DNA from: SAR202 cluster bacterium
GTDB taxonomy: Bacteria; Chloroflexota; Dehalococcoidia; Lucifugimonadales; GCA-2712585
Assembly (NCBI GenBank): GCA_016872285.1
Contig: VGZZ01000001.1
Coordinates: 101,536-165,535 of the forward strand
DNA: 64,000 nt
Direction: 5' to 3'
In this document: positions 1 to 64,000 of the stretch, one piece after another
How positions within the stretch are numbered: the stretch's first letter is position 1
How the letters are laid out: each line of letters begins with the position of its first letter
Notes under the pieces: generated by a model
What the model was told of the DNA's origin: nothing
The model's database searches: none
What the model saw: only the letters and a program-made list of their open reading frames with translations
Made by a program: the position numbers and the translations under genes

Positions 1-350
1 CCGCCGCCGTCGGCGCAGCCCGAGTCTCCCTGCTTCAGCTTAACCCCCGGCTGGAGGAGGCCGGACGAAGCCTAGGCAAAGGCGGGCTGGCCGTTATGCG
101 CTCTATCACCCTCCCCCTCATGCGGCCCGGCCTCCTGGCGGGCGCCGCCCTGGTCTTCCTCCTGACCATGAAAGAACTCCCCGCCACCCTGATCCTCAGC
201 CCCATCGGCTTCCGCACCCTCGCCACCCAGGTCTGGGACGCCTCCTCCGAGGCCTTCTTCGCCCGGGCCGCCGCCAGTGCCCTCATTCTTGTTTTGGTAT
301 CATCTATTCCAATGGCTATCCTCGTTCTACGAGATTACAGGTCACGATGA
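1..350 (+). CDS. ABC transporter permease, C-terminal fragment (5' end outside window)
   Basis: Frame of ORF 96..350 stays open to the window edge. Hydrophobic C-terminal helices (LLAGAALVFLLTMKELPATLILSP) resemble FbpB/ThiP-type permeases. Its stop overlaps the next start (ATGA, 347-350). Confidence 0.7.
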   Translation, partial: AAVGAARVSLLQLNPRLEEAGRSLGKGGLAVMRSITLPLMRPGLLAGAALVFLLTMKELPATLILSPIGFRTLATQVWDASSEAFFARAAASALILVLVSSIPMAILVLRDYRSR

Positions 351-1402
351 CAACACCCCTAGCCCTTCAATGCGCCCATCTGTCCAAGCGCTTTCCGGGC
401 GGCGGCGGCATCTCTGACCTAAGCCTGGACGTGCGTCAGGGCGAAGTCGTAGCACTCCTCGGCCCCAGCGGCTGCGGCAAGACCACCACCCTCAGGCTCG
501 TCGCCGGCTTCGAAGCCCCGGACTCCGGCGCCATCGATATCGCTGGCCGGCCGGTGGCTGCCCACAACGCCTTCCTCCCTCCCGAAAAGCGAAAGGTCGG
601 CATGGTCTTCCAGGACTACGCCCTCTTCCCTCACCTCACCGTGGCTCAAAACGTGGCTTTCGGCCTCCCCAATAACCCTCGCCGGGATGCGCGAGTCCGC
701 AACGTTCTCTCCATGGTCGGCCTTCTCCTCCTCCACTCCCGATATCCCCACCAGCTATCCGGCGGCGAGCAGCAGCGCGTCGCCCTGGCTCGCGCTCTGG
801 CCCCCGAGCCTGCCATCCTACTCCTGGACGAGCCATTCTCCAACCTTGACGCCAAGCTCCGACAGCAAGTCCGAGAGGAGGTCAAGGAAATTTTGGAGAC
901 CAGCGGCGTCACCGCCGTCTTCGTCACTCACGACCAGGAAGAGGCCTTCTATATGGGCCATCGAGTCGCCGTGCTCAATCAGGGCCGCCTTGAGCAGGCG
1001 GGAACGCCCGAGGACATCTACCATCATCCCGCCACCGCTTTCGTCGCCAGGTTCGTCGGCGTCGCCGACTTCCTCGCCGTCGTCTCCCAAAGCGGCGCCC
1101 CCGTCACCGACGCCGGCCCCATCCCCCCTGGCAACATCGAAGCGCTTGAGGACGGCCTCGAAGTCATGGTACGCCCCGACGACGTGGCCTTTGAGCCTTC
1201 TGAAAACGGCCAGGGGCGCATTATCTCCTGCCGATTTCAGGGCGCCTCCACCCTCTACCGCCTCCTCCTGGACTCCGGCGAGACCGTCCACGCCCTCAGC
1301 GCCTCCCCACGCAGCTATCCTGCCGGCGCCCGGGTCAGGGTCTGGCTCCAGCCAGGCCATCGTCTCGTCTGTTTCAAGGGCGGCCACGCAGTCCGCTTAT
1401 AG
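347..1402 (+). CDS. ABC transporter ATP-binding protein (FbpC/PotA type with C-terminal TOBE-like domain)
   Basis: Walker A GPSGCGKTT, ABC signature LSGGEQQRVALARAL, Walker B ILLLDEPFS. Confidence 0.9.
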   Translation: MTTPLALQCAHLSKRFPGGGGISDLSLDVRQGEVVALLGPSGCGKTTTLRLVAGFEAPDSGAIDIAGRPVAAHNAFLPPEKRKVGMVFQDYALFPHLTVAQNVAFGLPNNPRRDARVRNVLSMVGLLLLHSRYPHQLSGGEQQRVALARALAPEPAILLLDEPFSNLDAKLRQQVREEVKEILETSGVTAVFVTHDQEEAFYMGHRVAVLNQGRLEQAGTPEDIYHHPATAFVARFVGVADFLAVVSQSGAPVTDAGPIPPGNIEALEDGLEVMVRPDDVAFEPSENGQGRIISCRFQGASTLYRLLLDSGETVHALSASPRSYPAGARVRVWLQPGHRLVCFKGGHAVRL

Positions 1403-1403
1403 A

Positions 1404-1431
1404 AAAGCCCACCTAATTATGGCGGGCTTTC
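1404..1431. terminator. Bidirectional hairpin between convergent genes
   Basis: AAAGCCCAC-ctaattatg-GCGGGCTTT, with an A-run before and a T-run after. Confidence 0.5.
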
Positions 1432-1453
1432 TGCGCATGCGTCAGAACTGCGA

Positions 1454-2017
1454 CTAAGGCTTTCGACCAAACATCGCGATCATCTTGTCCTGGGCGCTCG
1501 CATTGTCAGGCACCTTGACCGCGGGCCCAAACACCCTGGGGTCTCGCATCTTGTCGATGTGCGGAGCAAAGGCGTTATAACATACCAGCACGTGTCTAGC
1601 GTCCAGCTTCGTGTCCTGCTTGGTGGCCTTGGCCAGGTCCCACCCATGCACTAACTGGTCCATAAAACAAGCCATCATGAACTGAGCAGCGGGCATAGGA
1701 CCGATAGGGGTATTCACCGTCTTTTGCATAACGCCCGGAGTTTTTGCCGTCGCTACCACGTTTTTAACACCGGCATCATATTTAGCCAGATTCCCAGAGC
1801 CGGGTTTAGGTTCGCCCGCCAGCTGTCCTCCCTTCAAAATAGTTATAGCAAAGTCCGTCCCGCCAGCTAAATGGTCAACGAGGTCTTGCACATTCCATTT
1901 TGCACACGGGGTCGAGTCTTTAAGCTGGTTGGATTTCACTCCCGCGATAATCTTTCGTGTGTTCTTCGCCGCCGCCTCGTACAGCTCCACCGGGTTAGGC
2001 ATCTGCTGAGTCGTCAT
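1454..2017 (-). CDS. DinB-like / TIGR03086-type protein (mycothiol maleylpyruvate isomerase N-terminal-domain-like)
   Basis: 187-aa ORF with the family-like pattern WNVQDLVDHL...LVHGWDLAKAT. Family assignment is from memory of this protein class. Confidence 0.55.
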   Translation of the reverse strand: MTTQQMPNPVELYEAAAKNTRKIIAGVKSNQLKDSTPCAKWNVQDLVDHLAGGTDFAITILKGGQLAGEPKPGSGNLAKYDAGVKNVVATAKTPGVMQKTVNTPIGPMPAAQFMMACFMDQLVHGWDLAKATKQDTKLDARHVLVCYNAFAPHIDKMRDPRVFGPAVKVPDNASAQDKMIAMFGRKP

Positions 2018-2070
2018 TTATGTCTCCTTGTAGTAAAAAACTATTGCGTGCTAAGCCTGCAGCTAATAGA

Positions 2071-2100
2071 AAAGCTGGCGAGTTTGAATTCGCCAGCTTT
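2071..2100 (-). terminator. Intrinsic terminator between the two DinB-like paralogs
   Basis: 9-bp stem AGCTGGCGA/TCGCCAGCT. On the minus strand it is followed by TTTTCT. Confidence 0.55.
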
Positions 2101-2119
2101 CTACCACGCATCGCCCGCC

Positions 2120-2683
2120 TTATGGCTTCCTTCCCATCGCCCCCAGCAGTTTATCCTGTGTGCTGGCATTGGCCGGCACCTGCACCCGCGGCCCAAAGAA
2201 TCGAGGGTCCCGCATCTTGTCTATCTGCTGGTTGAACGCGTTATAAAGAATTTCCGCATGCTTGGAGTCCATCTTGGTATCCTGCTTGGTGGCCTTTGCC
2301 AGGTCCCAGCCGTGGACGACCAAATCCATGAACGGCATCATAATAAAATGAGCGCCGGTCATGGGCCCAAAAGGAGTTGGATAACTCTTCTGTAGGGCTC
2401 CAGGAGCCTTGATTGCGGCGACTACATTTTTAATGCCAGCGTCGTAGGCAGCCAGATTGCCGGAGCCAGGCTTGGTCTCCGAGGGTTGCTTTCCAGAAAG
2501 TATCGAAGAGCAGAAGTCCGGAACGTCGACGGTAATATGATCAATTAATGCTTACACATTCCACGTCGAGCAGGGGGTGGAGTCCTTAAGCTGATTGGGC
2601 TTTACTCCGGAAAGGATTTTTCGAGTGTTTTTAGCCGCGGCTTCAAATAGGTCAATGGGATTCGGCATCTGCTACGTCGCCAT
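2120..2683 (-). pseudogene. Tandem paralog of the 1454..2017 gene, inactivated by two in-frame nonsense codons
   Basis: Exactly the same length (564 nt) and alignable end to end with the neighbour. Codon 4 is TAG (2672-2674, Gln in the intact copy) and codon 44 is TAA (2552-2554, Gln in the intact copy). I saw no indels. Confidence 0.75.
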
Positions 2684-2753
2684 GTAACTCCTCCTGCAAA
2701 CTTAAGAGTCGTAGGATTGTAAGCCTTCACTTACAACAATGCAAGGCTTATAG

Positions 2754-3887
2754 TTAACGTCCCACCGTCTCTTCCATCAGTCGCAGCACGTTCTCCCCCA
2801 GCACCTTCCGCACCTCCTGTTCCGAATATCCCCGCCTCAGCAGTTCCTCCGTCAACAGTGGCAGCTTAGTGCAGTCGTCGATGTCCTGGGGTATGCAGTA
2901 GAAGTTCAGGTCGATTCCCAGCCCCACGTGGTCAATCCCCGCCAGGTTCGCCACGTAGTCAATCTGGTCGGCGATGTGCTGCAACCGCGGCCTGCTCTCA
3001 AACCGCGCCGACGTCGCGTCAAACCTAGCCTGTAGCTTTTTCATCTCGCCTTCCAGCGCCTGCGGGTCTTTGTATTTGTTGCGAAGCTCCCATATCTCCA
3101 GCTTGGTCTTCTGCGTCAGGTCCTCGAACTCCTGCCGGTACGGCTCCCACAAGAACTGGCTGACGAAGCACACGCACACCACGCCGCCATTCTTTTTCAT
3201 TGCCTTGATCTGCTCGTCCTTCATGTTTCGAGGGTGCTGGCACAGCGCCCACGCCGACGAATGCGACGCGATGACCGGCTTCTTAGCCGCCGACATCACG
3301 TCCCAGAAAGTCTTCTCGGAGGCGTGAGATACGTCCACCATCATCCCCAGCCGCTCCATCTCCCGCACCACCTCCCGCCCGAAGTCCGTGACCCCGTTAT
3401 GCCTTGACTTGTCCAGCACCCCGTCGGCCCAGTTATTGGAGTTGTTCCAGGTCAGCGTCATATACCGAACGCCCAGTTCGTGGTAAATCCGCAGCACCGC
3501 CAGGTCGTCCTCAATGGCGTGTCCGCCCTCGATGGCCAGAATCGCCGACCGCTTCCCCTGCTTAGCTAGGCCCCTCACATCCGATGCAGTCTTCGCCAGC
3601 CCTATATCCTTGGGGTAGCGTTCGCACAGCCGCTTCACCGCGTCCGCCATGTCCAGCACCCGCTTGATGGACTGCCCCCTCGGTATGTACTTTGGATCGA
3701 CAAAGCAGGCGAAGAACTGCGACGTTAAGTTTCCTTCCTTCAGCCTCGGCAGGTCTGAAAACCCGTCCCCCAGCCGCTGCCCCAGATCCTCGTGCGTGTC
3801 CGTCTCCCTATCGATACTGTCTGTATGTGTATCGATGACAATCGATGAATAATGCAGCTTCCTGGCCCTCTCGCTAACGTTGACCAT
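2754..3887 (-). CDS. Membrane dipeptidase (peptidase family M19)
   Basis: Motifs IDTHTD, TLTWNNSNNWADG, DVSHASEKTF and SHSSAWALCQHPRNM are typical of renal-dipeptidase-family enzymes. Confidence 0.9.
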   Translation of the reverse strand: MVNVSERARKLHYSSIVIDTHTDSIDRETDTHEDLGQRLGDGFSDLPRLKEGNLTSQFFACFVDPKYIPRGQSIKRVLDMADAVKRLCERYPKDIGLAKTASDVRGLAKQGKRSAILAIEGGHAIEDDLAVLRIYHELGVRYMTLTWNNSNNWADGVLDKSRHNGVTDFGREVVREMERLGMMVDVSHASEKTFWDVMSAAKKPVIASHSSAWALCQHPRNMKDEQIKAMKKNGGVVCVCFVSQFLWEPYRQEFEDLTQKTKLEIWELRNKYKDPQALEGEMKKLQARFDATSARFESRPRLQHIADQIDYVANLAGIDHVGLGIDLNFYCIPQDIDDCTKLPLLTEELLRRGYSEQEVRKVLGENVLRLMEETVGR

Positions 3888-3980
3888 ATTTCACCCCTGA
3901 ACCCCGATCTGGCAGGACTCTATACCCCCCGTAGCATTCAGTCAAATGTGGAGAGTCAATCTAATTGGGTGCGTCCACCC

Positions 3981-4010
3981 TTGATGCCTCCCAAACCGAC
4001 TTGCTACAAT
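3981..4010 (+). promoter_or_regulatory. Candidate sigma-70-type promoter with extended -10
   Basis: TTGATG (3981-3986), an 18-nt spacer, then TGcTACAAT (4002-4010). The GTG start codon is at 4018. Confidence 0.4.
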
Positions 4011-4017
4011 TCCAACC

Positions 4018-5538
4018 GTGCTTTTACCCCGCATTGCTCGGTTGCCCTTGGCGGCAATTCCACTTCTCACCCTCGCCTGCGCCCAAGCCGGCGACACCCC
4101 CTCCATCTCCCCAGACCCGGGGTCTCTCACACCTCATCCCACAGTCACCCTCGACAATCCCACTGTTTCCGCTTCTCCAACTCCTCCCCCTACGCCTACT
4201 CTGCCTTTGGTTTTGCCTTCGACAGCCTCTCCCATCCTCGTATCTCCCACCGCCTCTCCTACACCCTCCCACACCCCGACCCGCGTCCCCGCACCCACAC
4301 CCACTCCCACCCGTCCCACCGCCTCGCCACAGCCCACCACCGGCTCCTTCTCCACCCCCACACCCAAAAGTATAAAGCTGGACTGCCGTCCTCACTCCTT
4401 TCCCCAGCGCACCCAGGCCAGTCTGGCCGTTGACCCGACCGACGACCGCAAGCTCTACATTGGTGTCGAACAGGAAGGCTTCTTCAAGACCACCGACGGT
4501 GGTCTTAATTGGCAGCGCGCCACCAAAGGCATCAAAGCCTGGGAGCGCCTGAACGATACCGGCTTCTGCTACGAGGAGTTCTACGAGACTATTATCAACC
4601 CCAAGAATCCCAATCATATATGTATCGCCATGGCCGGCGGCCCCGGCACTGTTAAGACCCCCTCTAGCGCCGGCAATAACGGCGTCTATTGCTCCCACGA
4701 CGCCGCCAACACCTGGACCCAGACGATGACTGACACCATGAACACCGCTGTTTATACCCTGGCTGCGGACCCCCGCGACTTCAACGTCATGTACGCTGGC
4801 GTCAACGGCGGCCCCTGCTCCAACGGCCCTCCCGTCTGCGAGGTCGGCACCTACTACAACACCACCGGCGCCATCTACAAGACCACCGATGGCGGCAAGA
4901 CCTGGACCGAGCTGGACGCGCTGTATATCAAGGACTTGCGGGTAAACGTTGTCCGAATAGACCAGAACAACCCAGACGTCGTCATCGCCTCCACCTTCTC
5001 CAAGCTTCCCCCCAACCTCGCTGGCCCCGGTAGCTTCGGCGACGCCAAGCAGCTAGGTCTGCTTCGCTCTACCGACGGCGGTAAGACCTGGACCGCCTCC
5101 ATCGACGGCATGAACCCCGACCCCCGAGAGCAGGCCCTCCTCGGCATGGCCATGTCCACTAGGAACGGCTCCCGCGTATACGTCACCGCCTCCAGCAACC
5201 AGTCCTACTGGTCTAACGACGGCGGCGTCACTTTCAATCGCGCTCCTCGCATGTCCACCATGGCCTTTAACCCCCACGACTCCACCGGCCTCCACATGCT
5301 GGCCACCAAAGGCGAGTTCATTAAAGAGAGCAAAGACGGCGGCAAGACCTGGACTGATATAGCCAAGACGCCTGGTTATGTATCCTTTGATAAAGGCGTC
5401 CCCACTGACATCGAATGGAGCCTGAGCAGCCCCAACACTGTCTTCCTCGTCGGCCCCTACGCCTCCATATATAAGTCCACTGATGGCGGCAAGACCTGGA
5501 CCCAAATCCTCTCCGCCGACAAGCTCCCCAAACAATAG
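4018..5538 (+). CDS. Secreted protein with a Pro/Thr/Ser-rich linker and BNR/Asp-box beta-propeller repeats
   Basis: N-terminal signal peptide (MLLPRIARLPLAAIPLLTLACAQA), a linker of about 95 aa rich in P/T/S, and repeated S/T-x-D-G-G-x-T/N-W boxes (TTDGGLNW, TTDGGKTW, STDGGKTW, SKDGGKTW). GTG start. Confidence 0.8.
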   Translation: MLLPRIARLPLAAIPLLTLACAQAGDTPSISPDPGSLTPHPTVTLDNPTVSASPTPPPTPTLPLVLPSTASPILVSPTASPTPSHTPTRVPAPTPTPTRPTASPQPTTGSFSTPTPKSIKLDCRPHSFPQRTQASLAVDPTDDRKLYIGVEQEGFFKTTDGGLNWQRATKGIKAWERLNDTGFCYEEFYETIINPKNPNHICIAMAGGPGTVKTPSSAGNNGVYCSHDAANTWTQTMTDTMNTAVYTLAADPRDFNVMYAGVNGGPCSNGPPVCEVGTYYNTTGAIYKTTDGGKTWTELDALYIKDLRVNVVRIDQNNPDVVIASTFSKLPPNLAGPGSFGDAKQLGLLRSTDGGKTWTASIDGMNPDPREQALLGMAMSTRNGSRVYVTASSNQSYWSNDGGVTFNRAPRMSTMAFNPHDSTGLHMLATKGEFIKESKDGGKTWTDIAKTPGYVSFDKGVPTDIEWSLSSPNTVFLVGPYASIYKSTDGGKTWTQILSADKLPKQ

Positions 5539-5548
5539 GCGAGACGGA

Positions 5549-8500
5549 TTAACTAGCGGCCAGCGCCTTCTCCAGCCTCTCCGCGTCCGAAGGGCTCAGG
5601 TTGAAATACTTGGCCTGCGGGTGGTGGAATACCAGCGCGCTCACCGACCCCTCCGGCTCCATCATGAACCCCTCCGTCAAACCGACGCCAATGTGTCTCT
5701 CCGGCTCCAGCAGCCTCCACAACTGTCCCTGGTCATCCAATCGAGGGCACGCCGGATAGCCAAAGGAGAACCGCCGCCCCTGATAATTGGCCTTGAACAA
5801 GTCCTGCTTGGATATGCCAGCGGGGTCCTGAAATCCCCACATAGCACGCATCTTCTGGTGCAGTAGCTCGGCAAAGGCCTCCGCCCCCTCCAGCGCCAGC
5901 ACCTGCAATATATGCGAGTCCAAATACCGTCCATGCCCCTTCCACATCTCCGCCAGCACCCTCACCCCTGGGCCTATCGTCGTCACAAACGCGCCGATGT
6001 AATCCGCCTTCCCCGACGACCTCGGCAGCAAATAGTCCGACAGACACAGCCCATCACCTCCAGACTGCCTCCCAAATCGGAACCGCTCCAGCACATCCCT
6101 TCCGTCCGGCGACAACACCACCACATCATCTCCTTCTGACGCCGCCCTGAAGAACTTGTACACCGCGTCAGCTTTTATATCCTCTCGGATGAGCATCGCA
6201 TCCTCTACCGCCTTCACCTGGTCACGAAGCTCTATCGCCTTGGCATCGCCCGCGTCCAGCGCCTCCTCAAACCGCCCCTTGAATCCCAGGTGACGTGTGT
6301 ACAGCATCACCGGGTTTATATAGTCGAATATCTCCGATAGGTCGTAGCCCTTGATGATATGCAGCTTCAAGTCCGGCGGCGCGGGCACAGACTCCACCAC
6401 CGACACCGTACCCTTCGGCAGCTCCGTCGGCCTCAAGTCCCGCCTCCCCGCCTCTTTCGCCGCCTCGTCCGCCTCCAGCAGCCGGCCCTCCTCGTCCACT
6501 GTCGCCTTCATCCTCGCCCGCTCCTCCGGCTCGCGGATACGGTTCGCCAGTTCTAGGCCCGTCATGGCGTCCTTGGCGTAAGCCACAAGACCTTCTTCAT
6601 ACTGCGGCGCAATACGCAGTCGAGTAAACCGATTAGTCAGCGCGGCGCCGCCCACCAGTATCGGGCACTCTATCTCCGCGTCCCGCAGGTCCCGCACCGT
6701 CTCCACCATCATCTGCGCCGACTTCACCAGCAGCCCTGACAGCCCTATCATGTCCGGCCTGTGCTGCTGGTACGCTGCAATCAAGTCCTGCGGCGGCACC
6801 TTAATGCCAAGGTTTATTACCTTATAGCCATTGTTGGACAATATTATGTCCACCAGGTTCTTGCCGATGTCATGGACGTCGCCCTTCACCGTCGCCAGAA
6901 TAATAGACCCCCGCGACGCCGCCTCTGCCTTCTCCATGTGCGGCTCCAGGTGCGCCACCGCCGACTTCATCGCCTCCGCCGAGCTCAACACCTCCGCCAC
7001 GATAAGTTCATTCCTTGCGAACAGCCTTCCCACCTCATCCATCCCTGCCATCAGCGGACCGTTGATTATCTCCAGCGGCCTCCGGCCCTTCATCGCCTCG
7101 TCCAGGTCCTCCAGCAGCCCCTCCTTGGAACCCTCGATTATGCAGTTAGCTATGCGCTGGTCCAGCGGCAGCTTCTTCCTATCCTCCAGCGTCCGCTCCA
7201 CCTTCCGCTCCCGGAAGTGGGCTGCGAAGGCCGCCACCGGGTCCTCGCCCCGCTGCCATATCAAGTCCTCCGACAGCCTCCGCTCCTCTTCGGGAATCGA
7301 CGCATACCGCACCAGCCGTTCGCTGTTAACTATCGCCATATCAAGTCCGGCCTGGACGCAGTGGTAAAGGAATACGGAGTTCAGCACCTCCCGCCCCGAC
7401 GCTGGCAGCCCAAAGGACACGTTTGATATACCCAGCACTGTCTTGCACAGCTGGAACCTCTCCTTAATCAGCCGCACGCCTTCAATGGTCTCCATCCCTG
7501 CCGTGACGTAGTTTTGGTCTCCCGTTCCGATGGGAAACACTAAGGGGTCGAAAATAATGTCTTCCGGCGGGATGCCGTACTTCTCCGTCAGCAGCTTGTA
7601 AGAGCGCTCCGCTATCTGAAGCTTCCGCTCCCTCGTTATCGCCTGCGCCTGCTTCTTATCCTCGTCGATGCATCCCACCACCAGCGCCGCCCCAAACTGC
7701 CGGGCTAGCGGCACCACACGCTTGAACCGCTCCTCGCCATCCTCCAGGTTTATCGAGTTTATTACACCCTTCCCTGGCAGCTTCTTCAGCGACTGGTGAA
7801 GCACATTGGCGTCCGTCGAGTCTAGCATAATCGGGACCTTAACTTTGCGAAGCAGGTGGTCCAAAAACGTCGAAATATCCGCCATCTCGTGCCGGTCCGG
7901 GTCCTGCAAGCACACGTCCAGTATGTGCGCGCCGCCCCGTACCTGCCGCCGCCCCACCTCCGACGCCTCCTCGAACTTCCCTTCGGCAATCAACTTCTTG
8001 AACTGGCGGCTGCCCAGCACGTTCGTCCGCTCTCCCACTAAAATGGGACGCGTGCTTTCGTCCACCGTCAGCGGCTCTAGCCCCGATATCATAGTAATGT
8101 TCAGTTGCGCTAGCTTCCTTGGCTTCTCAACCTCTGTTATGGAGTGAAGCCTGGCGATGTGCTCTTGGCTCGTCCCGCAGCATCCGCCGATGACGTTGAC
8201 CCATCCTTCGTGTGCATAGACTCCCAACGTCCTCGCCATCATCTCCGGCGTCTGGTTGTACTGGCCGTTTTCGTCTGGCAGCCCGGCGTTAGGTATTACA
8301 GCCACCGGGAACCGCGACAGCCTAGCTAGCGTCCGCACGTGGTCTCTCATGAACTCCGGCCCCGTGGCGCAGTTCATCCCAATCCACAGCAGCTCGCGAT
8401 TCGCCAGCGACACGTAAAACGCCTCAATGTCCTGCCCCCCCAGCGTTGTGCCCATGGTCTCGATGGTGCACTGCACCGCCACCGGCACCTCCTCCCCAAG

Positions 8501-9061
8501 GTCCTTCGACAGCTTCTCAATAGCCGCCAGCGCAGCCTTCACGTTCAACGTATCCTGTTGCGTCTCCACTAGCATAAAATCGGCGCCGCCCTCCCAAAGA
8601 CCGGCGGCCTGCGTGTAGAAGTGCTCTACCAGCTCATTCCAGGTGACCCCTCCCGTGACCGATATCGCCTTCGTCGTCGGCCCCATAGACCCCGCCACAA
8701 ACCGCGGCTTCCCGTTGGTCGAAAACTCGTCCGCCGCCTCTCTCGCAATCCTCGCCGACGCCGCGCTTATCTCCACCGCCCGCTCCGCCAGCCCGTACTC
8801 CCCCAGCACTAGCGGTGTGCTTCCAAACGAGTTTGTCTCAATGATGTCCGCCCCCGCCTCCAGGTAAGACCGGTGTATCTCTCCGATGACGTCAGGCCGG
8901 GTAATGTTTAAATACTCGTTGCATCCCTCAAGCTGCGTCCCGCCAAAATCCGACGCCGTCAGTTTGTACTGCTGTATGCGAGTGCCCATAGCCCCATCCA
9001 CCAGCAAAATACGCTGGGACATCAGCTTTTTCATGTGGGCTATGCGCTCTTTTCTATCCAT
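5549..9061 (-). CDS. metH: Cobalamin-dependent methionine synthase
   Basis: 1170 aa covering the homocysteine-binding, pterin-binding, B12-binding (GDVHDIGKN) and AdoMet-activation domains. Confidence 0.95.
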   Translation of the reverse strand: MDRKERIAHMKKLMSQRILLVDGAMGTRIQQYKLTASDFGGTQLEGCNEYLNITRPDVIGEIHRSYLEAGADIIETNSFGSTPLVLGEYGLAERAVEISAASARIAREAADEFSTNGKPRFVAGSMGPTTKAISVTGGVTWNELVEHFYTQAAGLWEGGADFMLVETQQDTLNVKAALAAIEKLSKDLGEEVPVAVQCTIETMGTTLGGQDIEAFYVSLANRELLWIGMNCATGPEFMRDHVRTLARLSRFPVAVIPNAGLPDENGQYNQTPEMMARTLGVYAHEGWVNVIGGCCGTSQEHIARLHSITEVEKPRKLAQLNITMISGLEPLTVDESTRPILVGERTNVLGSRQFKKLIAEGKFEEASEVGRRQVRGGAHILDVCLQDPDRHEMADISTFLDHLLRKVKVPIMLDSTDANVLHQSLKKLPGKGVINSINLEDGEERFKRVVPLARQFGAALVVGCIDEDKKQAQAITRERKLQIAERSYKLLTEKYGIPPEDIIFDPLVFPIGTGDQNYVTAGMETIEGVRLIKERFQLCKTVLGISNVSFGLPASGREVLNSVFLYHCVQAGLDMAIVNSERLVRYASIPEEERRLSEDLIWQRGEDPVAAFAAHFRERKVERTLEDRKKLPLDQRIANCIIEGSKEGLLEDLDEAMKGRRPLEIINGPLMAGMDEVGRLFARNELIVAEVLSSAEAMKSAVAHLEPHMEKAEAASRGSIILATVKGDVHDIGKNLVDIILSNNGYKVINLGIKVPPQDLIAAYQQHRPDMIGLSGLLVKSAQMMVETVRDLRDAEIECPILVGGAALTNRFTRLRIAPQYEEGLVAYAKDAMTGLELANRIREPEERARMKATVDEEGRLLEADEAAKEAGRRDLRPTELPKGTVSVVESVPAPPDLKLHIIKGYDLSEIFDYINPVMLYTRHLGFKGRFEEALDAGDAKAIELRDQVKAVEDAMLIREDIKADAVYKFFRAASEGDDVVVLSPDGRDVLERFRFGRQSGGDGLCLSDYLLPRSSGKADYIGAFVTTIGPGVRVLAEMWKGHGRYLDSHILQVLALEGAEAFAELLHQKMRAMWGFQDPAGISKQDLFKANYQGRRFSFGYPACPRLDDQGQLWRLLEPERHIGVGLTEGFMMEPEGSVSALVFHHPQAKYFNLSPSDAERLEKALAAS

Positions 9062-9257
9062 GGGTTTTTCTCTACTTAGCCGTAAGTCCAGTCAGCAATT
9101 ACGGATTTCGCCTCTTAGATGAAAATTGTATCTGAGCGGCCTGCCACTATCAATAGATGCCAAGTTTGTTACTTTCAGAAGTGCCCCTCAAAGACCTTAA
9201 CATCGGCATTCCCCTGTGGGATAATGAAATTGACATTTTATCTTTCCTTTGAGTCCT

Positions 9258-9809
9258 ATGCCCAAAAGTTATTGGATGGTGGTCCTCAGTCCCGACAACT
9301 TTAAAATCGCCCGTCAACGCGGCTTCGATATCATCGGCCTCGTGGGCCAGCACCGAAAAAAAGTCCAGCGCATGGAGCCGGGCGACCGCGTCCTCCTCTA
9401 CGTCTCCCACTGGCGATGCTTCACTACCAGCGCCACGGTCACCGCCCCATTCGTAGAAGACCATACCCCCATCTGGAAAGCCGAAGGCGGCAGCAATTTT
9501 CCCTTCCGAGTCGGCATCAAGCCGGACGTTGTCCTTCAGGAAAGCCAGTACATTTACGCCTACCATATCGCCCCTCGAATGGACTACACCCGACGATGGG
9601 TGCCGGAAGACTGGTACCTCGCCTTCCACGGCAGCCTCCACCTCATATCCAAACTAGACTTCCATCTGGTCGAGGATGAACTGCTCCGCTCCCGCCGCCT
9701 GGGCGAAAATCGTCCCCCCTTCTACACCCCCAACTCCCCTGTCCCCAACTCCACCTGTCTACTGGATCAAATGGCGAATGACGAGGTAGGTCGCCCCGCC
9801 TACCGCTAG
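9258..9809 (+). CDS. EVE (PUA-like) domain protein
   Basis: N-terminus PKSYWMVVLSPDNFKIA...GDRVLLYVS resembles EVE/DUF55 proteins. The ATG at 9258 is preferred over the TTG at 9249. Confidence 0.55.
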   Translation: MPKSYWMVVLSPDNFKIARQRGFDIIGLVGQHRKKVQRMEPGDRVLLYVSHWRCFTTSATVTAPFVEDHTPIWKAEGGSNFPFRVGIKPDVVLQESQYIYAYHIAPRMDYTRRWVPEDWYLAFHGSLHLISKLDFHLVEDELLRSRRLGENRPPFYTPNSPVPNSTCLLDQMANDEVGRPAYR

Positions 9810-9974
9810 TCCCTGCCCCCCGTTCCCACCCCATTAAACCACACCCGCAACATTCAACTTATCCTCTTTGTATATCCATTGCGTCTATATGTCTTGCCAT
9901 ACAGTTATGTGATATCAGCCTCTCAACGCAGATAATACCTGCATATATTTAGACCGAGAAAGCGCCGTATTTCT

Positions 9975-10146
9975 GGTTCTCCCCCTTCGGCCTGGAAGAG
10001 CTCCGCTACCTTAAAGCATATATCGCGGAGTCCGATGCAATAGGACCGTCCTGAGTATGCCGAAGGAGTGGGTTGTGGTTCCTTACTTCTCTTCCCCTTC
10101 CAGCAGGAAGGGGACAAAGGGGATGGTATCCCGATTTAAGACAGGC
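9975..10146 (+). repeat. Mosaic hairpin repeat R1 (D module + C module)
   Basis: The D module contains CTCCCCCTTCGGC...CTCCGC-N18-GCGGAG...GTCCGATGCAATAGGAC...GCCGAAGGAG. It is followed by CTTCCCCTTCCagcaGGAAGGGGAcaaaGGGGATGGTATCCC. Near-identical to 32371-32480. Confidence 0.85.
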
Positions 10147-10212
10147 CTCACCTCCAAAGCCAAACATAGCCCAAGATGATAGTTTCCCCACCCCCTGTGC
10201 TAAAATACCCCC

Positions 10213-10701
10213 GTGGCCTCATCCAAGCTAATCTATTCGGAAAAACACCGCAGCGCCCTCATAACCACCCTTCTGGGCCTCCTGGGCCTGGCTTTGATAA
10301 TCATAGCCCTCGTGGCCGCCGGCATGTCCGCTGTGGGGACCCGAGACCTCTGGAGTGACGCCGCCTTTTCCCTTGCTCTGGGCTTAGTTCTGGCAGGCAG
10401 CCACTGGTTCTTGGTGCCGCGAGAATATCAAGTTTACAGCGACCGCCTCGTTGTCACCTATGGTCGTCCCCGCATCCTCTCCGTCCCTTTCGACAACGTA
10501 GCCAGCGTCGACGTGCTTACCCACCCTCTGGGGACCGAGCTTCGAATACGACGCGCCCGTGGCAGGACTCTGCTATTGCAGCCCCTAGGCCCCAAACAGT
10601 TCCACCAAGCCCTGCAAGATGCCCTCTCAAAATCTGGAGTTGCGCCTAAAAATCCCATCCCCTCTTCGCAGGGCTTCCCGCCCACCAACCCCAAAAGCTA
10701 G
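10213..10701 (+). CDS. Membrane protein with bacterial PH-like (DUF304-like) C-terminal domain
   Basis: Two predicted TM helices followed by a small beta-rich domain. GTG start. Weak family assignment. Confidence 0.4.
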   Translation: MASSKLIYSEKHRSALITTLLGLLGLALIIIALVAAGMSAVGTRDLWSDAAFSLALGLVLAGSHWFLVPREYQVYSDRLVVTYGRPRILSVPFDNVASVDVLTHPLGTELRIRRARGRTLLLQPLGPKQFHQALQDALSKSGVAPKNPIPSSQGFPPTNPKS

Positions 10702-11360
10702 CCCTCCCTCCTAGCGCGCACCACGTAGGTACCAGCCATTTTGTCGTGCCACCCTTGCTTCCTCCCATCTAACGCCGCCCACACGTACCCAAACCCCAAC
10801 GTTAACTCTGAAACTATCTTTCCGGGAACTTCTCTTACAAATGCTGTGCCAACGCTGGGCTGTTGTCCGTTCCGATCCACCACCTTAGCCCCCACCAGCA
10901 TCTTTCCAGGCGTCGTCCCCTTGAAGCCGATAAACAGTGTATTGTAGACCCACCTCACAGCTAGTGCGATAAAAAAGCCCAGGCCAAAACCAATGCCCTC
11001 ATCAGTGACCGCGACTGCTAGACCCAAAAACCCCAAAACAACAGTCTGTATGACAAATAGAATGACTCCGTCCACTATCGCCGCCACCAGCCGGATCCAG
11101 AACCCCATGTATTCCGCCCCCGCCGCTTCCGGGACCGTCGTTGGTTCCGCCGATGCAGCCTGCGACGGCGGCGTCACTAGCAACTTGCCGCAGCTCGCGC
11201 AGTACAGCGCATCCCACGGACTTACCACGCCGCACGCCGGGCACGTCACCGGCTCCTGCGACACCGGCTGAGGCTCTAGGTACGCCAGCCACACTCCGCA
11301 TCCCACGCACCTCCACTTGCCCCGTCCATTTGACAATCCGCATCTACGGCACCCTGTCAT
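10698..11360 (-). CDS. RDD-family membrane protein with two N-terminal zinc ribbons
   Basis: CRRCG...CVGCG and CPACG...CASCG ribbons, then an RDD-like TM domain (GFWIRLVAAIVDGVILFV). Confidence 0.7.
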   Translation of the reverse strand: MTGCRRCGLSNGRGKWRCVGCGVWLAYLEPQPVSQEPVTCPACGVVSPWDALYCASCGKLLVTPPSQAASAEPTTVPEAAGAEYMGFWIRLVAAIVDGVILFVIQTVVLGFLGLAVAVTDEGIGFGLGFFIALAVRWVYNTLFIGFKGTTPGKMLVGAKVVDRNGQQPSVGTAFVREVPGKIVSELTLGFGYVWAALDGRKQGWHDKMAGTYVVRARREG

Positions 11361-13580
11361 CTATCCCTCTCCCAACGCCCGCTGCAACCCGCTCCTCCAC
11401 GCCCCCTCCGCCTCCGACAGCGAGAGGTCTACCAATCGGCCAATCTTCACTCCTTGTCCCTTCACCGTTCCCAACACCACCATCGGCACGTCCGCCTTCT
11501 CGGCCATCGCTTCCAGACGCTTCAGCCGCTGCGGCGCTATCGACACCACCATCCTGGACTGCGCCTCCCCGAAAAGAGCCGCGTCCCACCGACCCCGCAC
11601 CTCTATATCCCCCTCAAACCCCATCCCGTCGACTATCGCGCACTCCGCCAGCGCCACCGCCAGCCCGCCGTCCGAGCAGTCGTGCGCCGATGCTATTATC
11701 CCCGCCTCAATGCCGCGTCTGCACAGCGCCTGCGCCCTCGCCTCCAGCGACAGGTCAATCGACGGCCTGCCGGCCACAAGCCCGTGAAATATCTCTAGAT
11801 ACTCGCTCCCTGCCAGGTCCGCCGCCTTCCCCCGCACCCCCTCCGCTCCCAGCAGCACAACCACGTCACCCTCTCGCTTGAACCCTTGCCCAACATATCG
11901 ACTCCCATCCTCCAGCAGGCCCAGCGCCCCCACGACTGGAGTCGGGTATACCGCCTCACCTCTCGTCTCGTTATAAAGGCTCACATTGCCGCTCACCACA
12001 GGCACGCCCAGCGCATTGCACGCCTTGGCAATGCCTCGAATGCACCACTCCAGTTGATAATAAATCTCCGGCTTGTCTGGGTTGCCAAAGTTCAAGCAGT
12101 CCGTCAACGCTATAGGCTCCGCCCCCACGCACGACACGTTGCGGCAGGCCTCCGCCGCTGCTATCGCGCCCCCTCGATACGGGTCCAGCCAGCACAGCCG
12201 TCCATTACCGTCCGTCGACAGCGCAATGCTCTTCTTCGTGCCTTTTATTCGAAGCACCGCCGCGTCGCCGCGACCCGGCGGGACCACTGTATTGGTCTGC
12301 ACCTGGTGGTCATACTGCCTGTACACGAACTCCTTGCTGGCAATGTTCGGCGACGCCAGCAGTTTCAGTAATACCTCCGACGGCTTCTCCTTCGGCAGCG
12401 GCAGCTTGGCTAATGGGTACTCCTGCGCCCTCAGTACTTCATCAGATATGACCCCCTTCAGCCGGTACAGCTTGGGGTGAGTCAGCGCATGCACCGGCAG
12501 GTCCGCCACCGGCTTCCTTCCCTCCACAATCCTCACTCTATCCCCATCTACCACCCTACCCAGCTCCACCCACGGCAGGTCCCACTTCTTCAGCACCGTC
12601 GCTATCTTGTCCTTATTCTCAGGCCTCACCACCAGCAGCATCCGCTCCTGCGACTCCGATAGCATGACCTCGTACGGCGTCATCCCTTCCTCGCGGCGGT
12701 GCACCTTTGACACGTCCACCACTACGCCCCTGCCTCCCCGCTCCGCCGACTCCACCGTCGAGCTGGTCAGCCCCGCCGCGCCCAGGTCCTGAATGCCGAT
12801 TAAACACCCTGTTTCAGCAGCCTCCAGGCAGGCCTCTATCAAAACCTTCTCCAAGAACGGGTTCCCCACCTGCACCGTAGGCCGCATCTCCTTCTCTTCC
12901 TCAAAAGTCCGCGACGCCAGCCCCGACGCCCCGTGTATCCCATCTCTCCCAGTGTCCGACCCCACCAGCAGCAGCAGGTTCCCCGTCCCACCGACGGTCG
13001 CCCGAGCCAGCTTCCGCTTCTCCACTAACCCTACGCACAGCGCGTTCACCAGCGGGTTGCCGCTATACGGCTTGCCGAACTGTATCTCCCCGCCCACGTC
13101 AGGCACCCCTATGCAGTTGCCGTACCACGATATTCCACCCACTACACCGCCAAACAGATGTCTGTTGCGGCCCTCCGCCAGCGGCCCAAACCGCAGTGAG
13201 TTCATCAGCGCTATCGGCCTTGCCCCCATCGCCAGTATGTCCCGCACTATCCCTCCCACCCCTGTCGCCGCCCCCTGAAAAGGTTCGATGGCCGACGGGT
13301 GGTTGTGCGATTCAATTTTGAACACTACCGCTAGCCCGTCGCCAATATCCACCGCCCCGGCGTTCTCCGCCCCCGGCGGCAGCAGCACCCTCGGGCTCTT
13401 GGAAGGAAAAAGCCGCAGCAGTGGCTTAGAGTGTTTATACCCGCAGTGCTCGCTCCACAAGGCGCCAAACATCCCCAGTTCCACCGGGTTCGGCTCTCTG
13501 TCTAAGAGATCGACGATAGCCTGGTATTCCTCCTGCGTGAGGGCTATCTCATCCAGGACTGCTTTAGATACAGGACTCAT
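11361..13580 (-). CDS. purL: Phosphoribosylformylglycinamidine synthase subunit II
   Basis: MSPVSKAVLDEIALTQEEY...GMFGALWSEHCGYKHSK. The start at 13580 overlaps the upstream stop (ATGA, 13577-13580). The 144-codon extension in the ORF track overlaps the EamA gene and was discarded. Confidence 0.95.
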   Translation of the reverse strand: MSPVSKAVLDEIALTQEEYQAIVDLLDREPNPVELGMFGALWSEHCGYKHSKPLLRLFPSKSPRVLLPPGAENAGAVDIGDGLAVVFKIESHNHPSAIEPFQGAATGVGGIVRDILAMGARPIALMNSLRFGPLAEGRNRHLFGGVVGGISWYGNCIGVPDVGGEIQFGKPYSGNPLVNALCVGLVEKRKLARATVGGTGNLLLLVGSDTGRDGIHGASGLASRTFEEEKEMRPTVQVGNPFLEKVLIEACLEAAETGCLIGIQDLGAAGLTSSTVESAERGGRGVVVDVSKVHRREEGMTPYEVMLSESQERMLLVVRPENKDKIATVLKKWDLPWVELGRVVDGDRVRIVEGRKPVADLPVHALTHPKLYRLKGVISDEVLRAQEYPLAKLPLPKEKPSEVLLKLLASPNIASKEFVYRQYDHQVQTNTVVPPGRGDAAVLRIKGTKKSIALSTDGNGRLCWLDPYRGGAIAAAEACRNVSCVGAEPIALTDCLNFGNPDKPEIYYQLEWCIRGIAKACNALGVPVVSGNVSLYNETRGEAVYPTPVVGALGLLEDGSRYVGQGFKREGDVVVLLGAEGVRGKAADLAGSEYLEIFHGLVAGRPSIDLSLEARAQALCRRGIEAGIIASAHDCSDGGLAVALAECAIVDGMGFEGDIEVRGRWDAALFGEAQSRMVVSIAPQRLKRLEAMAEKADVPMVVLGTVKGQGVKIGRLVDLSLSEAEGAWRSGLQRALGEG

Positions 13581-14047
13581 AGCAAAGTGCTCCCCAGAAT
13601 AACCATAAGGACTCCGCTCAGGGCCATGGCAGTGCCCAGCACAACCCTCAGAGTAACACGCTCCAGCCTCTGAAGGAATAAGTGCGCCATGGTCAGCGTG
13701 AAAATCGGGTTTAGCGACGCCACGGGCGTCACCACTGCCACCGGCGCCTTGCTTAACGCCGACACCAGCAGCGTCACCGCCCCACCTGATGTCACCCCTG
13801 CCAGCACCATGAACCCAAAATACCGCCGCGGCTCCCCGGCATGCTTTGGCATCGACTTCGCCGATATTAGCATCATCACCAGCGCCCCAAAGAACAGCCC
13901 CATAGACGTGAACAGTATCGGCGGCACGTCGTAGTCCTTCATTCCCTTCTTGGCGATGACCTGGCTCGCGCCGTAGCACATAGCCGAAAGCACCGCCAGC
14001 GCTGCTCCCCACAACAGCCGCCGATTCGAGCCGGCCCTAGTCTGCAC
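13577..14047 (-). CDS. EamA/DMT-family transporter, half-size (second of an adjacent pair)
   Basis: 156 aa with about 5 TM helices forming a single EamA-like domain. The GTG start overlaps the upstream half-gene by 11 nt. Confidence 0.65.
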   Translation of the reverse strand: MQTRAGSNRRLLWGAALAVLSAMCYGASQVIAKKGMKDYDVPPILFTSMGLFFGALVMMLISAKSMPKHAGEPRRYFGFMVLAGVTSGGAVTLLVSALSKAPVAVVTPVASLNPIFTLTMAHLFLQRLERVTLRVVLGTAMALSGVLMVILGSTLL

Positions 14048-14495
14048 TTAGTTCCTCGCTCGGCCTATTTCGGCTCTCGCTGACTATCAACGCCATCCCT
14101 GACACCGACATCAATATCCCCAGACCCATTAGCCAGTTGGGCCGCTCGTCTAGGAACAGCATCGCCATCAGCGTCGCGAATATTGGGCTGATGGATATGA
14201 TCGGCGACGTCCTCGCCGCCCCCGCGATGCTCAACGCCATGTATAAAATGAGCCGCGCCAGCGCAAAGGTGACTACACCATAAAAGAAGGCCCACAAAAA
14301 CGCTCTGGGGTCCAGCGCCGTCAGATCGTCAAAATATAGTGTCAACGCCAGCGCCGATGTAACCATGAACCCCGTCAGCACCGATATGAACGCCCCCAGC
14401 GCCGGCGGCAGCCGTTGCAGTCCTAAACGGGCGAAAATATCGGACGAGCTGAAGCCGAAAAGGGACAGAAAGGCTAGTAGGATGCCCAGGGCCAT
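14037..14495 (-). CDS. EamA/DMT-family transporter, half-size (first of an adjacent pair)
   Basis: 152 aa with about 5 TM helices forming a single EamA-like domain. Ends in TAG at 14037-14039. Confidence 0.65.
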   Translation of the reverse strand: MALGILLAFLSLFGFSSSDIFARLGLQRLPPALGAFISVLTGFMVTSALALTLYFDDLTALDPRAFLWAFFYGVVTFALARLILYMALSIAGAARTSPIISISPIFATLMAMLFLDERPNWLMGLGILMSVSGMALIVSESRNRPSEELSAD

Positions 14496-14500
14496 CTAGG

Positions 14501-15196
14501 TTAGCGTTTTACCAGGCTCTGGACCGTCGAACGAAAGATATACAACCCGTCCGACCCGCCCATCAACTCCTCTACCGCCCTCTCCGGGTGCGGCATCATC
14601 CCCAGCACGTTCCCCCGCTTGTTCACTATCCCCGCAATGTTCCTCGCCGACCCGTTAGGGTTGGCCTCTGGCGTCACCTCGCCTTTAGGCGTGGAGTACC
14701 TGAACACCACCTGGCTGTTGGCCTCCAACTGGTCCAGCGTGGCCGGGTCCGCGTAATAATTCCCCTCGCCATGGGATATGGGTATGTGCAGCACCTGCCC
14801 CGGCTCGCAGTCCAAAGTGAAAGGCGTATTCGTGTTTTCCACCCGCAGGTCCGTCGACTGGCACCGGAACTGTAGGCTCACGTTTCGCATCAGTACTCCA
14901 GGCAGCAGTCCAGCCTCGCACAGCAATTGGAATCCATTGCATATCCCAATCACCAGCCCGCCCTTCCCGGCAAACTCCCCCACCGACTCCATAATCGGCG
15001 AGAACCGCGCCACCGCCCCGCACCTCAAATAGTCGCCATAAGAAAACCCGCCAGGCAGAATAATACAGTCATAGCCCGACAGGTCCGTATCCTTGTGCCA
15101 CAGATACTTGGCCTCTTCCCCCAGCACATTCTTCACGGCGTGATAGCAGTCACCATCGCTCCAAGTCCCGGGGAAGACCACAACTCCAAAACGCAT
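14501..15196 (-). CDS. purQ: Phosphoribosylformylglycinamidine synthase, glutamine amidotransferase subunit
   Basis: Class I amidotransferase motifs GICNGFQLL (catalytic Cys) and PISHGEGNY. Confidence 0.95.
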
Positions 15197-15201
15197 ACTC
15201 T

Positions 15202-15417
15202 CTATTCTTTCTCCTCTGACAACGTCACCTTTAACGGCAAACCTTTAATATTGATCATTCCTAATGTCGAGAAGTCAAGTAATCTGCCCTTTGAATCTAT
15301 TTTCTTCATTACCCTATCGTCCTCGGTCTCTTGAAAGTAACCCTGATGTCGCTCAAGAACGACTTCTAAGAAGTCTCCCTCAGAGTCATACCACACTTCT
15401 ATCAGCTTTTTGGTCAT
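15202..15417 (-). CDS. DUF2283-family small protein
   Basis: 71 aa ([15 protein letters not shown]...[15 protein letters not shown]). Visibly AT-richer than its neighbours. Confidence 0.55.
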
Positions 15418-15529
15418 GTTTATTTATATGAAGACCTCGCGTTGCCTACCCTCTTCCTTCTTTCTCTCTTGAATGCCTGGTGCTAATTTTGGATTGAGAT
15501 GAACAAAAGGTGTGATGGCCCCCAAGGAA

Positions 15530-15650
15530 ATCCCTTCTCCCCTTGTAGGAGAAGGCGCAGGTCGAAGACTCGCCGTGGCGAGATGAGGGGGAAGCCCTAG
15601 AGACGCAATACGAATAGCAGAGCTAACAATCCTCTTGTTTCTTTCACTCA
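15530..15650 (+). repeat. F-family repeat F1
   Basis: CCCTTCTCCCCTTGTAGGAGAAGGCGCAGG...GATGAGGGGGAAGCCCTAGAG. Confidence 0.7.
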
Positions 15651-15680
15651 GCATTTAAGCTCTATTATATCTAACGTCCG

Positions 15681-16136
15681 CTATCCTCCCATCCCTTCCA
15701 GCATCTTTGTCACCACCTCATTCACCACTCCACCCTCGGCCTTTCCCTTGGTCTGCGGCATCAGCCTCCCCATCACCTTCCCCTTGTCAGCCGGCCCCTT
15801 GGCCCCCACCTCCGACACCACCCTCCTCGCCAGCGACTCCACCTCCGCTCTGCTCATCTGCTGCGGCAGGTACTCCTGAAGGATAGCCGCCTCCTTCTCC
15901 TCCTTGTCCACCAGGTCCTGCCGCTTGCCCTGCTTGTACAATTCAATCGCCTCGCGACGCTGCTTAATGCCCTTGGCGACTAGTTCATGAACGCCCGCGT
16001 CATCCAGCGGCTTCTGCTTATCGATCTCCTCGTAATTGATACTACTCCGCAGCATCCGTATCACTGACAAGCGAAGCTGGTCTCCCTTCTTCATCGCCTC
16101 CAGCTGGTCAGCCTGCAGCTTCTCCTTAAGCGCCAT
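15681..16136 (-). CDS. GatB/YqeY domain protein
   Basis: 151 aa with the YqeY-like pattern (LKEKLQADQLEAMKKGD...EYLPQQMS...GKVMG). Confidence 0.85.
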   Translation of the reverse strand: MALKEKLQADQLEAMKKGDQLRLSVIRMLRSSINYEEIDKQKPLDDAGVHELVAKGIKQRREAIELYKQGKRQDLVDKEEKEAAILQEYLPQQMSRAEVESLARRVVSEVGAKGPADKGKVMGRLMPQTKGKAEGGVVNEVVTKMLEGMGG

Positions 16137-16145
16137 ATCCTCCCC

Positions 16146-16619
16146 TTATTTCCGCCGAATCTGCTTCATTAAATTCGCCATCTCCACCGCTGTCTCCGCC
16201 GCCTCCTGCCCCTTGTTCCCCATAGCCCCCCCGGCCCTGTCCATAGCCTGCTTCATATTCTCGGTGGTCAGCACACCCGTGATAACCGGCACCCCTGTGT
16301 CCACCGCCACCCGCGCGATGGCCGCGGTGCTCTGCGTCGCCACCACCTCGTAATGTCCCGTCTCCCCTCGAATAACACAGCCCAGGCATATCACCGCATC
16401 GTACATCTTGGACTCCGCCAGCGCTTTCGCCGCCACCCCCAGCTCCAGCGACCCTGGCACATGGCACACCGTCACATCCTCTTCCTTGACCTCAAGACCC
16501 CTGAGGGCCTTCACCGCCCCATCCAGGAGCTTGTGCGTCACCATATCGTTAAAACGGGAAACTACAATGGCAAACCTAAGTCCCTGTCCCTCTAAAGAAC
16601 CCTTAATCTCTTTGGACAA
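16146..16619 (-). CDS. ribH: 6,7-dimethyl-8-ribityllumazine synthase
   Basis: 157 aa. FAIVVSRFNDMVT...VPGSLELGV...GVLTTEN is typical of lumazine synthase. Confidence 0.95.
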   Translation of the reverse strand: MSKEIKGSLEGQGLRFAIVVSRFNDMVTHKLLDGAVKALRGLEVKEEDVTVCHVPGSLELGVAAKALAESKMYDAVICLGCVIRGETGHYEVVATQSTAAIARVAVDTGVPVITGVLTTENMKQAMDRAGGAMGNKGQEAAETAVEMANLMKQIRRK

Positions 16620-16623
16620 GAGC

Positions 16624-17325
16624 CTAGCTCCCCTTCTTTTCCGCCTCGGGTTCCTTGTAACCCACCTGCATGACCTTCTCTAACAACTGCTGTTCCGGCA
16701 CGTTGCCGACGAACTGCGTCGTATTATTAATTACCGTTTTGGGCACCGCGCTTACGTTGTACATCCGCGCCATATGCGGAAACTCCTGCGCCTCGACAAC
16801 GTCGGCCCTAATCAGCTTGTTCTCTATCGACATCGCGTGGGCCAGCCTGGCCAACTGTGGGCAGTGGGGTCAAGTCGGCGTCACGAAGACCTGTATGTGA
16901 ACTGGCTGGTTTACCTTCCTTAGCTGCTTCCGTGTCTCCACAGACAGCGGGCTGACCTCCCTGGACAACGTCTCGATATCCTCCAGCAGCGTGGCAAATT
17001 CGTACCCCGCCGGTATTCCGAAATATCGCAGCCGCGGGCTTCCGTCAGACTCCAGGACAATGGCCGGCACCCGCTCGACAGCGTATTCGTCTCGCTCTTT
17101 GGTCTGGGTGAAGAAATCGTAGGTGTTCAAATGCAGTTTAGGAGAAAGCGCCGCCAGGTCTTCCATCAGTTCCTGTGTCTGGGGGCAGGTGGGGCACTCC
17201 CTCCCCGGCACCGTCAGCAGTGGCGATTGCCGCGAGACAAATAAATTAATTGTAACGTCCTTCTTAAGCTCCTTTTTGAAGCGGCGCTTTAGTTCGGTCT
17301 GGTCTTGTTCGGGGATTAGCGGCAT
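16624..17325 (-). CDS. Two-domain glutaredoxin-like protein disulfide oxidoreductase (PDO-type) with an in-frame TGA at the second CxxC; candidate selenoprotein
   Basis: ORFs 16870..17325 and 16624..16854 share one frame and are separated only by TGA plus five sense codons. Read-through gives VFVTPT-U-PHCPQLARLAHAM. The first fold has an intact CPTC. Confidence 0.6.
16837..16855 (-). promoter_or_regulatory. Weak candidate SECIS-like hairpin
   Basis: mRNA GUUGGCC-AGGCU-GGCCCAC lies 15-33 nt after the UGA. It has 4 G-C pairs plus 2 more pairs beyond a 1x1 mismatch, and a G-containing apical loop. Confidence 0.25.
16870..16872 (-). other. In-frame TGA at the position of the first Cys of a CxxC motif (candidate Sec codon)
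   Basis: Reverse complement reads ACG CCG ACT TGA CCC CAC TGC CCA, i.e. T P T * P H C P. Confidence 0.6.
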
Positions 17326-17377
17326 CTCATATCTCTGCTTTGGGGGACTAAAGCTAGTTTACACCAGCGCCTATACC

Positions 17378-17992
17378 TTATCCAGTTTTTATTCCTCTCC
17401 ATATATGCAGCAGCCGCGTGAGCATCGTCCACGTCGAAAAGAACGCTATTAATCCCAGCGCCAACAGCACCTCTGCTTCACCGATAACCAGCCCCGCCGA
17501 AAGTATCACCACCCGCTCGGGCCGCGTCATCAGACCGCCCTTCATGTCCAGCCCCAGCGCCTCCCCCCTCGCCCTCAAATAGCTGACGCCCTGCGAACTC
17601 GTGAAGGCCAGTATAAGCAGCGTCATATACACGCCTAGCTGCCTGGACTCCGGGTCGTCCGTGGCCCCATAAACCGCCAGCCCCAGGTACAGCGCCGATT
17701 CGCCCAGCCGGTCGAACAGCGAGTCCAGCAACGCCCCAAAAGTCGTAACCCTACCCGTCATCCTCGCCAAGGCCCCGTCGAACAAGTCCAACGCGCCTCC
17801 GGCTAGGAACACCAACCCGCCCTGCCACAAGAGTCCCATCCCCACCAGCGCCGCCCCCACCGCCGATATCAGGAAGCCAAGTATTGTGATGGAATTAGGA
17901 GTCAGACCAACGGCGTTTAACGCCTTTGCCCCGGGCTCCTCAATCCATTGCTTGAGTGAAGCTCTAAGCTTTTCTCGCAGCCGCTGCGCCAT
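17378..17992 (-). CDS. CDP-alcohol phosphatidyltransferase (phosphatidylinositol-phosphate synthase-like)
   Basis: Complete D-G-x2-A-R-x8-G-x3-D-x3-D motif (DGALARMTGRVTTFGALLDSLFD) in a multi-TM protein. Confidence 0.85.
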   Translation of the reverse strand: MAQRLREKLRASLKQWIEEPGAKALNAVGLTPNSITILGFLISAVGAALVGMGLLWQGGLVFLAGGALDLFDGALARMTGRVTTFGALLDSLFDRLGESALYLGLAVYGATDDPESRQLGVYMTLLILAFTSSQGVSYLRARGEALGLDMKGGLMTRPERVVILSAGLVIGEAEVLLALGLIAFFSTWTMLTRLLHIWRGIKTG

Positions 17993-19106
17993 ACGTCCTG
18001 TTCATCGTCGACTCATAATAGTCCACCACTCGCCACGCTACGCGCTCCCAGCTATACTGCCTCACCTCTTCCAGCCCCCTTCGCCCCATCTCAGCCCTCA
18101 TCTCAGTATCCTTCACCAGCCCCGCTAGCGCCTCCGCCAGCGACGCGCTGTCCTTTGGCCGCGCCAGCAGCGCCTGATGCCCGTTCCTGAGTATGTCCGA
18201 ATATCCCTCGATTTGTGTGGCTACTATAGGCTTCCCTAAAGCCATCGCCTCCAGCAGCACAATCCCAAAGCTCTCCTTCCCCGTGGCCGGCGAACAAAAA
18301 ATATCTGCCGTCTGGTAGTACCTGGGTAAATCAGAGTACCTAGCCGGCCCCACCATCACCAGGTCCTTCAGACTTCGCTCCGCCATAATCCTGTAACAAT
18401 TCCTGTCCGGGTCTCCCGGCCCCACAACTATGAGCCTTATGTTCGGAAACTCCCACTTAAGCTGGCCGTATGCCTCCAGCAGGTATCTAAGCCCCTTCCG
18501 CTTCTCCATCCTTCCCACAAACAAGATGTTCACTTTCCCGTCCTGGAACTCGGGCAGCGGTTTAACGCAAGGGTTAAAAAGCGACAGGTCGATACCGTTG
18601 GGTATGATTTCGTACTGCCGTGGAAAAAATCGCGCCACGTGTTTCTTCGCCGCCTGCGACACAGCAATGCAGCCGTCCAGCCGGTCAAACCAGTGGCGCA
18701 GCATTGGGCTGCTCCAGCCATACCACCGCCCGCTGCCGTGAAAGGCGTGGAATGTCCCTATATTGACTGATCTAGAGCATTGCAGCACCGCCAGCGGCAG
18801 ATACGGGGCCATAGGCTCGTGCAGGTGGATTACGTCAAATTCTTCCTCGGCCAGCAAGTCCCGCACCTTCTTATAGTTCCACGCTGAAAGCGATATGCGC
18901 GCTATGGAGCCGCCGCTGGGAATGGGCACAGACCGCCCCATGGGCACAAAGTTAGACTCCAAATCTTGCGCCCTCGATGGCGAAAACGGCGCCAGGACTT
19001 TTACCTGGTGGCCCATCATCTGAAGCTGATGGCTCAATTGCGTAATGTGCGCAGTCACACCGCCAGGCCAGGTGAAGTCGTATGGCGACACCAGGGCTAC
19101 CTTCAT
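17964..19106 (-). CDS. GT4-family glycosyltransferase (PimA-like)
   Basis: 380 aa with a GT-B fold pattern. The C-terminal region carries the E-x7-E-like region (ESFGIVLLEAMALGKPIV). Confidence 0.85.
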   Translation of the reverse strand: MKVALVSPYDFTWPGGVTAHITQLSHQLQMMGHQVKVLAPFSPSRAQDLESNFVPMGRSVPIPSGGSIARISLSAWNYKKVRDLLAEEEFDVIHLHEPMAPYLPLAVLQCSRSVNIGTFHAFHGSGRWYGWSSPMLRHWFDRLDGCIAVSQAAKKHVARFFPRQYEIIPNGIDLSLFNPCVKPLPEFQDGKVNILFVGRMEKRKGLRYLLEAYGQLKWEFPNIRLIVVGPGDPDRNCYRIMAERSLKDLVMVGPARYSDLPRYYQTADIFCSPATGKESFGIVLLEAMALGKPIVATQIEGYSDILRNGHQALLARPKDSASLAEALAGLVKDTEMRAEMGRRGLEEVRQYSWERVAWRVVDYYESTMNRTYGAAAARKA

Positions 19107-19137
19107 CAGGTCGCCTTTCTACCGTGTGGTGGGGTAA

Positions 19138-20214
19138 TTAACCCTTCTTATCTTCAATGAAGTCTTCCACCATCTGCCTCGCCTGATCGTCGCTGTACTG
19201 GATAGGCGGCGACTTCATGAAGTACGCGCTGGGCCCTTTAATCGCTCCGCTCTCGCCCCGGTCCAGAGCCAGCTTTATGCAGCGCACTGCATCTACCACC
19301 ACACCCGCAGAATTGGGGCTGTCCCACACTTCCAGCTTCACTTCGACGTTTATGGGCGCGCCGCCGAAGTTGTGGCCCTCCATCCGTATATAACACCACT
19401 TCCGGTCTTGCAGCCAGGGTATGTAGTCGCTGGGCCCTATATGCACGTTGTCCGCGCCGATGTCGTAGTCCAACTGGGACGTGACCGAGTTTGTCTTCGA
19501 TATCTTCTTGGACACCAGCCGCTCCCTCTCCAGCATGTTGAGGAAGTCTGTGTTTCCTCCAAAGTTAAGCTGGTAGGTGCGGTCTAAAATAACGCCTCTA
19601 TCCCGGAAAAGGCGGGTCAGCACTCGGTGGGTAATCGTCGCTCCCACCTGCGACTTGATGTCGTCTCCAATTACCGGCAGTCCCTTGGACTTGAAGCGGT
19701 TCTGCCAGTACTCCTCCCGCGCGATGAACACTGGTATGCAGTTAATGAACCCGCATCCAGCCGCCAGCACCTGCTCCACGTACCACTTGGTCGCCTCTTC
19801 GCTTCCGACGGGCAGGTAGTTTATAACGACGTCAACCTTGCGCTCCTTCAATATTCCCACTACGTCGGCTGTAGATCCCGGCGCCTTCTTCACTACGTCC
19901 GCCAGGTACTTGCCGACGCCGTCATGGGTCATCCCCCGGTCCACCTTAACCCCCGTATGCGGCACGTCGGCAAACTTTATCGTGTTGTTTGGCTTGCTGA
20001 ACACCGCCTCCGACAGGTCCTTCCCAACCTTATTGACGTCAATATCAAACGCCGCCACCACTTCAATATCCCCAATCTCGTAATCGCCGATGCGTGGGTG
20101 CATCAGACCGGGCACAAAGCCATCCTCAGGCACCTCACGGTACTTATGAAGGCCCTGCACCAGTGAGGAGGCACAGTTGCCCACGCCAATGATGGCTACA
20201 TTGATCTTTCCCAC
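19138..20214 (-). CDS. ino1: myo-inositol-1-phosphate synthase
   Basis: 358 aa with an N-terminal Rossmann motif ([14 protein letters not shown]) and a bacterial/archaeal-type MIPS core. GTG start preceded by AAGGAG. Confidence 0.85.
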
Positions 20215-20394
20215 TCGGATTTTCTCCTTGCTACAGACTAATTTTAACCGTCATGCCGCGCTTCCGATGGATTGTAGCAACTTGAAAGGCACAACAACAA
20301 GTTTGGCAGAGCTATATGTAGCTCCACTGCTACAAAAGGCGGGTGTTCGCTTAAGATGCTAAGCGACGGGAAGTTAGCTCTCTGATATCCCTTT

Positions 20395-20710
<316 letters not shown>

Positions 20711-20752
20711 ACCGGCCTCGGTTGGCTTCTCAGGCTGAGGTAACGCTCCCGT

Positions 20753-21361
20753 CTAATTCGGCGCCTCTGTCTGATTAATAAACCCTATCTTCAGCGGCAA
20801 GTCATACGCCACCCACTTGTTTCCTATTATGTAATCTATACCCAGTGGTCCCCAGTGCCGCGAATCGTTGCTGTGCGTACGATTGTCCCCCATAACAAAA
20901 AATTCATCAGGTCCCAGCGTCTTGAAATCCATATACTCGCCCCGGGCCCGCTCCGTTCCTGCTACGTAGGGCTCGTCCAGCAGCTTACCGTTCAAATATG
21001 TGTACCCGTCCCTTATCGAAACCTGGTCCCCGGGCACTCCTATAACCCGCTTAACAAAGCTCCGTGCCGGGTCCCTTGGGTAACTGAACACCACAATACT
21101 CCCCCGTTGGGGTCCATCCTTCTGAAACGGCGTCATCTCCTCCTGTCCCGACGCGTCCCAAAAGGGAATAATGTCGGAGAACTTATCCATGTTCACTTTT
21201 AAATATGCCAGCTTGTTCACCGTCACATACTCGCCCGACTCCAAAGTCGGGTACATGCTGGAACCTTCCAACTGAAAGTTCTGAACGCTGACCTGGAGAA
21301 AGAAGAACACCACCAGCGCCATAATAAGGGCTTCTAGAAATTCTTTGGCCAAGTCGAACAT
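20753..21361 (-). CDS. lepB: Signal peptidase I
   Basis: S26 motifs GSSMYPTL (Ser), KRVIGVPGD (Lys) and GDNRTHSNDSR. Confidence 0.9.
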   Translation of the reverse strand: MFDLAKEFLEALIMALVVFFFLQVSVQNFQLEGSSMYPTLESGEYVTVNKLAYLKVNMDKFSDIIPFWDASGQEEMTPFQKDGPQRGSIVVFSYPRDPARSFVKRVIGVPGDQVSIRDGYTYLNGKLLDEPYVAGTERARGEYMDFKTLGPDEFFVMGDNRTHSNDSRHWGPLGIDYIIGNKWVAYDLPLKIGFINQTEAPN

Positions 21362-21499
21362 TGTGTTAAGAAAAATCCCTAATTTAAGAATTCCGACAAC
21401 TATTCTATATTAGCATGGGCATGCCCGGACAATTTTGAAACAACCGTTAAGAGCAGTATATGGATAAATTGTCCACTCTGGCGTTAATATCCACTGGTT

Positions 21500-22135
21500 A
21501 TGTCCATCAATCCCATCACTAGGATCAACCCCCCCTCCACCGTGGACCACCCTGCCTCTCACCCTCTTCTGCCCATCCTGGATAAACTGGGAAAGCAGTA
21601 CTGTTTCAACTGCGTAGTGGAAGAGCATCAGACCAGGGCCTACAACCTTGCCGTTCACATGCTTGGCGACTGGTCCCAGGCTGAAGACGCAACCCAGGAA
21701 GCCTTCATCTCCGCCTACCGCTCCTTCAACAATTATCGAGGCGTAAACCTAGCCGCCTGGCTCATGCGCATCGTCGCCAACTATTGCCGCGATATGCTCC
21801 GCATCCGCAAGTCCCGGCCCTCCCAGCCCTTGGACGTCCAGATCAACAACCCGGTCGACCGCGACGCCACCGAAACCAGTTCCCCCGAGAACCTCGCCCT
21901 GCGCAGCGAGCTGCGGCAGGCCATCAACAAGGGCCTGAACACCATCCACGTCGACCAGCGCCTAGCCCTCATCCTAGTGGACATAGAAGGCTTCAGTTAC
22001 GACGCGGCCGCCGAGGCCCTGGACTGCAATATCGGCACCATAAAGTCCCGCCTCAGCCGGGGCCGCGCCGCCCTAAGAAACTATTTGTTAAACCAGGGGG
22101 AACTTCTACCCCACTCTTTACGTCAATATAAGTAG
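21500..22135 (+). CDS. ECF-type RNA polymerase sigma factor
   Basis: Region 2 (AEDATQEAFISAYRSF) and region 4 HTH (FSYDAAAEALDCNIGTIKSRLSRGR). Confidence 0.85.
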   Translation: MSINPITRINPPSTVDHPASHPLLPILDKLGKQYCFNCVVEEHQTRAYNLAVHMLGDWSQAEDATQEAFISAYRSFNNYRGVNLAAWLMRIVANYCRDMLRIRKSRPSQPLDVQINNPVDRDATETSSPENLALRSELRQAINKGLNTIHVDQRLALILVDIEGFSYDAAAEALDCNIGTIKSRLSRGRAALRNYLLNQGELLPHSLRQYK

Positions 22136-22144
22136 GAAAAGTTT

Positions 22145-22918
22145 ATGCGACTCTTTGGCCATCGACATATAGCTGGTCAGGCGCTCACCGAGTACCTGGA
22201 CGATTGCATCTCTCCCGCCCGGCGGCAGAAGGTGGAAACCCACCTAACCGCCTGCCCGCGATGCCGCCAGGAGCTTGACTCCCTTCGCGCCACCGTTGCC
22301 GGTCTCCGCGCTATGTTCCAGACCCAGCCACGGCGCTCCTTCATTCTCCTCAATGCTCCTGACATGACACCCTACGCTCCCCGCGCTAAGTCCAGGGCGC
22401 CCTCTTGGGCCGTTGGCCTGGCCGCCTCTGCCGCCGCCCTCGCCCTGGTCGCCATTATATCCGTAGATGTTTTGGGCGGCCTGTCTTCGGGCGATCGTAA
22501 CACCCCCGTGGGCACTGCGGCGCTTCCTGAGGACAATGCGTCCTCTGCGGAAAACTATCGCGCCATAGACGGCCCCAAGTTCGCCGGCAACTTCGCGCCT
22601 GGCTCCTCCCCCTCACCCTCCGAGACCAGCGTCCCCTCCAAGCAGAAAGGCGCAGCCCCTGGCGTGACCGAGATTATCACCACCGGAGGCATCCCGGACC
22701 AGCCCGCCCCTACCGAGGTCGCTAGCATTCCCCAAGCGCCTGATCCCATCATCAGTGCTGACCAGGTCCCCGCCGTCATAGAAACTCCGTCTCTTAACGA
22801 AAGCGGCGGCACCTCTATCTACTGGCGAGTCCTGGAAGTCCTTCTGGCCGCTGGTGCCGTCGTCCTAGGCATCCTTTTCTTTCAACAACTGCGACGCCGT
22901 CCCCAGATACCTTTATGA
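22145..22918 (+). CDS. Anti-sigma factor (zf-HC2 type) with transmembrane segments
   Basis: The H-x3-C-x2-C motif (HLTACPRCRQE) lies directly after the sigma gene. A TM helix is followed by a Pro/Ser-rich extracytoplasmic part. Confidence 0.7.
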   Translation: MRLFGHRHIAGQALTEYLDDCISPARRQKVETHLTACPRCRQELDSLRATVAGLRAMFQTQPRRSFILLNAPDMTPYAPRAKSRAPSWAVGLAASAAALALVAIISVDVLGGLSSGDRNTPVGTAALPEDNASSAENYRAIDGPKFAGNFAPGSSPSPSETSVPSKQKGAAPGVTEIITTGGIPDQPAPTEVASIPQAPDPIISADQVPAVIETPSLNESGGTSIYWRVLEVLLAAGAVVLGILFFQQLRRRPQIPL

Positions 22919-22978
22919 CCAACCGTTCCCATTAAGTCTAAATTCCATAGGCCGGTCCATCCGGTCCCTACCCAATAA

Positions 22979-23018
22979 ATAGGCCGCCCTCACCCATCGG
23001 TGCGGCCTATTTCTATTC
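22979..23018 (+). terminator. Intrinsic terminator after the anti-sigma gene
   Basis: ATAGGCCGC...GCGGCCTAT stem followed by TTCTATT. Confidence 0.5.
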
Positions 23019-23071
23019 CGGTTTTCTCTGCTGTTGCCTAGCCCTTTCAGGCCGCTTCACATTGAATAGAT

Positions 23072-23185
23072 AAGGAGAAGCGGGGGATAGAGGGTGATGA
23101 GGTGGTCCTTATTTTCCTTCCCTCTTCTCCCGACTACGGGAGAAGAGGGACAAAGGGTGATGAGGGCGCCCCGATTAAAGACCAG
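23072..23185 (+). repeat. Mosaic hairpin repeat R3 (B module)
   Basis: GGGTGATGAGGTGGTCC...CCCTCTTCTCCCgactacGGGAGAAGAGGGacaaaGGGTGATGAGGGCG. Confidence 0.85.
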
Positions 23186-23235
23186 GTATTTATTTTGCAT
23201 CACGCGTTTGCGTGTGGGGAGTTAGGAAGGGGGTC

Positions 23236-23270
23236 CGAAAGAAAAGGGTGGAGAGTGGCAATCTCCACCC
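23236..23270 (-). terminator. Intrinsic terminator after the cyclase-family gene
   Basis: GGGTGGAGA...TCTCCACCC stem. On the minus strand it is followed by TTTTCTTT. Confidence 0.55.
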
Positions 23271-23296
23271 CAATGCAAACAGCGGTCCGCTATCCC

Positions 23297-24247
23297 TTAG
23301 AAAATCGCTATCGGATTCACCGGCGCGCCCGTCCCGTTGGCCAGTCGCAGCGGGTTCACCACCAGCATAAACTCGTACCGATTTTCCTGCTTGCACACCC
23401 GCGCCAGGTCCTCCAGATTGCAATTGTCCAAAATCCAGCACCCAATGGCCGTTAAGAGGATGCGGTGGACCGGCAGCGTGTACTCCTTATACCCGCTGGG
23501 CATCACATCTTGGGCCAGATCCCCTCCCAACATGGCGATGTCCCGCTGCTTCAGCCAGGGCAGGCACGCCGCTTGCAAGCCCGACCCTCCGTCAATCATC
23601 GGCCGGTTCGGCCCCTCCGCCTTCCGCCTCTCCCAGTTCCCAGACCGGATTATCAGTACATCCCCAGGCCCTACCTTCACACCAAACTTCTTCTCCGCCG
23701 CGTCCAGGTCTTCCGGATATATAGCTTCCCCGGGCTTCATGTACGGCACGCCCTTTAAAGTCGGGAAGTCCAGCAGCACGCCGCGAGTCACCACTCCGTC
23801 CTTCAGGTTGTCTATACTCTCCACCGACGCCCCCGTCCGGGTCCGAATAGCGTGCGACGGGAAGCCGTTGTACATCTTCCCATCCGCGAACATGTGGCAT
23901 AGCGCGTCCACGTGGGTGACTATCATCCCGTGGTACACCATGCCAATGTACTCCATAGCCCCCTGGGACGGCGACTCCGGCTTCCCCGGCGTGTCGTGCA
24001 TCCCCTCGCCGCTCTCCACCATGTACAACTGCGGCGGCACCGCGGCGTCAATCGACGGCTCCGCCACAATGGGCCGCGCCAGGCTCACCGTCAGCCCCTT
24101 CTTCACCAATCGCGTCGCCTCCAGCCGCTTCTGCGGCGTGACCAGGTTAATAGTTCCTAGCTGGTCCTCCTTGCCCCACCGGCCCCAGTTGCTCAGGGTC
24201 TTGTGCCACTGGGCGATTTCTTGAGATGTTGCGTTCTTGGGTGACAT
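23297..24247 (-). CDS. Cyclase-family protein (kynurenine-formamidase-like fold)
   Basis: 316 aa with an HVDALCH-type metal motif. SD GAGGAGGAG lies upstream of the ATG. Confidence 0.75.
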   Translation of the reverse strand: MSPKNATSQEIAQWHKTLSNWGRWGKEDQLGTINLVTPQKRLEATRLVKKGLTVSLARPIVAEPSIDAAVPPQLYMVESGEGMHDTPGKPESPSQGAMEYIGMVYHGMIVTHVDALCHMFADGKMYNGFPSHAIRTRTGASVESIDNLKDGVVTRGVLLDFPTLKGVPYMKPGEAIYPEDLDAAEKKFGVKVGPGDVLIIRSGNWERRKAEGPNRPMIDGGSGLQAACLPWLKQRDIAMLGGDLAQDVMPSGYKEYTLPVHRILLTAIGCWILDNCNLEDLARVCKQENRYEFMLVVNPLRLANGTGAPVNPIAIF

Positions 24248-24323
24248 AGCTCCTCCTCGTTGTGTCCGTTTTTTGCAAAAGGTGGCCCAATTCTAGGCAG
24301 GGTCTCTTGAGGGTGTCAAACGC

Positions 24324-24908
24324 CTAGCCAAAGGGCACCTTTCCCATCCCCTGACATATCTCCAGCCGCGCATACCTTATAAATATGCTTCCCAGAGGGT
24401 TTGCCAGCGGCGCGTTTACCGCCAGGCAGGCAATAACGTGCTTCTGACCGGGCTTGGCCTCCCTGGCAATTAGCAAGCGGTTCCGCCCGTTGTACCCAAT
24501 CACGGGCGATAGCTTCTGCGCCGCAATAGCCGCCGCCGGCTTTAAGTCTGGCCCGGGGTAATCCGCCCAGACCTCGCCGTAGTCGTCTATCGACGCCTCA
24601 AACCACACCTGCGCCCCCGCCACCGGCAGGCCCCGCACCTTCTCCGGCAGCGTAATCGTAAACCGGTACCACCCAAAAGTCAGTCCCGTGCTCACCGAGT
24701 CTCGAATGCTCTTAGGCGTTGCCCATCCCGAATCGTCAAAGCCCGCCAGCCGCGCCGCCACCTCTGTCTTCCTCTCTGCCGTCAGGCCCTGATTAGGCTG
24801 GCCGGGGTCTAAGCCCAGAGCAAACTTGATGCGCCCGTTGACCAGCTTCAACTCCTCCGGGCTGTCCAGGTCCAGTGTAATCATTCCCGATGCCTGCTGC
24901 GTAGTCAT
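24324..24908 (-). CDS. Hypothetical protein
   Basis: The ORF has a good SD (AAGGAGG) before the ATG at 24908. I recognise no family. Confidence 0.5.
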   Translation of the reverse strand: MTTQQASGMITLDLDSPEELKLVNGRIKFALGLDPGQPNQGLTAERKTEVAARLAGFDDSGWATPKSIRDSVSTGLTFGWYRFTITLPEKVRGLPVAGAQVWFEASIDDYGEVWADYPGPDLKPAAAIAAQKLSPVIGYNGRNRLLIAREAKPGQKHVIACLAVNAPLANPLGSIFIRYARLEICQGMGKVPFG

Positions 24909-24920
24909 CGTTTCCTCCTT

Positions 24921-24951
24921 AAAAGCCAACCGCCCCGATAAATCGGGGCGG
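24921..24951 (-). terminator. Hairpin between the amidohydrolase gene and the hypothetical gene
   Basis: CCGCCCCGA-taaa-TCGGGGCGG stem. On the minus strand it is followed by TTGGCTTTT. Confidence 0.5.
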
Positions 24952-24975
24952 TGGTTTATTGGTTAGCTCAGGCCT

Positions 24976-26211
24976 CTAGCTGGCGCGGCTGGCCTCTCGA
25001 GGCTGCATCCGCTCATGCGTCTTGGGGTCCAGATTCCAGAAGCGTATCCCGTTGTCGGACAGTATCTTCTTCTTCTGGCCGTCCGTCAGGTCGTCGCGCT
25101 CCAGCACCTTCTGCACGCTCCACGGCGACAGGCAGTCGAAGTGCGAGTAGTCGGACCCAATGATGATACCGCTCTCGCCCACCTTCTTGGTCAGCAGCGG
25201 CAGGAAGTCGGCCTCCTCAGGCTCGAAGCATATGAAAAGCTGGTCGCCGAAATAGTCCTTCGGCTCGTCCTTCCTCAGCTTGGGCGCGCCGTCGGGCATA
25301 ATCTCATAGTGCTCCTCCAGACGCTCCAGGTAGTAAGGGAGCCAACCCGCACCCTGCTCAATCCACGCGACCTTCAGGTCCGGGAACTTGTCCAGCACGC
25401 CGCTGGCGATGAACCCGCACACTGAGAACGGCGCGTCGATGCCCATAAACAGGTGCTTCAGGAACTCGGTGTCCAGTCGGCGCATCCCCACCGACTCGTG
25501 AAGCTGCTGGTGTATCGAAACTGGCATCCCCAGCCTCACGCACTCCTCCAAGATTGGGTGGAACCGCTCCTTATACAGCCACTCGCCCTTGAACTGGCAG
25601 GGGAGATAAGCGCCTCCCAGACCCAGGTCGGCGGCGCGGTGCAGCTCCTTCAGCGCCAGCTTGGTGTCGTGCAGCGGAAGGATCATAGTCCCCCGCACCC
25701 GGTCGCGATACCCCTCCGTCCACTCTGTCACCCAGTCGTTCCACCCCCGGGCGAACCAGTAGGCCACCTCCGGGTTGTCGATGGTGTTCAGCAAGTTCTG
25801 ATGCAGGACGCAGAAGATAAAGGTCACATCAAACCCCTCGGCGTCCAGGTCCTTTATGCGCTCCTTTGGGCTGCGCTCTCCCTCCCGGTTGTACCACTGG
25901 TCCGGGTCGTGAGTGGAAAAGGTCGCCAGCTTGCCAAAAGGCCCGGTGCGGAAGTCCGAGTTGGGAAACACCTTGGAATGTTCCAAAATCCAGATGTTGT
26001 CGTAGTGCCGGGTGGAGTTTTTTTGTGTGCCGCCGCTCCGGGCCGCCCCCGCTACATCCTTCCAGTTGGGGTCCACAAACTTGCGCGGCGCCCACGGCTT
26101 CAGTTCGTCCGGAAAGCGCTTCCACAGCTCGCACTTGCTCTCGTCCACGTGTGAGTCTGAATCGACGATGTAATAGTCAGGCAACGTCCCACCAACATAC
26201 TTGCGAGGCAT
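24976..26211 (-). CDS. Amidohydrolase_2-family metal-dependent hydrolase/decarboxylase-like protein
   Basis: 411 aa with N-terminal DSDSHVDE and C-terminal IIGSDYSHFD motifs consistent with a TIM-barrel amidohydrolase. Confidence 0.75.
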   Translation of the reverse strand: MPRKYVGGTLPDYYIVDSDSHVDESKCELWKRFPDELKPWAPRKFVDPNWKDVAGAARSGGTQKNSTRHYDNIWILEHSKVFPNSDFRTGPFGKLATFSTHDPDQWYNREGERSPKERIKDLDAEGFDVTFIFCVLHQNLLNTIDNPEVAYWFARGWNDWVTEWTEGYRDRVRGTMILPLHDTKLALKELHRAADLGLGGAYLPCQFKGEWLYKERFHPILEECVRLGMPVSIHQQLHESVGMRRLDTEFLKHLFMGIDAPFSVCGFIASGVLDKFPDLKVAWIEQGAGWLPYYLERLEEHYEIMPDGAPKLRKDEPKDYFGDQLFICFEPEEADFLPLLTKKVGESGIIIGSDYSHFDCLSPWSVQKVLERDDLTDGQKKKILSDNGIRFWNLDPKTHERMQPREASRAS

Positions 26212-26377
26212 AAAACAGAGTCCTCCTGAATGCGGTTTCTGACGGCCATTATACTCCTAACCCTAGCCGAGACAAACTGGCCCTATCAAATTCCAGTCTC
26301 CCTAATCCTCTATCTCTGCCCTCAGCACACGTCTGATGCCAGTTAAGAACTGGGGTTAATTAACAAGAAACGGAATT

Positions 26378-26530
26378 GTCATTCCGGGCGGCAAACTCGA
26401 TGTACTCATCGGGACGCAGTTGAGCACCTTTACTTGACTATTCAATCGCGAAATCCCGATGTTAATCGGGTCGAGGAATCTGTTATGACGGTAACCTCGA
26501 TTGTCATCTCACTGACACGACCCGGGTCTC
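26378..26530 (+). repeat. E-family repeat E1
   Basis: GTCATTCCGGGCGG...CATCGGGACGCAGTTGAGC and AAATCCCGATGTTAATCGGGTCGAGGAATCT. Related to the GTCATTCTGAGCG...GAAGAATCT copies. Confidence 0.65.
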
Positions 26531-26580
26531 TTATAGCCTACAGCTGCAATCACACCTATAAACTAGCATCAGCCCGTCCA

Positions 26581-27510
26581 TTATCTCCGTCGATGATACT
26601 TCACCACCCGACGCTTTCGGCCGAACTCCCCGGGCTGCACCACATAAACGTCTCCAAGCGAGTCCACCCACGCCCCATGGCAGCTTCGATTGACCTCCGA
26701 CCCCCACCTCGCCACCCGTTCCACCCTATCCCCATCTATCGACACAACGCTGAACTTTCCGCTGTTATGCTCGGGTATATAGGCTACGTTATTATTGTCC
26801 ACATGTATGACCGCCGGGCCTATCAGCTCCAGGGGCCATACTGAAATTAGTTCTCCATCCGTGGAAAACACCTGCACCCTGTCATTCTCCCGGTCCGCTA
26901 CCAGCACCCGATCCTGCCGGTCAATCCAAACCCCGTGTGGCAAGTTAAACTGACCGCGCCCCTTTCCAGGCTGGCCCCAGGACTTAATTAACTTCCCCTC
27001 TGCTGTAAATTGATGGACCCGGCTGTTAGCATAGCCGTCAGCCACGAAAATATCGCCCGTCGAAGACACCGCCACACCCGCTGGAAGATGAAAAGGCTTG
27101 CCCCCGTGGGTCACCCTTGTGAAGGCGTTGGACGAAAAGTCGTCCTCTGGCACTCCCGTGTCCGAGCGATATCCCTTCACCCCTATCGACATCTGTATCT
27201 TGCCGTCCGATGTGAACTTCATTACCTGGCCCTGATCCCTATCCACCAGCCAGACATTGTCCTTGGCATCCAGGTAAACGGCATGCGGCATCCGAAAAAT
27301 TCCCTCACCCCACGAGTAAAGAAACTTGCCCTCTCGATCAAACACCATCACCGGATGCGGCCCTCTATCGAAAACATATACCCTATCCCGCGAATCCCCG
27401 GCTACCGCAGCCGACGTCATACCCCACTCAGCAGGCAGCCGCGCCCACTCTTCATCGACTTCATAAGTAAACTCGCCTTGCCCCACCCTTTTCACCATAA
27501 CCTCCCTCAT
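26581..27510 (-). CDS. NHL-repeat beta-propeller protein
   Basis: Repeated ...D..DR..V.D..N.RVQVF-type blades (VADRENDRVQVFSTDG, VDRDQGQVMKFTSDG). Confidence 0.75.
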   Translation of the reverse strand: MREVMVKRVGQGEFTYEVDEEWARLPAEWGMTSAAVAGDSRDRVYVFDRGPHPVMVFDREGKFLYSWGEGIFRMPHAVYLDAKDNVWLVDRDQGQVMKFTSDGKIQMSIGVKGYRSDTGVPEDDFSSNAFTRVTHGGKPFHLPAGVAVSSTGDIFVADGYANSRVHQFTAEGKLIKSWGQPGKGRGQFNLPHGVWIDRQDRVLVADRENDRVQVFSTDGELISVWPLELIGPAVIHVDNNNVAYIPEHNSGKFSVVSIDGDRVERVARWGSEVNRSCHGAWVDSLGDVYVVQPGEFGRKRRVVKYHRRR

Positions 27511-27644
27511 CTTTACCGATATGCGGCAATAATACTCAATACATCTGCGTTTTCAGGATGCTAACATTCCATTCATATACTGTCAAAGCCGTGCAATCAG
27601 AGTGCAAAATGACAACTCAGGGTTAAGGTCCCATCTACTCAAGT

Positions 27645-27815
27645 GTCCCCTCTTCTCCTATTGAGAAGGGCCTGCCTTAGTACCCCCGAAGGAAGAAGAA
27701 GGGGTTAGGGGATGATGAGGTGATCCTATTATCTCTTCCCCTTCCAGCAGGCTGTACTCAGTCCCGATGCAGTCGGGAAAGGGGGAAAAGGGGATGGTGT
27801 CCCAATGCGAACGAG
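27645..27815 (+). repeat. Mosaic hairpin repeat R4 (A-like + C module with nested insertion)
   Basis: CCCCTCTTCTCCTATTG..., GGGGATGATGAGGTGATCC and CTTCCCCTTCCAGCAGG interrupted by CCCGATGCAGTCGGG, then GGGGATGGTGTCCC. Confidence 0.8.
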
Positions 27816-27978
27816 GCCGGCATTTACGTATCACCTGGTACTAAACCCATCCCTAAGACTAGCCCCAAAAAGACCCCATAATCTGGCAAGCAACCAGGGA
27901 ACCTTTTCAAAAAGCACCGCGTCTTATTCATTGAAGAGGTCACGCAAACCAAACATCCAACCTGGAGGAACCGCCCCA

Positions 27979-28935
27979 ATGAAACCCCTGAAGAAACCTA
28001 GGCTGCTCCTTACCTTAATTGCCGCCCTCGGACTTCTCACCCTCACCATCGCTTGTGGCAGCGCCAGCGGCGGCGACAACCAGACCCCTACCGCCAATAA
28101 CTCGGCCAACGTATCTAACGTAGCCGGTAGCGTTCCCCAGGGCGGTGCCGGTTCCGTCTCCGAGCTCTCCGCAGCACGCAGCTCTTCTTACGTCGACTCC
28201 ATACCCTACGGAGGCTACGGCAGCCTCCAGGAGGGCATCCACGTCACCGGCGCTGGGACCGTCACCGTCCAGCCCGACTTGGCCATCCTGAACATCGGCG
28301 TCAGCGCCACCGCCGACACCGTGAAGGAGGCTATGAACAAGGCCAACACCTCCCTCAACGCCATGCTGGAAGCCCTCAAGAAGCACGGCATCGAATCCAA
28401 AGATATCCAGACTACCCACTTCAGCGTCTATCCCAAGTATGATAGTTATGAGACCTATAGCTGCCCCAAGGATGGCCAGCCCGCCATTGCCCCTGACCGC
28501 TCCATGCCCTCCGACGCCTGCCACCGCGAGTGGAAGCAGAAGCTCACCGGCTATCAGGTCACAAACCAGCTAACCATCAAGATTCGAGGCGACAAAGAGG
28601 TCGGCCCCGTCATCGACGACATGGTCGCAGCCGGCGGCGACGCCGCCCAAGTCCAGGGTATCCACTTCACCGTCGATGACACCAAGGCCCTGGCCGCCAA
28701 GGCCCGAGAAGCCGCTGTCAAGGCCGCCATGGAGCAGGCCCAGCAGTTCGCCACGCTCACCGGTGTCGGCCTCGGCAAACTCGTCTACATATCCCAGTCC
28801 GGCGGCGAAATTCCCGTCAGTATGGCCTCCAAAGACCTGGCCTTCGCCCCCGGTGCCGAATTCGCTCCCACCCCCATCAAGACCGGCGAGGTGGAGGTCA
28901 CCGTCACCGTCCAGGCCGTCTTCGCCATCGACTAG
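27979..28935 (+). CDS. SIMPL/DUF541-domain secreted protein (possible lipoprotein)
   Basis: Start at the ATG at 27979, 9 nt after GGAGGA. Signal peptide MKPLKKPRLLLTLIAALGLLTLTIAC, followed by a SIMPL-like core. Confidence 0.8.
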   Translation: MKPLKKPRLLLTLIAALGLLTLTIACGSASGGDNQTPTANNSANVSNVAGSVPQGGAGSVSELSAARSSSYVDSIPYGGYGSLQEGIHVTGAGTVTVQPDLAILNIGVSATADTVKEAMNKANTSLNAMLEALKKHGIESKDIQTTHFSVYPKYDSYETYSCPKDGQPAIAPDRSMPSDACHREWKQKLTGYQVTNQLTIKIRGDKEVGPVIDDMVAAGGDAAQVQGIHFTVDDTKALAAKAREAAVKAAMEQAQQFATLTGVGLGKLVYISQSGGEIPVSMASKDLAFAPGAEFAPTPIKTGEVEVTVTVQAVFAID

Positions 28936-28958
28936 CATTCTTCGCTCCTCTCCTCTCT

Positions 28959-28997
28959 AAAGCCCTCCGCTAAACACCCAAGCGGAGGGCTTTTTGT
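28959..28997 (+). terminator. Intrinsic terminator after the SIMPL gene
   Basis: AGCCCTCCGC...GCGGAGGGCT stem followed by TTTTTGTTG. Confidence 0.7.
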
Positions 28998-29054
28998 TGT
29001 CTTCAAGGCTTGTATAAACGACCAGCTTTGCATTTGGCCTTGTGCGCTTCCGGC

Positions 29055-29180
29055 CCTCTCCTCAGGTCCCCCTCTTCTCCTATTGCAAAGGAGAAGAGGG
29101 GGATAGGGGGTGATAAGGTGATCTTAATTTTATCTTCCCCTTCCTGAAAGGAAGGGGTTAAGGGATGGTGGCTCCGAATG
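29055..29180 (+). repeat. Mosaic hairpin repeat R5 (A module + C-like module)
   Basis: Perfect hairpin CCCCCTCTTCTCCtattgcaaaGGAGAAGAGGGGG, followed by ATAGGGGGTGATAAGGTGATC and CTTCCCCTTCCtgaaaGGAAGGGG. Confidence 0.85.
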
Positions 29181-29242
29181 GAGAGTGGTTCGTTATGAAT
29201 GCAGACGGCGCGGCTACAAAAGTTGTCCCAGCCATCCCCGCT

Positions 29243-29251
29243 TGCTACAAT
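29243..29251 (+). promoter_or_regulatory. Candidate extended -10 box upstream of ribD
   Basis: TGcTACAAT, the same 9-mer as at 4002-4010, about 65 nt before the ribD ATG. Confidence 0.3.
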
Positions 29252-29317
29252 CGCCCTTGCCATACCAAAGACGGCTTGATTCCAATCATAGCCTCGCCAA
29301 ATTGTTCAAATAATTCC

Positions 29318-30409
29318 ATGGACTACATGCAGCGCGCCTTCACCCTTGCCCTAGGCGTACAGGGCACCACCAGCCCCAATCCCGCCGTCGGCGCCGTAAT
29401 CGTTAAAGACGGCCGCATCCTCGGCCAAGGCGCTACCCAGCTCCCAGGCCAGGCCCACGCCGAAATCGTCGCCCTCCGACAGGCCGGCGACTCCGCCCGC
29501 GGCGCTACCCTCTACCTCACTCTGGAACCCCACTGCTTCCAAGGGCGCACCCCGCCCTGCACCCGCGCCATCATCGACGCCGGCATCAAGGAAGTCCACA
29601 TCGCCGCCCTGGATCCCAACCCCAGGGTCAACGGTCGAGGCAAGTCGGAACTCGAGGCAGCAGGCATAAAAGTTATCCTAGGCGAGTCCTCCCAGGAAAT
29701 CAGGGAGCTTTACGAGGCCTTCGCCAAACATATACACACCGGCCTACCCTTCGTCATCGCCAAGTTCGCCATGAGCCTGGACGGCAAAACCGCCACCCGC
29801 GCTGGCCACTCCCAGTGGGTCACCGGCCCCGACTCCCGCGCCCTGGTCCATGACCTCCGCCGCGCCTCCGACGCTGTCATGGTTGGCGTCAACACCGTCC
29901 TCCGCGACAACCCCAGACTCACCGCCCGCGGCGCCCAGGGCCAACCATTGTCCCACCAGCCCCTCCGAGTCATCATCGATTCCAACGCCCGCACTCCGAC
30001 CAACGCCCTGCTATTGCGCGAGCCAGGCAAGACCCTGGTCGCAGTCACTGACGCCTCTCCGGTTGCTATAAAAACGCTAGAATCCGCTGGCGCCGGGGTT
30101 ATCAAGCTCCCCCGAGAGGACGGCCTGGTATCCCTCAAACCCCTCCTGCAAGAGCTGGGCCGGCGAAACGTCGTAAGCCTGCTCGTCGAAGGCGGCGGCA
30201 CCCTCCTCGGCTCCCTTGTCGATCAGGCCCTGGTCGACAAAATTCTCGCCTTTATCGCCCCGGTTATCATCGGCGGCAAGGACGCCCTCTCCCCCGTCGA
30301 AGGTCAAGGCATCGACATCATGTCCCATGCCCTGCGGCTAGACCACGTCTCCGTCCAGCAAATCGGTGACGACGTTCTCATCAAAGGCTATCCAAAACCA
30401 AGGAGCTAG
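29318..30409 (+). CDS. ribD: Bifunctional riboflavin biosynthesis deaminase/reductase
   Basis: Deaminase zinc motifs HAEIVAL and PC...PPC, followed by the reductase domain. Start is ATG 29318 (or 29327). The upstream ORF extension was discarded. Confidence 0.9.
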   Translation: MDYMQRAFTLALGVQGTTSPNPAVGAVIVKDGRILGQGATQLPGQAHAEIVALRQAGDSARGATLYLTLEPHCFQGRTPPCTRAIIDAGIKEVHIAALDPNPRVNGRGKSELEAAGIKVILGESSQEIRELYEAFAKHIHTGLPFVIAKFAMSLDGKTATRAGHSQWVTGPDSRALVHDLRRASDAVMVGVNTVLRDNPRLTARGAQGQPLSHQPLRVIIDSNARTPTNALLLREPGKTLVAVTDASPVAIKTLESAGAGVIKLPREDGLVSLKPLLQELGRRNVVSLLVEGGGTLLGSLVDQALVDKILAFIAPVIIGGKDALSPVEGQGIDIMSHALRLDHVSVQQIGDDVLIKGYPKPRS

Positions 30410-30410
30410 C

Positions 30411-30992
30411 GTGTTCACAGGCATTGTCGAAGAAGTCGGCGTCGTCAAGTCTTTCACAGGCTCGCGGTTGACCATAAAAGCTGCCAAAGCCCTGGAAGGC
30501 CTCGCCCTTGGCGACAGCGTCTCCATAAACGGCGCCTGCCTTACCGTCGTAACCCTGGACGCCTCCTCCTTCGGCATCGACGCCGTCCCCGAGACCCTCC
30601 GCCGCACCAACCTTGGCGAACTCGAGCCCGGCTACCCTGTCAACCTGGAACGCGCCCTGGGCGCGGGAGGCCGCCTCGGCGGGCACATCGTCCAGGGCCA
30701 TGTTGACGCTCGCGGCAGGCTCCTCTCCATCAAGCCTGAAGGTGGCGCCCGCATCTTCCGGTTCCGCGCCCCCCAGCGCCTCATGCCCTACATCGTTGAA
30801 AAGGGCTTCATCGCCATTGATGGCATCAGCCTGACCGTCGTTAAGCGATTTGGTGCATCTTTTACCATCTCTGTGATACCATATACGTTTGTAAACACCA
30901 ATTTCCAAAGACGAAAAATCGGAGACTCGGTAAACCTGGAAGTGGATATCCTAGCCAAGTACGTGGAGAGCCTCTTAAGCTCTCGTAAATGA
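30411..30992 (+). CDS. ribE: Riboflavin synthase
   Basis: VFTGIVEEVG N-terminus. The GTG at 30411 lies 5 nt after AAGGAG, and the ribD stop is at 30407-30409. Confidence 0.9.
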   Translation: MFTGIVEEVGVVKSFTGSRLTIKAAKALEGLALGDSVSINGACLTVVTLDASSFGIDAVPETLRRTNLGELEPGYPVNLERALGAGGRLGGHIVQGHVDARGRLLSIKPEGGARIFRFRAPQRLMPYIVEKGFIAIDGISLTVVKRFGASFTISVIPYTFVNTNFQRRKIGDSVNLEVDILAKYVESLLSSRK

Positions 30993-31030
30993 TCTCTTCA
31001 AAATTTATCTCAATGCTAGAAGGATAAGGA

Positions 31031-32236
31031 ATGGCTCTGGCCACCATCGAAGAAGCGCTGCAGGACTTTCAGCAGGGCAAGTTCCTTATCGTCGTTGACG
31101 ACGCCAAACGCGAGAACGAAGGCGATTTAGTCCTCGCCGCCGATAAGGTCACCCCTGAAGCCATCAACTTCATGACCAAACACGCCCGCGGCCTTCTCTG
31201 CGTCCCCATCGCTGGGCAATATCTTGATCGCCTCAACATCCCCATGATGTCCCCCCGCCGCGGTCCTTCCATGCACGGCACCGCCTTCACCATGTCCATC
31301 GACTACACCAAAGGTACTACCACCGGCATCTCCGCCTACGACCGCGCCGCTACCATCAAGGCCGCCCTGGACCCAGCCTCCACCCCGGACGAGTTCGCCC
31401 AGCCCGGCCACACCTTCCCCCTTCGCTATCGAGACGGCGGCGTCCTGGTCCGCGCCGGCCATACCGAGGCTAGCGTGGATCTCGCCGTTCTGGCGGGCTT
31501 CAGCCCGGCCGCCGCTATCTGTGAAATCCTCTCCGAAGACGGCACCATGGCCCTTATGCCGGAGCTGGAAAAATTTTCCCTCGACCACGATATCAAGATC
31601 ATCTCCATCGCCCAGCTCATCGCCTACCGCCGCTCCCAGGAGAAGCTGGTCGAAAAAGTCTGCGACGCCCGGCTTCCCACCAAGTATGGCAACTTCAAAG
31701 TCGTCGGCCACACTAGCCGCTACGACCCCGCCCAGCACGTCGCCCTGGTCATGGGCCGCTGGCAGCCCGATGAACCCGTCCTCGTCCGTGTCCACAGCGA
31801 GTGCCTTACCGGCGACATCTTCGGCAGCACCCGTTGCGACTGCGGCCAGCAGGTGGAACAAGCCCTCAAAGCCATCGCCGCTGAGGGCAAAGGCGTCTTC
31901 CTCTACATGCGGCAGGAGGGACGCGGCATCGGCCTCCACAACAAAATCAAGGCCTACCACCTCCAGGACAACGGCCTAGATACCGTCGAAGCCAACGAAA
32001 AACTCGGCTTTGAGCCTGACCTCCGCACCTACGGCATCGGCGCCCAGATCCTATCCGACCTGGGCGTCCGCAAAATGCGCCTCCTCACCAACAACCCCCA
32101 GAAAATCGTCGGCATCAGCGGCTGGGGCCTCAGTGTCGTTGAGCGAGTCCCCATGGTCGTCAACCGCACCCGCGAAAACGAGCGATACCTAAAGACAAAA
32201 CAAAAGAAAATGGGCCACTTCCTAAACCTCCAGTAG
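31031..32236 (+). CDS. ribBA: Bifunctional DHBP synthase / GTP cyclohydrolase II
   Basis: 401 aa. The RibB half contains ENEGDLV and the RibA half has the zinc motif [15 protein letters not shown]. Confidence 0.95.
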
Positions 32237-32340
32237 ACCCTTCCCTTTGTGGTGGATGTTGGGTGTGACAGCACGTCATTTCGACCGCAGCCGAGAAATC
32301 TCAACGCTACGTCCGCCGCCATTACCTCTCATCTCACCAA
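32237..32340 (+). repeat. E-family repeat E2, starting at the first base after the ribBA stop
   Basis: ACCCTTCCCTTTGTGGTGG...GTCATTTCGACCGCAGCCGAGAAATCTCAACGC. Parallels 49876-49975. Confidence 0.75.
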
Positions 32341-32370
32341 CAATGACTATTCTGGCCCCTTTCCTTCCCG

Positions 32371-32565
32371 TCTGGTTCTCCCCCTTCGGCTTGGAAGAGC
32401 TCCGCTGCCTTTAAGCATATATCGCGGAGTCCGATACAATCGGACCGTCCTGAGCCTGGCCGAAGGAGGGGGTTGTGGTATTTCTTTTTACTTTCCCTCT
32501 TCTCCCGTAGTCGGGAGAAGAGGGATCAAGGGTGATAAGGGCGACCCGCTTAAAGTTAAAGCTGG
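32371..32565 (+). repeat. Mosaic hairpin repeat R6 (D module + B module)
   Basis: The D module is roughly 90% identical by eye to 9975-10080. It is followed by CCCTCTTCTCCCgtagtcGGGAGAAGAGGGatcaaGGGTGATAAGGGCG. Confidence 0.85.
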
Positions 32566-32575
32566 TTTTCCCAGG

Positions 32576-33698
32576 CTAGATTGACGCCTGGCCCGCATCC
32601 CCCACGGTGGATAGAAGGTAAGCCTTCAAAAACTCATCCAGCTCCCCATCCAGCACTCCCTCCGCGCCGGAAGTCTCATAACCCGTCCGATGGTCCTTCA
32701 CCAACTTGTACGGGTGCAGCACGTAGCTCCGAATCTGGTTCCCCCATTCCGCAGAAACCCTCTGCCCCTTAAGCTGCGCCATCTCCTTCGCCCGCTCCTC
32801 CATACGAAGCTGCAACAGTTTCGCCCGCAGGATGGTCATCGCGTACTCCCGGTTCTGGTGCTGCGACCGCTCCGTCTGGCACGACACCACAATCCCCGTC
32901 GGTATGTGCGTCAGCCGCACCGCCGACGCCACCTTCTGCACGTTCTGCCCCCCCGGCCCGCTGGAGCGGAAAAAGTCCATCTTCAAGTCCTCAGGCCTGA
33001 TAACTATGTCCGTGTCTTTCCCCTCCTCCGCCATCGGCAGCGCCTCCACGTACGCAAAGGATGTATGCCGTAGGTTGTCGTTATTGAACGGTGACAGCCG
33101 CACCAGCCGGTGAACCCCCTTCTCCGCCTTCAGGTACCCGTAGGCCGACGGCCCCTCCACCTCCACCGTGGCGCTCTTTATCCCAGCCTCTTCGCCGTAC
33201 GACATGTCCAGCACCTGCGTCTTGTACCCCCGGCGCTCCGCCCAGCGAAGGTACATCCGCAGCAGCATGTCGCTCCAGTCCTGCGAGTCCACCCCCCCTG
33301 CCCCGGCCTGTATGGTAATAATCGACGGCCTGCCGTCGTAGGGTCCCGAAAGTGTTACCTCGACCTCTTTGCTGCCGACAGTCCTGACGTACTCCCGCGC
33401 CTCTTTGGAAAGCTGCTGCTCCAACGACTCGTCCCCCTCCGACTCCGCCATCTCCATCAGCTCCAGCAGCGACGCCCCCCGCCTCTCCAACTCCCGCCAG
33501 GTGGACACCGTCTCTTTCAGACGTGTCAGCCGCTTCATACACTCCTGGGCCCGTCGGGGGTCATTCCAGAAGTCCGGCTCCGCGGACTCCTTCTCGATTT
33601 TTCCTATCTCACCCTCTTTGTTAGCGATGTCAAAGACGGCCCACTATCTGTTGTATCTTCTGGGCTGTCTCCTGGATTTGTTGCTTCAACTCTTGCAT
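32576..33698 (-). CDS. prfB: Peptide chain release factor 2 (requires programmed +1 frameshift)
   Basis: A short frame-0 ORF, MQELKQQIQETAQKIQQIVGRL, ends at CTT TGA C (33630-33635). The +1 frame continues DIANKEGEIGKIEKESAEPDFWNDP... into the 320-aa ORF containing SPF and GGQ. Confidence 0.9.
33630..33635 (-). other. prfB programmed +1 frameshift site (CTT TGA)
   Basis: The reverse complement of 33629-33635 reads CTTTGAC, the canonical RF2 autoregulatory slippery site. Confidence 0.85.
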
Positions 33699-33780
33699 CT
33701 ATATTCCTTATTCCTTTATACCAGTAATTGCTATGAAAGTAGGTTAAGCGCGCCATAATTGACTCCCCTCAGGTCTCTTC

Positions 33781-33888
33781 CCCCTTGAGGTCGAATCCTA
33801 TAGCCATATCAACCTGAGATCCCGATGCCAATCGGGAGGGAAGACTAAGATGAGGGGTCGGGGTTCTGGCAGAGGGGTGTCCCCTCAT
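33781..33888 (+). repeat. Hairpin repeat R12 (CCCGATGCCAATCGGG module plus G-rich tail)
   Basis: It shares the CCGATGYNAATCGG hairpin with 10031, 20519, 26455, 27764 and 32430. It ends in GATGAGGGGTCGGGG and the GAGGGGTGTCCCCTC hairpin. Confidence 0.6.
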
Positions 33889-33921
33889 TGATCATATTAT
33901 GTCCTATCTATATTAACGCCT

Positions 33922-34605
33922 CTATATTAATGCCGCCTTCAGTGTACCCGACGCCGCCTTGTGCGCCAGCCGCGTCGGCTCCGGCATCCGATATCCCCGG
34001 CAGCTCTCCATTACCCATTGTATCGATGACTCCAAATCTACCCTATGCCCCGCTGACACAATCATCGGCGACACGCCTGCCCGCGTCCGCAGCGCCACAC
34101 CCACCACCTCACTTCGATGTATTAGCGGACTTGTTGCTCCCACCTCTACGTCCAAATCCCCATACCTCCCGCATAACACCGACTTCGCGCACCCAATAGT
34201 CGGCAAGCTTGTCATAAGCCCCAGGTGACACGCAATCCCTAGCCTCCTAGGGTGCGCGTAACCCTGTCCGTCCACCATCATCAAGTCCGGCTGAACGCTC
34301 AGGGCCTCCAGCGCCTTGGCCAGCACCGGCACCTCCCTAAACGACAGAAATCCCGGCACGTATGCCATCCCCGGCTCCGCCCTCGCCACTCTCACCTCCA
34401 TCACCTCCATGCTCGGGTACGACAGCGCCACCACCGCTCCTAGCGCCATACCCTCATCCCTCACCCCAGATATGTCCACGCCAGCCACGCAGCGCACCTT
34501 CTCCACCACCCCATTTGTAAATAACACCTCCGACGCCAAACGCCTCTGGATAGCTTCCGCCTCCTCCAGCGTCACTGACCAGGGATGTAACTGTTTCAGC
34601 CTCAC
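33922..34605 (-). CDS. nfi: Endonuclease V
   Basis: AGVDIS and DGQGYAHPRRLGIACHLG motifs. Confidence 0.9.
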   Translation of the reverse strand: MRLKQLHPWSVTLEEAEAIQRRLASEVLFTNGVVEKVRCVAGVDISGVRDEGMALGAVVALSYPSMEVMEVRVARAEPGMAYVPGFLSFREVPVLAKALEALSVQPDLMMVDGQGYAHPRRLGIACHLGLMTSLPTIGCAKSVLCGRYGDLDVEVGATSPLIHRSEVVGVALRTRAGVSPMIVSAGHRVDLESSIQWVMESCRGYRMPEPTRLAHKAASGTLKAALI

Positions 34606-34639
34606 CTGCTAATTATATCAAGCTTGGACGGGAGACCAT

Positions 34640-34760
34640 CCGCTTTTCTGAGTGAACTAAAGAAATCTCAGCAATCCATTACTTGCCACGCCCCATTTAT
34701 TACTACTCACCCTGAGCTTGTCTAAGCCTGCCCTGAGCCTGGTCGAAGGGGGCGAGGATA
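34640..34760 (+). repeat. E-family repeat E8 (degenerate)
   Basis: ...TCTGAGTGAACTAAAGAAATCTCAGC...CCATTTATTACTACTCACCCTGAGC. Parallels 63019-63145. Confidence 0.6.
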
Positions 34761-34790
34761 CTTTAGCTCCAGTCCGATCTCTACCCCCAA

Positions 34791-35756
34791 TCAGTACCAC
34801 TTCGCCTTATCCACCACATTCCTCAGCCGCTCACCCTTGAGGAACCTACCCGCGTTGTCCAGAAGCACCTGAAACCTCCGCTCCGGTATGTTCTCCGCAT
34901 CCCTCACAGCTACGTGAGGCGTCATCAGAACATTAGGCAAGCCCCACAGCTTGTGGCTTGATGGCAGCGGCTCCTCTTCAAACACATCCAACCCGCAGCC
35001 CGCAATGTCCCCCCTCTCGATGGCCTCCGCCAGGTCGTCTATCCTGCAGACCTTCCCACGGCCAACGTTGATAAAGTAGGCCGTCCTCTTCATCAACCTA
35101 AAACGCCGCGCGTTAAACAATCCTTCCGTCTCCGGCGTATGGGGCAGCGTGGAAATCACGAAATCGGCCTGAGGCAAAACTTTGTCGAGTTCGTCCGGCG
35201 CATGAAACTCGACATACGACAGCTTGTATTCCCGTCTCGGATCGACGCCGATAATCCTCATCCCCAGTTCTTTGCACAACCTGGCCGTCTCATGCCCAAT
35301 CCCGCCCACGCCGATTATCAGCGCCGTCGCCTCGCCCAGATAAACGTACCGAGTTTTTCGCGCGCCCTCATCCCACACTCGCTTCCTCTGGGCATCCATG
35401 TACCAGGGCAGCCCTCGAGACAAGGCCAGCAAGAACATCAAAATATGGTGTGATATGTGGTCGTTGTAGATGCCGCGTGGGTTCGTGATGGTTACAGGAT
35501 GCTCGATCAGAGCCTTGTAATAGTATCCCGGTGAAGGCCCTGCCGCCGCGCTGTGGAGCCATCGAAGCTTCTTAGCCCCTGCCAGCGCCGCTGGCGGTAC
35601 CCACCCATACGCCGCGTCCGCATCCCTCATCACCTCGATAGCCTCCCGGTCCGTTCCTGGTGAGACGACCTCATATTCCGAAAATGTATCGCTCAAACGC
35701 GCGGCGAACTGCCGCTGCAAATCATTCTGTGGCGGCATAAACACAAACTTGGGCAT
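34791..35756 (-). CDS. D-isomer-specific 2-hydroxyacid dehydrogenase family protein
   Basis: NAD-binding IIGVGGIGHETA motif. Start is the ATG at 35756, preceded by AGGAGG. The upstream ORF extension was discarded. Confidence 0.85.
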   Translation of the reverse strand: MPKFVFMPPQNDLQRQFAARLSDTFSEYEVVSPGTDREAIEVMRDADAAYGWVPPAALAGAKKLRWLHSAAAGPSPGYYYKALIEHPVTITNPRGIYNDHISHHILMFLLALSRGLPWYMDAQRKRVWDEGARKTRYVYLGEATALIIGVGGIGHETARLCKELGMRIIGVDPRREYKLSYVEFHAPDELDKVLPQADFVISTLPHTPETEGLFNARRFRLMKRTAYFINVGRGKVCRIDDLAEAIERGDIAGCGLDVFEEEPLPSSHKLWGLPNVLMTPHVAVRDAENIPERRFQVLLDNAGRFLKGERLRNVVDKAKWY

Positions 35757-35871
35757 GTCTTCCTCCTTTGCTCTCAACCTACTCTTATCGAATACCTCCC
35801 CAAAAGCCTTAGTCCATCGCTGCCCTTGGTGTATAGTACCCATCGATATATGACTGCGAGCCCCCGTCGTC

Positions 35872-36732
35872 TTGGATGATATCACCCTCCTGACCGCCAT
35901 CGCCCTCATCGCCCTGGGCCTCGGCGCGGGCGCCTATGGCTCCCTCATCGGCGCTGGCGGCGGCTTCATCATCGCCCCCCTCCTTATTCTCGCCTTCGGC
36001 ATCGACCATCGACTAGCCGTCGGCAGCGCCCTCGTCACCGTGGCCCTCTCCTCCATTTCCGCCTCCATCACCTTCCTCAGACTGCATTATGTCGACCTGC
36101 GCTCCGCCTGGCTCTTCAGCCTCTCCGCCATCCCCGGCACCATCGTAGGCGTCATCGGCCTTCGATATATCCCCGGCCATATCTTTGAGATTATCTACGG
36201 CTTCCTTCTCCTAGCCCTCTGCGCCTACATCATCTACACTCAGCGCAGCGACGCCTCCAGCAAGCCCCTCCCTCTCCAGCAGTCCAACCTTCTAACCCAC
36301 AACGACTTCTGGCATCATACCCACACCGTCACCACCTCTGACCGCGGGAAGTTCCAATACACCTACAATGAGCCGGCCGCCGTGGGCCTCAACGGCCTCA
36401 TAGGATTCATGTCCGGCTTCCTTGGCAACGGCGGCGGCCCCTTCCGTACTCCTGCCCTGGTCTATCTCTTCCACTTTCCAGTCCTCATCGCCGTGGGCAC
36501 CTCCCTCGTCTCCCAGGTTGTCGGCACAGCCATCGGCAGCGGCGTTCACGTCATCGAAGGCAATGTTGACTATCCCGTGGCACTCCTTACCGGCACAGGC
36601 GTCGTCCTGGGCGCTCAGGCCGGCGTCCGAATCGCCCGCATTATGCAGGCCCAATGGCTCCTGCGATTTCTCGCCCTCGCCATAGCCGCCATCGGCATCC
36701 AGCTCTTGCTGTCTGGTTTCGATGTAATATAA
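35872..36732 (+). CDS. TauE/SafE-family anion exporter
   Basis: 286 aa with about 8 TM helices and Gly-rich repeats (GAGGGFIIAPLL, GNGGGPFRTPAL). Confidence 0.8.
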   Translation: MDDITLLTAIALIALGLGAGAYGSLIGAGGGFIIAPLLILAFGIDHRLAVGSALVTVALSSISASITFLRLHYVDLRSAWLFSLSAIPGTIVGVIGLRYIPGHIFEIIYGFLLLALCAYIIYTQRSDASSKPLPLQQSNLLTHNDFWHHTHTVTTSDRGKFQYTYNEPAAVGLNGLIGFMSGFLGNGGGPFRTPALVYLFHFPVLIAVGTSLVSQVVGTAIGSGVHVIEGNVDYPVALLTGTGVVLGAQAGVRIARIMQAQWLLRFLALAIAAIGIQLLLSGFDVI

Positions 36733-36735
36733 ATC

Positions 36736-37950
36736 ATGGCCCTCACCTTCCGGCTAGACACCGCCTCCACCCCGGGTCCGCCACAAACTAATCATTCAAT
36801 CGGCGGAAGCCGATCCATCGGCTCCCCCCGCGCCGGCCTCCTCTCCACTCCCCACGGCGACGTCCCAACTCCTGCCTTTATGCCCGTCGCCACACAGGGC
36901 ACCGTCAAGACTCTCTCCTCCCACGATGTCCGAGACCTCGGCGCAAACATCCTCCTCAGCAACACCTACCACCTCTACCTACGCCCCGGCATCGACCTCA
37001 TCGAAAGCCTTGGCGGCCTCCACTCCTTCATGGGCTGGGATGGTCCCATCCTAACCGACAGCGGCGGCTACCAGGCCTTCAGCCTTGGCGCCCTCATCAA
37101 GCTCACCGATGAAGGCGTCGCCTTCCGCTCCCACATCGATGGCTCCCGCCACCTCTTCACCCCCGAAAAGACCATCGAGTATCAGCAGCGCCTCGGCGTC
37201 GATATCATGATGTGCCTCGACCAGCTCGTCCCCGCCAACTCCGATGAATCCGCCCTCCGCGACGCCATGGACCGCACCCACCGCTGGGCCGCTCGATGCC
37301 GCCAGGCCTGGAGCAGCCCCAACCAGGCCCTCTTCGGTATCGTCCAGGGCGGCGTCTCCCCCACTCTCCGCGAAGCCTCCGCCCAATTCATCACCGGCCT
37401 GGACTTCCCAGGCTGCGCCGTCGGCGGCCTGGCCGTCGGAGAAAATAAAGCCCAGATGTACGAGACCGTAGCTCTAATGGACAATCTTCTACCCAAAGAC
37501 CGACCCCGTTACCTCATGGGCGTCGGCTCGCCCGAAGACCTGGTGGAATGCGTCGCCCGAGGCATGGACCTCTTCGACTGCGCCCTTCCCACCCGCGTCG
37601 CCCGCAACGGCGCCCTCTTCATCCCCACTGGCCGCGTCGACATCACCTCCGCCCGCTTCCAGTCCATAAACAACCCACTAATGGAGGGTTGCGACTGCTT
37701 TGCCTGCTGCAACTTCCCGGCCGCCTACCTCCACCACCTCTTCAAAGCCAAAGAGATTCTGGGCCTCCGGCTCGCCACCATCCACAATCTGCGCTTCGTC
37801 CTCCGCCTCATGGCCCAAATGCGCTCCCACATCCTCGATGGCACCTTTAACGCCTTCGCCCGCGACTTCCTCGCCCGCTACAAACCCACCAATGAGGCCG
37901 TCCGAATGGCCCAAAAAGTGCGCTGGCTCTCCCGCCGCCATGAGGACTAA
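36736..37950 (+). CDS. tgt: Queuine tRNA-ribosyltransferase
   Basis: LTDSGGYQ, GGLAVGE and the zinc site CDCFACC...H. Confidence 0.9.
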   Translation: MALTFRLDTASTPGPPQTNHSIGGSRSIGSPRAGLLSTPHGDVPTPAFMPVATQGTVKTLSSHDVRDLGANILLSNTYHLYLRPGIDLIESLGGLHSFMGWDGPILTDSGGYQAFSLGALIKLTDEGVAFRSHIDGSRHLFTPEKTIEYQQRLGVDIMMCLDQLVPANSDESALRDAMDRTHRWAARCRQAWSSPNQALFGIVQGGVSPTLREASAQFITGLDFPGCAVGGLAVGENKAQMYETVALMDNLLPKDRPRYLMGVGSPEDLVECVARGMDLFDCALPTRVARNGALFIPTGRVDITSARFQSINNPLMEGCDCFACCNFPAAYLHHLFKAKEILGLRLATIHNLRFVLRLMAQMRSHILDGTFNAFARDFLARYKPTNEAVRMAQKVRWLSRRHED

Positions 37951-38054
37951 AGCGGCTCCCGCCAACGCGCGTAATCAGCCTTCAAGGTCCGCCTAATGGA
38001 TATCGAACAGAATGTGGAATCATGATACGTGTCAATTTCATAGGATTAGGGGCC

Positions 38055-38195
38055 CTTCAGGTACCCCCTCTTCTCCTATTGCAAAGGAGAAGAGGGGGAT
38101 AGGGGGTGATGAGGTGATCTTATTTTTCTTTCCCTCTTCTCCCGACTACGGAAGAAGAGGGACTAAGGGTGATGAGGGTGCCCGCTTAAAAACAA
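38055..38195 (+). repeat. Mosaic hairpin repeat R7 (A module + B module)
   Basis: The A hairpin is identical to that of R5. It is followed by GGGGGTGATGAGGTGATC and CCCTCTTCTCCCgactacGGAAGAAGAGGGactaaGGGTGATGAGGGTG. Confidence 0.85.
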
Positions 38196-38295
38196 CCCTG
38201 GCTTTTTGCACAAACACAACCGCCCAAAAACAAAATCGCTCGCCCTATTATTTTCTCAGGCGAGCGACTTATTGCTTTCGTCTAATGGAGAGACC

Positions 38296-38571
38296 CTATC
38301 CCCCGGCCACCGCCGGCACAATGCTCACCTCATCCCCCGCCTTCGTCGCAGTCTTCAGTCCCTTCAAGAACCGCACGTCCTCGCCGTTGAGATAAATATT
38401 CACAAAGTACCTTAGCTCCCCGCCTTCATCCACCAGCCGCTCCTTGAACCCCGGGTAGCTCGTTTCCAGATGCTCAATCATCTCTGACACCGTCGTCACC
38501 GACACGTCCAGCTTATCCTGCCCCTTAGTCAGCCTTCGCAGCGGTGTTGGTATTCGGACCATGACTCCCAT
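38296..38571 (-). CDS. MoaD/ThiS-family sulfur-carrier protein (C-terminal Gly-Gly)
   Basis: 91 aa ending ...SIVPAVAGG-stop. The ATG at 38571 lies 9 nt after AAGGAGG. Confidence 0.75.
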   Translation of the reverse strand: MGVMVRIPTPLRRLTKGQDKLDVSVTTVSEMIEHLETSYPGFKERLVDEGGELRYFVNIYLNGEDVRFLKGLKTATKAGDEVSIVPAVAGG

Positions 38572-38608
38572 TATCAGACGCCTCCTTGCTTCCAGAACCA
38601 ATTCAAGG

Positions 38609-38851
38609 TTAACCTTCCACCACGTCGCCCGCAACCGGGTCCACTCGCACGCCCTGGGCCTTCACCCACTGCAGGCCGTGACTTATATCCTCCTGGTCCC
38701 CCTCCAGCTCCAGCACCACCCATCCCATGTCATCCCGCACGTCCGCCCGGCGAATATTCGTGACCACGTTAAACTGCCTGCCCAACTCAAATATTACCGG
38801 CTTGGTCACCAGCGCCTTCTCGTACGTGAACTTCACCCTCTGCTTCGACAT
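38609..38851 (-). CDS. Stand-alone NIL-domain protein
   Basis: 80 aa. KPVIFELGRQFNVVTNIRRADV...GWVVLELEG resembles the NIL domain of the MetN C-termini. Confidence 0.65.
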   Translation of the reverse strand: MSKQRVKFTYEKALVTKPVIFELGRQFNVVTNIRRADVRDDMGWVVLELEGDQEDISHGLQWVKAQGVRVDPVAGDVVEG

Positions 38852-38858
38852 ATCCGGC

Positions 38859-40100
38859 CTACCGCCCCGCCGCCGTCGCGCCGTGCAGCGCCGCCTCGAA
38901 CTCTTTCATCGTCGGCTTGATGCTCAAGGGACGGACCACGTCCTTGACGACTTCCTGGGTCTTGAGACCGTTGCCCGTTATATACGCCACTACTACGTCC
39001 TCGCGACGGAAGGCGCCCTTCTTCGCCAGCGCCTTTAACGACGATACTACCACACCGCCCGCCGTTTCGGTGAAGATACCCTCCGTCTCCGCCAAAAGCC
39101 TCATACCCTCCTCTACTTCCTCCTCCCGAATGGCATGCGCGCCGCCTTTGGACTGCTTCATGGTGCGAATGGCATATACCCCGTCCGCCGGATTGCCGAT
39201 GGCCAGCGACTTGGCGATTGAATTGGGCCGCACAGGCTTCACAATCTCCTCCCCTGCCAGGAACGTGTCCACCACTGGCGAACATCCCCGCGCCTGCGCC
39301 GCGTACATCCTGGTATGCACCGGCCCCTTCACCAGCCCCACCGTCACCAGCTCGTTGAACCCTCGATATATCTTCGTCAGCAGCGCCCCTGACGCCACCG
39401 GCACCACCGCGTGGTCGGGGAAACGCCATCCCAACTGCTCCGCCACCTCCAGCCCCAGGGTCTTGCTCCCCTCGGCATAGAAGGGCCGCATATTTACATT
39501 CACAAACGCCCACCGGTAAGAGTCGGCAATCTCGCTGCACAGCCGGTTTACATCGTCATAATTGCCCTGCACTGCCATCACCGTCGGCCCGTAAATGGCT
39601 GCCCCAATAACCTTCCCCACCTCCAGGTCCGCCGGTATAAACACCACCGCCTTCATCCCCGCCCACGCGGCGTGGGCCGCCACCGAACACGCCAGGTTCC
39701 CCGTAGACGCGCAGCTCAGCGTGTCGAATTCAAACTCCAGCGCCTTCGTCGCCGCCACCGACACCACCCTGTCTTTGAACGAGTAGGACGGGTTGACGCT
39801 GTCGTTCTTGATATAAAGGTTGTCCAGCCCCAGCATCCGTCCTAAGTTCTTGGACTTTATCAGAGGCGTGAAGCCGGCATGAATATCCACGGCGTTGGCC
39901 GCATCCACTGGCAGAAAGTCCTGGTACCGCCATATGGTCAGCGGCCCCTCCGCAATGCGCTTCCGGCTCGTCGCCTTGGCTATCGACTTGTAGTCGTACA
40001 CCACTTCCAGAGGGCCAAAGCAGAAGTCGCAGACGTTCACCGGCTCCACCGGATAGTCGCGACCGCATTCCCTGCATCTCAGACCGGTAACAAAGGACAC
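38859..40100 (-). CDS. Threonine-synthase-like PLP enzyme with N-terminal zinc ribbon
   Basis: CRECG...CDFCFG ribbon and the PLP-lysine motif SFKDR. The GTG at 40100, 9 nt after GGAGG, is preferred over the upstream TTG. Confidence 0.8.
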   Translation of the reverse strand: MSFVTGLRCRECGRDYPVEPVNVCDFCFGPLEVVYDYKSIAKATSRKRIAEGPLTIWRYQDFLPVDAANAVDIHAGFTPLIKSKNLGRMLGLDNLYIKNDSVNPSYSFKDRVVSVAATKALEFEFDTLSCASTGNLACSVAAHAAWAGMKAVVFIPADLEVGKVIGAAIYGPTVMAVQGNYDDVNRLCSEIADSYRWAFVNVNMRPFYAEGSKTLGLEVAEQLGWRFPDHAVVPVASGALLTKIYRGFNELVTVGLVKGPVHTRMYAAQARGCSPVVDTFLAGEEIVKPVRPNSIAKSLAIGNPADGVYAIRTMKQSKGGAHAIREEEVEEGMRLLAETEGIFTETAGGVVVSSLKALAKKGAFRREDVVVAYITGNGLKTQEVVKDVVRPLSIKPTMKEFEAALHGATAAGR

Positions 40101-40388
40101 CTGCCTAAGCCTCCGTGGATTAAAAACAGGGCCGTCTATGCCGAGCAGCCCTTCCGCAAATGTTAACAAAGGCCTCCTGTACTGTCAACGTAAACGGCCT
40201 CCATTGCATCCCCGCACAAGTCCCTAGCTAAGATAGCTAAAATCTCAATCTAATTATGTAAAACCGTTCCGCCTCTACCGCCATATTATCTTTACAAACC
40301 GCATTTGCATAGCCACGCAGGAGGCTGAGGACCAACGGGTTTCCTCCTTGGCCCTGCCTCTCCTCCTGCAGCTACCTCCCCCCAAAGC

Positions 40389-40427
40389 GCCCCCGGCCTG
40401 GGAGAAAGGCCGGGGGCCTTTTATTTT
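40389..40427 (+). terminator. Plus-strand intrinsic terminator with no annotated plus-strand gene upstream
   Basis: 10-bp stem GCCCCCGGCC/GGCCGGGGGC followed by CTTTTATTTT. The T-tail is good only in the plus orientation. Confidence 0.5.
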
Positions 40428-40436
40428 CCTCCCCAA

Positions 40437-40471
40437 ATAAAAAGCCCCCCGATTTGTCGGGGGGCTTTTTC
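40437..40471 (-). terminator. Terminator after hsp20 (bidirectional form)
   Basis: AAAAA-GCCCCCCGA-tttg-TCGGGGGGC-TTTTT. Confidence 0.7.
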
Positions 40472-40499
40472 ATGGTTGCTAGCGATCCCAAAGACAAAC

Positions 40500-40958
40500 T
40501 TATTCCTTGCTCTCAAGAACCTTGCCCTCGTTAGGCACGTTCACCTTAAGCTGTTTCGCTTTCTTGGACTCCATCTTCGGAAAGGACAGCTTCAGCACGC
40601 CGTTCTCGTAGGTCGTCTTAGCCCTTTCCGTGTCCACGGTATCCGGCAGCCTCAAGGATCGATAGAAGGACCCGAACCGGCGCTCCCTCATCAGGTAATC
40701 GCCCTCCTTGCCCTCCTTCTCCTCCTTAGTCTCAGCGCGAATGGTCAGGACGTTGTTCTCCACCATCACGTTGATGTTCTCCGGCTTCACGCCGGGGACG
40801 GAAGCATGGATTACAATGTTATCCCCTTCCTCCATCACGTCCAGCGGCAGCGCCCACGCCTCGTTCCCACCATCCGACGTGAAACCTCGCCATAAACGGT
40901 TCATATTCTCTTCCATCCGGCGAAGTTCTGTGAACGGGTCCCATCGCATAAGAGTCAT
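40500..40958 (-). CDS. Small heat-shock protein (Hsp20/alpha-crystallin)
   Basis: The alpha-crystallin domain includes LPLDVMEEGDNIVIHASVPG. ATG at 40958 follows GGAGTGGAGG. Confidence 0.9.
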   Translation of the reverse strand: MTLMRWDPFTELRRMEENMNRLWRGFTSDGGNEAWALPLDVMEEGDNIVIHASVPGVKPENINVMVENNVLTIRAETKEEKEGKEGDYLMRERRFGSFYRSLRLPDTVDTERAKTTYENGVLKLSFPKMESKKAKQLKVNVPNEGKVLESKE

Positions 40959-41035
40959 GACACACCTCCACTCCAAAAGGTTTCTTTGTTTTTATTCCAG
41001 GACTACTTGCTGGTATTGACCATTCTAAGAATAAA

Positions 41036-41064
41036 ATTCTAGAAACTTAAGCCTCTTTAGTCAA
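41036..41064 (-). promoter_or_regulatory. Candidate hsp20 promoter
   Basis: On the minus strand: TTGACT (41064-41059), a 17-nt spacer, then TAGAAT (41041-41036). Confidence 0.45.
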
Positions 41065-41115
41065 GTATCTTATAGCAAGCAGCAAGCAATGCTAATAGAC
41101 TAAGCCAAGTTATAC

Positions 41116-41145
41116 TTGATTAATTATTGTAAAGTTTTATATAAT
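41116..41145 (+). promoter_or_regulatory. Candidate dnaJ-hspR promoter
   Basis: TTGATT (41116-41121), an 18-nt spacer, then TATAAT (41140-41145). The ATG at 41171 follows GGAG. Confidence 0.45.
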
Positions 41146-41170
41146 GTAGCCCTTAGGGTTTGGAGTCCTA

Positions 41171-42085
41171 ATGGCTAACTATTATCAAATATTGGGCGTT
41201 GATTCCAAGGCTTCGGACCCAGACATCCGCAAGGCCTATCGCAAGCTCGCCCGCAAGTACCACCCCGACGTCAACCCCAACGACAAGGCTGCGGAAGCCC
41301 GCTTCAAGCAGATCAACGAAGCCTATGAGGTCCTCTCCGACCCCGAAAATCGCCGCAAGTATGATCAGTACGGCGACAACTGGAAGCACGCCGACCGTAT
41401 GGACCAGGCCCGCCAGGCCGGCTACCAGCGCTCCCGCCCCGGCGCCGGACCTGAAGGCTTCACCTATACCTGGACCACCCAGGGCCCCGGCAGCCAGCGC
41501 TCTCCCGGCGCTAATTTCGGCGATATTTTCGAGGAGTTCTTCGGCAAACAAGGCAGGACCCCTGCCGCAGCCGAGCCTATCGAAGTCCCCGCCGAAATCT
41601 CCCTTGATGAGGCCGCCCAGGGCGCCACCCGTCACATTCAGGTCCCCACCGATGGCTCTACCCGCCAGCAGCGCCTCGAGGTGAAAATACCCCCCGGCGT
41701 CGATACCGGCTCCCGGGTCCGCATCGCCTCCGGCGATGGCCGCCGCCAGGACATATATCTAGTCATCAACGTTGTGTCTCACCCCAGGTTTCAGCGTGAA
41801 GGCTCAGACCTCCGCACAGAAATCGAGGTCCCCATGACCGACGCCGTCTTGGGCAGCGAGGTCACCGTTCCTACCCTCACCGGCAGGGTTGCCCTGAAAA
41901 TCCCGCCCGAGACCCAGAACGGCCAGGTCTTCCGCCTGGGAGGCCAGGGTATGCCCCGCCTTAACAACCCCACCCAAAAAGGCGACCTCTTAGCCAGGGT
42001 GAAAGTGCTCCTCCCCAAAAGCCTCAGCCAGGAGGAACGCCAGCTTTTCCAAAAGCTTAAGGAACTACGTTCAGTGAAGAGGTAG
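41171..42085 (+). CDS. dnaJ: J-domain co-chaperone lacking the Cys-rich zinc-finger region (CbpA/DnaJ-like)
   Basis: J domain with HPD (KYHPDVN). It has a G/F-like region and a C-terminal substrate-binding domain, but no CxxCxGxG repeats. Confidence 0.85.
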
Positions 42086-42089
42086 CCCC

Positions 42090-42461
42090 GTGATAGAAAA
42101 TATGGATAGCAACCTCAACGACATCGAACTCGATATTAGCTTGGAGCCTTGCTACGTCATAAGCGTGGCAGCGCGAATGGTCGGCCTCCACGCCCAGACC
42201 CTCCGTTACTACGAGCGCGCCGGCCTCTTAACTCCCTCCCGCTCCACTGGCCGCCAGCGACTCTACTCCGCCACCGACGTGGAACGCCTCAAGCGCATCC
42301 GCACCCTCACCGAGGAGATGGGCCTGAACCTCGCCGGCGTAGAAGTCGCCCTTCGCCTCATGGACCGGGTCAACGAAATGCAGCAGGAAATGTCCAGGCT
42401 CCTAGAAGAAGTAGCGCACCTCCGCCATCTCTCAACCGATGGCGACGAGGACAAATCTTAA
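42090..42461 (+). CDS. hspR: MerR-family heat-shock regulator (HspR-like)
   Basis: HTH YVISVAARMVGLHAQTLRYYERAGLLTPSR. It lies directly downstream of dnaJ, as in HspR operons. Confidence 0.8.
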   Translation: MIENMDSNLNDIELDISLEPCYVISVAARMVGLHAQTLRYYERAGLLTPSRSTGRQRLYSATDVERLKRIRTLTEEMGLNLAGVEVALRLMDRVNEMQQEMSRLLEEVAHLRHLSTDGDEDKS

Positions 42462-42534
42462 ATCTGGCGTCACATCGTGGAAGGGAAAATTTTGTGGAGA
42501 AACTCGACATTTGCAAGGAAGGCAGGGATGTCCC

Positions 42535-42690
42535 GTCTGGTTCCCCTTCTTCTCCTTTTGAAAAGGAGAAGAAGGGGCTAGAGCCTGTCCTGAGCTTGCC
42601 GAAGGAGGATGATGAGGTGATCCTATTTTTCTTCCCCTTCCAGCAGGAAGGGAATTAAGGGGATGGTATCTCGAATGAATACAGGGCTGG
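42535..42690 (+). repeat. Mosaic hairpin repeat R8 (A-variant + C module)
   Basis: CCCCTTCTTCTCCttttgaaaaGGAGAAGAAGGGG, GCCGAAGGAGGATGATGAGGTGATCC and CTTCCCCTTCCagcaGGAAGGGAattaaGGGGATGGTATCTC. Confidence 0.85.
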
Positions 42691-42723
42691 CATCTTAGGC
42701 TAACCCTCAGGAGGATTAATAGA

Positions 42724-45183
42724 ATGGTTCTAAGACCAGAACAATTTACTGAAGCCGCCCGGGACGCCCTCGGAGCCTCCCAGGAGCTTATGGTTCGTTA
42801 CCGCCACAACCAGTGGGACGTGGAGCACGTCCTTCTCGCCCTTCTCCAGCAAGACAAAGGCCTAGCCAGCGACATACTGCGCCAGATGGGCGTGGACGCC
42901 GGCTCCCTGAGATCCCAAATGGAACGCGTTCTCGACCAGGCCCCCAAGCTGGCATCCCCGTCCACCCAGATCTACAGCACGCCTCGCCTCGCACGCCTCA
43001 TGGAAAACGCCAAGGCCGAAGCAGACCGCCTCAAGGACGAGTTTGTCGGCGTTGAGCATCTCCTGGTCGCCGCCGCTATGGAAGACCAGGGTCCCGCCGC
43101 CTCCATCCTCAAGGCCCGTGGCATCACCACCGAAAAGCTCTACCAGGCCCTGGCCCAGGTCCGCGGCAGCCACCGCGTCACCGACCCCCGCGCCGAGAGC
43201 CGGTATCGTTCCCTCGAAAAGTACAGCGTCGACCTCACCGGGCTCGCCCGTCAGGGCAAGCTGGACCCCGTCGTTGGCCGTGAGGAGGAGATCCGGCGCG
43301 TTATGCAGACCCTCACCCGCCGCAAGAAAAACAACCCCGTCATCATCGGCGAGGCCGGCGTCGGCAAGACCGCCATCGCCGAAGGTCTGGCCCAGCGCAT
43401 CGTTGCCGAGGACGTCCCTGATGCCCTCAAAGGCAGGCGCGTTATGGCCCTGGACATGGGTGCCCTCGTCGCCGGCAGCAAGTTCCGCGGCGAATTCGAG
43501 GAGCGCCTCAAGGCTGTCATCGACGAGGTCAAAGTCTCCCAGGGTGAAGTCATTCTCTTCATAGACGAGATTCATACCATGGTCGGCGCCGGCGGCGCCG
43601 AAGGCGCCATCGACGCCAGCAACCTCCTCAAACCCGCTCTCGCCCGTGGCGAGCTCCAGTGCATAGGCGCTACCACCCTGGACGAGTACCGGAAGCACAT
43701 CGAAAAAGATGCCGCCCTGGAGCGCCGCTTCCAGCCCGTGTTCCTGGACGAGCCCTCCGTGGATGACACCATTCAGATCCTCCGCGCCCTGCGGCCTAAA
43801 TACGAAGCCCATCACAAGGTCAAAATCGACGACTCCGCCCTGGAGGCCGCCGCCCGCCTCAGTCAGCGTTACATCACCGAGCGTCATCTCCCCGACAAGG
43901 CCATTGACCTCCTGGACGAGGCCGCCGCCAAGCTGCGCCTGGACGCCGAAAGCCTTCCCTCCCATCTCCAGGAAAAGGAGCGCAGCCTTCAGGACCTCCG
44001 GAACCAGGAAGAGGCCGCCTCCCAGCGCGGCGATTATGAGTCCTCCGCTAAGTACCGCACCGAGCGTGTCCGCCTGGAAGGGACTTTTAATAAGGAGCGC
44101 GAGGCCTGGTTCAAGGACAAGAAGACAGACATGGTCGTGGACGCTCAGGACATCGCCCGGCTAATCCATAGCTGGACCGGCATTCAGGTCGCCCAGTTGC
44201 TGGAGACCGAGAAGGATAAGCTGCTTAACATGGAAGAGCGCCTTCACGCCCGCATCGTCGGCCAGGAAGACGCCGTCCGCGCCATCTCTGAAGCTATCCG
44301 ACGCGCCCGCTCCGGCCTCAAAGACCCCAAGCGGCCTATCGGCAGCTTCATCTTCCTCGGCCCCACCGGCGTCGGCAAGACCGAATTGGCCCGCGCCCTC
44401 GCCCAGTACCTCTTCGACGACGACGAAGCTATGGTGCGCCTCGACATGTCCGAGTACATGGAGAAGCATACCGTCTCCCGCCTCATCGGCGCGCCTCCCG
44501 GCTACGTCGGCTACGACGAGGGCGGCCAGCTTACCGAGACTGTCCGCCGCCGCCCCTTCCGCGTCATCCTTTTCGACGAAATCGAAAAGGCCCACCCGGA
44601 CGTCTTCAACATCCTGCTGCAGATTCTTGAGGATGGCCGCCTCACCGACGGTCAGGGCAGGACAGTAGACTTTCGCAACACTGTCATTATCATGACCAGC
44701 AACCTCGGCACCCAGGCCATCGCCCACCAGCCCGTCGGCTTCAAGCTGGACGGCAGGGCCCGCTCCATCATGGACGAAGAGCGCCTCCGCGCCTCCATCC
44801 GGGACGCCCTCCAACGGCAGTTCCGCCCTGAGTTCCTCAACCGTATAGATGAGATCATCATCTTCAACCCCCTCACCCAGGAGCAGATCAAACAAATCGT
44901 TAAGCTCCTGGCTAAAGAGGTTCAGGAGCGGCTGTCCGAGCAGAAGATCACCTTCGAGCTGACCAGCGCCGCCGAAGACTGGCTCGTCAAAGAAGGCTAC
45001 GACCCCGTCTACGGCGCCCGCCCCCTGCGCCGTGCCCTCCAGCGCCACGTGGAAAACCCCCTGGCCCGCCAGCTCCTCGCCGGCGAGATCTCGGAAGGCA
45101 ACCACGTCGTCGTCGACGTCAAGGACGGCAACCTCACCTTCACCAAAGCCGCCGCTCCCGTCCCTGCTTCCGCCGCCAGTTAG
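42724..45183 (+). CDS. clpB: ATP-dependent chaperone ClpB
   Basis: Clp N domain, two AAA modules ([16 protein letters not shown]) and a long middle coiled coil. Confidence 0.95.
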
Positions 45184-45205
45184 CCTCCCACAAGGCATAC
45201 CTAGT

Positions 45206-45240
45206 AAAGGGCTCGGCCCAGGCCGAGCCCTTTACTTTCT
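45206..45240 (+). terminator. Intrinsic terminator after clpB
   Basis: AAAGGGCTCGGCC...GGCCGAGCCCTTT stem followed by ACTTTCT. Confidence 0.65.
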
Positions 45241-45344
45241 CTTCCTCTTCCAGCAGACATGTGATGCTCATTAAAGGAAGTTCCAAGCCTTCTTTTTCTT
45301 CTATGATGGCCTTGTTTATAGGAAGCTAGGAGCCTTTTGCACAG

Positions 45345-45510
45345 GCGGGGATAGGAGTCTCCTCAGGTCCTCCCCCTTCGGTCCGGAAGAGCCTGTCCCG
45401 AGTATCCCCCGAGGGACTAAGGGTGATGAGGGTACCCCGCTTATGACCGGGACTGTATTATCAATCACACACCAACGTGAAGGGGCCAGGGGATGGTATA
45501 CCATACTGCG
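45345..45510 (+). repeat. Mosaic hairpin repeat R9 (degenerate D/B/C modules)
   Basis: CTCCCCCTTCGGTCCGGAAGAGC, CCCGAGTATCCCCCGAGGGactaaGGGTGATGAGGGTACC and GGGGATGGTATACC. Confidence 0.7.
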
Positions 45511-45726
45511 TCAAACCTAACCTCTATCAAGTACAAGCCGTCATGATTCCGTTACCCTGAACACTCTGGTTGCCAGGATTGTACCTGTGCTATCCTTAAA
45601 ATACGCAAACACTCCACAAACTTCCTTTGCCTGGTGTCTAACACCTCCCTTTCCCAAATATCGCCCCCGCGCCTCCCTCAGAGCGCGACGCCAAGGCCGG
45701 AAGCATAGTGGAGGGACGGCTGTACA

Positions 45727-46773
45727 TTGATAGTCCGCACAATTAACGTCATCGCCTTCGCACTCCTGGGCTGGCGTATTGGCCTGCTCACGCCCTGGGT
45801 TTCCGACAGCGTTGACGGCTACCTCCCCTGGGGCCTCACCTTCACCCTCGGCGGCGGCGCCCTCGGCGGTCTCTTCGGCCCCTTCCTCACATTGCTCCTC
45901 CTCCGCAAGGCCCTGGAAGAGACCGGCAAGATACCCTCTTCCGCCATCATATCAGGCGCTGTTGGCCTCATCGCCGGCCTCGCCATCGCCGCTCTGGCCT
46001 CTATTCCCCTCTTCCAAATCGATGGCTGGCTTAGCTGGGTCCTCCCCCTCTCTCTCAGCGGCGTCCTCGGCGCCATAGGCCTTGCCCTGGGCCTCCAGCG
46101 CGAGCGTGAGTTTCGAGGCCTCGCCCCCGCCCCCAGTACTAAAGCCGGGGCTCCTCCTCTTTCCAGCAGGGCCAACGGACGGATCCTCGTCGACACCAGC
46201 GCCATCATCGACGGCCGCGTCGCCGATGTCACCAAGACCGGCTTCATCCGCGGCACTCTCGTCATCCCTAGATTTGTCCTCGATGAGCTTCGCCACATCG
46301 CCGACTCCAACGACCCTCTCCGCCGCACCCGAGGCCGCCGCGGCCTGGAAGTCCTCTCCCGTCTCAGTCGCGAGGGCGAGCTTCCCATCCAGGTCCTCGA
46401 GACCAAAGACATTAATGGCGCTGAGGTGGATTCCGAGCTTGTACACCTCGCCAAAAAGCTCAAAGCCCACATCCTCACCACAGATTTCAACCTGAACCGT
46501 GTCGCCGAGCTCCAGGGCATAAGCGTCCTCAACGTCAATGAACTCGCCAACGCCCTCAAACCCGTGGTCCTCCCCGGCGAGGAGCTGAGCATCAACATCG
46601 TTCAAGAAGGAAAAGAGCCCGGCCAGGGCGTCGCATTCCTGGACGACGGCACCATGGTAGTCGTTGAAGGCGGGCGTCGCTTTATCAATACCGTCCAGCA
46701 GGTGGCCGTCACCCGCGTCCTTCAGACCGCCGCCGGCCGCATCATCTTCGCCCAACCCCGCAGCGGATATTAG
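45727..46773 (+). CDS. Membrane-anchored PIN/TRAM-domain protein (YacL-like)
   Basis: Four N-terminal TM helices, a PIN-like core (ILVDTSAIIDGR) and a C-terminal TRAM-like barrel. TTG start follows GGAGGG. Confidence 0.8.
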   Translation: MIVRTINVIAFALLGWRIGLLTPWVSDSVDGYLPWGLTFTLGGGALGGLFGPFLTLLLLRKALEETGKIPSSAIISGAVGLIAGLAIAALASIPLFQIDGWLSWVLPLSLSGVLGAIGLALGLQREREFRGLAPAPSTKAGAPPLSSRANGRILVDTSAIIDGRVADVTKTGFIRGTLVIPRFVLDELRHIADSNDPLRRTRGRRGLEVLSRLSREGELPIQVLETKDINGAEVDSELVHLAKKLKAHILTTDFNLNRVAELQGISVLNVNELANALKPVVLPGEELSINIVQEGKEPGQGVAFLDDGTMVVVEGGRRFINTVQQVAVTRVLQTAAGRIIFAQPRSGY

Positions 46774-46845
46774 TGTCACGTCATTTCGAGCGTAGTCGAG
46801 AAATCTCAACGTGCCGAACGCCACTATTACACCTCATTTCAGTTG
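46774..46845 (+). repeat. E-family repeat E3, directly after the PIN/TRAM gene stop
   Basis: GTCACGTCATTTCGAGCGTAGTCGAGAAATCTCAACGTGCC. Confidence 0.75.
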
Positions 46846-46986
46846 CCAGTACCCCTTAAATTCATGTAGGGGCGATATCGCTCCACCATCGCGATTCTTC
46901 ATACAATGTGGAGGCTCAATTTATCGGCCCTCGCCCTTCCACCTATTTGCGTCCATTAAGCCCGTGTGTTAGGAGGCTCCTGCTAA

Positions 46987-47694
46987 ATGGACGCATCTCC
47001 CGCCCCCTCACGCAGCGTCGCCGCAGTCATCGTCGCCGCGGGCGAAAGTCGCCGCATGGCTGGCATAGACAAAATCTTCTCCTCCCTCAACGGCAAGCCC
47101 CTTATCGCTCATTCCCTGGAGGTCTTCTCCGCCTTTCCCGCCGTCGACCAAATAGTCCTGGTTCTCTCTCCTCAACGCCTCGCGGAAGCTGAAAAACTCC
47201 TCTTTCGTAACCAATATTCAAAACTCAAGGCCCTCTGCCCCGGCGGCGCACGGCGCCAGGACTCCGTCCTCGCCGGCCTCCAGCGCCTCGCCCCCTGCCA
47301 GTGGGTCATGGTCCACGACGGCGCCCGCCCCAACATAGACACCGCCCTCCTCCAGCGCGGCCTTGACGCCGCCGCCGAAACCGGTGCTGCCATCGCCGCC
47401 GTCTCCGCCAAGGACACCATCAAGCTGGTCGAAAAGGACGGGCTAGTCAAAGAAACGCCTCCACGAGAAAAACTCTATCAGGTGCAGACCCCCCAGGTTT
47501 TTCGCTATCCTCTCATCATGCAAGCCCACCAGCAATGCAAAAACGACTTCACTGACGACGGCGCCATGGTCGAAGCCCTAGGCCACCCCGTAAAAGTCTT
47601 CATGGGCTCCTACGCTAACCTCAAAGTCACCACCCCGGAAGACCTCCTGATACTGGAAGCCCTCATGCGAAAGTCCCGTTCTAAAGGTAGCTAA
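46987..47694 (+). CDS. ispD: 2-C-methyl-D-erythritol 4-phosphate cytidylyltransferase
   Basis: AVIVAAGESRRM N-terminal motif. AGGAGG lies 9 nt upstream. Confidence 0.9.
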   Translation: MDASPAPSRSVAAVIVAAGESRRMAGIDKIFSSLNGKPLIAHSLEVFSAFPAVDQIVLVLSPQRLAEAEKLLFRNQYSKLKALCPGGARRQDSVLAGLQRLAPCQWVMVHDGARPNIDTALLQRGLDAAAETGAAIAAVSAKDTIKLVEKDGLVKETPPREKLYQVQTPQVFRYPLIMQAHQQCKNDFTDDGAMVEALGHPVKVFMGSYANLKVTTPEDLLILEALMRKSRSKGS

Positions 47695-47749
47695 TGCTAG
47701 CCAGCCAAACGAGTTTAGTGACCATGAACGCATACGATACCAACCCCCT

Positions 47750-47797
47750 TTTTCCTTTCTCCTCCTTGATGGGGGAGAATAGAAGAGAGGGTGAAAC
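47750..47797 (+). repeat. Short hairpin repeat R10 (G-family)
   Basis: TTCTCCTCCttgatGGGGGAGAAtAGAAGAGAGGGTGAAAC. Related to 50093-50145. Confidence 0.65.
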
Positions 47798-47911
47798 ACT
47801 AGCTCTACGCTCCGTCCGCCAGGCTAGGCCACTCCTAACCCCGCGGAACGTTCTCTTCCTCTCCTCACCTTCCCCCCAAACCTTAGGACCACTCGTCGAA
47901 GGCCCCCGCTA

Positions 47912-48391
47912 ATGACCCTCCGCGTAGGCTCAGGCCTCGACGCCCACCCCCTGGTCGCAGGGCGACGCCTCGTCCTCGGCGGCGTCCCCATCCCCCACGA
48001 AAAAGGCATCCAGGGCCACAGTGACGGCGACGTCGCCGTCCACGCCATCATGGACGCCCTCCTGGGCGCCGCCGGCCTCGGCGACAAGGGCAAGCACTTC
48101 CCCTCCACAGACCCCACACTAAAGGGCATATCCAGCCTCATCCTCCTCCAGCGCGTCGGCGCCCTCGTCCGGGAGCGAGGTTGGCGCATCGTGAACGTGG
48201 ATGCTACAATACTCGCCCAGCGGCCGCGTCTGAGTCCCTTCGTGGAGCAGATGCGAAAAAACGTCTCCCGAACGCTCAGCGTCGGCCCTGAAATTATCAG
48301 CATCAAAGCTACTACAACCGATAATCTGGGCTTTACGGGTCGAGGGGAAGGTATCGCCGCCCACGCCGTAGCCCTCATCGAGACCGTTTAA
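47912..48391 (+). CDS. ispF: 2-C-methyl-D-erythritol 2,4-cyclodiphosphate synthase
   Basis: RVGSGLDAHPL and HSDGDVAVHA motifs. Its stop overlaps the cysS start (TAATG). Confidence 0.95.
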   Translation: MTLRVGSGLDAHPLVAGRRLVLGGVPIPHEKGIQGHSDGDVAVHAIMDALLGAAGLGDKGKHFPSTDPTLKGISSLILLQRVGALVRERGWRIVNVDATILAQRPRLSPFVEQMRKNVSRTLSVGPEIISIKATTTDNLGFTGRGEGIAAHAVALIETV

Positions 48392-49875
48392 TGAAACTCT
48401 ACAACACCATGTCCGGCAAAGAAGAGGACATTGCGCCTGCAAAACGCCAGGTAAAGATGCCCGTGAATATGTATGTATGCGGCGTCACGCCCTACGCCCC
48501 TTGCCACATCGGCCACGCTATGAGTTATGTCATCTTTGACACCCTGCGGCGACACCTGGAGTTCCGCGGCTTCCAGGTCCGCCACATCCAGAACTTTACT
48601 GACATCGACGACAAGATTATTAACCGCGCCAACCAGGAGGGTGTCTCCTACCGCGTCCTCGCCGACCGTTACATCGACGAGTATAAGGTCCAGATGGAGC
48701 GCCTCAACGTCCGTCCCCCCACCGTCTACGCCCTGGCCACCGACGCTATGCCTAAAATCATCGACGTTATCTCAGGCCTTATCGATAAGGGCTACGCCTA
48801 CTCCTCCAACGGTGACGTTTATTTCCGTGTCACCAAGGACGATGACTACGGCAAGCTCAGCCACCGTTCCCTGGACAGCATGATCGCCGGCGCCCGTATA
48901 GACGTCGCCGAGGCCAAAGAACACCCTATGGACTTCGCCCTTTGGAAGGCCGCCAAGCCCGGCGAGCCCTCCTGGGACAGCCCCTGGGGCCAGGGCCGCC
49001 CCGGTTGGCACATCGAATGCACCTCCATCTGCCTGGAGCAGCTAGGCGATACTCTAGACATCCACGGCGGCGGCCTAGACCTGGTCTTCCCCCACCACGA
49101 AAACGAGATCGCCCAGAGCGAGTCCTTTACCGGCAAAGTGCCCTTCTCCCGCGTCTGGGTCCACAACGGTCTCCTTCAGATGGGCGCCGAAAAAATGAGC
49201 AAGTCCCTGGGCAATCTGGTGACCGTATCCGAAGCCCTGGAACGCTACTCCGTCGACGCCCTCCGCCTCTTCTTCCTCAGTTCCCACTACCGCAGCCCCC
49301 TCAGCTACAGCCCCGAAGGCGTCGCATCCCAAGAGCGCGCCGCCGAGCGCCTCCGCCACGCCCTTTCCCACGACTCCCCCTCCAGCGCCACCGAATTAGA
49401 CCCCTCCCCCTTTGAAAAATCCTTCATCGACGCCATGGACTCGGACCTGAACACCCCCCAGGCTTTGGCCGCCCTCTTTGACCTGTCCCGCGAAATCAAC
49501 CGAGCTAAAGATCAAGGTCAGTCGATAAAAAAGGCCCAGGGGATCCTCCGAAAGCTCGGCGGCATCCTCGGCCTCACATTCCAGGCCAAAACCCTCGCCG
49601 AGAATAATCAGTTCCTTGCTCCCGTCTCCTCCGTCTTCAACGAGATGGGCGGCCTCCTGGACGCCTCCGGCCATCACAAGCTCGCCGGCTGGGTCAAGAC
49701 CCACAAAGACTCTCCGGACCTCGCCACTCTTGTCGAAACCCTCCTGGCCATCCGCCGTGAGCTGCGACAGGCAAAAGACTACAAGCTAGCCGACGCCATC
49801 CGCCACAAGCTCACCGACGCCGGCATCGCCGTCGAAGACACCCGCGACGGCGCCATCTGGAAACCCCGCCTCTAA
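48391..49875 (+). CDS. cysS: Cysteine--tRNA ligase
   Basis: HIGH-type (CHIGHA) and KMSKS motifs. Confidence 0.95.
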   Translation: MKLYNTMSGKEEDIAPAKRQVKMPVNMYVCGVTPYAPCHIGHAMSYVIFDTLRRHLEFRGFQVRHIQNFTDIDDKIINRANQEGVSYRVLADRYIDEYKVQMERLNVRPPTVYALATDAMPKIIDVISGLIDKGYAYSSNGDVYFRVTKDDDYGKLSHRSLDSMIAGARIDVAEAKEHPMDFALWKAAKPGEPSWDSPWGQGRPGWHIECTSICLEQLGDTLDIHGGGLDLVFPHHENEIAQSESFTGKVPFSRVWVHNGLLQMGAEKMSKSLGNLVTVSEALERYSVDALRLFFLSSHYRSPLSYSPEGVASQERAAERLRHALSHDSPSSATELDPSPFEKSFIDAMDSDLNTPQALAALFDLSREINRAKDQGQSIKKAQGILRKLGGILGLTFQAKTLAENNQFLAPVSSVFNEMGGLLDASGHHKLAGWVKTHKDSPDLATLVETLLAIRRELRQAKDYKLADAIRHKLTDAGIAVEDTRDGAIWKPRL

Positions 49876-49975
49876 CCCCTTCCCCTTTGGGGTGGTGCTG
49901 TAGTGTGAGGAGTAAAATCATTCCGACCGTAGGGGAGGAGTCTCAACACCCGTTCACATCTTCACTTCACCTTCG
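49876..49975 (+). repeat. E-family repeat E4, starting at the first base after the cysS stop
   Basis: CCCCTTCCCCTTTGGGGTGGTG...ATCATTCCGACCGTAGGGGAGGAGTCTCAACACC. Confidence 0.75.
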
Positions 49976-49993
49976 CTGCTTAGGTAGCGTTAT

Positions 49994-50075
49994 ATCATTC
50001 TGAGCGAAGTCGGTACTCCGACGCAGTCGAAGAATCTGGCCCAGCTGCAGATCGACTTCGGCCATTTAGTAGCGA
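49994..50075 (+). repeat. E-family repeat E5
   Basis: TCATTCTGAGCGAAGTCGGTACTCCGACGCAGTCGAAGAATCTGG. Nearly identical core to 58895-58940. Confidence 0.8.
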
Positions 50076-50092
50076 CGACAAGCCAGAAGTCT

Positions 50093-50145
50093 TCCTTCCC
50101 TCCTACTTGAGGGGGAGAACAGAAGAGGAGGGTCAAAGGTCCCTT
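50093..50145 (+). repeat. Short hairpin repeat R11 (G-family)
   Basis: TTCCCTCCtacttgaGGGGGAGAAcAGAAGAGGAGGGTCAAAG. Confidence 0.65.
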
Positions 50146-50225
50146 CCCCATGCCCTCTCCTTCCCTCCCTCTCCCCTCAATGCTACCCTTTCCCCAGCAC
50201 ACTAGCCTTCAAAGGGAGCCCACCC

Positions 50226-50642
50226 ATGAAAATGCTAGACGAATTCAAAAAATTTCTCCTCCGCGGCAACGTCATCGACCTGGCCGTGGCCGTTGTTATC
50301 GGCGTCGCCTTCGGCGCCGTCATTACATCCTTCGTCAAAGACCTCCTCACCCCCCTGATCAGCATCCCCGGCAACGCCGACTTCTCTAGCCTCACCTTCA
50401 CCATCAACGGCAGCGTCTTTCGATACGGTTCCTTCATCAACGCCCTCATCGCCTTCATACTCATCGCCGCCGCTATCTTCTTCCTCGTCGTGAAGCCAGT
50501 TAACGCCCTCGTCGAGCGCTCCCGCGCCGCCCCAGTCCCCGCCGACCCCACCACTCGCAAGTGCCCCGAGTGCCTCAGCGAAATCCCCCTCGCCGCCAAA
50601 CGCTGCGCCCACTGCGCCTCACCAGTATCGCCTGTGGCCTAA
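50226..50642 (+). CDS. mscL: Large-conductance mechanosensitive channel with C-terminal zinc-ribbon extension
   Basis: MKMLDEFKKFLLRGNVIDLAVAVVIGVAFG N-terminus and a C-terminal CPEC...CAHC motif. Confidence 0.9.
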   Translation: MKMLDEFKKFLLRGNVIDLAVAVVIGVAFGAVITSFVKDLLTPLISIPGNADFSSLTFTINGSVFRYGSFINALIAFILIAAAIFFLVVKPVNALVERSRAAPVPADPTTRKCPECLSEIPLAAKRCAHCASPVSPVA

Positions 50643-50656
50643 AGGAATCCTCCCCT

Positions 50657-52042
50657 ATGCTTAATCGCGATGTCCTCGCCTCCCTCACCACCCTCCTGGG
50701 CCGCTCCCGCGTCCTCACCTCCCTACCCCAACGCGAGCGCTACTCCGCCGACGCCCTCTCCCCCTCCCGCGCCTACCGCTCCGCCCAACTGCTCAACTCT
50801 ACCGCCGATGTCGTTGTCCGGCCCAAAAACACCCAGCAGGTAGCCGAAATCGTCAAGCTCGCCGTGCAGCACCGCATCCCCATCATTCCCTACGGTGGCG
50901 GCACCGGCGTCATGGGCGGCGTAGTGCCCCTTAAGGGTGGCATTGCCATCGACCTCCAGGGCCTCAACAAAGTCCTAAACATAGACCCTATTTCCCTCAC
51001 CGCCACCGTCGAGTCCGGCGTTATCCTCGCCGACCTCGCCCACGTCCTGGAAGGCCAGGGCCTCCTCCTCGCCCACGACCCCTGGAGCCTCCCCATCGCC
51101 ACCGTCGGCGGGGCCATATCCACCAACGGCGTCGGCTACCGCGCCGCCGCCTACGGCCCCATGGGCGACCACGTCCTCGGCCTGGAAGTTGTCCTCCCAG
51201 ACGGCGAACTCCTCACCACCCGCGCCGTCCCCAAGTACTCCACCGGCCCCAACCTCAACCAGCTCTTCATCGGCTCGGAAGGCGCCTTCGGCATCATCAC
51301 CAAGGCCACCATAAAAATCCTCCGACAGCCTGAAGAGCGCATCTTCTCCACCTTCCGCTTCCAAAAATTCGACCAGGGCTTCCAAGCCATCACCGAGCTT
51401 TTAGCCATCGGCCTTGTCCCCTCAGTCCTTGACCTGACCGAGGACTTTGAAGGCGTCCACTTATATCTAATCTTCGAGGGCTATAAAGAGGGCGTCGATG
51501 CCCAGCGCCGCCGCTCCAAGCTGGTCTGCGAAGCCGCCGGCGGCATCGACAACGGCCCCACCGAGGCCACCATCTACTGGGACACCCGCTACCGCATCGC
51601 CGAAGGCTACCGCGACGAAGTCGCCTCCCTCACCCGCCGCCAGCGATGGAAGCGCCATAGCCGCTCCTTCGATTACCTCCACGTCGCCCTGCCCCTGGAC
51701 AAAGTTCCAAGCTACCGCAAGAAGTGCGACGCCATCTTCAAAAAGTACGATATCCGGTGTAGCGAATACGGCATCTGGGCCCGCCCCGAACTCTTCTCCA
51801 TGCTCCTCCTCCCTGGGGATGTCACCAAGGAAGAGGACATGCCTAAAGCCGTTGACATGGTCTTAACACTGGCCCAGGACATGGGCGGCGTCATGGAGTA
51901 TTGCCACGGCGTCGGCATCAAGCTGGCCCACCTCCTCGCCCGAGAGATGGACGTCAGTCTCGACGTCTTGGGTAACATGAAGTGCTCCCTTGACCCCCAT
52001 AACATCATGAACCCCGGCAAGCTAGGTCTCGACAAAGCGTGA
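50657..52042 (+). CDS. FAD-linked oxidase (GlcD / PCMH-fold family)
   Basis: FAD-binding PYGGGTGVMGG motif. Start is the ATG at 50657; the upstream extension overlaps mscL. Confidence 0.85.
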   Translation: MLNRDVLASLTTLLGRSRVLTSLPQRERYSADALSPSRAYRSAQLLNSTADVVVRPKNTQQVAEIVKLAVQHRIPIIPYGGGTGVMGGVVPLKGGIAIDLQGLNKVLNIDPISLTATVESGVILADLAHVLEGQGLLLAHDPWSLPIATVGGAISTNGVGYRAAAYGPMGDHVLGLEVVLPDGELLTTRAVPKYSTGPNLNQLFIGSEGAFGIITKATIKILRQPEERIFSTFRFQKFDQGFQAITELLAIGLVPSVLDLTEDFEGVHLYLIFEGYKEGVDAQRRRSKLVCEAAGGIDNGPTEATIYWDTRYRIAEGYRDEVASLTRRQRWKRHSRSFDYLHVALPLDKVPSYRKKCDAIFKKYDIRCSEYGIWARPELFSMLLLPGDVTKEEDMPKAVDMVLTLAQDMGGVMEYCHGVGIKLAHLLAREMDVSLDVLGNMKCSLDPHNIMNPGKLGLDKA

Positions 52043-52169
52043 TTTTAGAATAATTGCCCTCTCCAGGCCTTTTCATCTTAGCCATTGAGGTCTAAAATGG
52101 GCCGCGCCTTCCTCAGTAGGGCGTCTTGCAGCGGGTTAGTTGTGGAAAAACCAGCACAGGAGCAGGCTC

Positions 52170-53069
52170 ATGACCTCCCAAGCAGCCTCCCCAGCTAGCG
52201 CCAAAAGCAAAAAGCGAGGCTCCCAAAACGGCGACCTTCAAGCCTTCACCGACCTCGGCCTCTTCGCCAAGGCCGTCGAGGACGCGGGCCTCTCCATCGA
52301 TTTCCTGCCCCTCCTTTCCTTGAACGCCAACTTCATCGAGTCCACGGAAGACTTCCTTGTCCTGAACCTCAAGCACTTCGACACCGAAGAGCCCAACAAC
52401 CTCCTCTTCCTCCACAGTGAAAAAGCCCTCCTCTATTCCCGGATGCCCCTGTCCCCTGAAGCCCTGCAGCCCCACGCTGGCATCCAGGCCAAAGCCCACG
52501 GCAAGACCACCGTGCTGGCCTTCCTCGCCTTGAAACGGACTGTTAATAACTACAAGACCCACCTGGACACCCTGGTAGCTCGAATTCGCGAGCTTGAGAG
52601 CCAGTTCGATAACGCCAGGTACCGCGCCCTAATCTTCGACTTCGAGCGCCTCTTCGACCGCCTTGAAGACCTCCATCAAATCCTCATCAAGCTGGAAGAG
52701 ACCAACCTCAAGGAGGTCGAGACCCGCTACATCTCCTTCGACTACCAGGTCCTCATGACCGAAAGCGCCAACCAGTTGGACAGGTGCAGGAACCGCCTTA
52801 ACATGCTCAAAGACCTGCAGCGCGAGCATGAGCTTCAGACCACAGTTGAGCTAAACCGCCGTATAGAGCGTTTGAACAACGTCGTCACCCGGCTCACCGC
52901 CGTCACCGTCATCATCATGGTCCCCACCCTCATTGCCAGTCACTTCGGCATGAACTTCACCAACATGCCGGAATTGGACATGAAATGGACATATCCTGCC
53001 GTCTTGGCCCTGGAAGTGCTGCTGATAGTCAGCGGCGTGCTTCTCTTCCGAAAAATAAAATGGCTCTAG
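52170..53069 (+). CDS. CorA-like divalent-cation transporter
   Basis: GMN motif (HFGMNFTNMP) between two C-terminal TM helices. The ATG at 52170 follows GGAG; the start is uncertain. Confidence 0.7.
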   Translation: MTSQAASPASAKSKKRGSQNGDLQAFTDLGLFAKAVEDAGLSIDFLPLLSLNANFIESTEDFLVLNLKHFDTEEPNNLLFLHSEKALLYSRMPLSPEALQPHAGIQAKAHGKTTVLAFLALKRTVNNYKTHLDTLVARIRELESQFDNARYRALIFDFERLFDRLEDLHQILIKLEETNLKEVETRYISFDYQVLMTESANQLDRCRNRLNMLKDLQREHELQTTVELNRRIERLNNVVTRLTAVTVIIMVPTLIASHFGMNFTNMPELDMKWTYPAVLALEVLLIVSGVLLFRKIKWL

Positions 53070-53895
53070 CCCATCCTCACCGTCACCTCATCCCCTATCT
53101 CCGCCCCCAGTAACGACGCCGCGCTCCCATCCCTCACCGCCACCTCCAGCGTGTCGTAGCTCCCCACCAGCGCCATCAGCCCCTGCCCCTGCGAGTAAAA
53201 TCCTTCAGTCCCCTGATCTCCTTCCCTTTCACTTCCACCCTCAACCCTACCGATGGCCTCAACAGCGCAGCCTCAATATCCGTTATCAAATTGCCAAACC
53301 TGTCCACGTGCGCCACCCGGCCCCGCAGCCGGCCTCCCTCCCACAAACGCGGCTCCATCCTCAAACACGACAGGCTCTCCGCCCCCTCCCCGACCTCCGA
53401 CACCGCTATACCCAGTGAAAGACGCGCCGCCACCGGCGCGAAAACGTCCCGCCCGTGAAACGTCGCGCTGACCGGCTCAAGCCATAGCGACCTGTTTGTT
53501 ATATGAAACGCTCTGCACCCAGGAGGTACTGGGATTAGTCCTGCCATAGCCCCGGGCAGCTCGCCGTCAAAGAAGTCCTTAATTACATAGCTCAGCACCC
53601 CGTTGTCCGGCGCCACAAACACGCCCCTCGGCGTCTCCACGACCACCCCACGCCTGGACGACCCCACCCCCGGGTCCACCACCGCTACATGAATCGTGCC
53701 CTTCGGAAAATACCGGTAGCTCTTCCACAAAAGAAAACCGCCCTGCCTTACGTTCTGCGGGCGCGCTTCATGTGTCAAATCGATTATCGACGCCTGCGGA
53801 TTGATCCCTAACACCACCCCCTTTATCAGCCCCACATACGGGTCCGCCGCCCCAAAATCCGTCGTGAGAGTTATGATGGCTCCATTACTGCCCAC
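53066..53895 (-). pseudogene. SAM hydroxide adenosyltransferase (DUF62) gene carrying a 1-nt frameshift near its 3' end
   Basis: N-terminus ITLTTDFGAADPYVGLIKGV. The annotated frame stops at 53176. The conserved C-terminus (YSQGQGLMALVGSYDTLEVAVRDGSAASLLGAEIGDEVTV) continues in another frame down to the TAG at 53066-53068. The shift is at the A4 run, 53197-53200. Confidence 0.7.
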
Positions 53896-53937
53896 GTGCG
53901 CTCTAGCCGCGCCTCCTGTTAGTCTGCTCTCGGTCTA

Positions 53938-54984
53938 CTAGACAAAGTAGCGGACGCGTGTTTTTTTGTACTCGCGGTTGCTATATAGAATGAGATAGTC
54001 GTGGATGTCGGTAGCCCTTTCAATCTCTTTGACGGCGTCTTCACAGCCTTCTTTGGAGACGGCGTGAATCATGGTGAAATGCGTGTAGGGCCAGTCCGGG
54101 AAGGTGGGGCGCTGATAGCAATGAGTGACGCCTGTATGCCGGGCCATTATCTTGCCCACGGCCTCGGCGCGGTCTTCAGGCACCTTCCAAACAGCCATGG
54201 CGTTGGCGCGGAAGCCAGCCTTTCGATGGTAGAGGACGGCGCTGTAACGGCGCATTATGCCGCGGTCCTGGAACTCCTTGGCCAGGTCGAAGAGCTGTTG
54301 GTTGGTAAGGCCCAGGCGTCGGGCCATATTGTCGAAGGGGCGGGGAATCATGGGCAGGTCTTCCTGCAGTTCCTGGATAGCGCGGATGTCGAAGTCGCTG
54401 AGATGGACAGGCTTGTTCCAGTCCTTGGAGATGGGCTGGTTATAGCCGTCGGGGCTGTAGTCGAAAGCCGCGCTCTTCTGGCTCACCATGTCAAAGTTGA
54501 CGCCGATTTTGAAGAACCGAATGGTGGGCATGACGCGGAACGCTTGGGCGCCGGTCTTTTCCGCCATCTGTTTTACGGTGTCTTCCAGCACCTCGTTGGG
54601 CGGCACCGCCAGGGTAAACCAGAGGTTGTAGAAGGAACCTTCTCGGGCGTAGTTGTGGCTGACGCCTGGGTGCCGATTGATATATAGGGCGGACTTGTGC
54701 AGCCTGTCGGCGTGGTAGGCCATAGCGACGAGGGTAGTCTTGTAGCCCAGGCGGCGGGTGTCGAAGATGGCGCTGATCTGGCGGACAACATTGGCTTTTC
54801 GGAGGGCGGCCAGGCGAATGAAGAGTTCGGCTTCGGAGATGCCCAGTTCACCTGCAATGACCTTATACGGCTCGTCGGCCAGGGGAAATCGAGACTGGGT
54901 GATATTAAGGAACTGACGGTCGGTGGCGTCCATGTCGCCGGCGGACTTCTTGCCGGAGGCGGGTTTAAGGGTCTGCTGGGCCAT
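53938..54984 (-). CDS. Siroheme decarboxylase-like protein (fused AhbA/AhbB or NirD/NirL type, two Lrp/AsnC-like modules)
   Basis: About 348 aa with two tandem HTH + ligand-domain modules. The ATG at 54984 follows GAGGTGA. Confidence 0.7.
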   Translation of the reverse strand: MAQQTLKPASGKKSAGDMDATDRQFLNITQSRFPLADEPYKVIAGELGISEAELFIRLAALRKANVVRQISAIFDTRRLGYKTTLVAMAYHADRLHKSALYINRHPGVSHNYAREGSFYNLWFTLAVPPNEVLEDTVKQMAEKTGAQAFRVMPTIRFFKIGVNFDMVSQKSAAFDYSPDGYNQPISKDWNKPVHLSDFDIRAIQELQEDLPMIPRPFDNMARRLGLTNQQLFDLAKEFQDRGIMRRYSAVLYHRKAGFRANAMAVWKVPEDRAEAVGKIMARHTGVTHCYQRPTFPDWPYTHFTMIHAVSKEGCEDAVKEIERATDIHDYLILYSNREYKKTRVRYFV

Positions 54985-55163
54985 TATCACCTCAGGTGGG
55001 GTATTCGAGCGTAGATGGGCGTCGCCCGGGACTATTTTATCAGACTTAATCTTTCATGAATGTACTGGCGATGATTGTGAAAGTCAACACAATGTCATGA
55101 TTAACCGGGACGCGATTGGGGTGTTACAATCGGGGCGTGAGCACCGACCCACAGAGGGGAGCT

Positions 55164-55634
55164 ATGAACATTCCAGGCCAGAAGCGAAGCCTGGAGCCGG
55201 ATGACTGCGGGCTGACCGCCGGTAGGTTCGCCGAAGCGATTCGGGACGGGGATATGGCGGCGGCTTGGAATGTGCTGTCGAAAGAGTCCAGGGGGGTGAG
55301 GTTGGGGGTGTGGGCCACCCAGAACAAGATCGACCTGCAGGTGGTGTACAGAGCGGCCTACGATTCGAACCATCCGCTATTCGCACCTATGATGGAAGGA
55401 TTTCGGGCGGCGGTGTTGAAGCACTGGCCCCTGGAGGACCTGGGCGATCTCGGTGTAGCCCCGACAAGCTACGTGGACGACGTCCACGCCTTTGTGTTTT
55501 TGCCCATCGGCGTGGGGAGAGACCAGCAGGTGCAGGAGCAGAGGACCGTGAAGCCCGGGCTGGTGATACCCATGCTGTTTGAGGACGGCGAGTGGCGGGT
55601 GGATATGCCGGGCTGGCGTTTTTTCTGGAAGTAG
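55164..55634 (+). CDS. Hypothetical protein
   Basis: ORF in the G-rich block. The ATG at 55164 has an SD-like GAGGGGAG. An in-frame GTG at 55137 lies 6 nt after a TGnTACAAT box and is an alternative start. Confidence 0.4.
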   Translation: MNIPGQKRSLEPDDCGLTAGRFAEAIRDGDMAAAWNVLSKESRGVRLGVWATQNKIDLQVVYRAAYDSNHPLFAPMMEGFRAAVLKHWPLEDLGDLGVAPTSYVDDVHAFVFLPIGVGRDQQVQEQRTVKPGLVIPMLFEDGEWRVDMPGWRFFWK

Positions 55635-55639
55635 GCCGT

Positions 55640-55648
55640 TGATATACT
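55640..55648 (+). promoter_or_regulatory. Candidate extended -10 box abutting the pcm start
   Basis: TGaTATACT, with the GTG start at 55655 only 6 nt downstream. Confidence 0.35.
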
Positions 55649-55654
55649 GGATTT

Positions 55655-56326
55655 GTGGAAAAGCTTAACAACGCAAGGCAGCGCCTGTTCAGAAAGCTGC
55701 GACAGGTTATAAGGTACGAGCGGGTGCTGCGGGCCATGGAGCAGATGCCCCGCCAAGCCTTTGTGCCCGAGAATCTGCGGCATCTATCCTACGACGACGC
55801 CCCCCTGCCCATCGGTGAGGGACAGACCATCTCCCAGCCCACCATCGTGGCTATTATGACCGGTGCCCTGGAACTGCGGGACAAGGATAGGGTGCTGGAG
55901 GTGGGAACGGGCAGCGGCTACCAGTCGGCCATACTGTCGCTTCTGGCGTCCGAGGGGTGGGTAGTGAGCGTGGAGAGGGTACCGTGGCTGGCGGAGAAGG
56001 CCGCGTCTATCCTGCGCTCCTTGGGCCGCCATAATGTAGAGGTGGTGGAGGCTGGGCCGGTGTTAGGCTGTCCTGAGAAAGGGCCCTACGACGCGATTGT
56101 AGTGACGGCGGCCAGTCCCAGGCTGCAGAAGTCTCTGCTGGACCAGATGAAGCTGGGAGGTCGGCTGGTGGCGCCGGTAGGAGGGCTGAAGGAGCAGGAG
56201 TTAGTGAGGGCGCTCAAGACCAGCGAGGGCATATCGATAAGCTATCTGTGGCCGTGCCGGTTTGTGCCGCTGATCGGGCCTGAGGCGTGGCCGGAGGGCA
56301 TGGCGGGAGCCGCAGACGAAGCCTAG
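55655..56326 (+). CDS. pcm: Protein-L-isoaspartate O-methyltransferase
   Basis: GQTISQPTIVAIM and the SAM motif VLEVGTGSGYQSAIL. GTG start. Confidence 0.9.
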   Translation: MEKLNNARQRLFRKLRQVIRYERVLRAMEQMPRQAFVPENLRHLSYDDAPLPIGEGQTISQPTIVAIMTGALELRDKDRVLEVGTGSGYQSAILSLLASEGWVVSVERVPWLAEKAASILRSLGRHNVEVVEAGPVLGCPEKGPYDAIVVTAASPRLQKSLLDQMKLGGRLVAPVGGLKEQELVRALKTSEGISISYLWPCRFVPLIGPEAWPEGMAGAADEA

Positions 56327-56352
56327 GTTTCATTGCCGCTATAATAGAGCGC

Positions 56353-56361
56353 TGATATACT
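56353..56361 (+). promoter_or_regulatory. Candidate extended -10 box upstream of gatB
   Basis: The same TGaTATACTGG motif as at 55640. The ATG at 56382 has no obvious SD. Confidence 0.3.
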
Positions 56362-56381
56362 GGTTCGAGTCCAAAAACTAT

Positions 56382-57860
56382 ATGGTCACCTCAGTTTTAG
56401 AGAAATACGAGGTCGTCATAGGGCTGGAGGTGCATGTCCAGCTCAAGACCAGGAGCAAAATGTTCTGCTCCTGCCGCGCCGACTATCAGACCGCCTCGCC
56501 CAACACCCTGGTCTGCCCCGTGTGCCTGGGGCTGCCGGGCACACTGCCGGTCATCAATCGTAGGGCGGTGGAGTTCACTATGGCCACCGGACTGGCGCTG
56601 AACTGCGAAATCGCGCCCACCACAAAATTCGACCGCAAGAACTACCCATACCCCGACCTCATGAAGGGCTATCAGATATCGCAGTACGACTCGCCCATCG
56701 CCACGAAGGGGCTTCTGGAGATTGAAAGCGACAGTGGCAAAAAGAAGGTGGGCATCACGCGAGTCCATCTGGAAGAGGACGTGGCCAAGCTGCAGCACGT
56801 CAACAACCCCCACGGCGAGAGTTTCAGCCTCGTAGACGTGAACCGCTCGGGCGTGCCGCTGATGGAGATAGTGGGCGAGCCGGACATCCGGTCGGCGGAG
56901 GAGGCCCGGCAGTATTTGACCACGCTGCGCTCCATACTCCAGTACATCGGCGTCACCACCGGCAACATGGAGGAGGGGAGCTTCCGGTGCGACGCCAACG
57001 TGAGCATTCGGCCCAAAGGAAGCAGCGCCTTCGGCACCCGGACGGAAATCAAGAACATGAACAGCTTCCGTTCGGTGTACAACGCCCTTTTATATGAGGT
57101 CGACCGCCAGGCTAAAGTCCTGGACGACGGCGGACGGGTGGTGCAGGAGACCAGGGGGTGGGTGGACGATAAGGGCGTTACCGTGTCCCAGCGTTCCAAA
57201 GAGCACGCCCACGACTATCGTTATTTCCCTGAGCCTGACCTGCCTCCCCTGGTAATAAGCCGGGAGTGGGTCAGCCTGGTAAAGGCCAGCCTGCCTGAGC
57301 TTCCCTCCCAGCGCCGGGACAGATTCGTGGGCCAGTACGGACTGCCGCTATACGACGCGGAGCATCTCACGTCTTCTAAGGATGTGGCGGACTTTTTTGA
57401 ATCGGCTGTCGCCAAGGGCGGGCAGTCCAGGGCCAAGTCCATCAGCAATTGGATGCTGAGCGACGTGACCAGGGTCTTAAATCTGAAGGGCCAGTCGCTG
57501 GGGGAGTCTGCGTTCAAGCCGGACCACCTGTCGGAGCTGGTGGAGTTGATCGAGTCGGGAACGCTGAGCAACACCCTGGCCAAGACGGTACTGGAAGAGG
57601 GGTTCGAGAGTGGCAAGCCGCCCTCGCAAGTGGTCAAAGAGAAGGGGCTGGCGCAAATCAGTGACACGTCCGTGGTGGAAGCAGCGGTGCAGCAGGCCAT
57701 AAGCGAGAACCCCAAGGCCGTGGAGGATTACATAAAGGGCAAGGACACGGCGTCCAGGTTCCTAGTGGGGCAGGTGATGAGGCTCACCAGGGGGAAGGGC
57801 AACCCCACCGTGGTGAATGAACTGGTGAAAAAGGGCCTGGAGGCCCTGAAGTCTAGCTAA
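56382..57860 (+). CDS. gatB: Asp/Glu-tRNA amidotransferase subunit B
   Basis: YEVVIGLEVHVQL N-terminus and a C-terminal YqeY-like domain. Confidence 0.95.
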   Translation: MVTSVLEKYEVVIGLEVHVQLKTRSKMFCSCRADYQTASPNTLVCPVCLGLPGTLPVINRRAVEFTMATGLALNCEIAPTTKFDRKNYPYPDLMKGYQISQYDSPIATKGLLEIESDSGKKKVGITRVHLEEDVAKLQHVNNPHGESFSLVDVNRSGVPLMEIVGEPDIRSAEEARQYLTTLRSILQYIGVTTGNMEEGSFRCDANVSIRPKGSSAFGTRTEIKNMNSFRSVYNALLYEVDRQAKVLDDGGRVVQETRGWVDDKGVTVSQRSKEHAHDYRYFPEPDLPPLVISREWVSLVKASLPELPSQRRDRFVGQYGLPLYDAEHLTSSKDVADFFESAVAKGGQSRAKSISNWMLSDVTRVLNLKGQSLGESAFKPDHLSELVELIESGTLSNTLAKTVLEEGFESGKPPSQVVKEKGLAQISDTSVVEAAVQQAISENPKAVEDYIKGKDTASRFLVGQVMRLTRGKGNPTVVNELVKKGLEALKSS

Positions 57861-57871
57861 AGAGGTATCTT

Positions 57872-58087
57872 TTGGAAACGGCGATAGATATAGTTCAGAT
57901 TCTTGTCTCCACCATCCTGGTCATCGTCATACTGCTGCAGGTTAGGGAGATGGGCACCGGCCTTTTCGGCTCCGCCACGGCGGCTTTCCGAGTGCGCAGG
58001 GGCATCGAGAAGACGCTCTTTCAGATGACTATAGTGCTGGTGGCCGTGTTTGTGGTGGTATCGATTTTGAGCGTACGGTTGAATTAA
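57872..58087 (+). CDS. secG: Preprotein translocase subunit SecG
   Basis: 71 aa with two TM helices around a Gly-rich loop (GTGLFGSATAAF). TTG start. Confidence 0.8.
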   Translation: METAIDIVQILVSTILVIVILLQVREMGTGLFGSATAAFRVRRGIEKTLFQMTIVLVAVFVVVSILSVRLN

Positions 58088-58172
58088 AGGACCGCCTGGC
58101 TTTTCACGCGAAACCAGCGCCTCTTTAATCGAGGCGATATCCCGGCTTATGAGTGATTAGCGCGCCCGTAAT

Positions 58173-58181
58173 TGCTCTAAT
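58173..58181 (+). promoter_or_regulatory. Candidate extended -10-like box abutting a sirC start candidate
   Basis: TGcTCTAAT, with the in-frame ATG at 58189 lying 7 nt downstream. Confidence 0.25.
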
Positions 58182-58188
58182 GCGAATT

Positions 58189-58860
58189 ATGACTAGCCCT
58201 AAAACCCAAAATCTCCCCTCCTACTACCCTGTCTTCCTGGACCTCACCGGCCGTCCATGCGTCGTCATCGGCGGCGGCGCCGTGGCCGAAGGCAAGGTCC
58301 AAGGCCTCCTCCACCACAACTGCCCCATCACCCTTGTCAGCCCCACCGCCACCGCCGCCCTCAAAGACTGGGCCGCAAAGGGCCGTATACAATGGCTCCA
58401 GCGCGAGTACCAGCCCGGCGACCTCAAAGACGCCTTCCTCGCCATCGCCGCCACCGACCAGCGGAGTGTCAACGACGCCGTAGCTAAAGAAGCCGCCGCC
58501 GAAAAAGTCCTCCTCAACGTCGTGGACTATCCTCCCCTCTGCGTCTTTATCGCCCCCGCCGTGGTCAAACGCGGCCCCGTCACCTTCGCCATCTCCACCT
58601 CCGGCGCCAGCCCCGCCCTCGCCCGCAAGCTCCGCGAGTCCCTGGAACAAAGCGACATCCTCCCCTACGCCGACCTCGCCCCCCTCCTAATGCGCGCCCG
58701 CCTCGAAATCAAAAAACAAGGGCTAAAAGTCCACCCCGACCGGTGGCAAGAAGCCCTGAATCATGACCTTCTCCGGCTAGTCCAGCAAGGCCACGAAGAC
58801 CAGGCCTTTGACCGACTTATGTCTACCCTGACCTCCAAATCGAAAGGTCGCGCTAGATGA
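58189..58860 (+). CDS. Precorrin-2 dehydrogenase / sirohydrochlorin ferrochelatase (SirC / CysG N-terminal type)
   Basis: YPVFLDLTGRPCVVIGGGAVAEGKV Rossmann motif. The start is uncertain (in-frame candidates at 58153, 58180 and 58189). 58189 lies 7 nt after a TGCTCTAAT box. Confidence 0.8.
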   Translation: MTSPKTQNLPSYYPVFLDLTGRPCVVIGGGAVAEGKVQGLLHHNCPITLVSPTATAALKDWAAKGRIQWLQREYQPGDLKDAFLAIAATDQRSVNDAVAKEAAAEKVLLNVVDYPPLCVFIAPAVVKRGPVTFAISTSGASPALARKLRESLEQSDILPYADLAPLLMRARLEIKKQGLKVHPDRWQEALNHDLLRLVQQGHEDQAFDRLMSTLTSKSKGRAR

Positions 58861-58894
58861 TCACGGCTCTCGTTACCAACCAACAAGACTATTC

Positions 58895-58950
58895 TGTCAT
58901 TCTGAGCGGAGCCGGTACTCCGACGCAGTCGAAGAATCTGCTACGCGTGG
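58895..58950 (+). repeat. E-family repeat E6
   Basis: GTCATTCTGAGCGGAGCCGGTACTCCGACGCAGTCGAAGAATCTGC. Confidence 0.8.
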
Positions 58951-59032
58951 AACCCCGTTGTGAGTGCGTCGCTCACCGCCTCACAAAACCAATTTCTCAG
59001 CGTTGCCTTCTATTGCTCCAGGTCACTACCCC

Positions 59033-59950
59033 ATGACCCCCCTCATCGTCGGCACCCGAGGCTCCCGCCTCGCCCTCATCCAGACCGAAGAAGCCCTAGC
59101 CCTAATCCGCGCCAAACACCCCGCCCAAGCCTTCGATATCAAGACCATCCGCACTGGCGGCGACAAAGCCCCCGACGTTCCCCTTGCCTCTCTTGGCCGG
59201 GGCGTCTTCGTCAAAGAGATCGAAGACGCCCTCCTCCGCAAGGAAATCGACCTCGCCGTCCACAGCCTCAAAGACCTCCCGCCCGTCACGCCTCCCTGCC
59301 TCGCCATCGCCGCCATCACCCAGCGCATCGACCCCCGCGACGTCCTCGTCAGCAAAGAAAACGTGACCCTGGACAAGCTCCCGCCAGGCGCTCGAATCGG
59401 CACCAGCAGTCCCCGCCGCACCGCCCAGCTCCGCCGCCTCCGGCCCGACCTCCAGGCCCTCCCCATCCGTGGTAACGTGGACACTCGAGTCAACAAAGCC
59501 TTCGGCCCTGACTACGACGGCGTTATTCTCGCCGCCGCTGGCCTCATCCGCCTCGGCCTCCAGTCCAAAATCTCCCAGTACTTCTCTGCAGAAGAGTTTA
59601 TCCCCGACCCCGGCCAGGGCGCTCTGGCTATCGAAGTACGCCAGGACGACAACCACACCCTCGCCCTCCTCAAGACCATCGACCATTCCCCCACTCGGCG
59701 CGCCGTCACCGCCGAGCGCGCCTTCCTCGAAAAGCTCGGCATGGGTTGTAGCAGCCCCTCCGCCGCCTACGCCCGCGTCAGCGGCGACAGCATAATCATG
59801 TATGCCCTCCTCGCCTCGCCTGACAGCGCCCAGTCCTTCACCACCAAGGCCCGCGGCAACCCCGATAACCCCCGCGAGCTCGCCGCCGAAGCCCTCCAGC
59901 GCCTCATAGAAAAAGGCGCCGCCAAACTTTTCTCCCCAGAAAAACAGTAG
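59033..59950 (+). CDS. hemC: Hydroxymethylbilane synthase (porphobilinogen deaminase)
   Basis: IVGTRGSRLALIQT N-terminus. Start is the ATG at 59033; the upstream extension covers a repeat. Confidence 0.95.
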   Translation: MTPLIVGTRGSRLALIQTEEALALIRAKHPAQAFDIKTIRTGGDKAPDVPLASLGRGVFVKEIEDALLRKEIDLAVHSLKDLPPVTPPCLAIAAITQRIDPRDVLVSKENVTLDKLPPGARIGTSSPRRTAQLRRLRPDLQALPIRGNVDTRVNKAFGPDYDGVILAAAGLIRLGLQSKISQYFSAEEFIPDPGQGALAIEVRQDDNHTLALLKTIDHSPTRRAVTAERAFLEKLGMGCSSPSAAYARVSGDSIIMYALLASPDSAQSFTTKARGNPDNPRELAAEALQRLIEKGAAKLFSPEKQ

Positions 59951-60088
59951 AACCCTACTGCTGTTACAATTCACTTATGAAACTCGCTTCTTGCATCAAG
60001 CCAACTTCCTTCTTTCGCCTTCCCTTATATGCCTAGTGTTAGTTGAGGTTTGAGGCCCTAACATGAGGATTGAAGGCTTCCCCGGCAA

Positions 60089-60190
60089 TTCCTTCTCCCC
60101 TTGTGGGAGAAGGCGCAGGTTTAGGGGTGAATCCCTAGGAACACGATTCTTTATCAATGCCACCTGCTGCGCTGCGTTTATCCCTTTCCT
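60089..60190 (+). repeat. F-family repeat F2 (upstream of cobA-hemD)
   Basis: CCTTCTCCCCTTGTGGGAGAAGGCGCAGGTTTAGGGGTGAATCCCTAGGAACACGATTCTTTATCAATGCCACCTGCTGCGCTGCG. Confidence 0.85.
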
Positions 60191-60232
60191 CGCTCGGCAA
60201 AAGAGGGGTAGGAAGGGGGCAATCCTATCCCC

Positions 60233-61762
60233 ATGACCCCTACTCCAGCGCTCATCTCCCTCGTCGGCGCCGGCCCTGGCGACCCCGGGCTCATCACCGC
60301 CAAAGGCCTCCACCGCCTCCGCCAGGCCGACGTCATCGTCTACGACCGCCTCATCGACAAAGCCATCCTCAAAGAGGCCCGCCCCGACGCACAGCTTATC
60401 TACGTCGGCAAAGACCCTACCCCAGGCGCCGCTGCCGGCCAGGAAGACATCTTCCCGCTGCTAATAGATAAGGCCCGCGAAGGCAAGCGCGTCGTCCGGC
60501 TAAAAGGTGGCGACCCATTTGTCTTCGGCCGCGGCGGCGAGGAGGCCCAGGTCCTCGCCATGGCTGGTATCCCCTTCGAAATCATCCCCGGCGTCACCTC
60601 CGCCATCGCCGCCCCCGCCTACGCCGGAATTCCTGTCACCCACCGCGACGCCGCCTCCTCCTTCACTGTCGTCAGCGCCGTGGAAGACCCAGCAAAAGAA
60701 AAGTCCGCCATCAACTGGCAAGCCCTCGCCCAGACCGGCGGCACGCTAATCGTCATGATGGGCTGGTCTGCCCTGCCTAAAGTCGTCGAACGCCTCCTTA
60801 AAGAAGGCATGAAGCCCTCCACCCCCGTCGCCCTGGTCGAGTGGGGCACCTACCCTAAACAGCGCACCGTCACCGCCACCCTGAAAGACATTGTCCGACG
60901 AGGGCAGGATGCCGGCCTCGGCCCGCCTGTCGTCGCCGTCATCGGCCAGGTGGTCAACCTCCGCGACGACATCGCCTGGTTCGACAACCGCCCCCTCTCC
61001 GGCCTTCGAGTCCTCGTCACTCGCTCCCGCCAGCAGGCCTCTGTGTTATGTCAACTCCTCGCCCAGGAAGGCGCCGACCCCATCGAGCTTCCCGCCATCG
61101 AGATCGCCCCTCCCCAGTCCTTCGACGCCCTGGACTCCGCCCTCCGACGCCTCTCCCAATATCAGTGGGTCGTCTTCACCAGCGTTAACGGCGTCGATGC
61201 CTTCTTTGGCCGACTTCATGCCCTCGGCCTGGACAGCCGCGCCCTGGGCGGTGTCAGACTTTGCGCCATCGGTCCCGCCACTGCTTCCGCCCTCCAAAAA
61301 TTTGGCCTCCATGCCGACCTCGTCCCCCCCGAGTTCACCTCCAATGCTCTTTCCCAGTCCCTCGGTCATGCCGCCAAAGACTCCCGCGTCCTCCTTCCCC
61401 GCACCGACATCGCCCCCCTGGACCTTGTCCAAGCCCTGGAGCAGTCCGGCGCCACCGTTGACCAAGTCATCGCCTATCGCACCCTCGTACCCGCTTCCTC
61501 CAAAGAAACCGCTCTACGGCTTCTATCCAGTGGTAAAATAGACGCCGTCACCTTCACCAGTTCCTCCACAGTTAACAATCTAATCGAGCTTCTTAACGGC
61601 AACTCCGGCCTCCTTGCGGGCAAACTCATCACCTCCATAGGCCCCATCACCTCCCGTACTGCCCGTGACCGCGGCCTCACCGTCGATGTAGAAGCCCCTA
61701 TACATACAGTGGAAGGCCTGGTGGAAGCTATGAAAGCATATTTAGCCAGGGTAAAAGGATAA
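60233..61762 (+). CDS. Fused uroporphyrinogen-III C-methyltransferase / uroporphyrinogen-III synthase
   Basis: The N-terminal SUMT domain has LVGAGPGDPGLIT. The C-terminal half is HemD-like. Confidence 0.9.
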   Translation: MTPTPALISLVGAGPGDPGLITAKGLHRLRQADVIVYDRLIDKAILKEARPDAQLIYVGKDPTPGAAAGQEDIFPLLIDKAREGKRVVRLKGGDPFVFGRGGEEAQVLAMAGIPFEIIPGVTSAIAAPAYAGIPVTHRDAASSFTVVSAVEDPAKEKSAINWQALAQTGGTLIVMMGWSALPKVVERLLKEGMKPSTPVALVEWGTYPKQRTVTATLKDIVRRGQDAGLGPPVVAVIGQVVNLRDDIAWFDNRPLSGLRVLVTRSRQQASVLCQLLAQEGADPIELPAIEIAPPQSFDALDSALRRLSQYQWVVFTSVNGVDAFFGRLHALGLDSRALGGVRLCAIGPATASALQKFGLHADLVPPEFTSNALSQSLGHAAKDSRVLLPRTDIAPLDLVQALEQSGATVDQVIAYRTLVPASSKETALRLLSSGKIDAVTFTSSSTVNNLIELLNGNSGLLAGKLITSIGPITSRTARDRGLTVDVEAPIHTVEGLVEAMKAYLARVKG

Positions 61763-61894
61763 AGGTTGAAACAGCCCAGTATATTCACAATTATTCCTTC
61801 GCCCTTTAGTAACGGTCAAGCGCAACGGGTCCTAAACCTGCCGAAGGTTCAACGAGGGGAGTTGGAACAGATGTACGAACGTCACCCAGGAACT

Positions 61895-61995
61895 GCCTTC
61901 TCCCCTTGTGGGAGAAGGCGTAGGATGAGGGGTGAATCCCTAGAAGCACAATGCTTTATCAATGCCACCTGCCATGCTGCGCTTATATCCCTCTC
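61895..61995 (+). repeat. F-family repeat F3 (upstream of hemB)
   Basis: CCTTCTCCCCTTGTGGGAGAAGGCGTAGGATGAGGGGTGAATCCCTAGAAGCACAATGCTTTATCAATGCCACCTGCCATGCTGCGC. A direct repeat of F2. Confidence 0.85.
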
Positions 61996-62031
61996 CAACA
62001 AGTGGAAAGGTTAGGGTGGAGGACGTAACCC

Positions 62032-63015
62032 ATGCCCACCTTCCCCCAGCTCCGCCTCCGCCGCCTCCGCGAAAACCCCACCCTGCGAGACATGGTGCGG
62101 GAGACCTACCTCTCCCCTCGAGACTTCATCTTCCCCCTCTTCGTTACCCACGGCCGCGATATCCGTGACGAAATCGCCCCCATGCCCGGCATCTACCACC
62201 TCTCCCTCGACAACCTTCTCACCGAGGTCAAGGAAGTCGCCGACCTCGGCATCCCAGGCGTCATCCTCTTCGGCCTCCCCGCCGAAAAAGACTCCTCTGG
62301 AAGTGAGGCCTATGACGACCACGGCATCATCCAGGAAGCTATCGGCGTCATCAAGCAGGCCACCCCTGACCTCCTCGTCATCACCGACGTCTGCCTCTGC
62401 GAATACACCAGCCACGGCCATTGCGGCGTCATCCACGACGGCGGCATCGACAACGACCGTACCCTGGAGCTCTACCAGCGTATCGCTATCTCCCACGCCA
62501 AAGCCGGCGCTGACGTTGTCGCCCCTTCAGGCATGATGGACGGACAGGTCAAAGCCATCCGCGGCGCTTTAGACCATGAGACCTTCCAGGACACCCCCAT
62601 TATGGCCTACGCCGCCAAACACGCCTCCGCCTTCTATGGCCCCTTTCGCACCGCCGCCAACTCCACCCCCCAATTCGGCGACCGCAAAAGCTACCAGATG
62701 GACCCCGCCAACCCTCGCATGGCCCTCCGTGAGATCGAGGCTGACATCGAAGAGGGCGCCGACATCATCATGGTCAAACCTGCTCTGGCCTATCTGGACG
62801 TTATCTCCAAGGCCCGCCAGAGCTTCGCCCCCCCCATCGCCGCCTACAACGTCAGCGGCGAGTACTCCATGATCAAGTCCGCCGCCGCCAACGGCTGGCT
62901 CGACGAGCGCTCCGCCACCCTCGAACTCCTCACCGGCATCAAGCGCGCTGGCGCAGATATCATCATCTCCTACCACGCCAAAGACGTCGCCCACTGGCTC
63001 AACTCCCGCCGCTAG
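62032..63015 (+). CDS. hemB: Porphobilinogen synthase (Zn-type)
   Basis: Cys-rich metal site DVCLCEYTSHGHCG. SD GGTGGAGGA lies upstream. Confidence 0.95.
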   Translation: MPTFPQLRLRRLRENPTLRDMVRETYLSPRDFIFPLFVTHGRDIRDEIAPMPGIYHLSLDNLLTEVKEVADLGIPGVILFGLPAEKDSSGSEAYDDHGIIQEAIGVIKQATPDLLVITDVCLCEYTSHGHCGVIHDGGIDNDRTLELYQRIAISHAKAGADVVAPSGMMDGQVKAIRGALDHETFQDTPIMAYAAKHASAFYGPFRTAANSTPQFGDRKSYQMDPANPRMALREIEADIEEGADIIMVKPALAYLDVISKARQSFAPPIAAYNVSGEYSMIKSAAANGWLDERSATLELLTGIKRAGADIIISYHAKDVAHWLNSRR

Positions 63016-63018
63016 CCT

Positions 63019-63145
63019 CACTGTCATTTCGAGCGAAGTCGAGAAATCTCAGCTTACTGTCCGCCACCATTACGTATGGCTACCAAGGCGTACTGGTTCC
63101 ATCCGCTACCGCCACACACCATTTATTATCAGTCACCCTGAGCCT
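63019..63145 (+). repeat. E-family repeat E7, directly after the hemB stop
   Basis: CTGTCATTTCGAGCGAAGTCGAGAAATCTCAGC...CCATTTATTATCAGTCACCCTGAGC. Confidence 0.75.
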
Positions 63146-63149
63146 AGGG

Positions 63150-63183
63150 AAAATGAAAGCCCCCTCGTCAATGAGGGGGCTTT
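63150..63183 (-). terminator. Terminator after sodN (bidirectional form)
   Basis: GCCCCCTC-gtcaat-GAGGGGGC stem. On the minus strand it is followed by TTTCATTTT. Confidence 0.6.
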
Positions 63184-63207
63184 GAAATCCAATGGTTAGA
63201 AGAGGCC

Positions 63208-63711
63208 TTAGTCCGGCACCACTATCTCCCCACCCGTCGTCTGGCGGGACGGCTTTCGCACCGGTTTCGCGCCCTTCGTCTTCCAGAAAATCTCCGCAAT
63301 CTCCTGCGTCGCCTTCAACAGCCCGTTGGCAGCATCTAGGTTCCGATGCTGCCTCGCCTCCGACCCTGCCTTCATCGCCTTCCAGAAGGTGTCATGCAGG
63401 TTCGGGTGCTGCTGCACGTGTTCGGGCTTGAAGTAATCGCCCCACAACACCCTAAGCTCCCGCTTCGCCAGTTCGGCATGCTCTTCCTTCACTGTCGTCA
63501 AACGGGAAATCTTGTGGGTGTATATCGCCGACTCATCCTTCGTAGCATTGGGGCCCGGCTTCTCCAGCTCATTGATCAGCGTCGCCATCCGCACTACAGT
63601 GTGAGCAGCAATCTGCGCCAGGTGCGGGTCGTAAATGCCGCAAGGAATGTCGCAGTGGGCGTACGCCTTGCGAGCGGGCATAGCCCGTAGGACTTTGGTA
63701 ATGATAGACAT
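63208..63711 (-). CDS. sodN: Nickel superoxide dismutase precursor
   Basis: The Ni-hook HCDIPCGIYDP follows a short leader (MSIITKVLRAMPARKAYA). The ATG at 63711 follows GGAGGAGGGAG. Confidence 0.85.
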   Translation of the reverse strand: MSIITKVLRAMPARKAYAHCDIPCGIYDPHLAQIAAHTVVRMATLINELEKPGPNATKDESAIYTHKISRLTTVKEEHAELAKRELRVLWGDYFKPEHVQQHPNLHDTFWKAMKAGSEARQHRNLDAANGLLKATQEIAEIFWKTKGAKPVRKPSRQTTGGEIVVPD

Positions 63712-63870
63712 GCTCCCTCCTCCAAAAGTTCGGGTATTTGACCGCCGCAGTATAACCCAAAAGCCTCCCTCTGCCAACGATTATGTCTTTCCCCCACCGA
63801 AGGCTAACCTTGACGCCCACATATCGACACCTTACCTTGATTCCATCCCTCTTCCCCCGGAGGCTCCCCT

Positions 63871-64000
63871 ATGAAAAAAGCCCTCGTCGTCGGCGGCACC
63901 GGCCCCACCGGCCCCATGGTCGTCCAGGGCCTCCTGGACCGCGGCCATCACGTCACCATCTACCACCGAGGCTTCCACGAAACTGACGACCTTCCCAAAG
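63871..64000 (+). CDS. NAD(P)-dependent epimerase/dehydratase-family protein, N-terminal fragment (runs off window)
   Basis: MKKALVVGGTGPTGPMVVQGLLDRGHHV Rossmann motif. The ATG follows CCGGAGG. Confidence 0.6.
   Translation, partial: MKKALVVGGTGPTGPMVVQGLLDRGHHVTIYHRGFHETDDLPK

What the first reader, a model, noticed from the sequence alone, without database searches (positions are those of the whole stretch)
9975..63145. All delineated intergenic repeats (23 copies, at least three families) point the same way, independent of flanking gene orientation
The non-palindromic parts of the elements occur only in the + orientation. These parts are GGGTGATGAGGTGATC, GGGGATGGTATCCC, GTCATTCYGAGCG...GAAGAATCT and CCTTCTCCCCTTGTGGGAGAAGGCG...GGGGTGAATCCC. 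The elements sit between convergent, divergent and co-directional gene pairs on either strand. If each orientation were equally likely, 23 of 23 would be extremely improbable. Strand-specific insertion is known for elements moved by single-strand (HUH/Y1) transposases of the IS200/IS605 and REP/RAYT type, which target the lagging-strand template. The uniform orientation matches the uniform replication skew of the window. No such transposase is encoded here. The elements fill nearly every intergenic gap longer than about 180 bp.
Basis: partly seen in the sequence, partly recalled or inferred. Interest (0 to 1): 0.65.

Follow-up and report, generated by a model that had tools for sequence, protein, structure and literature searches.

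The report
Strand-locked mosaic hairpin repeats

Summary
The window holds 21 clear and 2 weak repeat copies in 20 intergenic gaps, and all are on the + strand. Only 32-38 nt perfectly palindromic hairpins also match in reverse. Gene direction does not set the orientation: gap contexts are +/+ 9, -/- 5, +/- 5 and -/+ 1.

The + strand is strongly C-rich whatever the coding strand (third-position GC skew -0.55 and -0.38).

A metagenome scan found 10 further distinct loci from close relatives. There, 24 elements in about 19 gaps all have the same form on the locally C-rich strand. One copy at a contig end is ambiguous.

The elements come and go. A 92%-identical relative has an empty hspR-clpC site. 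Relatives at 65-75% identity have short or overlapping junctions at the same places, no elements and no strand-wide skew.

The "three families" are better described as one mosaic system of nested hairpins, each followed by a G-rich tail. They have no terminal inverted repeats.

My best reading (about 0.5) is REP/BIME- or IS200/IS605-like non-autonomous elements that insert strand-specifically at replication forks. No transposase was found in about 115 kb.

The parts
9971..10148 (+). A1. Long outer hairpin enclosing the CTCCGC/GCGGAG and TCCGAT/ATCGGA hairpins, then tail, H2b hairpin and GGGGATGGTATCCC tail. Gap context +/+.
   Evidence: 92% over 109 nt to A6
15502..15562 (+). C1. CCTTCTCCC/GGAGAAGG hairpin with a nested CTCGCC/GGCGAG hairpin and a G-rich tail. 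Gap context -/-.
20393..20637 (+). A2. H1a hairpin whose loop carries nested modules. Ends in the 53-nt C run. Gap context -/-.
   Evidence: 91% over 173 nt to L022 copy
23066..23203 (+). A3. H1-T1-H2a-T2a with loop GACTAC. Convergent gap.
26378..26480 (+). B1 (weak). GTCATTCCGGGCG...GTCGAGGAATCT with a large nested insert that includes a CCCGAT/ATCGGG hairpin. Gap context -/-.
   Evidence: No extended similarity to other copies.
27619..27825 (+). A4. H1a with insert, T1, and H2b with a nested TCCCGA/TCGGGA hairpin, then T2b. The only divergent gap with an element.
29041..29180 (+). A5. H1a-T1-H2b. Gap context +/+, upstream of ribD, whose true start is near 29318.
32272..32336 (+). B2. Short GTCATTTCGACCG...GAGAAATCT hairpin plus tail, directly upstream of A6.
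32365..32555 (+). A6. Long outer hairpin with two nested hairpins, then H2a with the flipped loop GTAGTC, then T2a. Convergent gap ribBA/prfA.
33760..33863 (+). A10. Variant hairpin with a nested CCCGAT/ATCGGG hairpin and GATGAGGGG tail. Gap context -/-.
   Evidence: 86% over 102 nt to L019 copy
34725..34752 (+). Fragment of the CCTGAGCCTGGxCGAAGG module. Gap context -/-.
38053..38196 (+). A7. H1a-T1-H2a-T2a-R. Convergent gap TGT/ThiS. The orthologous site in L035 carries H2b/T2b instead.
42473..42707 (+). A8 with its upstream U and downstream R modules (conserved core 42516-42688). An insertion in the hspR-clpC spacer, which is empty in L035, L036 and L037.
45292..45502 (+). A9 array. U module, head, truncated hairpin, T2a, and a separate GGGGATGGTATACC tail. 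Gap context +/+, after clpC.
46776..46930 (+). B3 plus a further 33-nt module. Lies in the PIN-ispD spacer, which is 0 nt long in L036 and L037.
47752..47792 (+). C4. Lies in the ispD-ispF spacer of 217 nt. These two genes overlap in L036 and L037.
49917..50137 (+). B4 (weak), B5 and C5 array after cysS.
58897..58940 (+). B6. Between sirC and hemC inside the heme operon.
60060..60181 (+). C2. Between hemC and cobA/hemD.
61885..61986 (+). C3. Between cobA/hemD and hemB.
63018..63073 (+). B7. Convergent gap hemB/Ni-SOD.
53938..58087 (.). Inverted block with reversed strand skew. It holds no element.
   Evidence: L037 keeps secG-gatB-pcm on the opposite strand, next to the SAM_HAT gene

Best explanation
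These are non-autonomous, REP/BIME-like mosaic elements. Each unit is a pyrimidine-arm/purine-arm hairpin followed by a short G-rich tail (GGGTGATGAGG.., GGGGATGGTATCCC, GGGGTGAATCCC). New hairpins are nested in the loops of older ones. [quoted passage not shown] That would lock their orientation to the direction of replication and make it independent of neighbouring genes.

Shown:
- The element's '+' form always lies on the locally C-rich strand.
- Gain and loss occur at orthologous sites.
- There are no terminal inverted repeats.
- Hairpins are nested in loops, and loops flip.
- Both the elements and the extreme skew are confined to one narrow lineage.

Inferred:
- The skew marks replication direction.
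- Insertion, rather than later selection, sets the orientation.
- The enzyme is a Y1/HUH-type single-strand nuclease encoded elsewhere in the genome.
- The active strand is the G-rich one (the lagging-strand template). On that strand each unit reads as a conserved 5' motif (..CACCTCATCACCC) followed 3-5 nt later by a hairpin, which is the REP and IS200-end layout.
For: - Window: 20 gaps, 23 clusters, all '+'. This holds in every gene context.
- The asymmetry is strand-wide. Third-position skew is -0.55 in + genes and -0.38 in - genes.
- Ten further distinct loci from relatives carry 24 elements of the A, B and C types. All have the same form on the C-rich strand, with flank skews of 0.15-0.4 in magnitude.
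- Mobility: the hspR-clpC spacer is 262 nt with A8 in the window, against 34 nt in L035 (92% ClpC identity) and 18 and 13 nt in L036 and L037. Other junctions: PIN-ispD 213 vs 0; ispD-ispF 217 vs an overlap; ribBA-prfA 339 vs 48-50. A relative known only from gene coordinates has short gaps at the A2, A3 and B1 sites.
- The head and tail of the element are not inverted repeats of each other.
- Both strands fold equally well, with z about -4.9.
- Loop flips and hairpin-in-loop nesting fit hairpins that are extruded and cut as single strands.
- The elements have GC skew +0.045, against -0.18 for other intergenic DNA. They are therefore not equilibrated with the strand bias, which means they are young, homogenised or maintained.
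- Precedent: IS608 and ISDra2 insert into the lagging-strand template and show chromosome-wide orientation bias (PMC3333891, PMC6006769, PMC3971601, PMC5027513).
Against: - No Y1/HUH or any other transposase was found in the 64-kb window or in about 50 kb of element-bearing loci. The rest of the genome could not be searched.
- REP hallmarks are missing. There is no GTAG-type tetranucleotide, and units are never in inverted pairs.
- The one clean empty/filled comparison does not reveal a defined target sequence or cleavage site.
- Recombination alone could produce the mosaic module swapping.
- One copy, L033 6870-6983, sits next to a G-rich ffh gene. Its last 303 nt are 97% identical to a conforming copy in L022, so it may be an inversion, an assembly chimera or a real exception.
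- The replication direction was not established independently of the skew.
Confidence: 0.5

Rival explanations
1. Orientation is kept by selection, not set at insertion. The elements carry a polar feature, such as the G-tract tails, a possible G-quadruplex or a protein-binding motif. That feature is useful or tolerated only on one template strand, in the manner of Chi, KOPS or Ter sites or a priming signal. Wrongly oriented copies are then lost, for example because a hairpin plus G4 on the lagging-strand template stalls forks or is deleted.
For: - The asymmetric parts are G-rich and sit on the G-poor strand, against the mutational grain. This suggests maintenance.
- Some loops and tails are very strongly conserved, for example TTTAAGCATATATC in all copies that have the module.
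- The orientation rule is almost absolute, stronger than the typical IS200 bias reported in PMC3971601.
- The elements and the extreme skew appear together in one lineage.
Against: - Three module types with unrelated tails (A, B and C) all obey the same rule. The B type has no G-tracts.
- The elements are dispensable at orthologous sites in close relatives.
- They occur only between genes, in safe-haven positions typical of selfish repeats, unlike Chi or KOPS, which are mostly within genes.
- No young wrongly oriented copies were seen, although constant purging would be expected to leave some.
Confidence: 0.2
2. The elements are SINE-like retroelements. A structured RNA is reverse-transcribed and integrated at replication forks using nascent strands as primers, as in ectopic group II intron retrotransposition. 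This also gives a replication-strand bias.
For: - Strict strand bias.
- Multi-hairpin structure with compensatory changes.
- No terminal inverted repeats.
Against: - No Rfam match to group II intron domains or to any other RNA family.
- No reverse transcriptase in the window.
- Mosaic, nested and truncated module combinations do not fit copies of one master RNA.
- No consistent promoter or terminator signals.
Confidence: 0.08
3. The elements are independent small RNA genes or transcript-level regulatory modules, co-oriented with replication to avoid head-on collisions.
For: - Strong predicted folds.
- Several copies lie inside operons, where they would be co-transcribed.
Against: - Protein-coding genes show no strand preference at all (28.1 kb on + against 26.9 kb on -). 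Collision avoidance is therefore weak in this genome.
- Five gaps place the elements antisense to both neighbouring genes.
- No promoter or terminator consensus is tied to them.
- No Rfam family matches.
- No RNA runs exist to test transcription.
Confidence: 0.05
4. The pattern is an assembly or sampling artefact, or comes from local duplication rather than a genome-wide rule.
For: - The window comes from a metagenome-assembled contig.
- A 53-nt C run next to A2 looks like a sequencing artefact.
- Contigs often break inside the repeats.
Against: - Independent Logan and ENA contigs reproduce A7 and its flanks exactly.
- JGI contigs from other samples and a different species show the same rule at different sites.
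- Copies are only 70-92% alike and sit in unrelated gaps.
Confidence: 0.02

Closest known systems
REP / BIME / REPIN elements mobilised by RAYT (TnpA-REP, Y1 HUH) enzymes
   Same: Both are short GC-rich hairpins with a conserved short motif beside the stem foot. Both occur at high copy number, only between genes and mostly downstream of genes. Both are assembled into mosaic arrays and comprise several subfamilies in one genome. Tandem REP arrays of P. fluorescens SBW25 also show opposite orientations on the two replichores (PMC3116915).
   Different: There is no GTAG-type tetranucleotide. Units are always in direct orientation and never form REP/iREP inverted pairs. Hairpins are nested inside one another. 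Orientation is locked to the strand asymmetry at essentially every site. No RAYT gene has been found so far.
IS200/IS605 family (IS608, ISDra2) and their non-autonomous derivatives (PATEs)
   Same: Both have asymmetric ends with subterminal hairpins and no terminal inverted repeats. No evident target duplication was seen here. Orientation is tied to replication because the active strand is inserted into the lagging-strand template (PMC3333891, PMC5027513, PMC3971601).
   Different: There is no tnpA or tnpB gene and no match to the known IS605 or omega-RNA Rfam families. The modular, nested composition differs from a fixed left-end/right-end pair. No specific target tetra- or pentanucleotide has been identified. 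The bias here is near 100%, while reported IS200 biases are strong but partial.
Modular intergenic repeats without a known mobilising enzyme (pneumococcal BOX, ERIC, Neisseria Correia elements, Deinococcus small non-coding repeats)
   Same: All are mosaics of short modules with stem-loops, are intergenic, and are often co-transcribed within operons.
   Different: From my own knowledge, none of these is reported to be oriented by replication strand. G-rich heptamer repeats of Xanthomonas and Nostoc were explicitly found to have no leading/lagging preference (PMC4692102).
Polar chromosomal motifs (Chi, KOPS/SRS, Ter)
   Same: Their orientation is tied to the direction of replication.
   Different: Those are 8-23 nt motifs, mostly inside genes or few in number, and are not mobile. 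The elements here are 40-250 nt structured repeats that are gained and lost at intergenic sites.

Membership tests
REP/BIME (RAYT-associated) | A 20-40 nt imperfect palindrome with a conserved tetranucleotide (GTAG-like) 5' of the stem foot | tested here: inconclusive
   Hairpins of 25-35 nt are present. On the G-rich strand each is preceded by a conserved motif (..CATCACCC, then 3-5 nt), but not by GTAG.
REP/BIME (RAYT-associated) | Units commonly paired in inverted orientation (REP + iREP = BIME/REPIN) | tested here: not met
   All units in all arrays are direct. The only reverse-strand similarity is the palindromic stems themselves.
REP/BIME (RAYT-associated) | A cognate RAYT gene in the genome, flanked by its REPs (a REPtron) | not testable with these tools
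IS200/IS605-derived non-autonomous elements | Asymmetric ends with subterminal hairpins and no terminal inverted repeats | tested here: met
   The head (TCTCCTCAGGT..) and the tail (..CCCGCTTAAGAC) are not complementary to each other, and hairpins lie near both ends.
IS200/IS605-derived non-autonomous elements | Insertion 3' of a fixed 4-5 nt target, without target duplication | tested here: inconclusive
   The one nucleotide-level empty/filled pair (window 42462-42723 against L035 6759-6792) shows no duplication. The flanks are too diverged to place the junctions exactly.
IS200/IS605-derived non-autonomous elements | Orientation bias relative to replication (active strand on the lagging-strand template) | tested here: met
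   About 39 of 40 independent gaps have the same strand relation to local GC skew. Which strand is the active one, and which is the lagging strand, is inferred.
IS200/IS605-derived non-autonomous elements | A Y1 TnpA encoded in the same genome with matching end hairpins | not testable with these tools
Group II intron or retroelement-derived repeats | Intron RNA domains and/or a reverse transcriptase | tested here: not met
   No Rfam hit up to E = 1. No RT domain among the window proteins scanned.
DDE-type MITEs | Terminal inverted repeats and target-site duplications | tested here: not met
   The copy ends have no terminal inverted repeats. No duplication was seen at the A8 site.

The most novel reading that the evidence does not exclude
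The elements may not be merely selfish. In this reading they are polar, replication-linked cis-acting signals, for example hairpin plus G-tract sites that load or guide a fork-associated factor on one template strand (priming, fork restart or chromosome orientation). They would have arisen together with an unusual replication or repair regime that also produced this lineage's extreme strand skew. Alternatively, they may mark an undescribed single-strand transposition system whose enzyme is not a known Y1 transposase.
Probability: 0.15. Interest if true: 0.85.

Novelty: new variant of a known kind. Interest (0 to 1): 0.55.

Why it matters
Small intergenic repeats in bacteria usually show no leading- or lagging-strand preference. 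Here about 40 independent sites follow a near-absolute strand rule. If the rule comes from insertion at the fork, this lineage is a natural and extreme example of single-strand transposition by non-autonomous elements, in a phylum where such systems have not been described. It also gives precise hairpin-plus-tail substrates for finding and testing the enzyme.

The elements and an unusually strong replication skew (strand-wide third-position skew about -0.47) appear together in one narrow freshwater Chloroflexota lineage and are absent from its nearest relatives. This raises a testable link: long-lived single-stranded template DNA may both boost deamination skew and open the door to single-strand mobile DNA.

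In practice, the repeats break short-read assemblies of these abundant lake bacteria. Their orientation could also be used to orient contigs relative to replication.

Tried and rejected
I could therefore not do a genome-wide map, a replichore test or a RAYT search.
- The single genome-contig scan returned only 13 chance hits in unrelated taxa, so the genome is not in that collection.
- Four of the 17 metagenome loci (L021, L025, L027, L032) were chance matches without other modules.
- Rfam at E up to 1 gave only spurious miRNA-like hits on the hairpins. There are no tRNA genes.
- Laying Logan contigs of four lake metagenomes on 20 kb gave fragments too short and too thin to show clean empty-site joints. 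The poly-C run attracted artefacts.
- No RNA runs hold the region, so transcription could not be tested.
- The ffh look-up did not extend contig L033, so the one contrary copy stays ambiguous.
- Two close-relative contigs have no DNA on hand and gave gene coordinates only.
- The promoter and terminator scan showed nothing tied to the elements.
- No inverted repeats flank the 53.9-58.1 kb inversion.
- G-U/G-T wobble asymmetry cannot tell which strand folds, because the strand mutation bias (G to A on +) produces the same pattern.
- Literature searches for the B-type sequence and for Chloroflexota repeats found nothing relevant.
- Earlier scan notes by sequence or by relatives added nothing on these repeats.
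Full report
**What is in the window**

The 64-kb window has 59% G+C and a GC skew of about -0.2 along almost its whole length. At third codon positions the + strand is C-rich in genes on both strands: -0.55 for + genes and -0.38 for - genes. The asymmetry is therefore strand-wide, of the kind attributed to replication, and is not an effect of transcription. Coding sequence is split evenly between the strands (28.1 kb against 26.9 kb).

One 4.2-kb block (53938-58087) has reversed skew. A relative (L037) keeps secG-gatB-pcm on the opposite strand next to the SAM_HAT gene. The block is therefore a recent inversion.

**Check of the observation**

The four motifs in the finding occur on + only. Two low-quality '-' hits are explained. 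One lies inside a minus-strand ThiS-like gene. The other is a near-palindromic 14-mer.

An all-against-all comparison of intergenic DNA gave 34 +/+ alignments and 5 +/- alignments. All five +/- alignments are 32-37 nt perfect hairpins.

With a library of 39 copies from the window and from related loci, the window shows 23 clusters. All are '+', and no reverse hit is longer than 38 nt. Two of the B-type copies (26378 and 49917) rest on the short motif alone.

The copies lie in 20 separate gaps: 9 between co-directional + genes, 5 between - genes, 5 convergent and 1 divergent. Uniform orientation of 20 independent gaps has a two-sided chance of about 2x10^-6. Of the 22 gaps of at least 180 nt, 18 carry elements.

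Independent Logan and ENA contigs reproduce copy A7 and its flanks exactly.

**Anatomy**

The 'families' share a building plan and lie side by side in the same arrays: B2 next to A6, B4-B5-C5 together, and A next to C in L019.

- **Unit.** A unit is a hairpin with a pyrimidine 5' arm and a purine 3' arm, for example CCCCCTCTTCTCC..GGAGAAGAGGGGG, CCCTCTTCTCCCG..CGGGAGAAGAGGG, CTTCCCCTTCC..GGAAGGGGA or CCTTCTCCC..GGGAGAAGG. Three to five nt later comes a G-rich tail (GGGTGATGAGGTGATC, GGGTGATGAGGGYGCCC, GGGGATGGTATCCC or GGGGTGAATCCC).
- **Full A-type array.** It runs from a head (TCTCCTCAGGT) through two such units to ..CCCGCTTAAGAC. It often has a further upstream module and a downstream module, each about 35-70 nt.
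- **Ends.** The head and tail are not inverted repeats of each other.
- **Nesting.** Hairpins are nested in the loops of other hairpins. Examples are A2, A4, the H2b variant with TCCCGATGCAGTCGGGA, B1, and the long outer stem of A1/A6 that encloses CTCCGC..GCGGAG and TCCGAT..ATCGGA.
- **Conserved loop.** The loop TTWAAGCATATATC is nearly invariant.
- **Loop flips.** The loop of the H2a hairpin reads GACTAC in some copies and its reverse complement GTAGTC in others, while stems and flanks stay put. This is the signature of hairpin or cruciform-mediated strand switching.
- **Folding.** Both strands fold equally well, with z about -4.9.
- **Database matches.** No Rfam family matches.
- **Composition.** The elements have GC skew +0.045 on the + strand, against -0.18 for other intergenic DNA and -0.21 for genes. 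They run against the local mutational grain.

**Beyond the window**

A metagenome scan with a T1-spacer-H2 pattern returned 17 loci. Thirteen carry real elements. After removing duplicates they make 9 distinct loci. They match the window only at the repeats, so they are other sites, probably of a sister species.

In these loci plus L035 (10 distinct loci in all), 24 elements of the A, B and C types lie in about 19 gaps. All have the window's '+' form on the locally C-rich strand, with flank skews of 0.15-0.4 in magnitude.

The exception is L033 6870-6983, at a contig end downstream of a G-rich ffh gene. Its last 303 nt are 97% identical to a conforming copy in L022. A conforming copy and an inverted tail fragment lie just upstream. 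It may mark a skew switch, an inversion or a chimeric join. I could not extend the contig.

Because contig strand is arbitrary, the meaningful statement is the relation to local skew. That relation holds at about 39 of 40 independent gaps.

**Mobility and phylogenetic spread**

The organism is a lake-water Chloroflexota. Its nearest named ClpC relatives are Dehalococcoidia and SAR202-like.

A 92%-identical relative (L035) is syntenic and has equally strong skew. It has only 34 nt between hspR and clpC, where the window has 262 nt containing A8. At the TGT-ThiS gap it carries an element in the same place and orientation as A7, but with a different second unit.

Three relatives at 65-75% identity on 0.6-2.4 Mb contigs (L036-L038) keep the gene order but have no elements. 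Spacer lengths compare as follows.

| Junction | Window (nt) | Relatives (nt) |
|---|---|---|
| hspR-clpC | 262 | 13-18 |
| PIN-ispD | 213 | 0 |
| ispD-ispF | 217 | overlap of 4 or 10 |
| ribBA-prfA | 339 | 48-50 |

Those three relatives also lack strand-wide skew, with a mean third-position skew near zero.

A further close relative, known only from gene coordinates, has short gaps at the A2, A3 and B1 sites.

The elements are therefore recent, lineage-specific gains. They appear together with the extreme skew.

**Mechanism**

There is no transposase, integrase or reverse transcriptase in the window. A crude HUH...Y motif scan of all six frames of the window and the distinct loci found nothing.

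The best-supported model is strand-specific integration at the replication fork, as shown for IS608 and ISDra2 (PMC3333891, PMC5027513, PMC6006769, PMC3971601). Suppose the G-rich strand is the leading strand, which is general knowledge and was not tested here. Then the lagging-strand template carries each unit as a conserved 5' motif followed by a hairpin, which is the layout of REPs and of IS200/IS605 ends. This is consistent with the model but had a one-in-two chance of being so.

The main rival is orientation-dependent selection on a polar function or on toxicity. The near-absolute rule and the conserved G-rich tails on the G-poor strand keep it alive. Against it, the tail-less B type obeys the same rule, and copies are dispensable in close relatives.

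A retroelement origin, small-RNA genes and artefact are less likely. The reasons are given under the rival explanations.

**Comparison with known systems**

The closest known systems are REP/BIME elements and IS200/IS605-derived non-autonomous elements. Membership in REP/BIME fails on inverted pairing. It is inconclusive on the 5' motif and untestable on the RAYT gene. The IS200/IS605-like criteria of asymmetric ends and replication-linked orientation are met, while the target and the enzyme are open.

I rate this a new variant of a known kind. The strictness of the rule, the nested mosaic build, and the co-occurrence with an unusually strong skew in an uncultured freshwater lineage make it moderately interesting.

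Noticed in passing
window 53938-58087: This block has reversed third-position skew (+0.03 to +0.41, against about -0.5 elsewhere). Relative L037 has SAM_HAT(-), secG(-), gatB(-), pcm(-) in one run. The window block (ahbAB-like, hypothetical, pcm, gatB, secG) is therefore a recent inversion. It holds no repeat element, and no inverted repeats flank it.
   Followed up: yes
window 20658-20710: A 53-nt run of C begins where related copies read CCCGAGTAYCCCCC. Logan contigs of four runs pile poly-C loose ends here. This is likely a two-colour sequencing or assembly artefact, and the join to lepB may be unreliable. A close relative has only 177 nt between ino1 and lepB, against 538 nt here.
   Followed up: partly
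L036, L037, L038 (relatives at 65-75% aa identity): The nearest relatives with long contigs have the same gene order but essentially no strand-wide GC3 skew. They carry IS3-family insertion sequences instead of the hairpin repeats. The extreme skew (strand-wide component about -0.47 at third positions) is thus a recent trait of the narrow lineage.
   Followed up: partly
window 23131-23136 vs 32506-32511; L019, L022, L030, L018: The 6-nt loop of the H2a hairpin occurs as GACTAC or as its reverse complement GTAGTC in different copies, with stems and flanks unchanged. These are repeated loop flips.
   Followed up: partly
L033 6620-7168 and L022 819-1118: Two contigs from sister samples share 303 nt (97% identity) that cover half an element and its flank, then diverge inside the element. 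This is either a rearrangement with its breakpoint in a repeat or a chimeric assembly.
   Followed up: partly
window 47824-48378(-) vs 47912-48391(+): The longest ORF here is a spurious minus-strand frame. The real gene is ispF (YgbB, E = 3e-66) on +. Strong skew and high GC produce many long shadow ORFs. Likewise, ribD starts near 29318, SIMPL starts well after 27805, and the FAD oxidase starts near 50666.
   Followed up: yes
window 15202-15654: Two small minus-strand ORFs (70 and 75 aa) have low GC3 (0.42-0.51) and no Pfam hit. They sit between purQ and yqeY next to element C1. This may be a foreign insert, such as a toxin-antitoxin-like pair.
   Followed up: no
window 50138-50665: About 530 nt of C-rich sequence with no recognised gene lies between the B4-B5-C5 array and the FAD oxidase start. 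The same spacer is 125-170 nt in relatives. It may hold more degenerate modules.
   Followed up: no
window 10011-10032, 20443-20464, 32410-32431 and loci L017, L018, L030: The loop TTWAAGCATATATC of the CTCCGC/GCGGAG hairpin is nearly invariant among copies that otherwise differ by 10-30%. This suggests a protein-binding site.
   Followed up: no
window 58153-63015: The heme operon sirC-hemC-cobA/hemD-hemB has an element in each of its three internal spacers, and a fourth copy (B7) lies just downstream of hemB. All four are in the sense orientation, so the three internal copies at least are probably co-transcribed.
   Followed up: no
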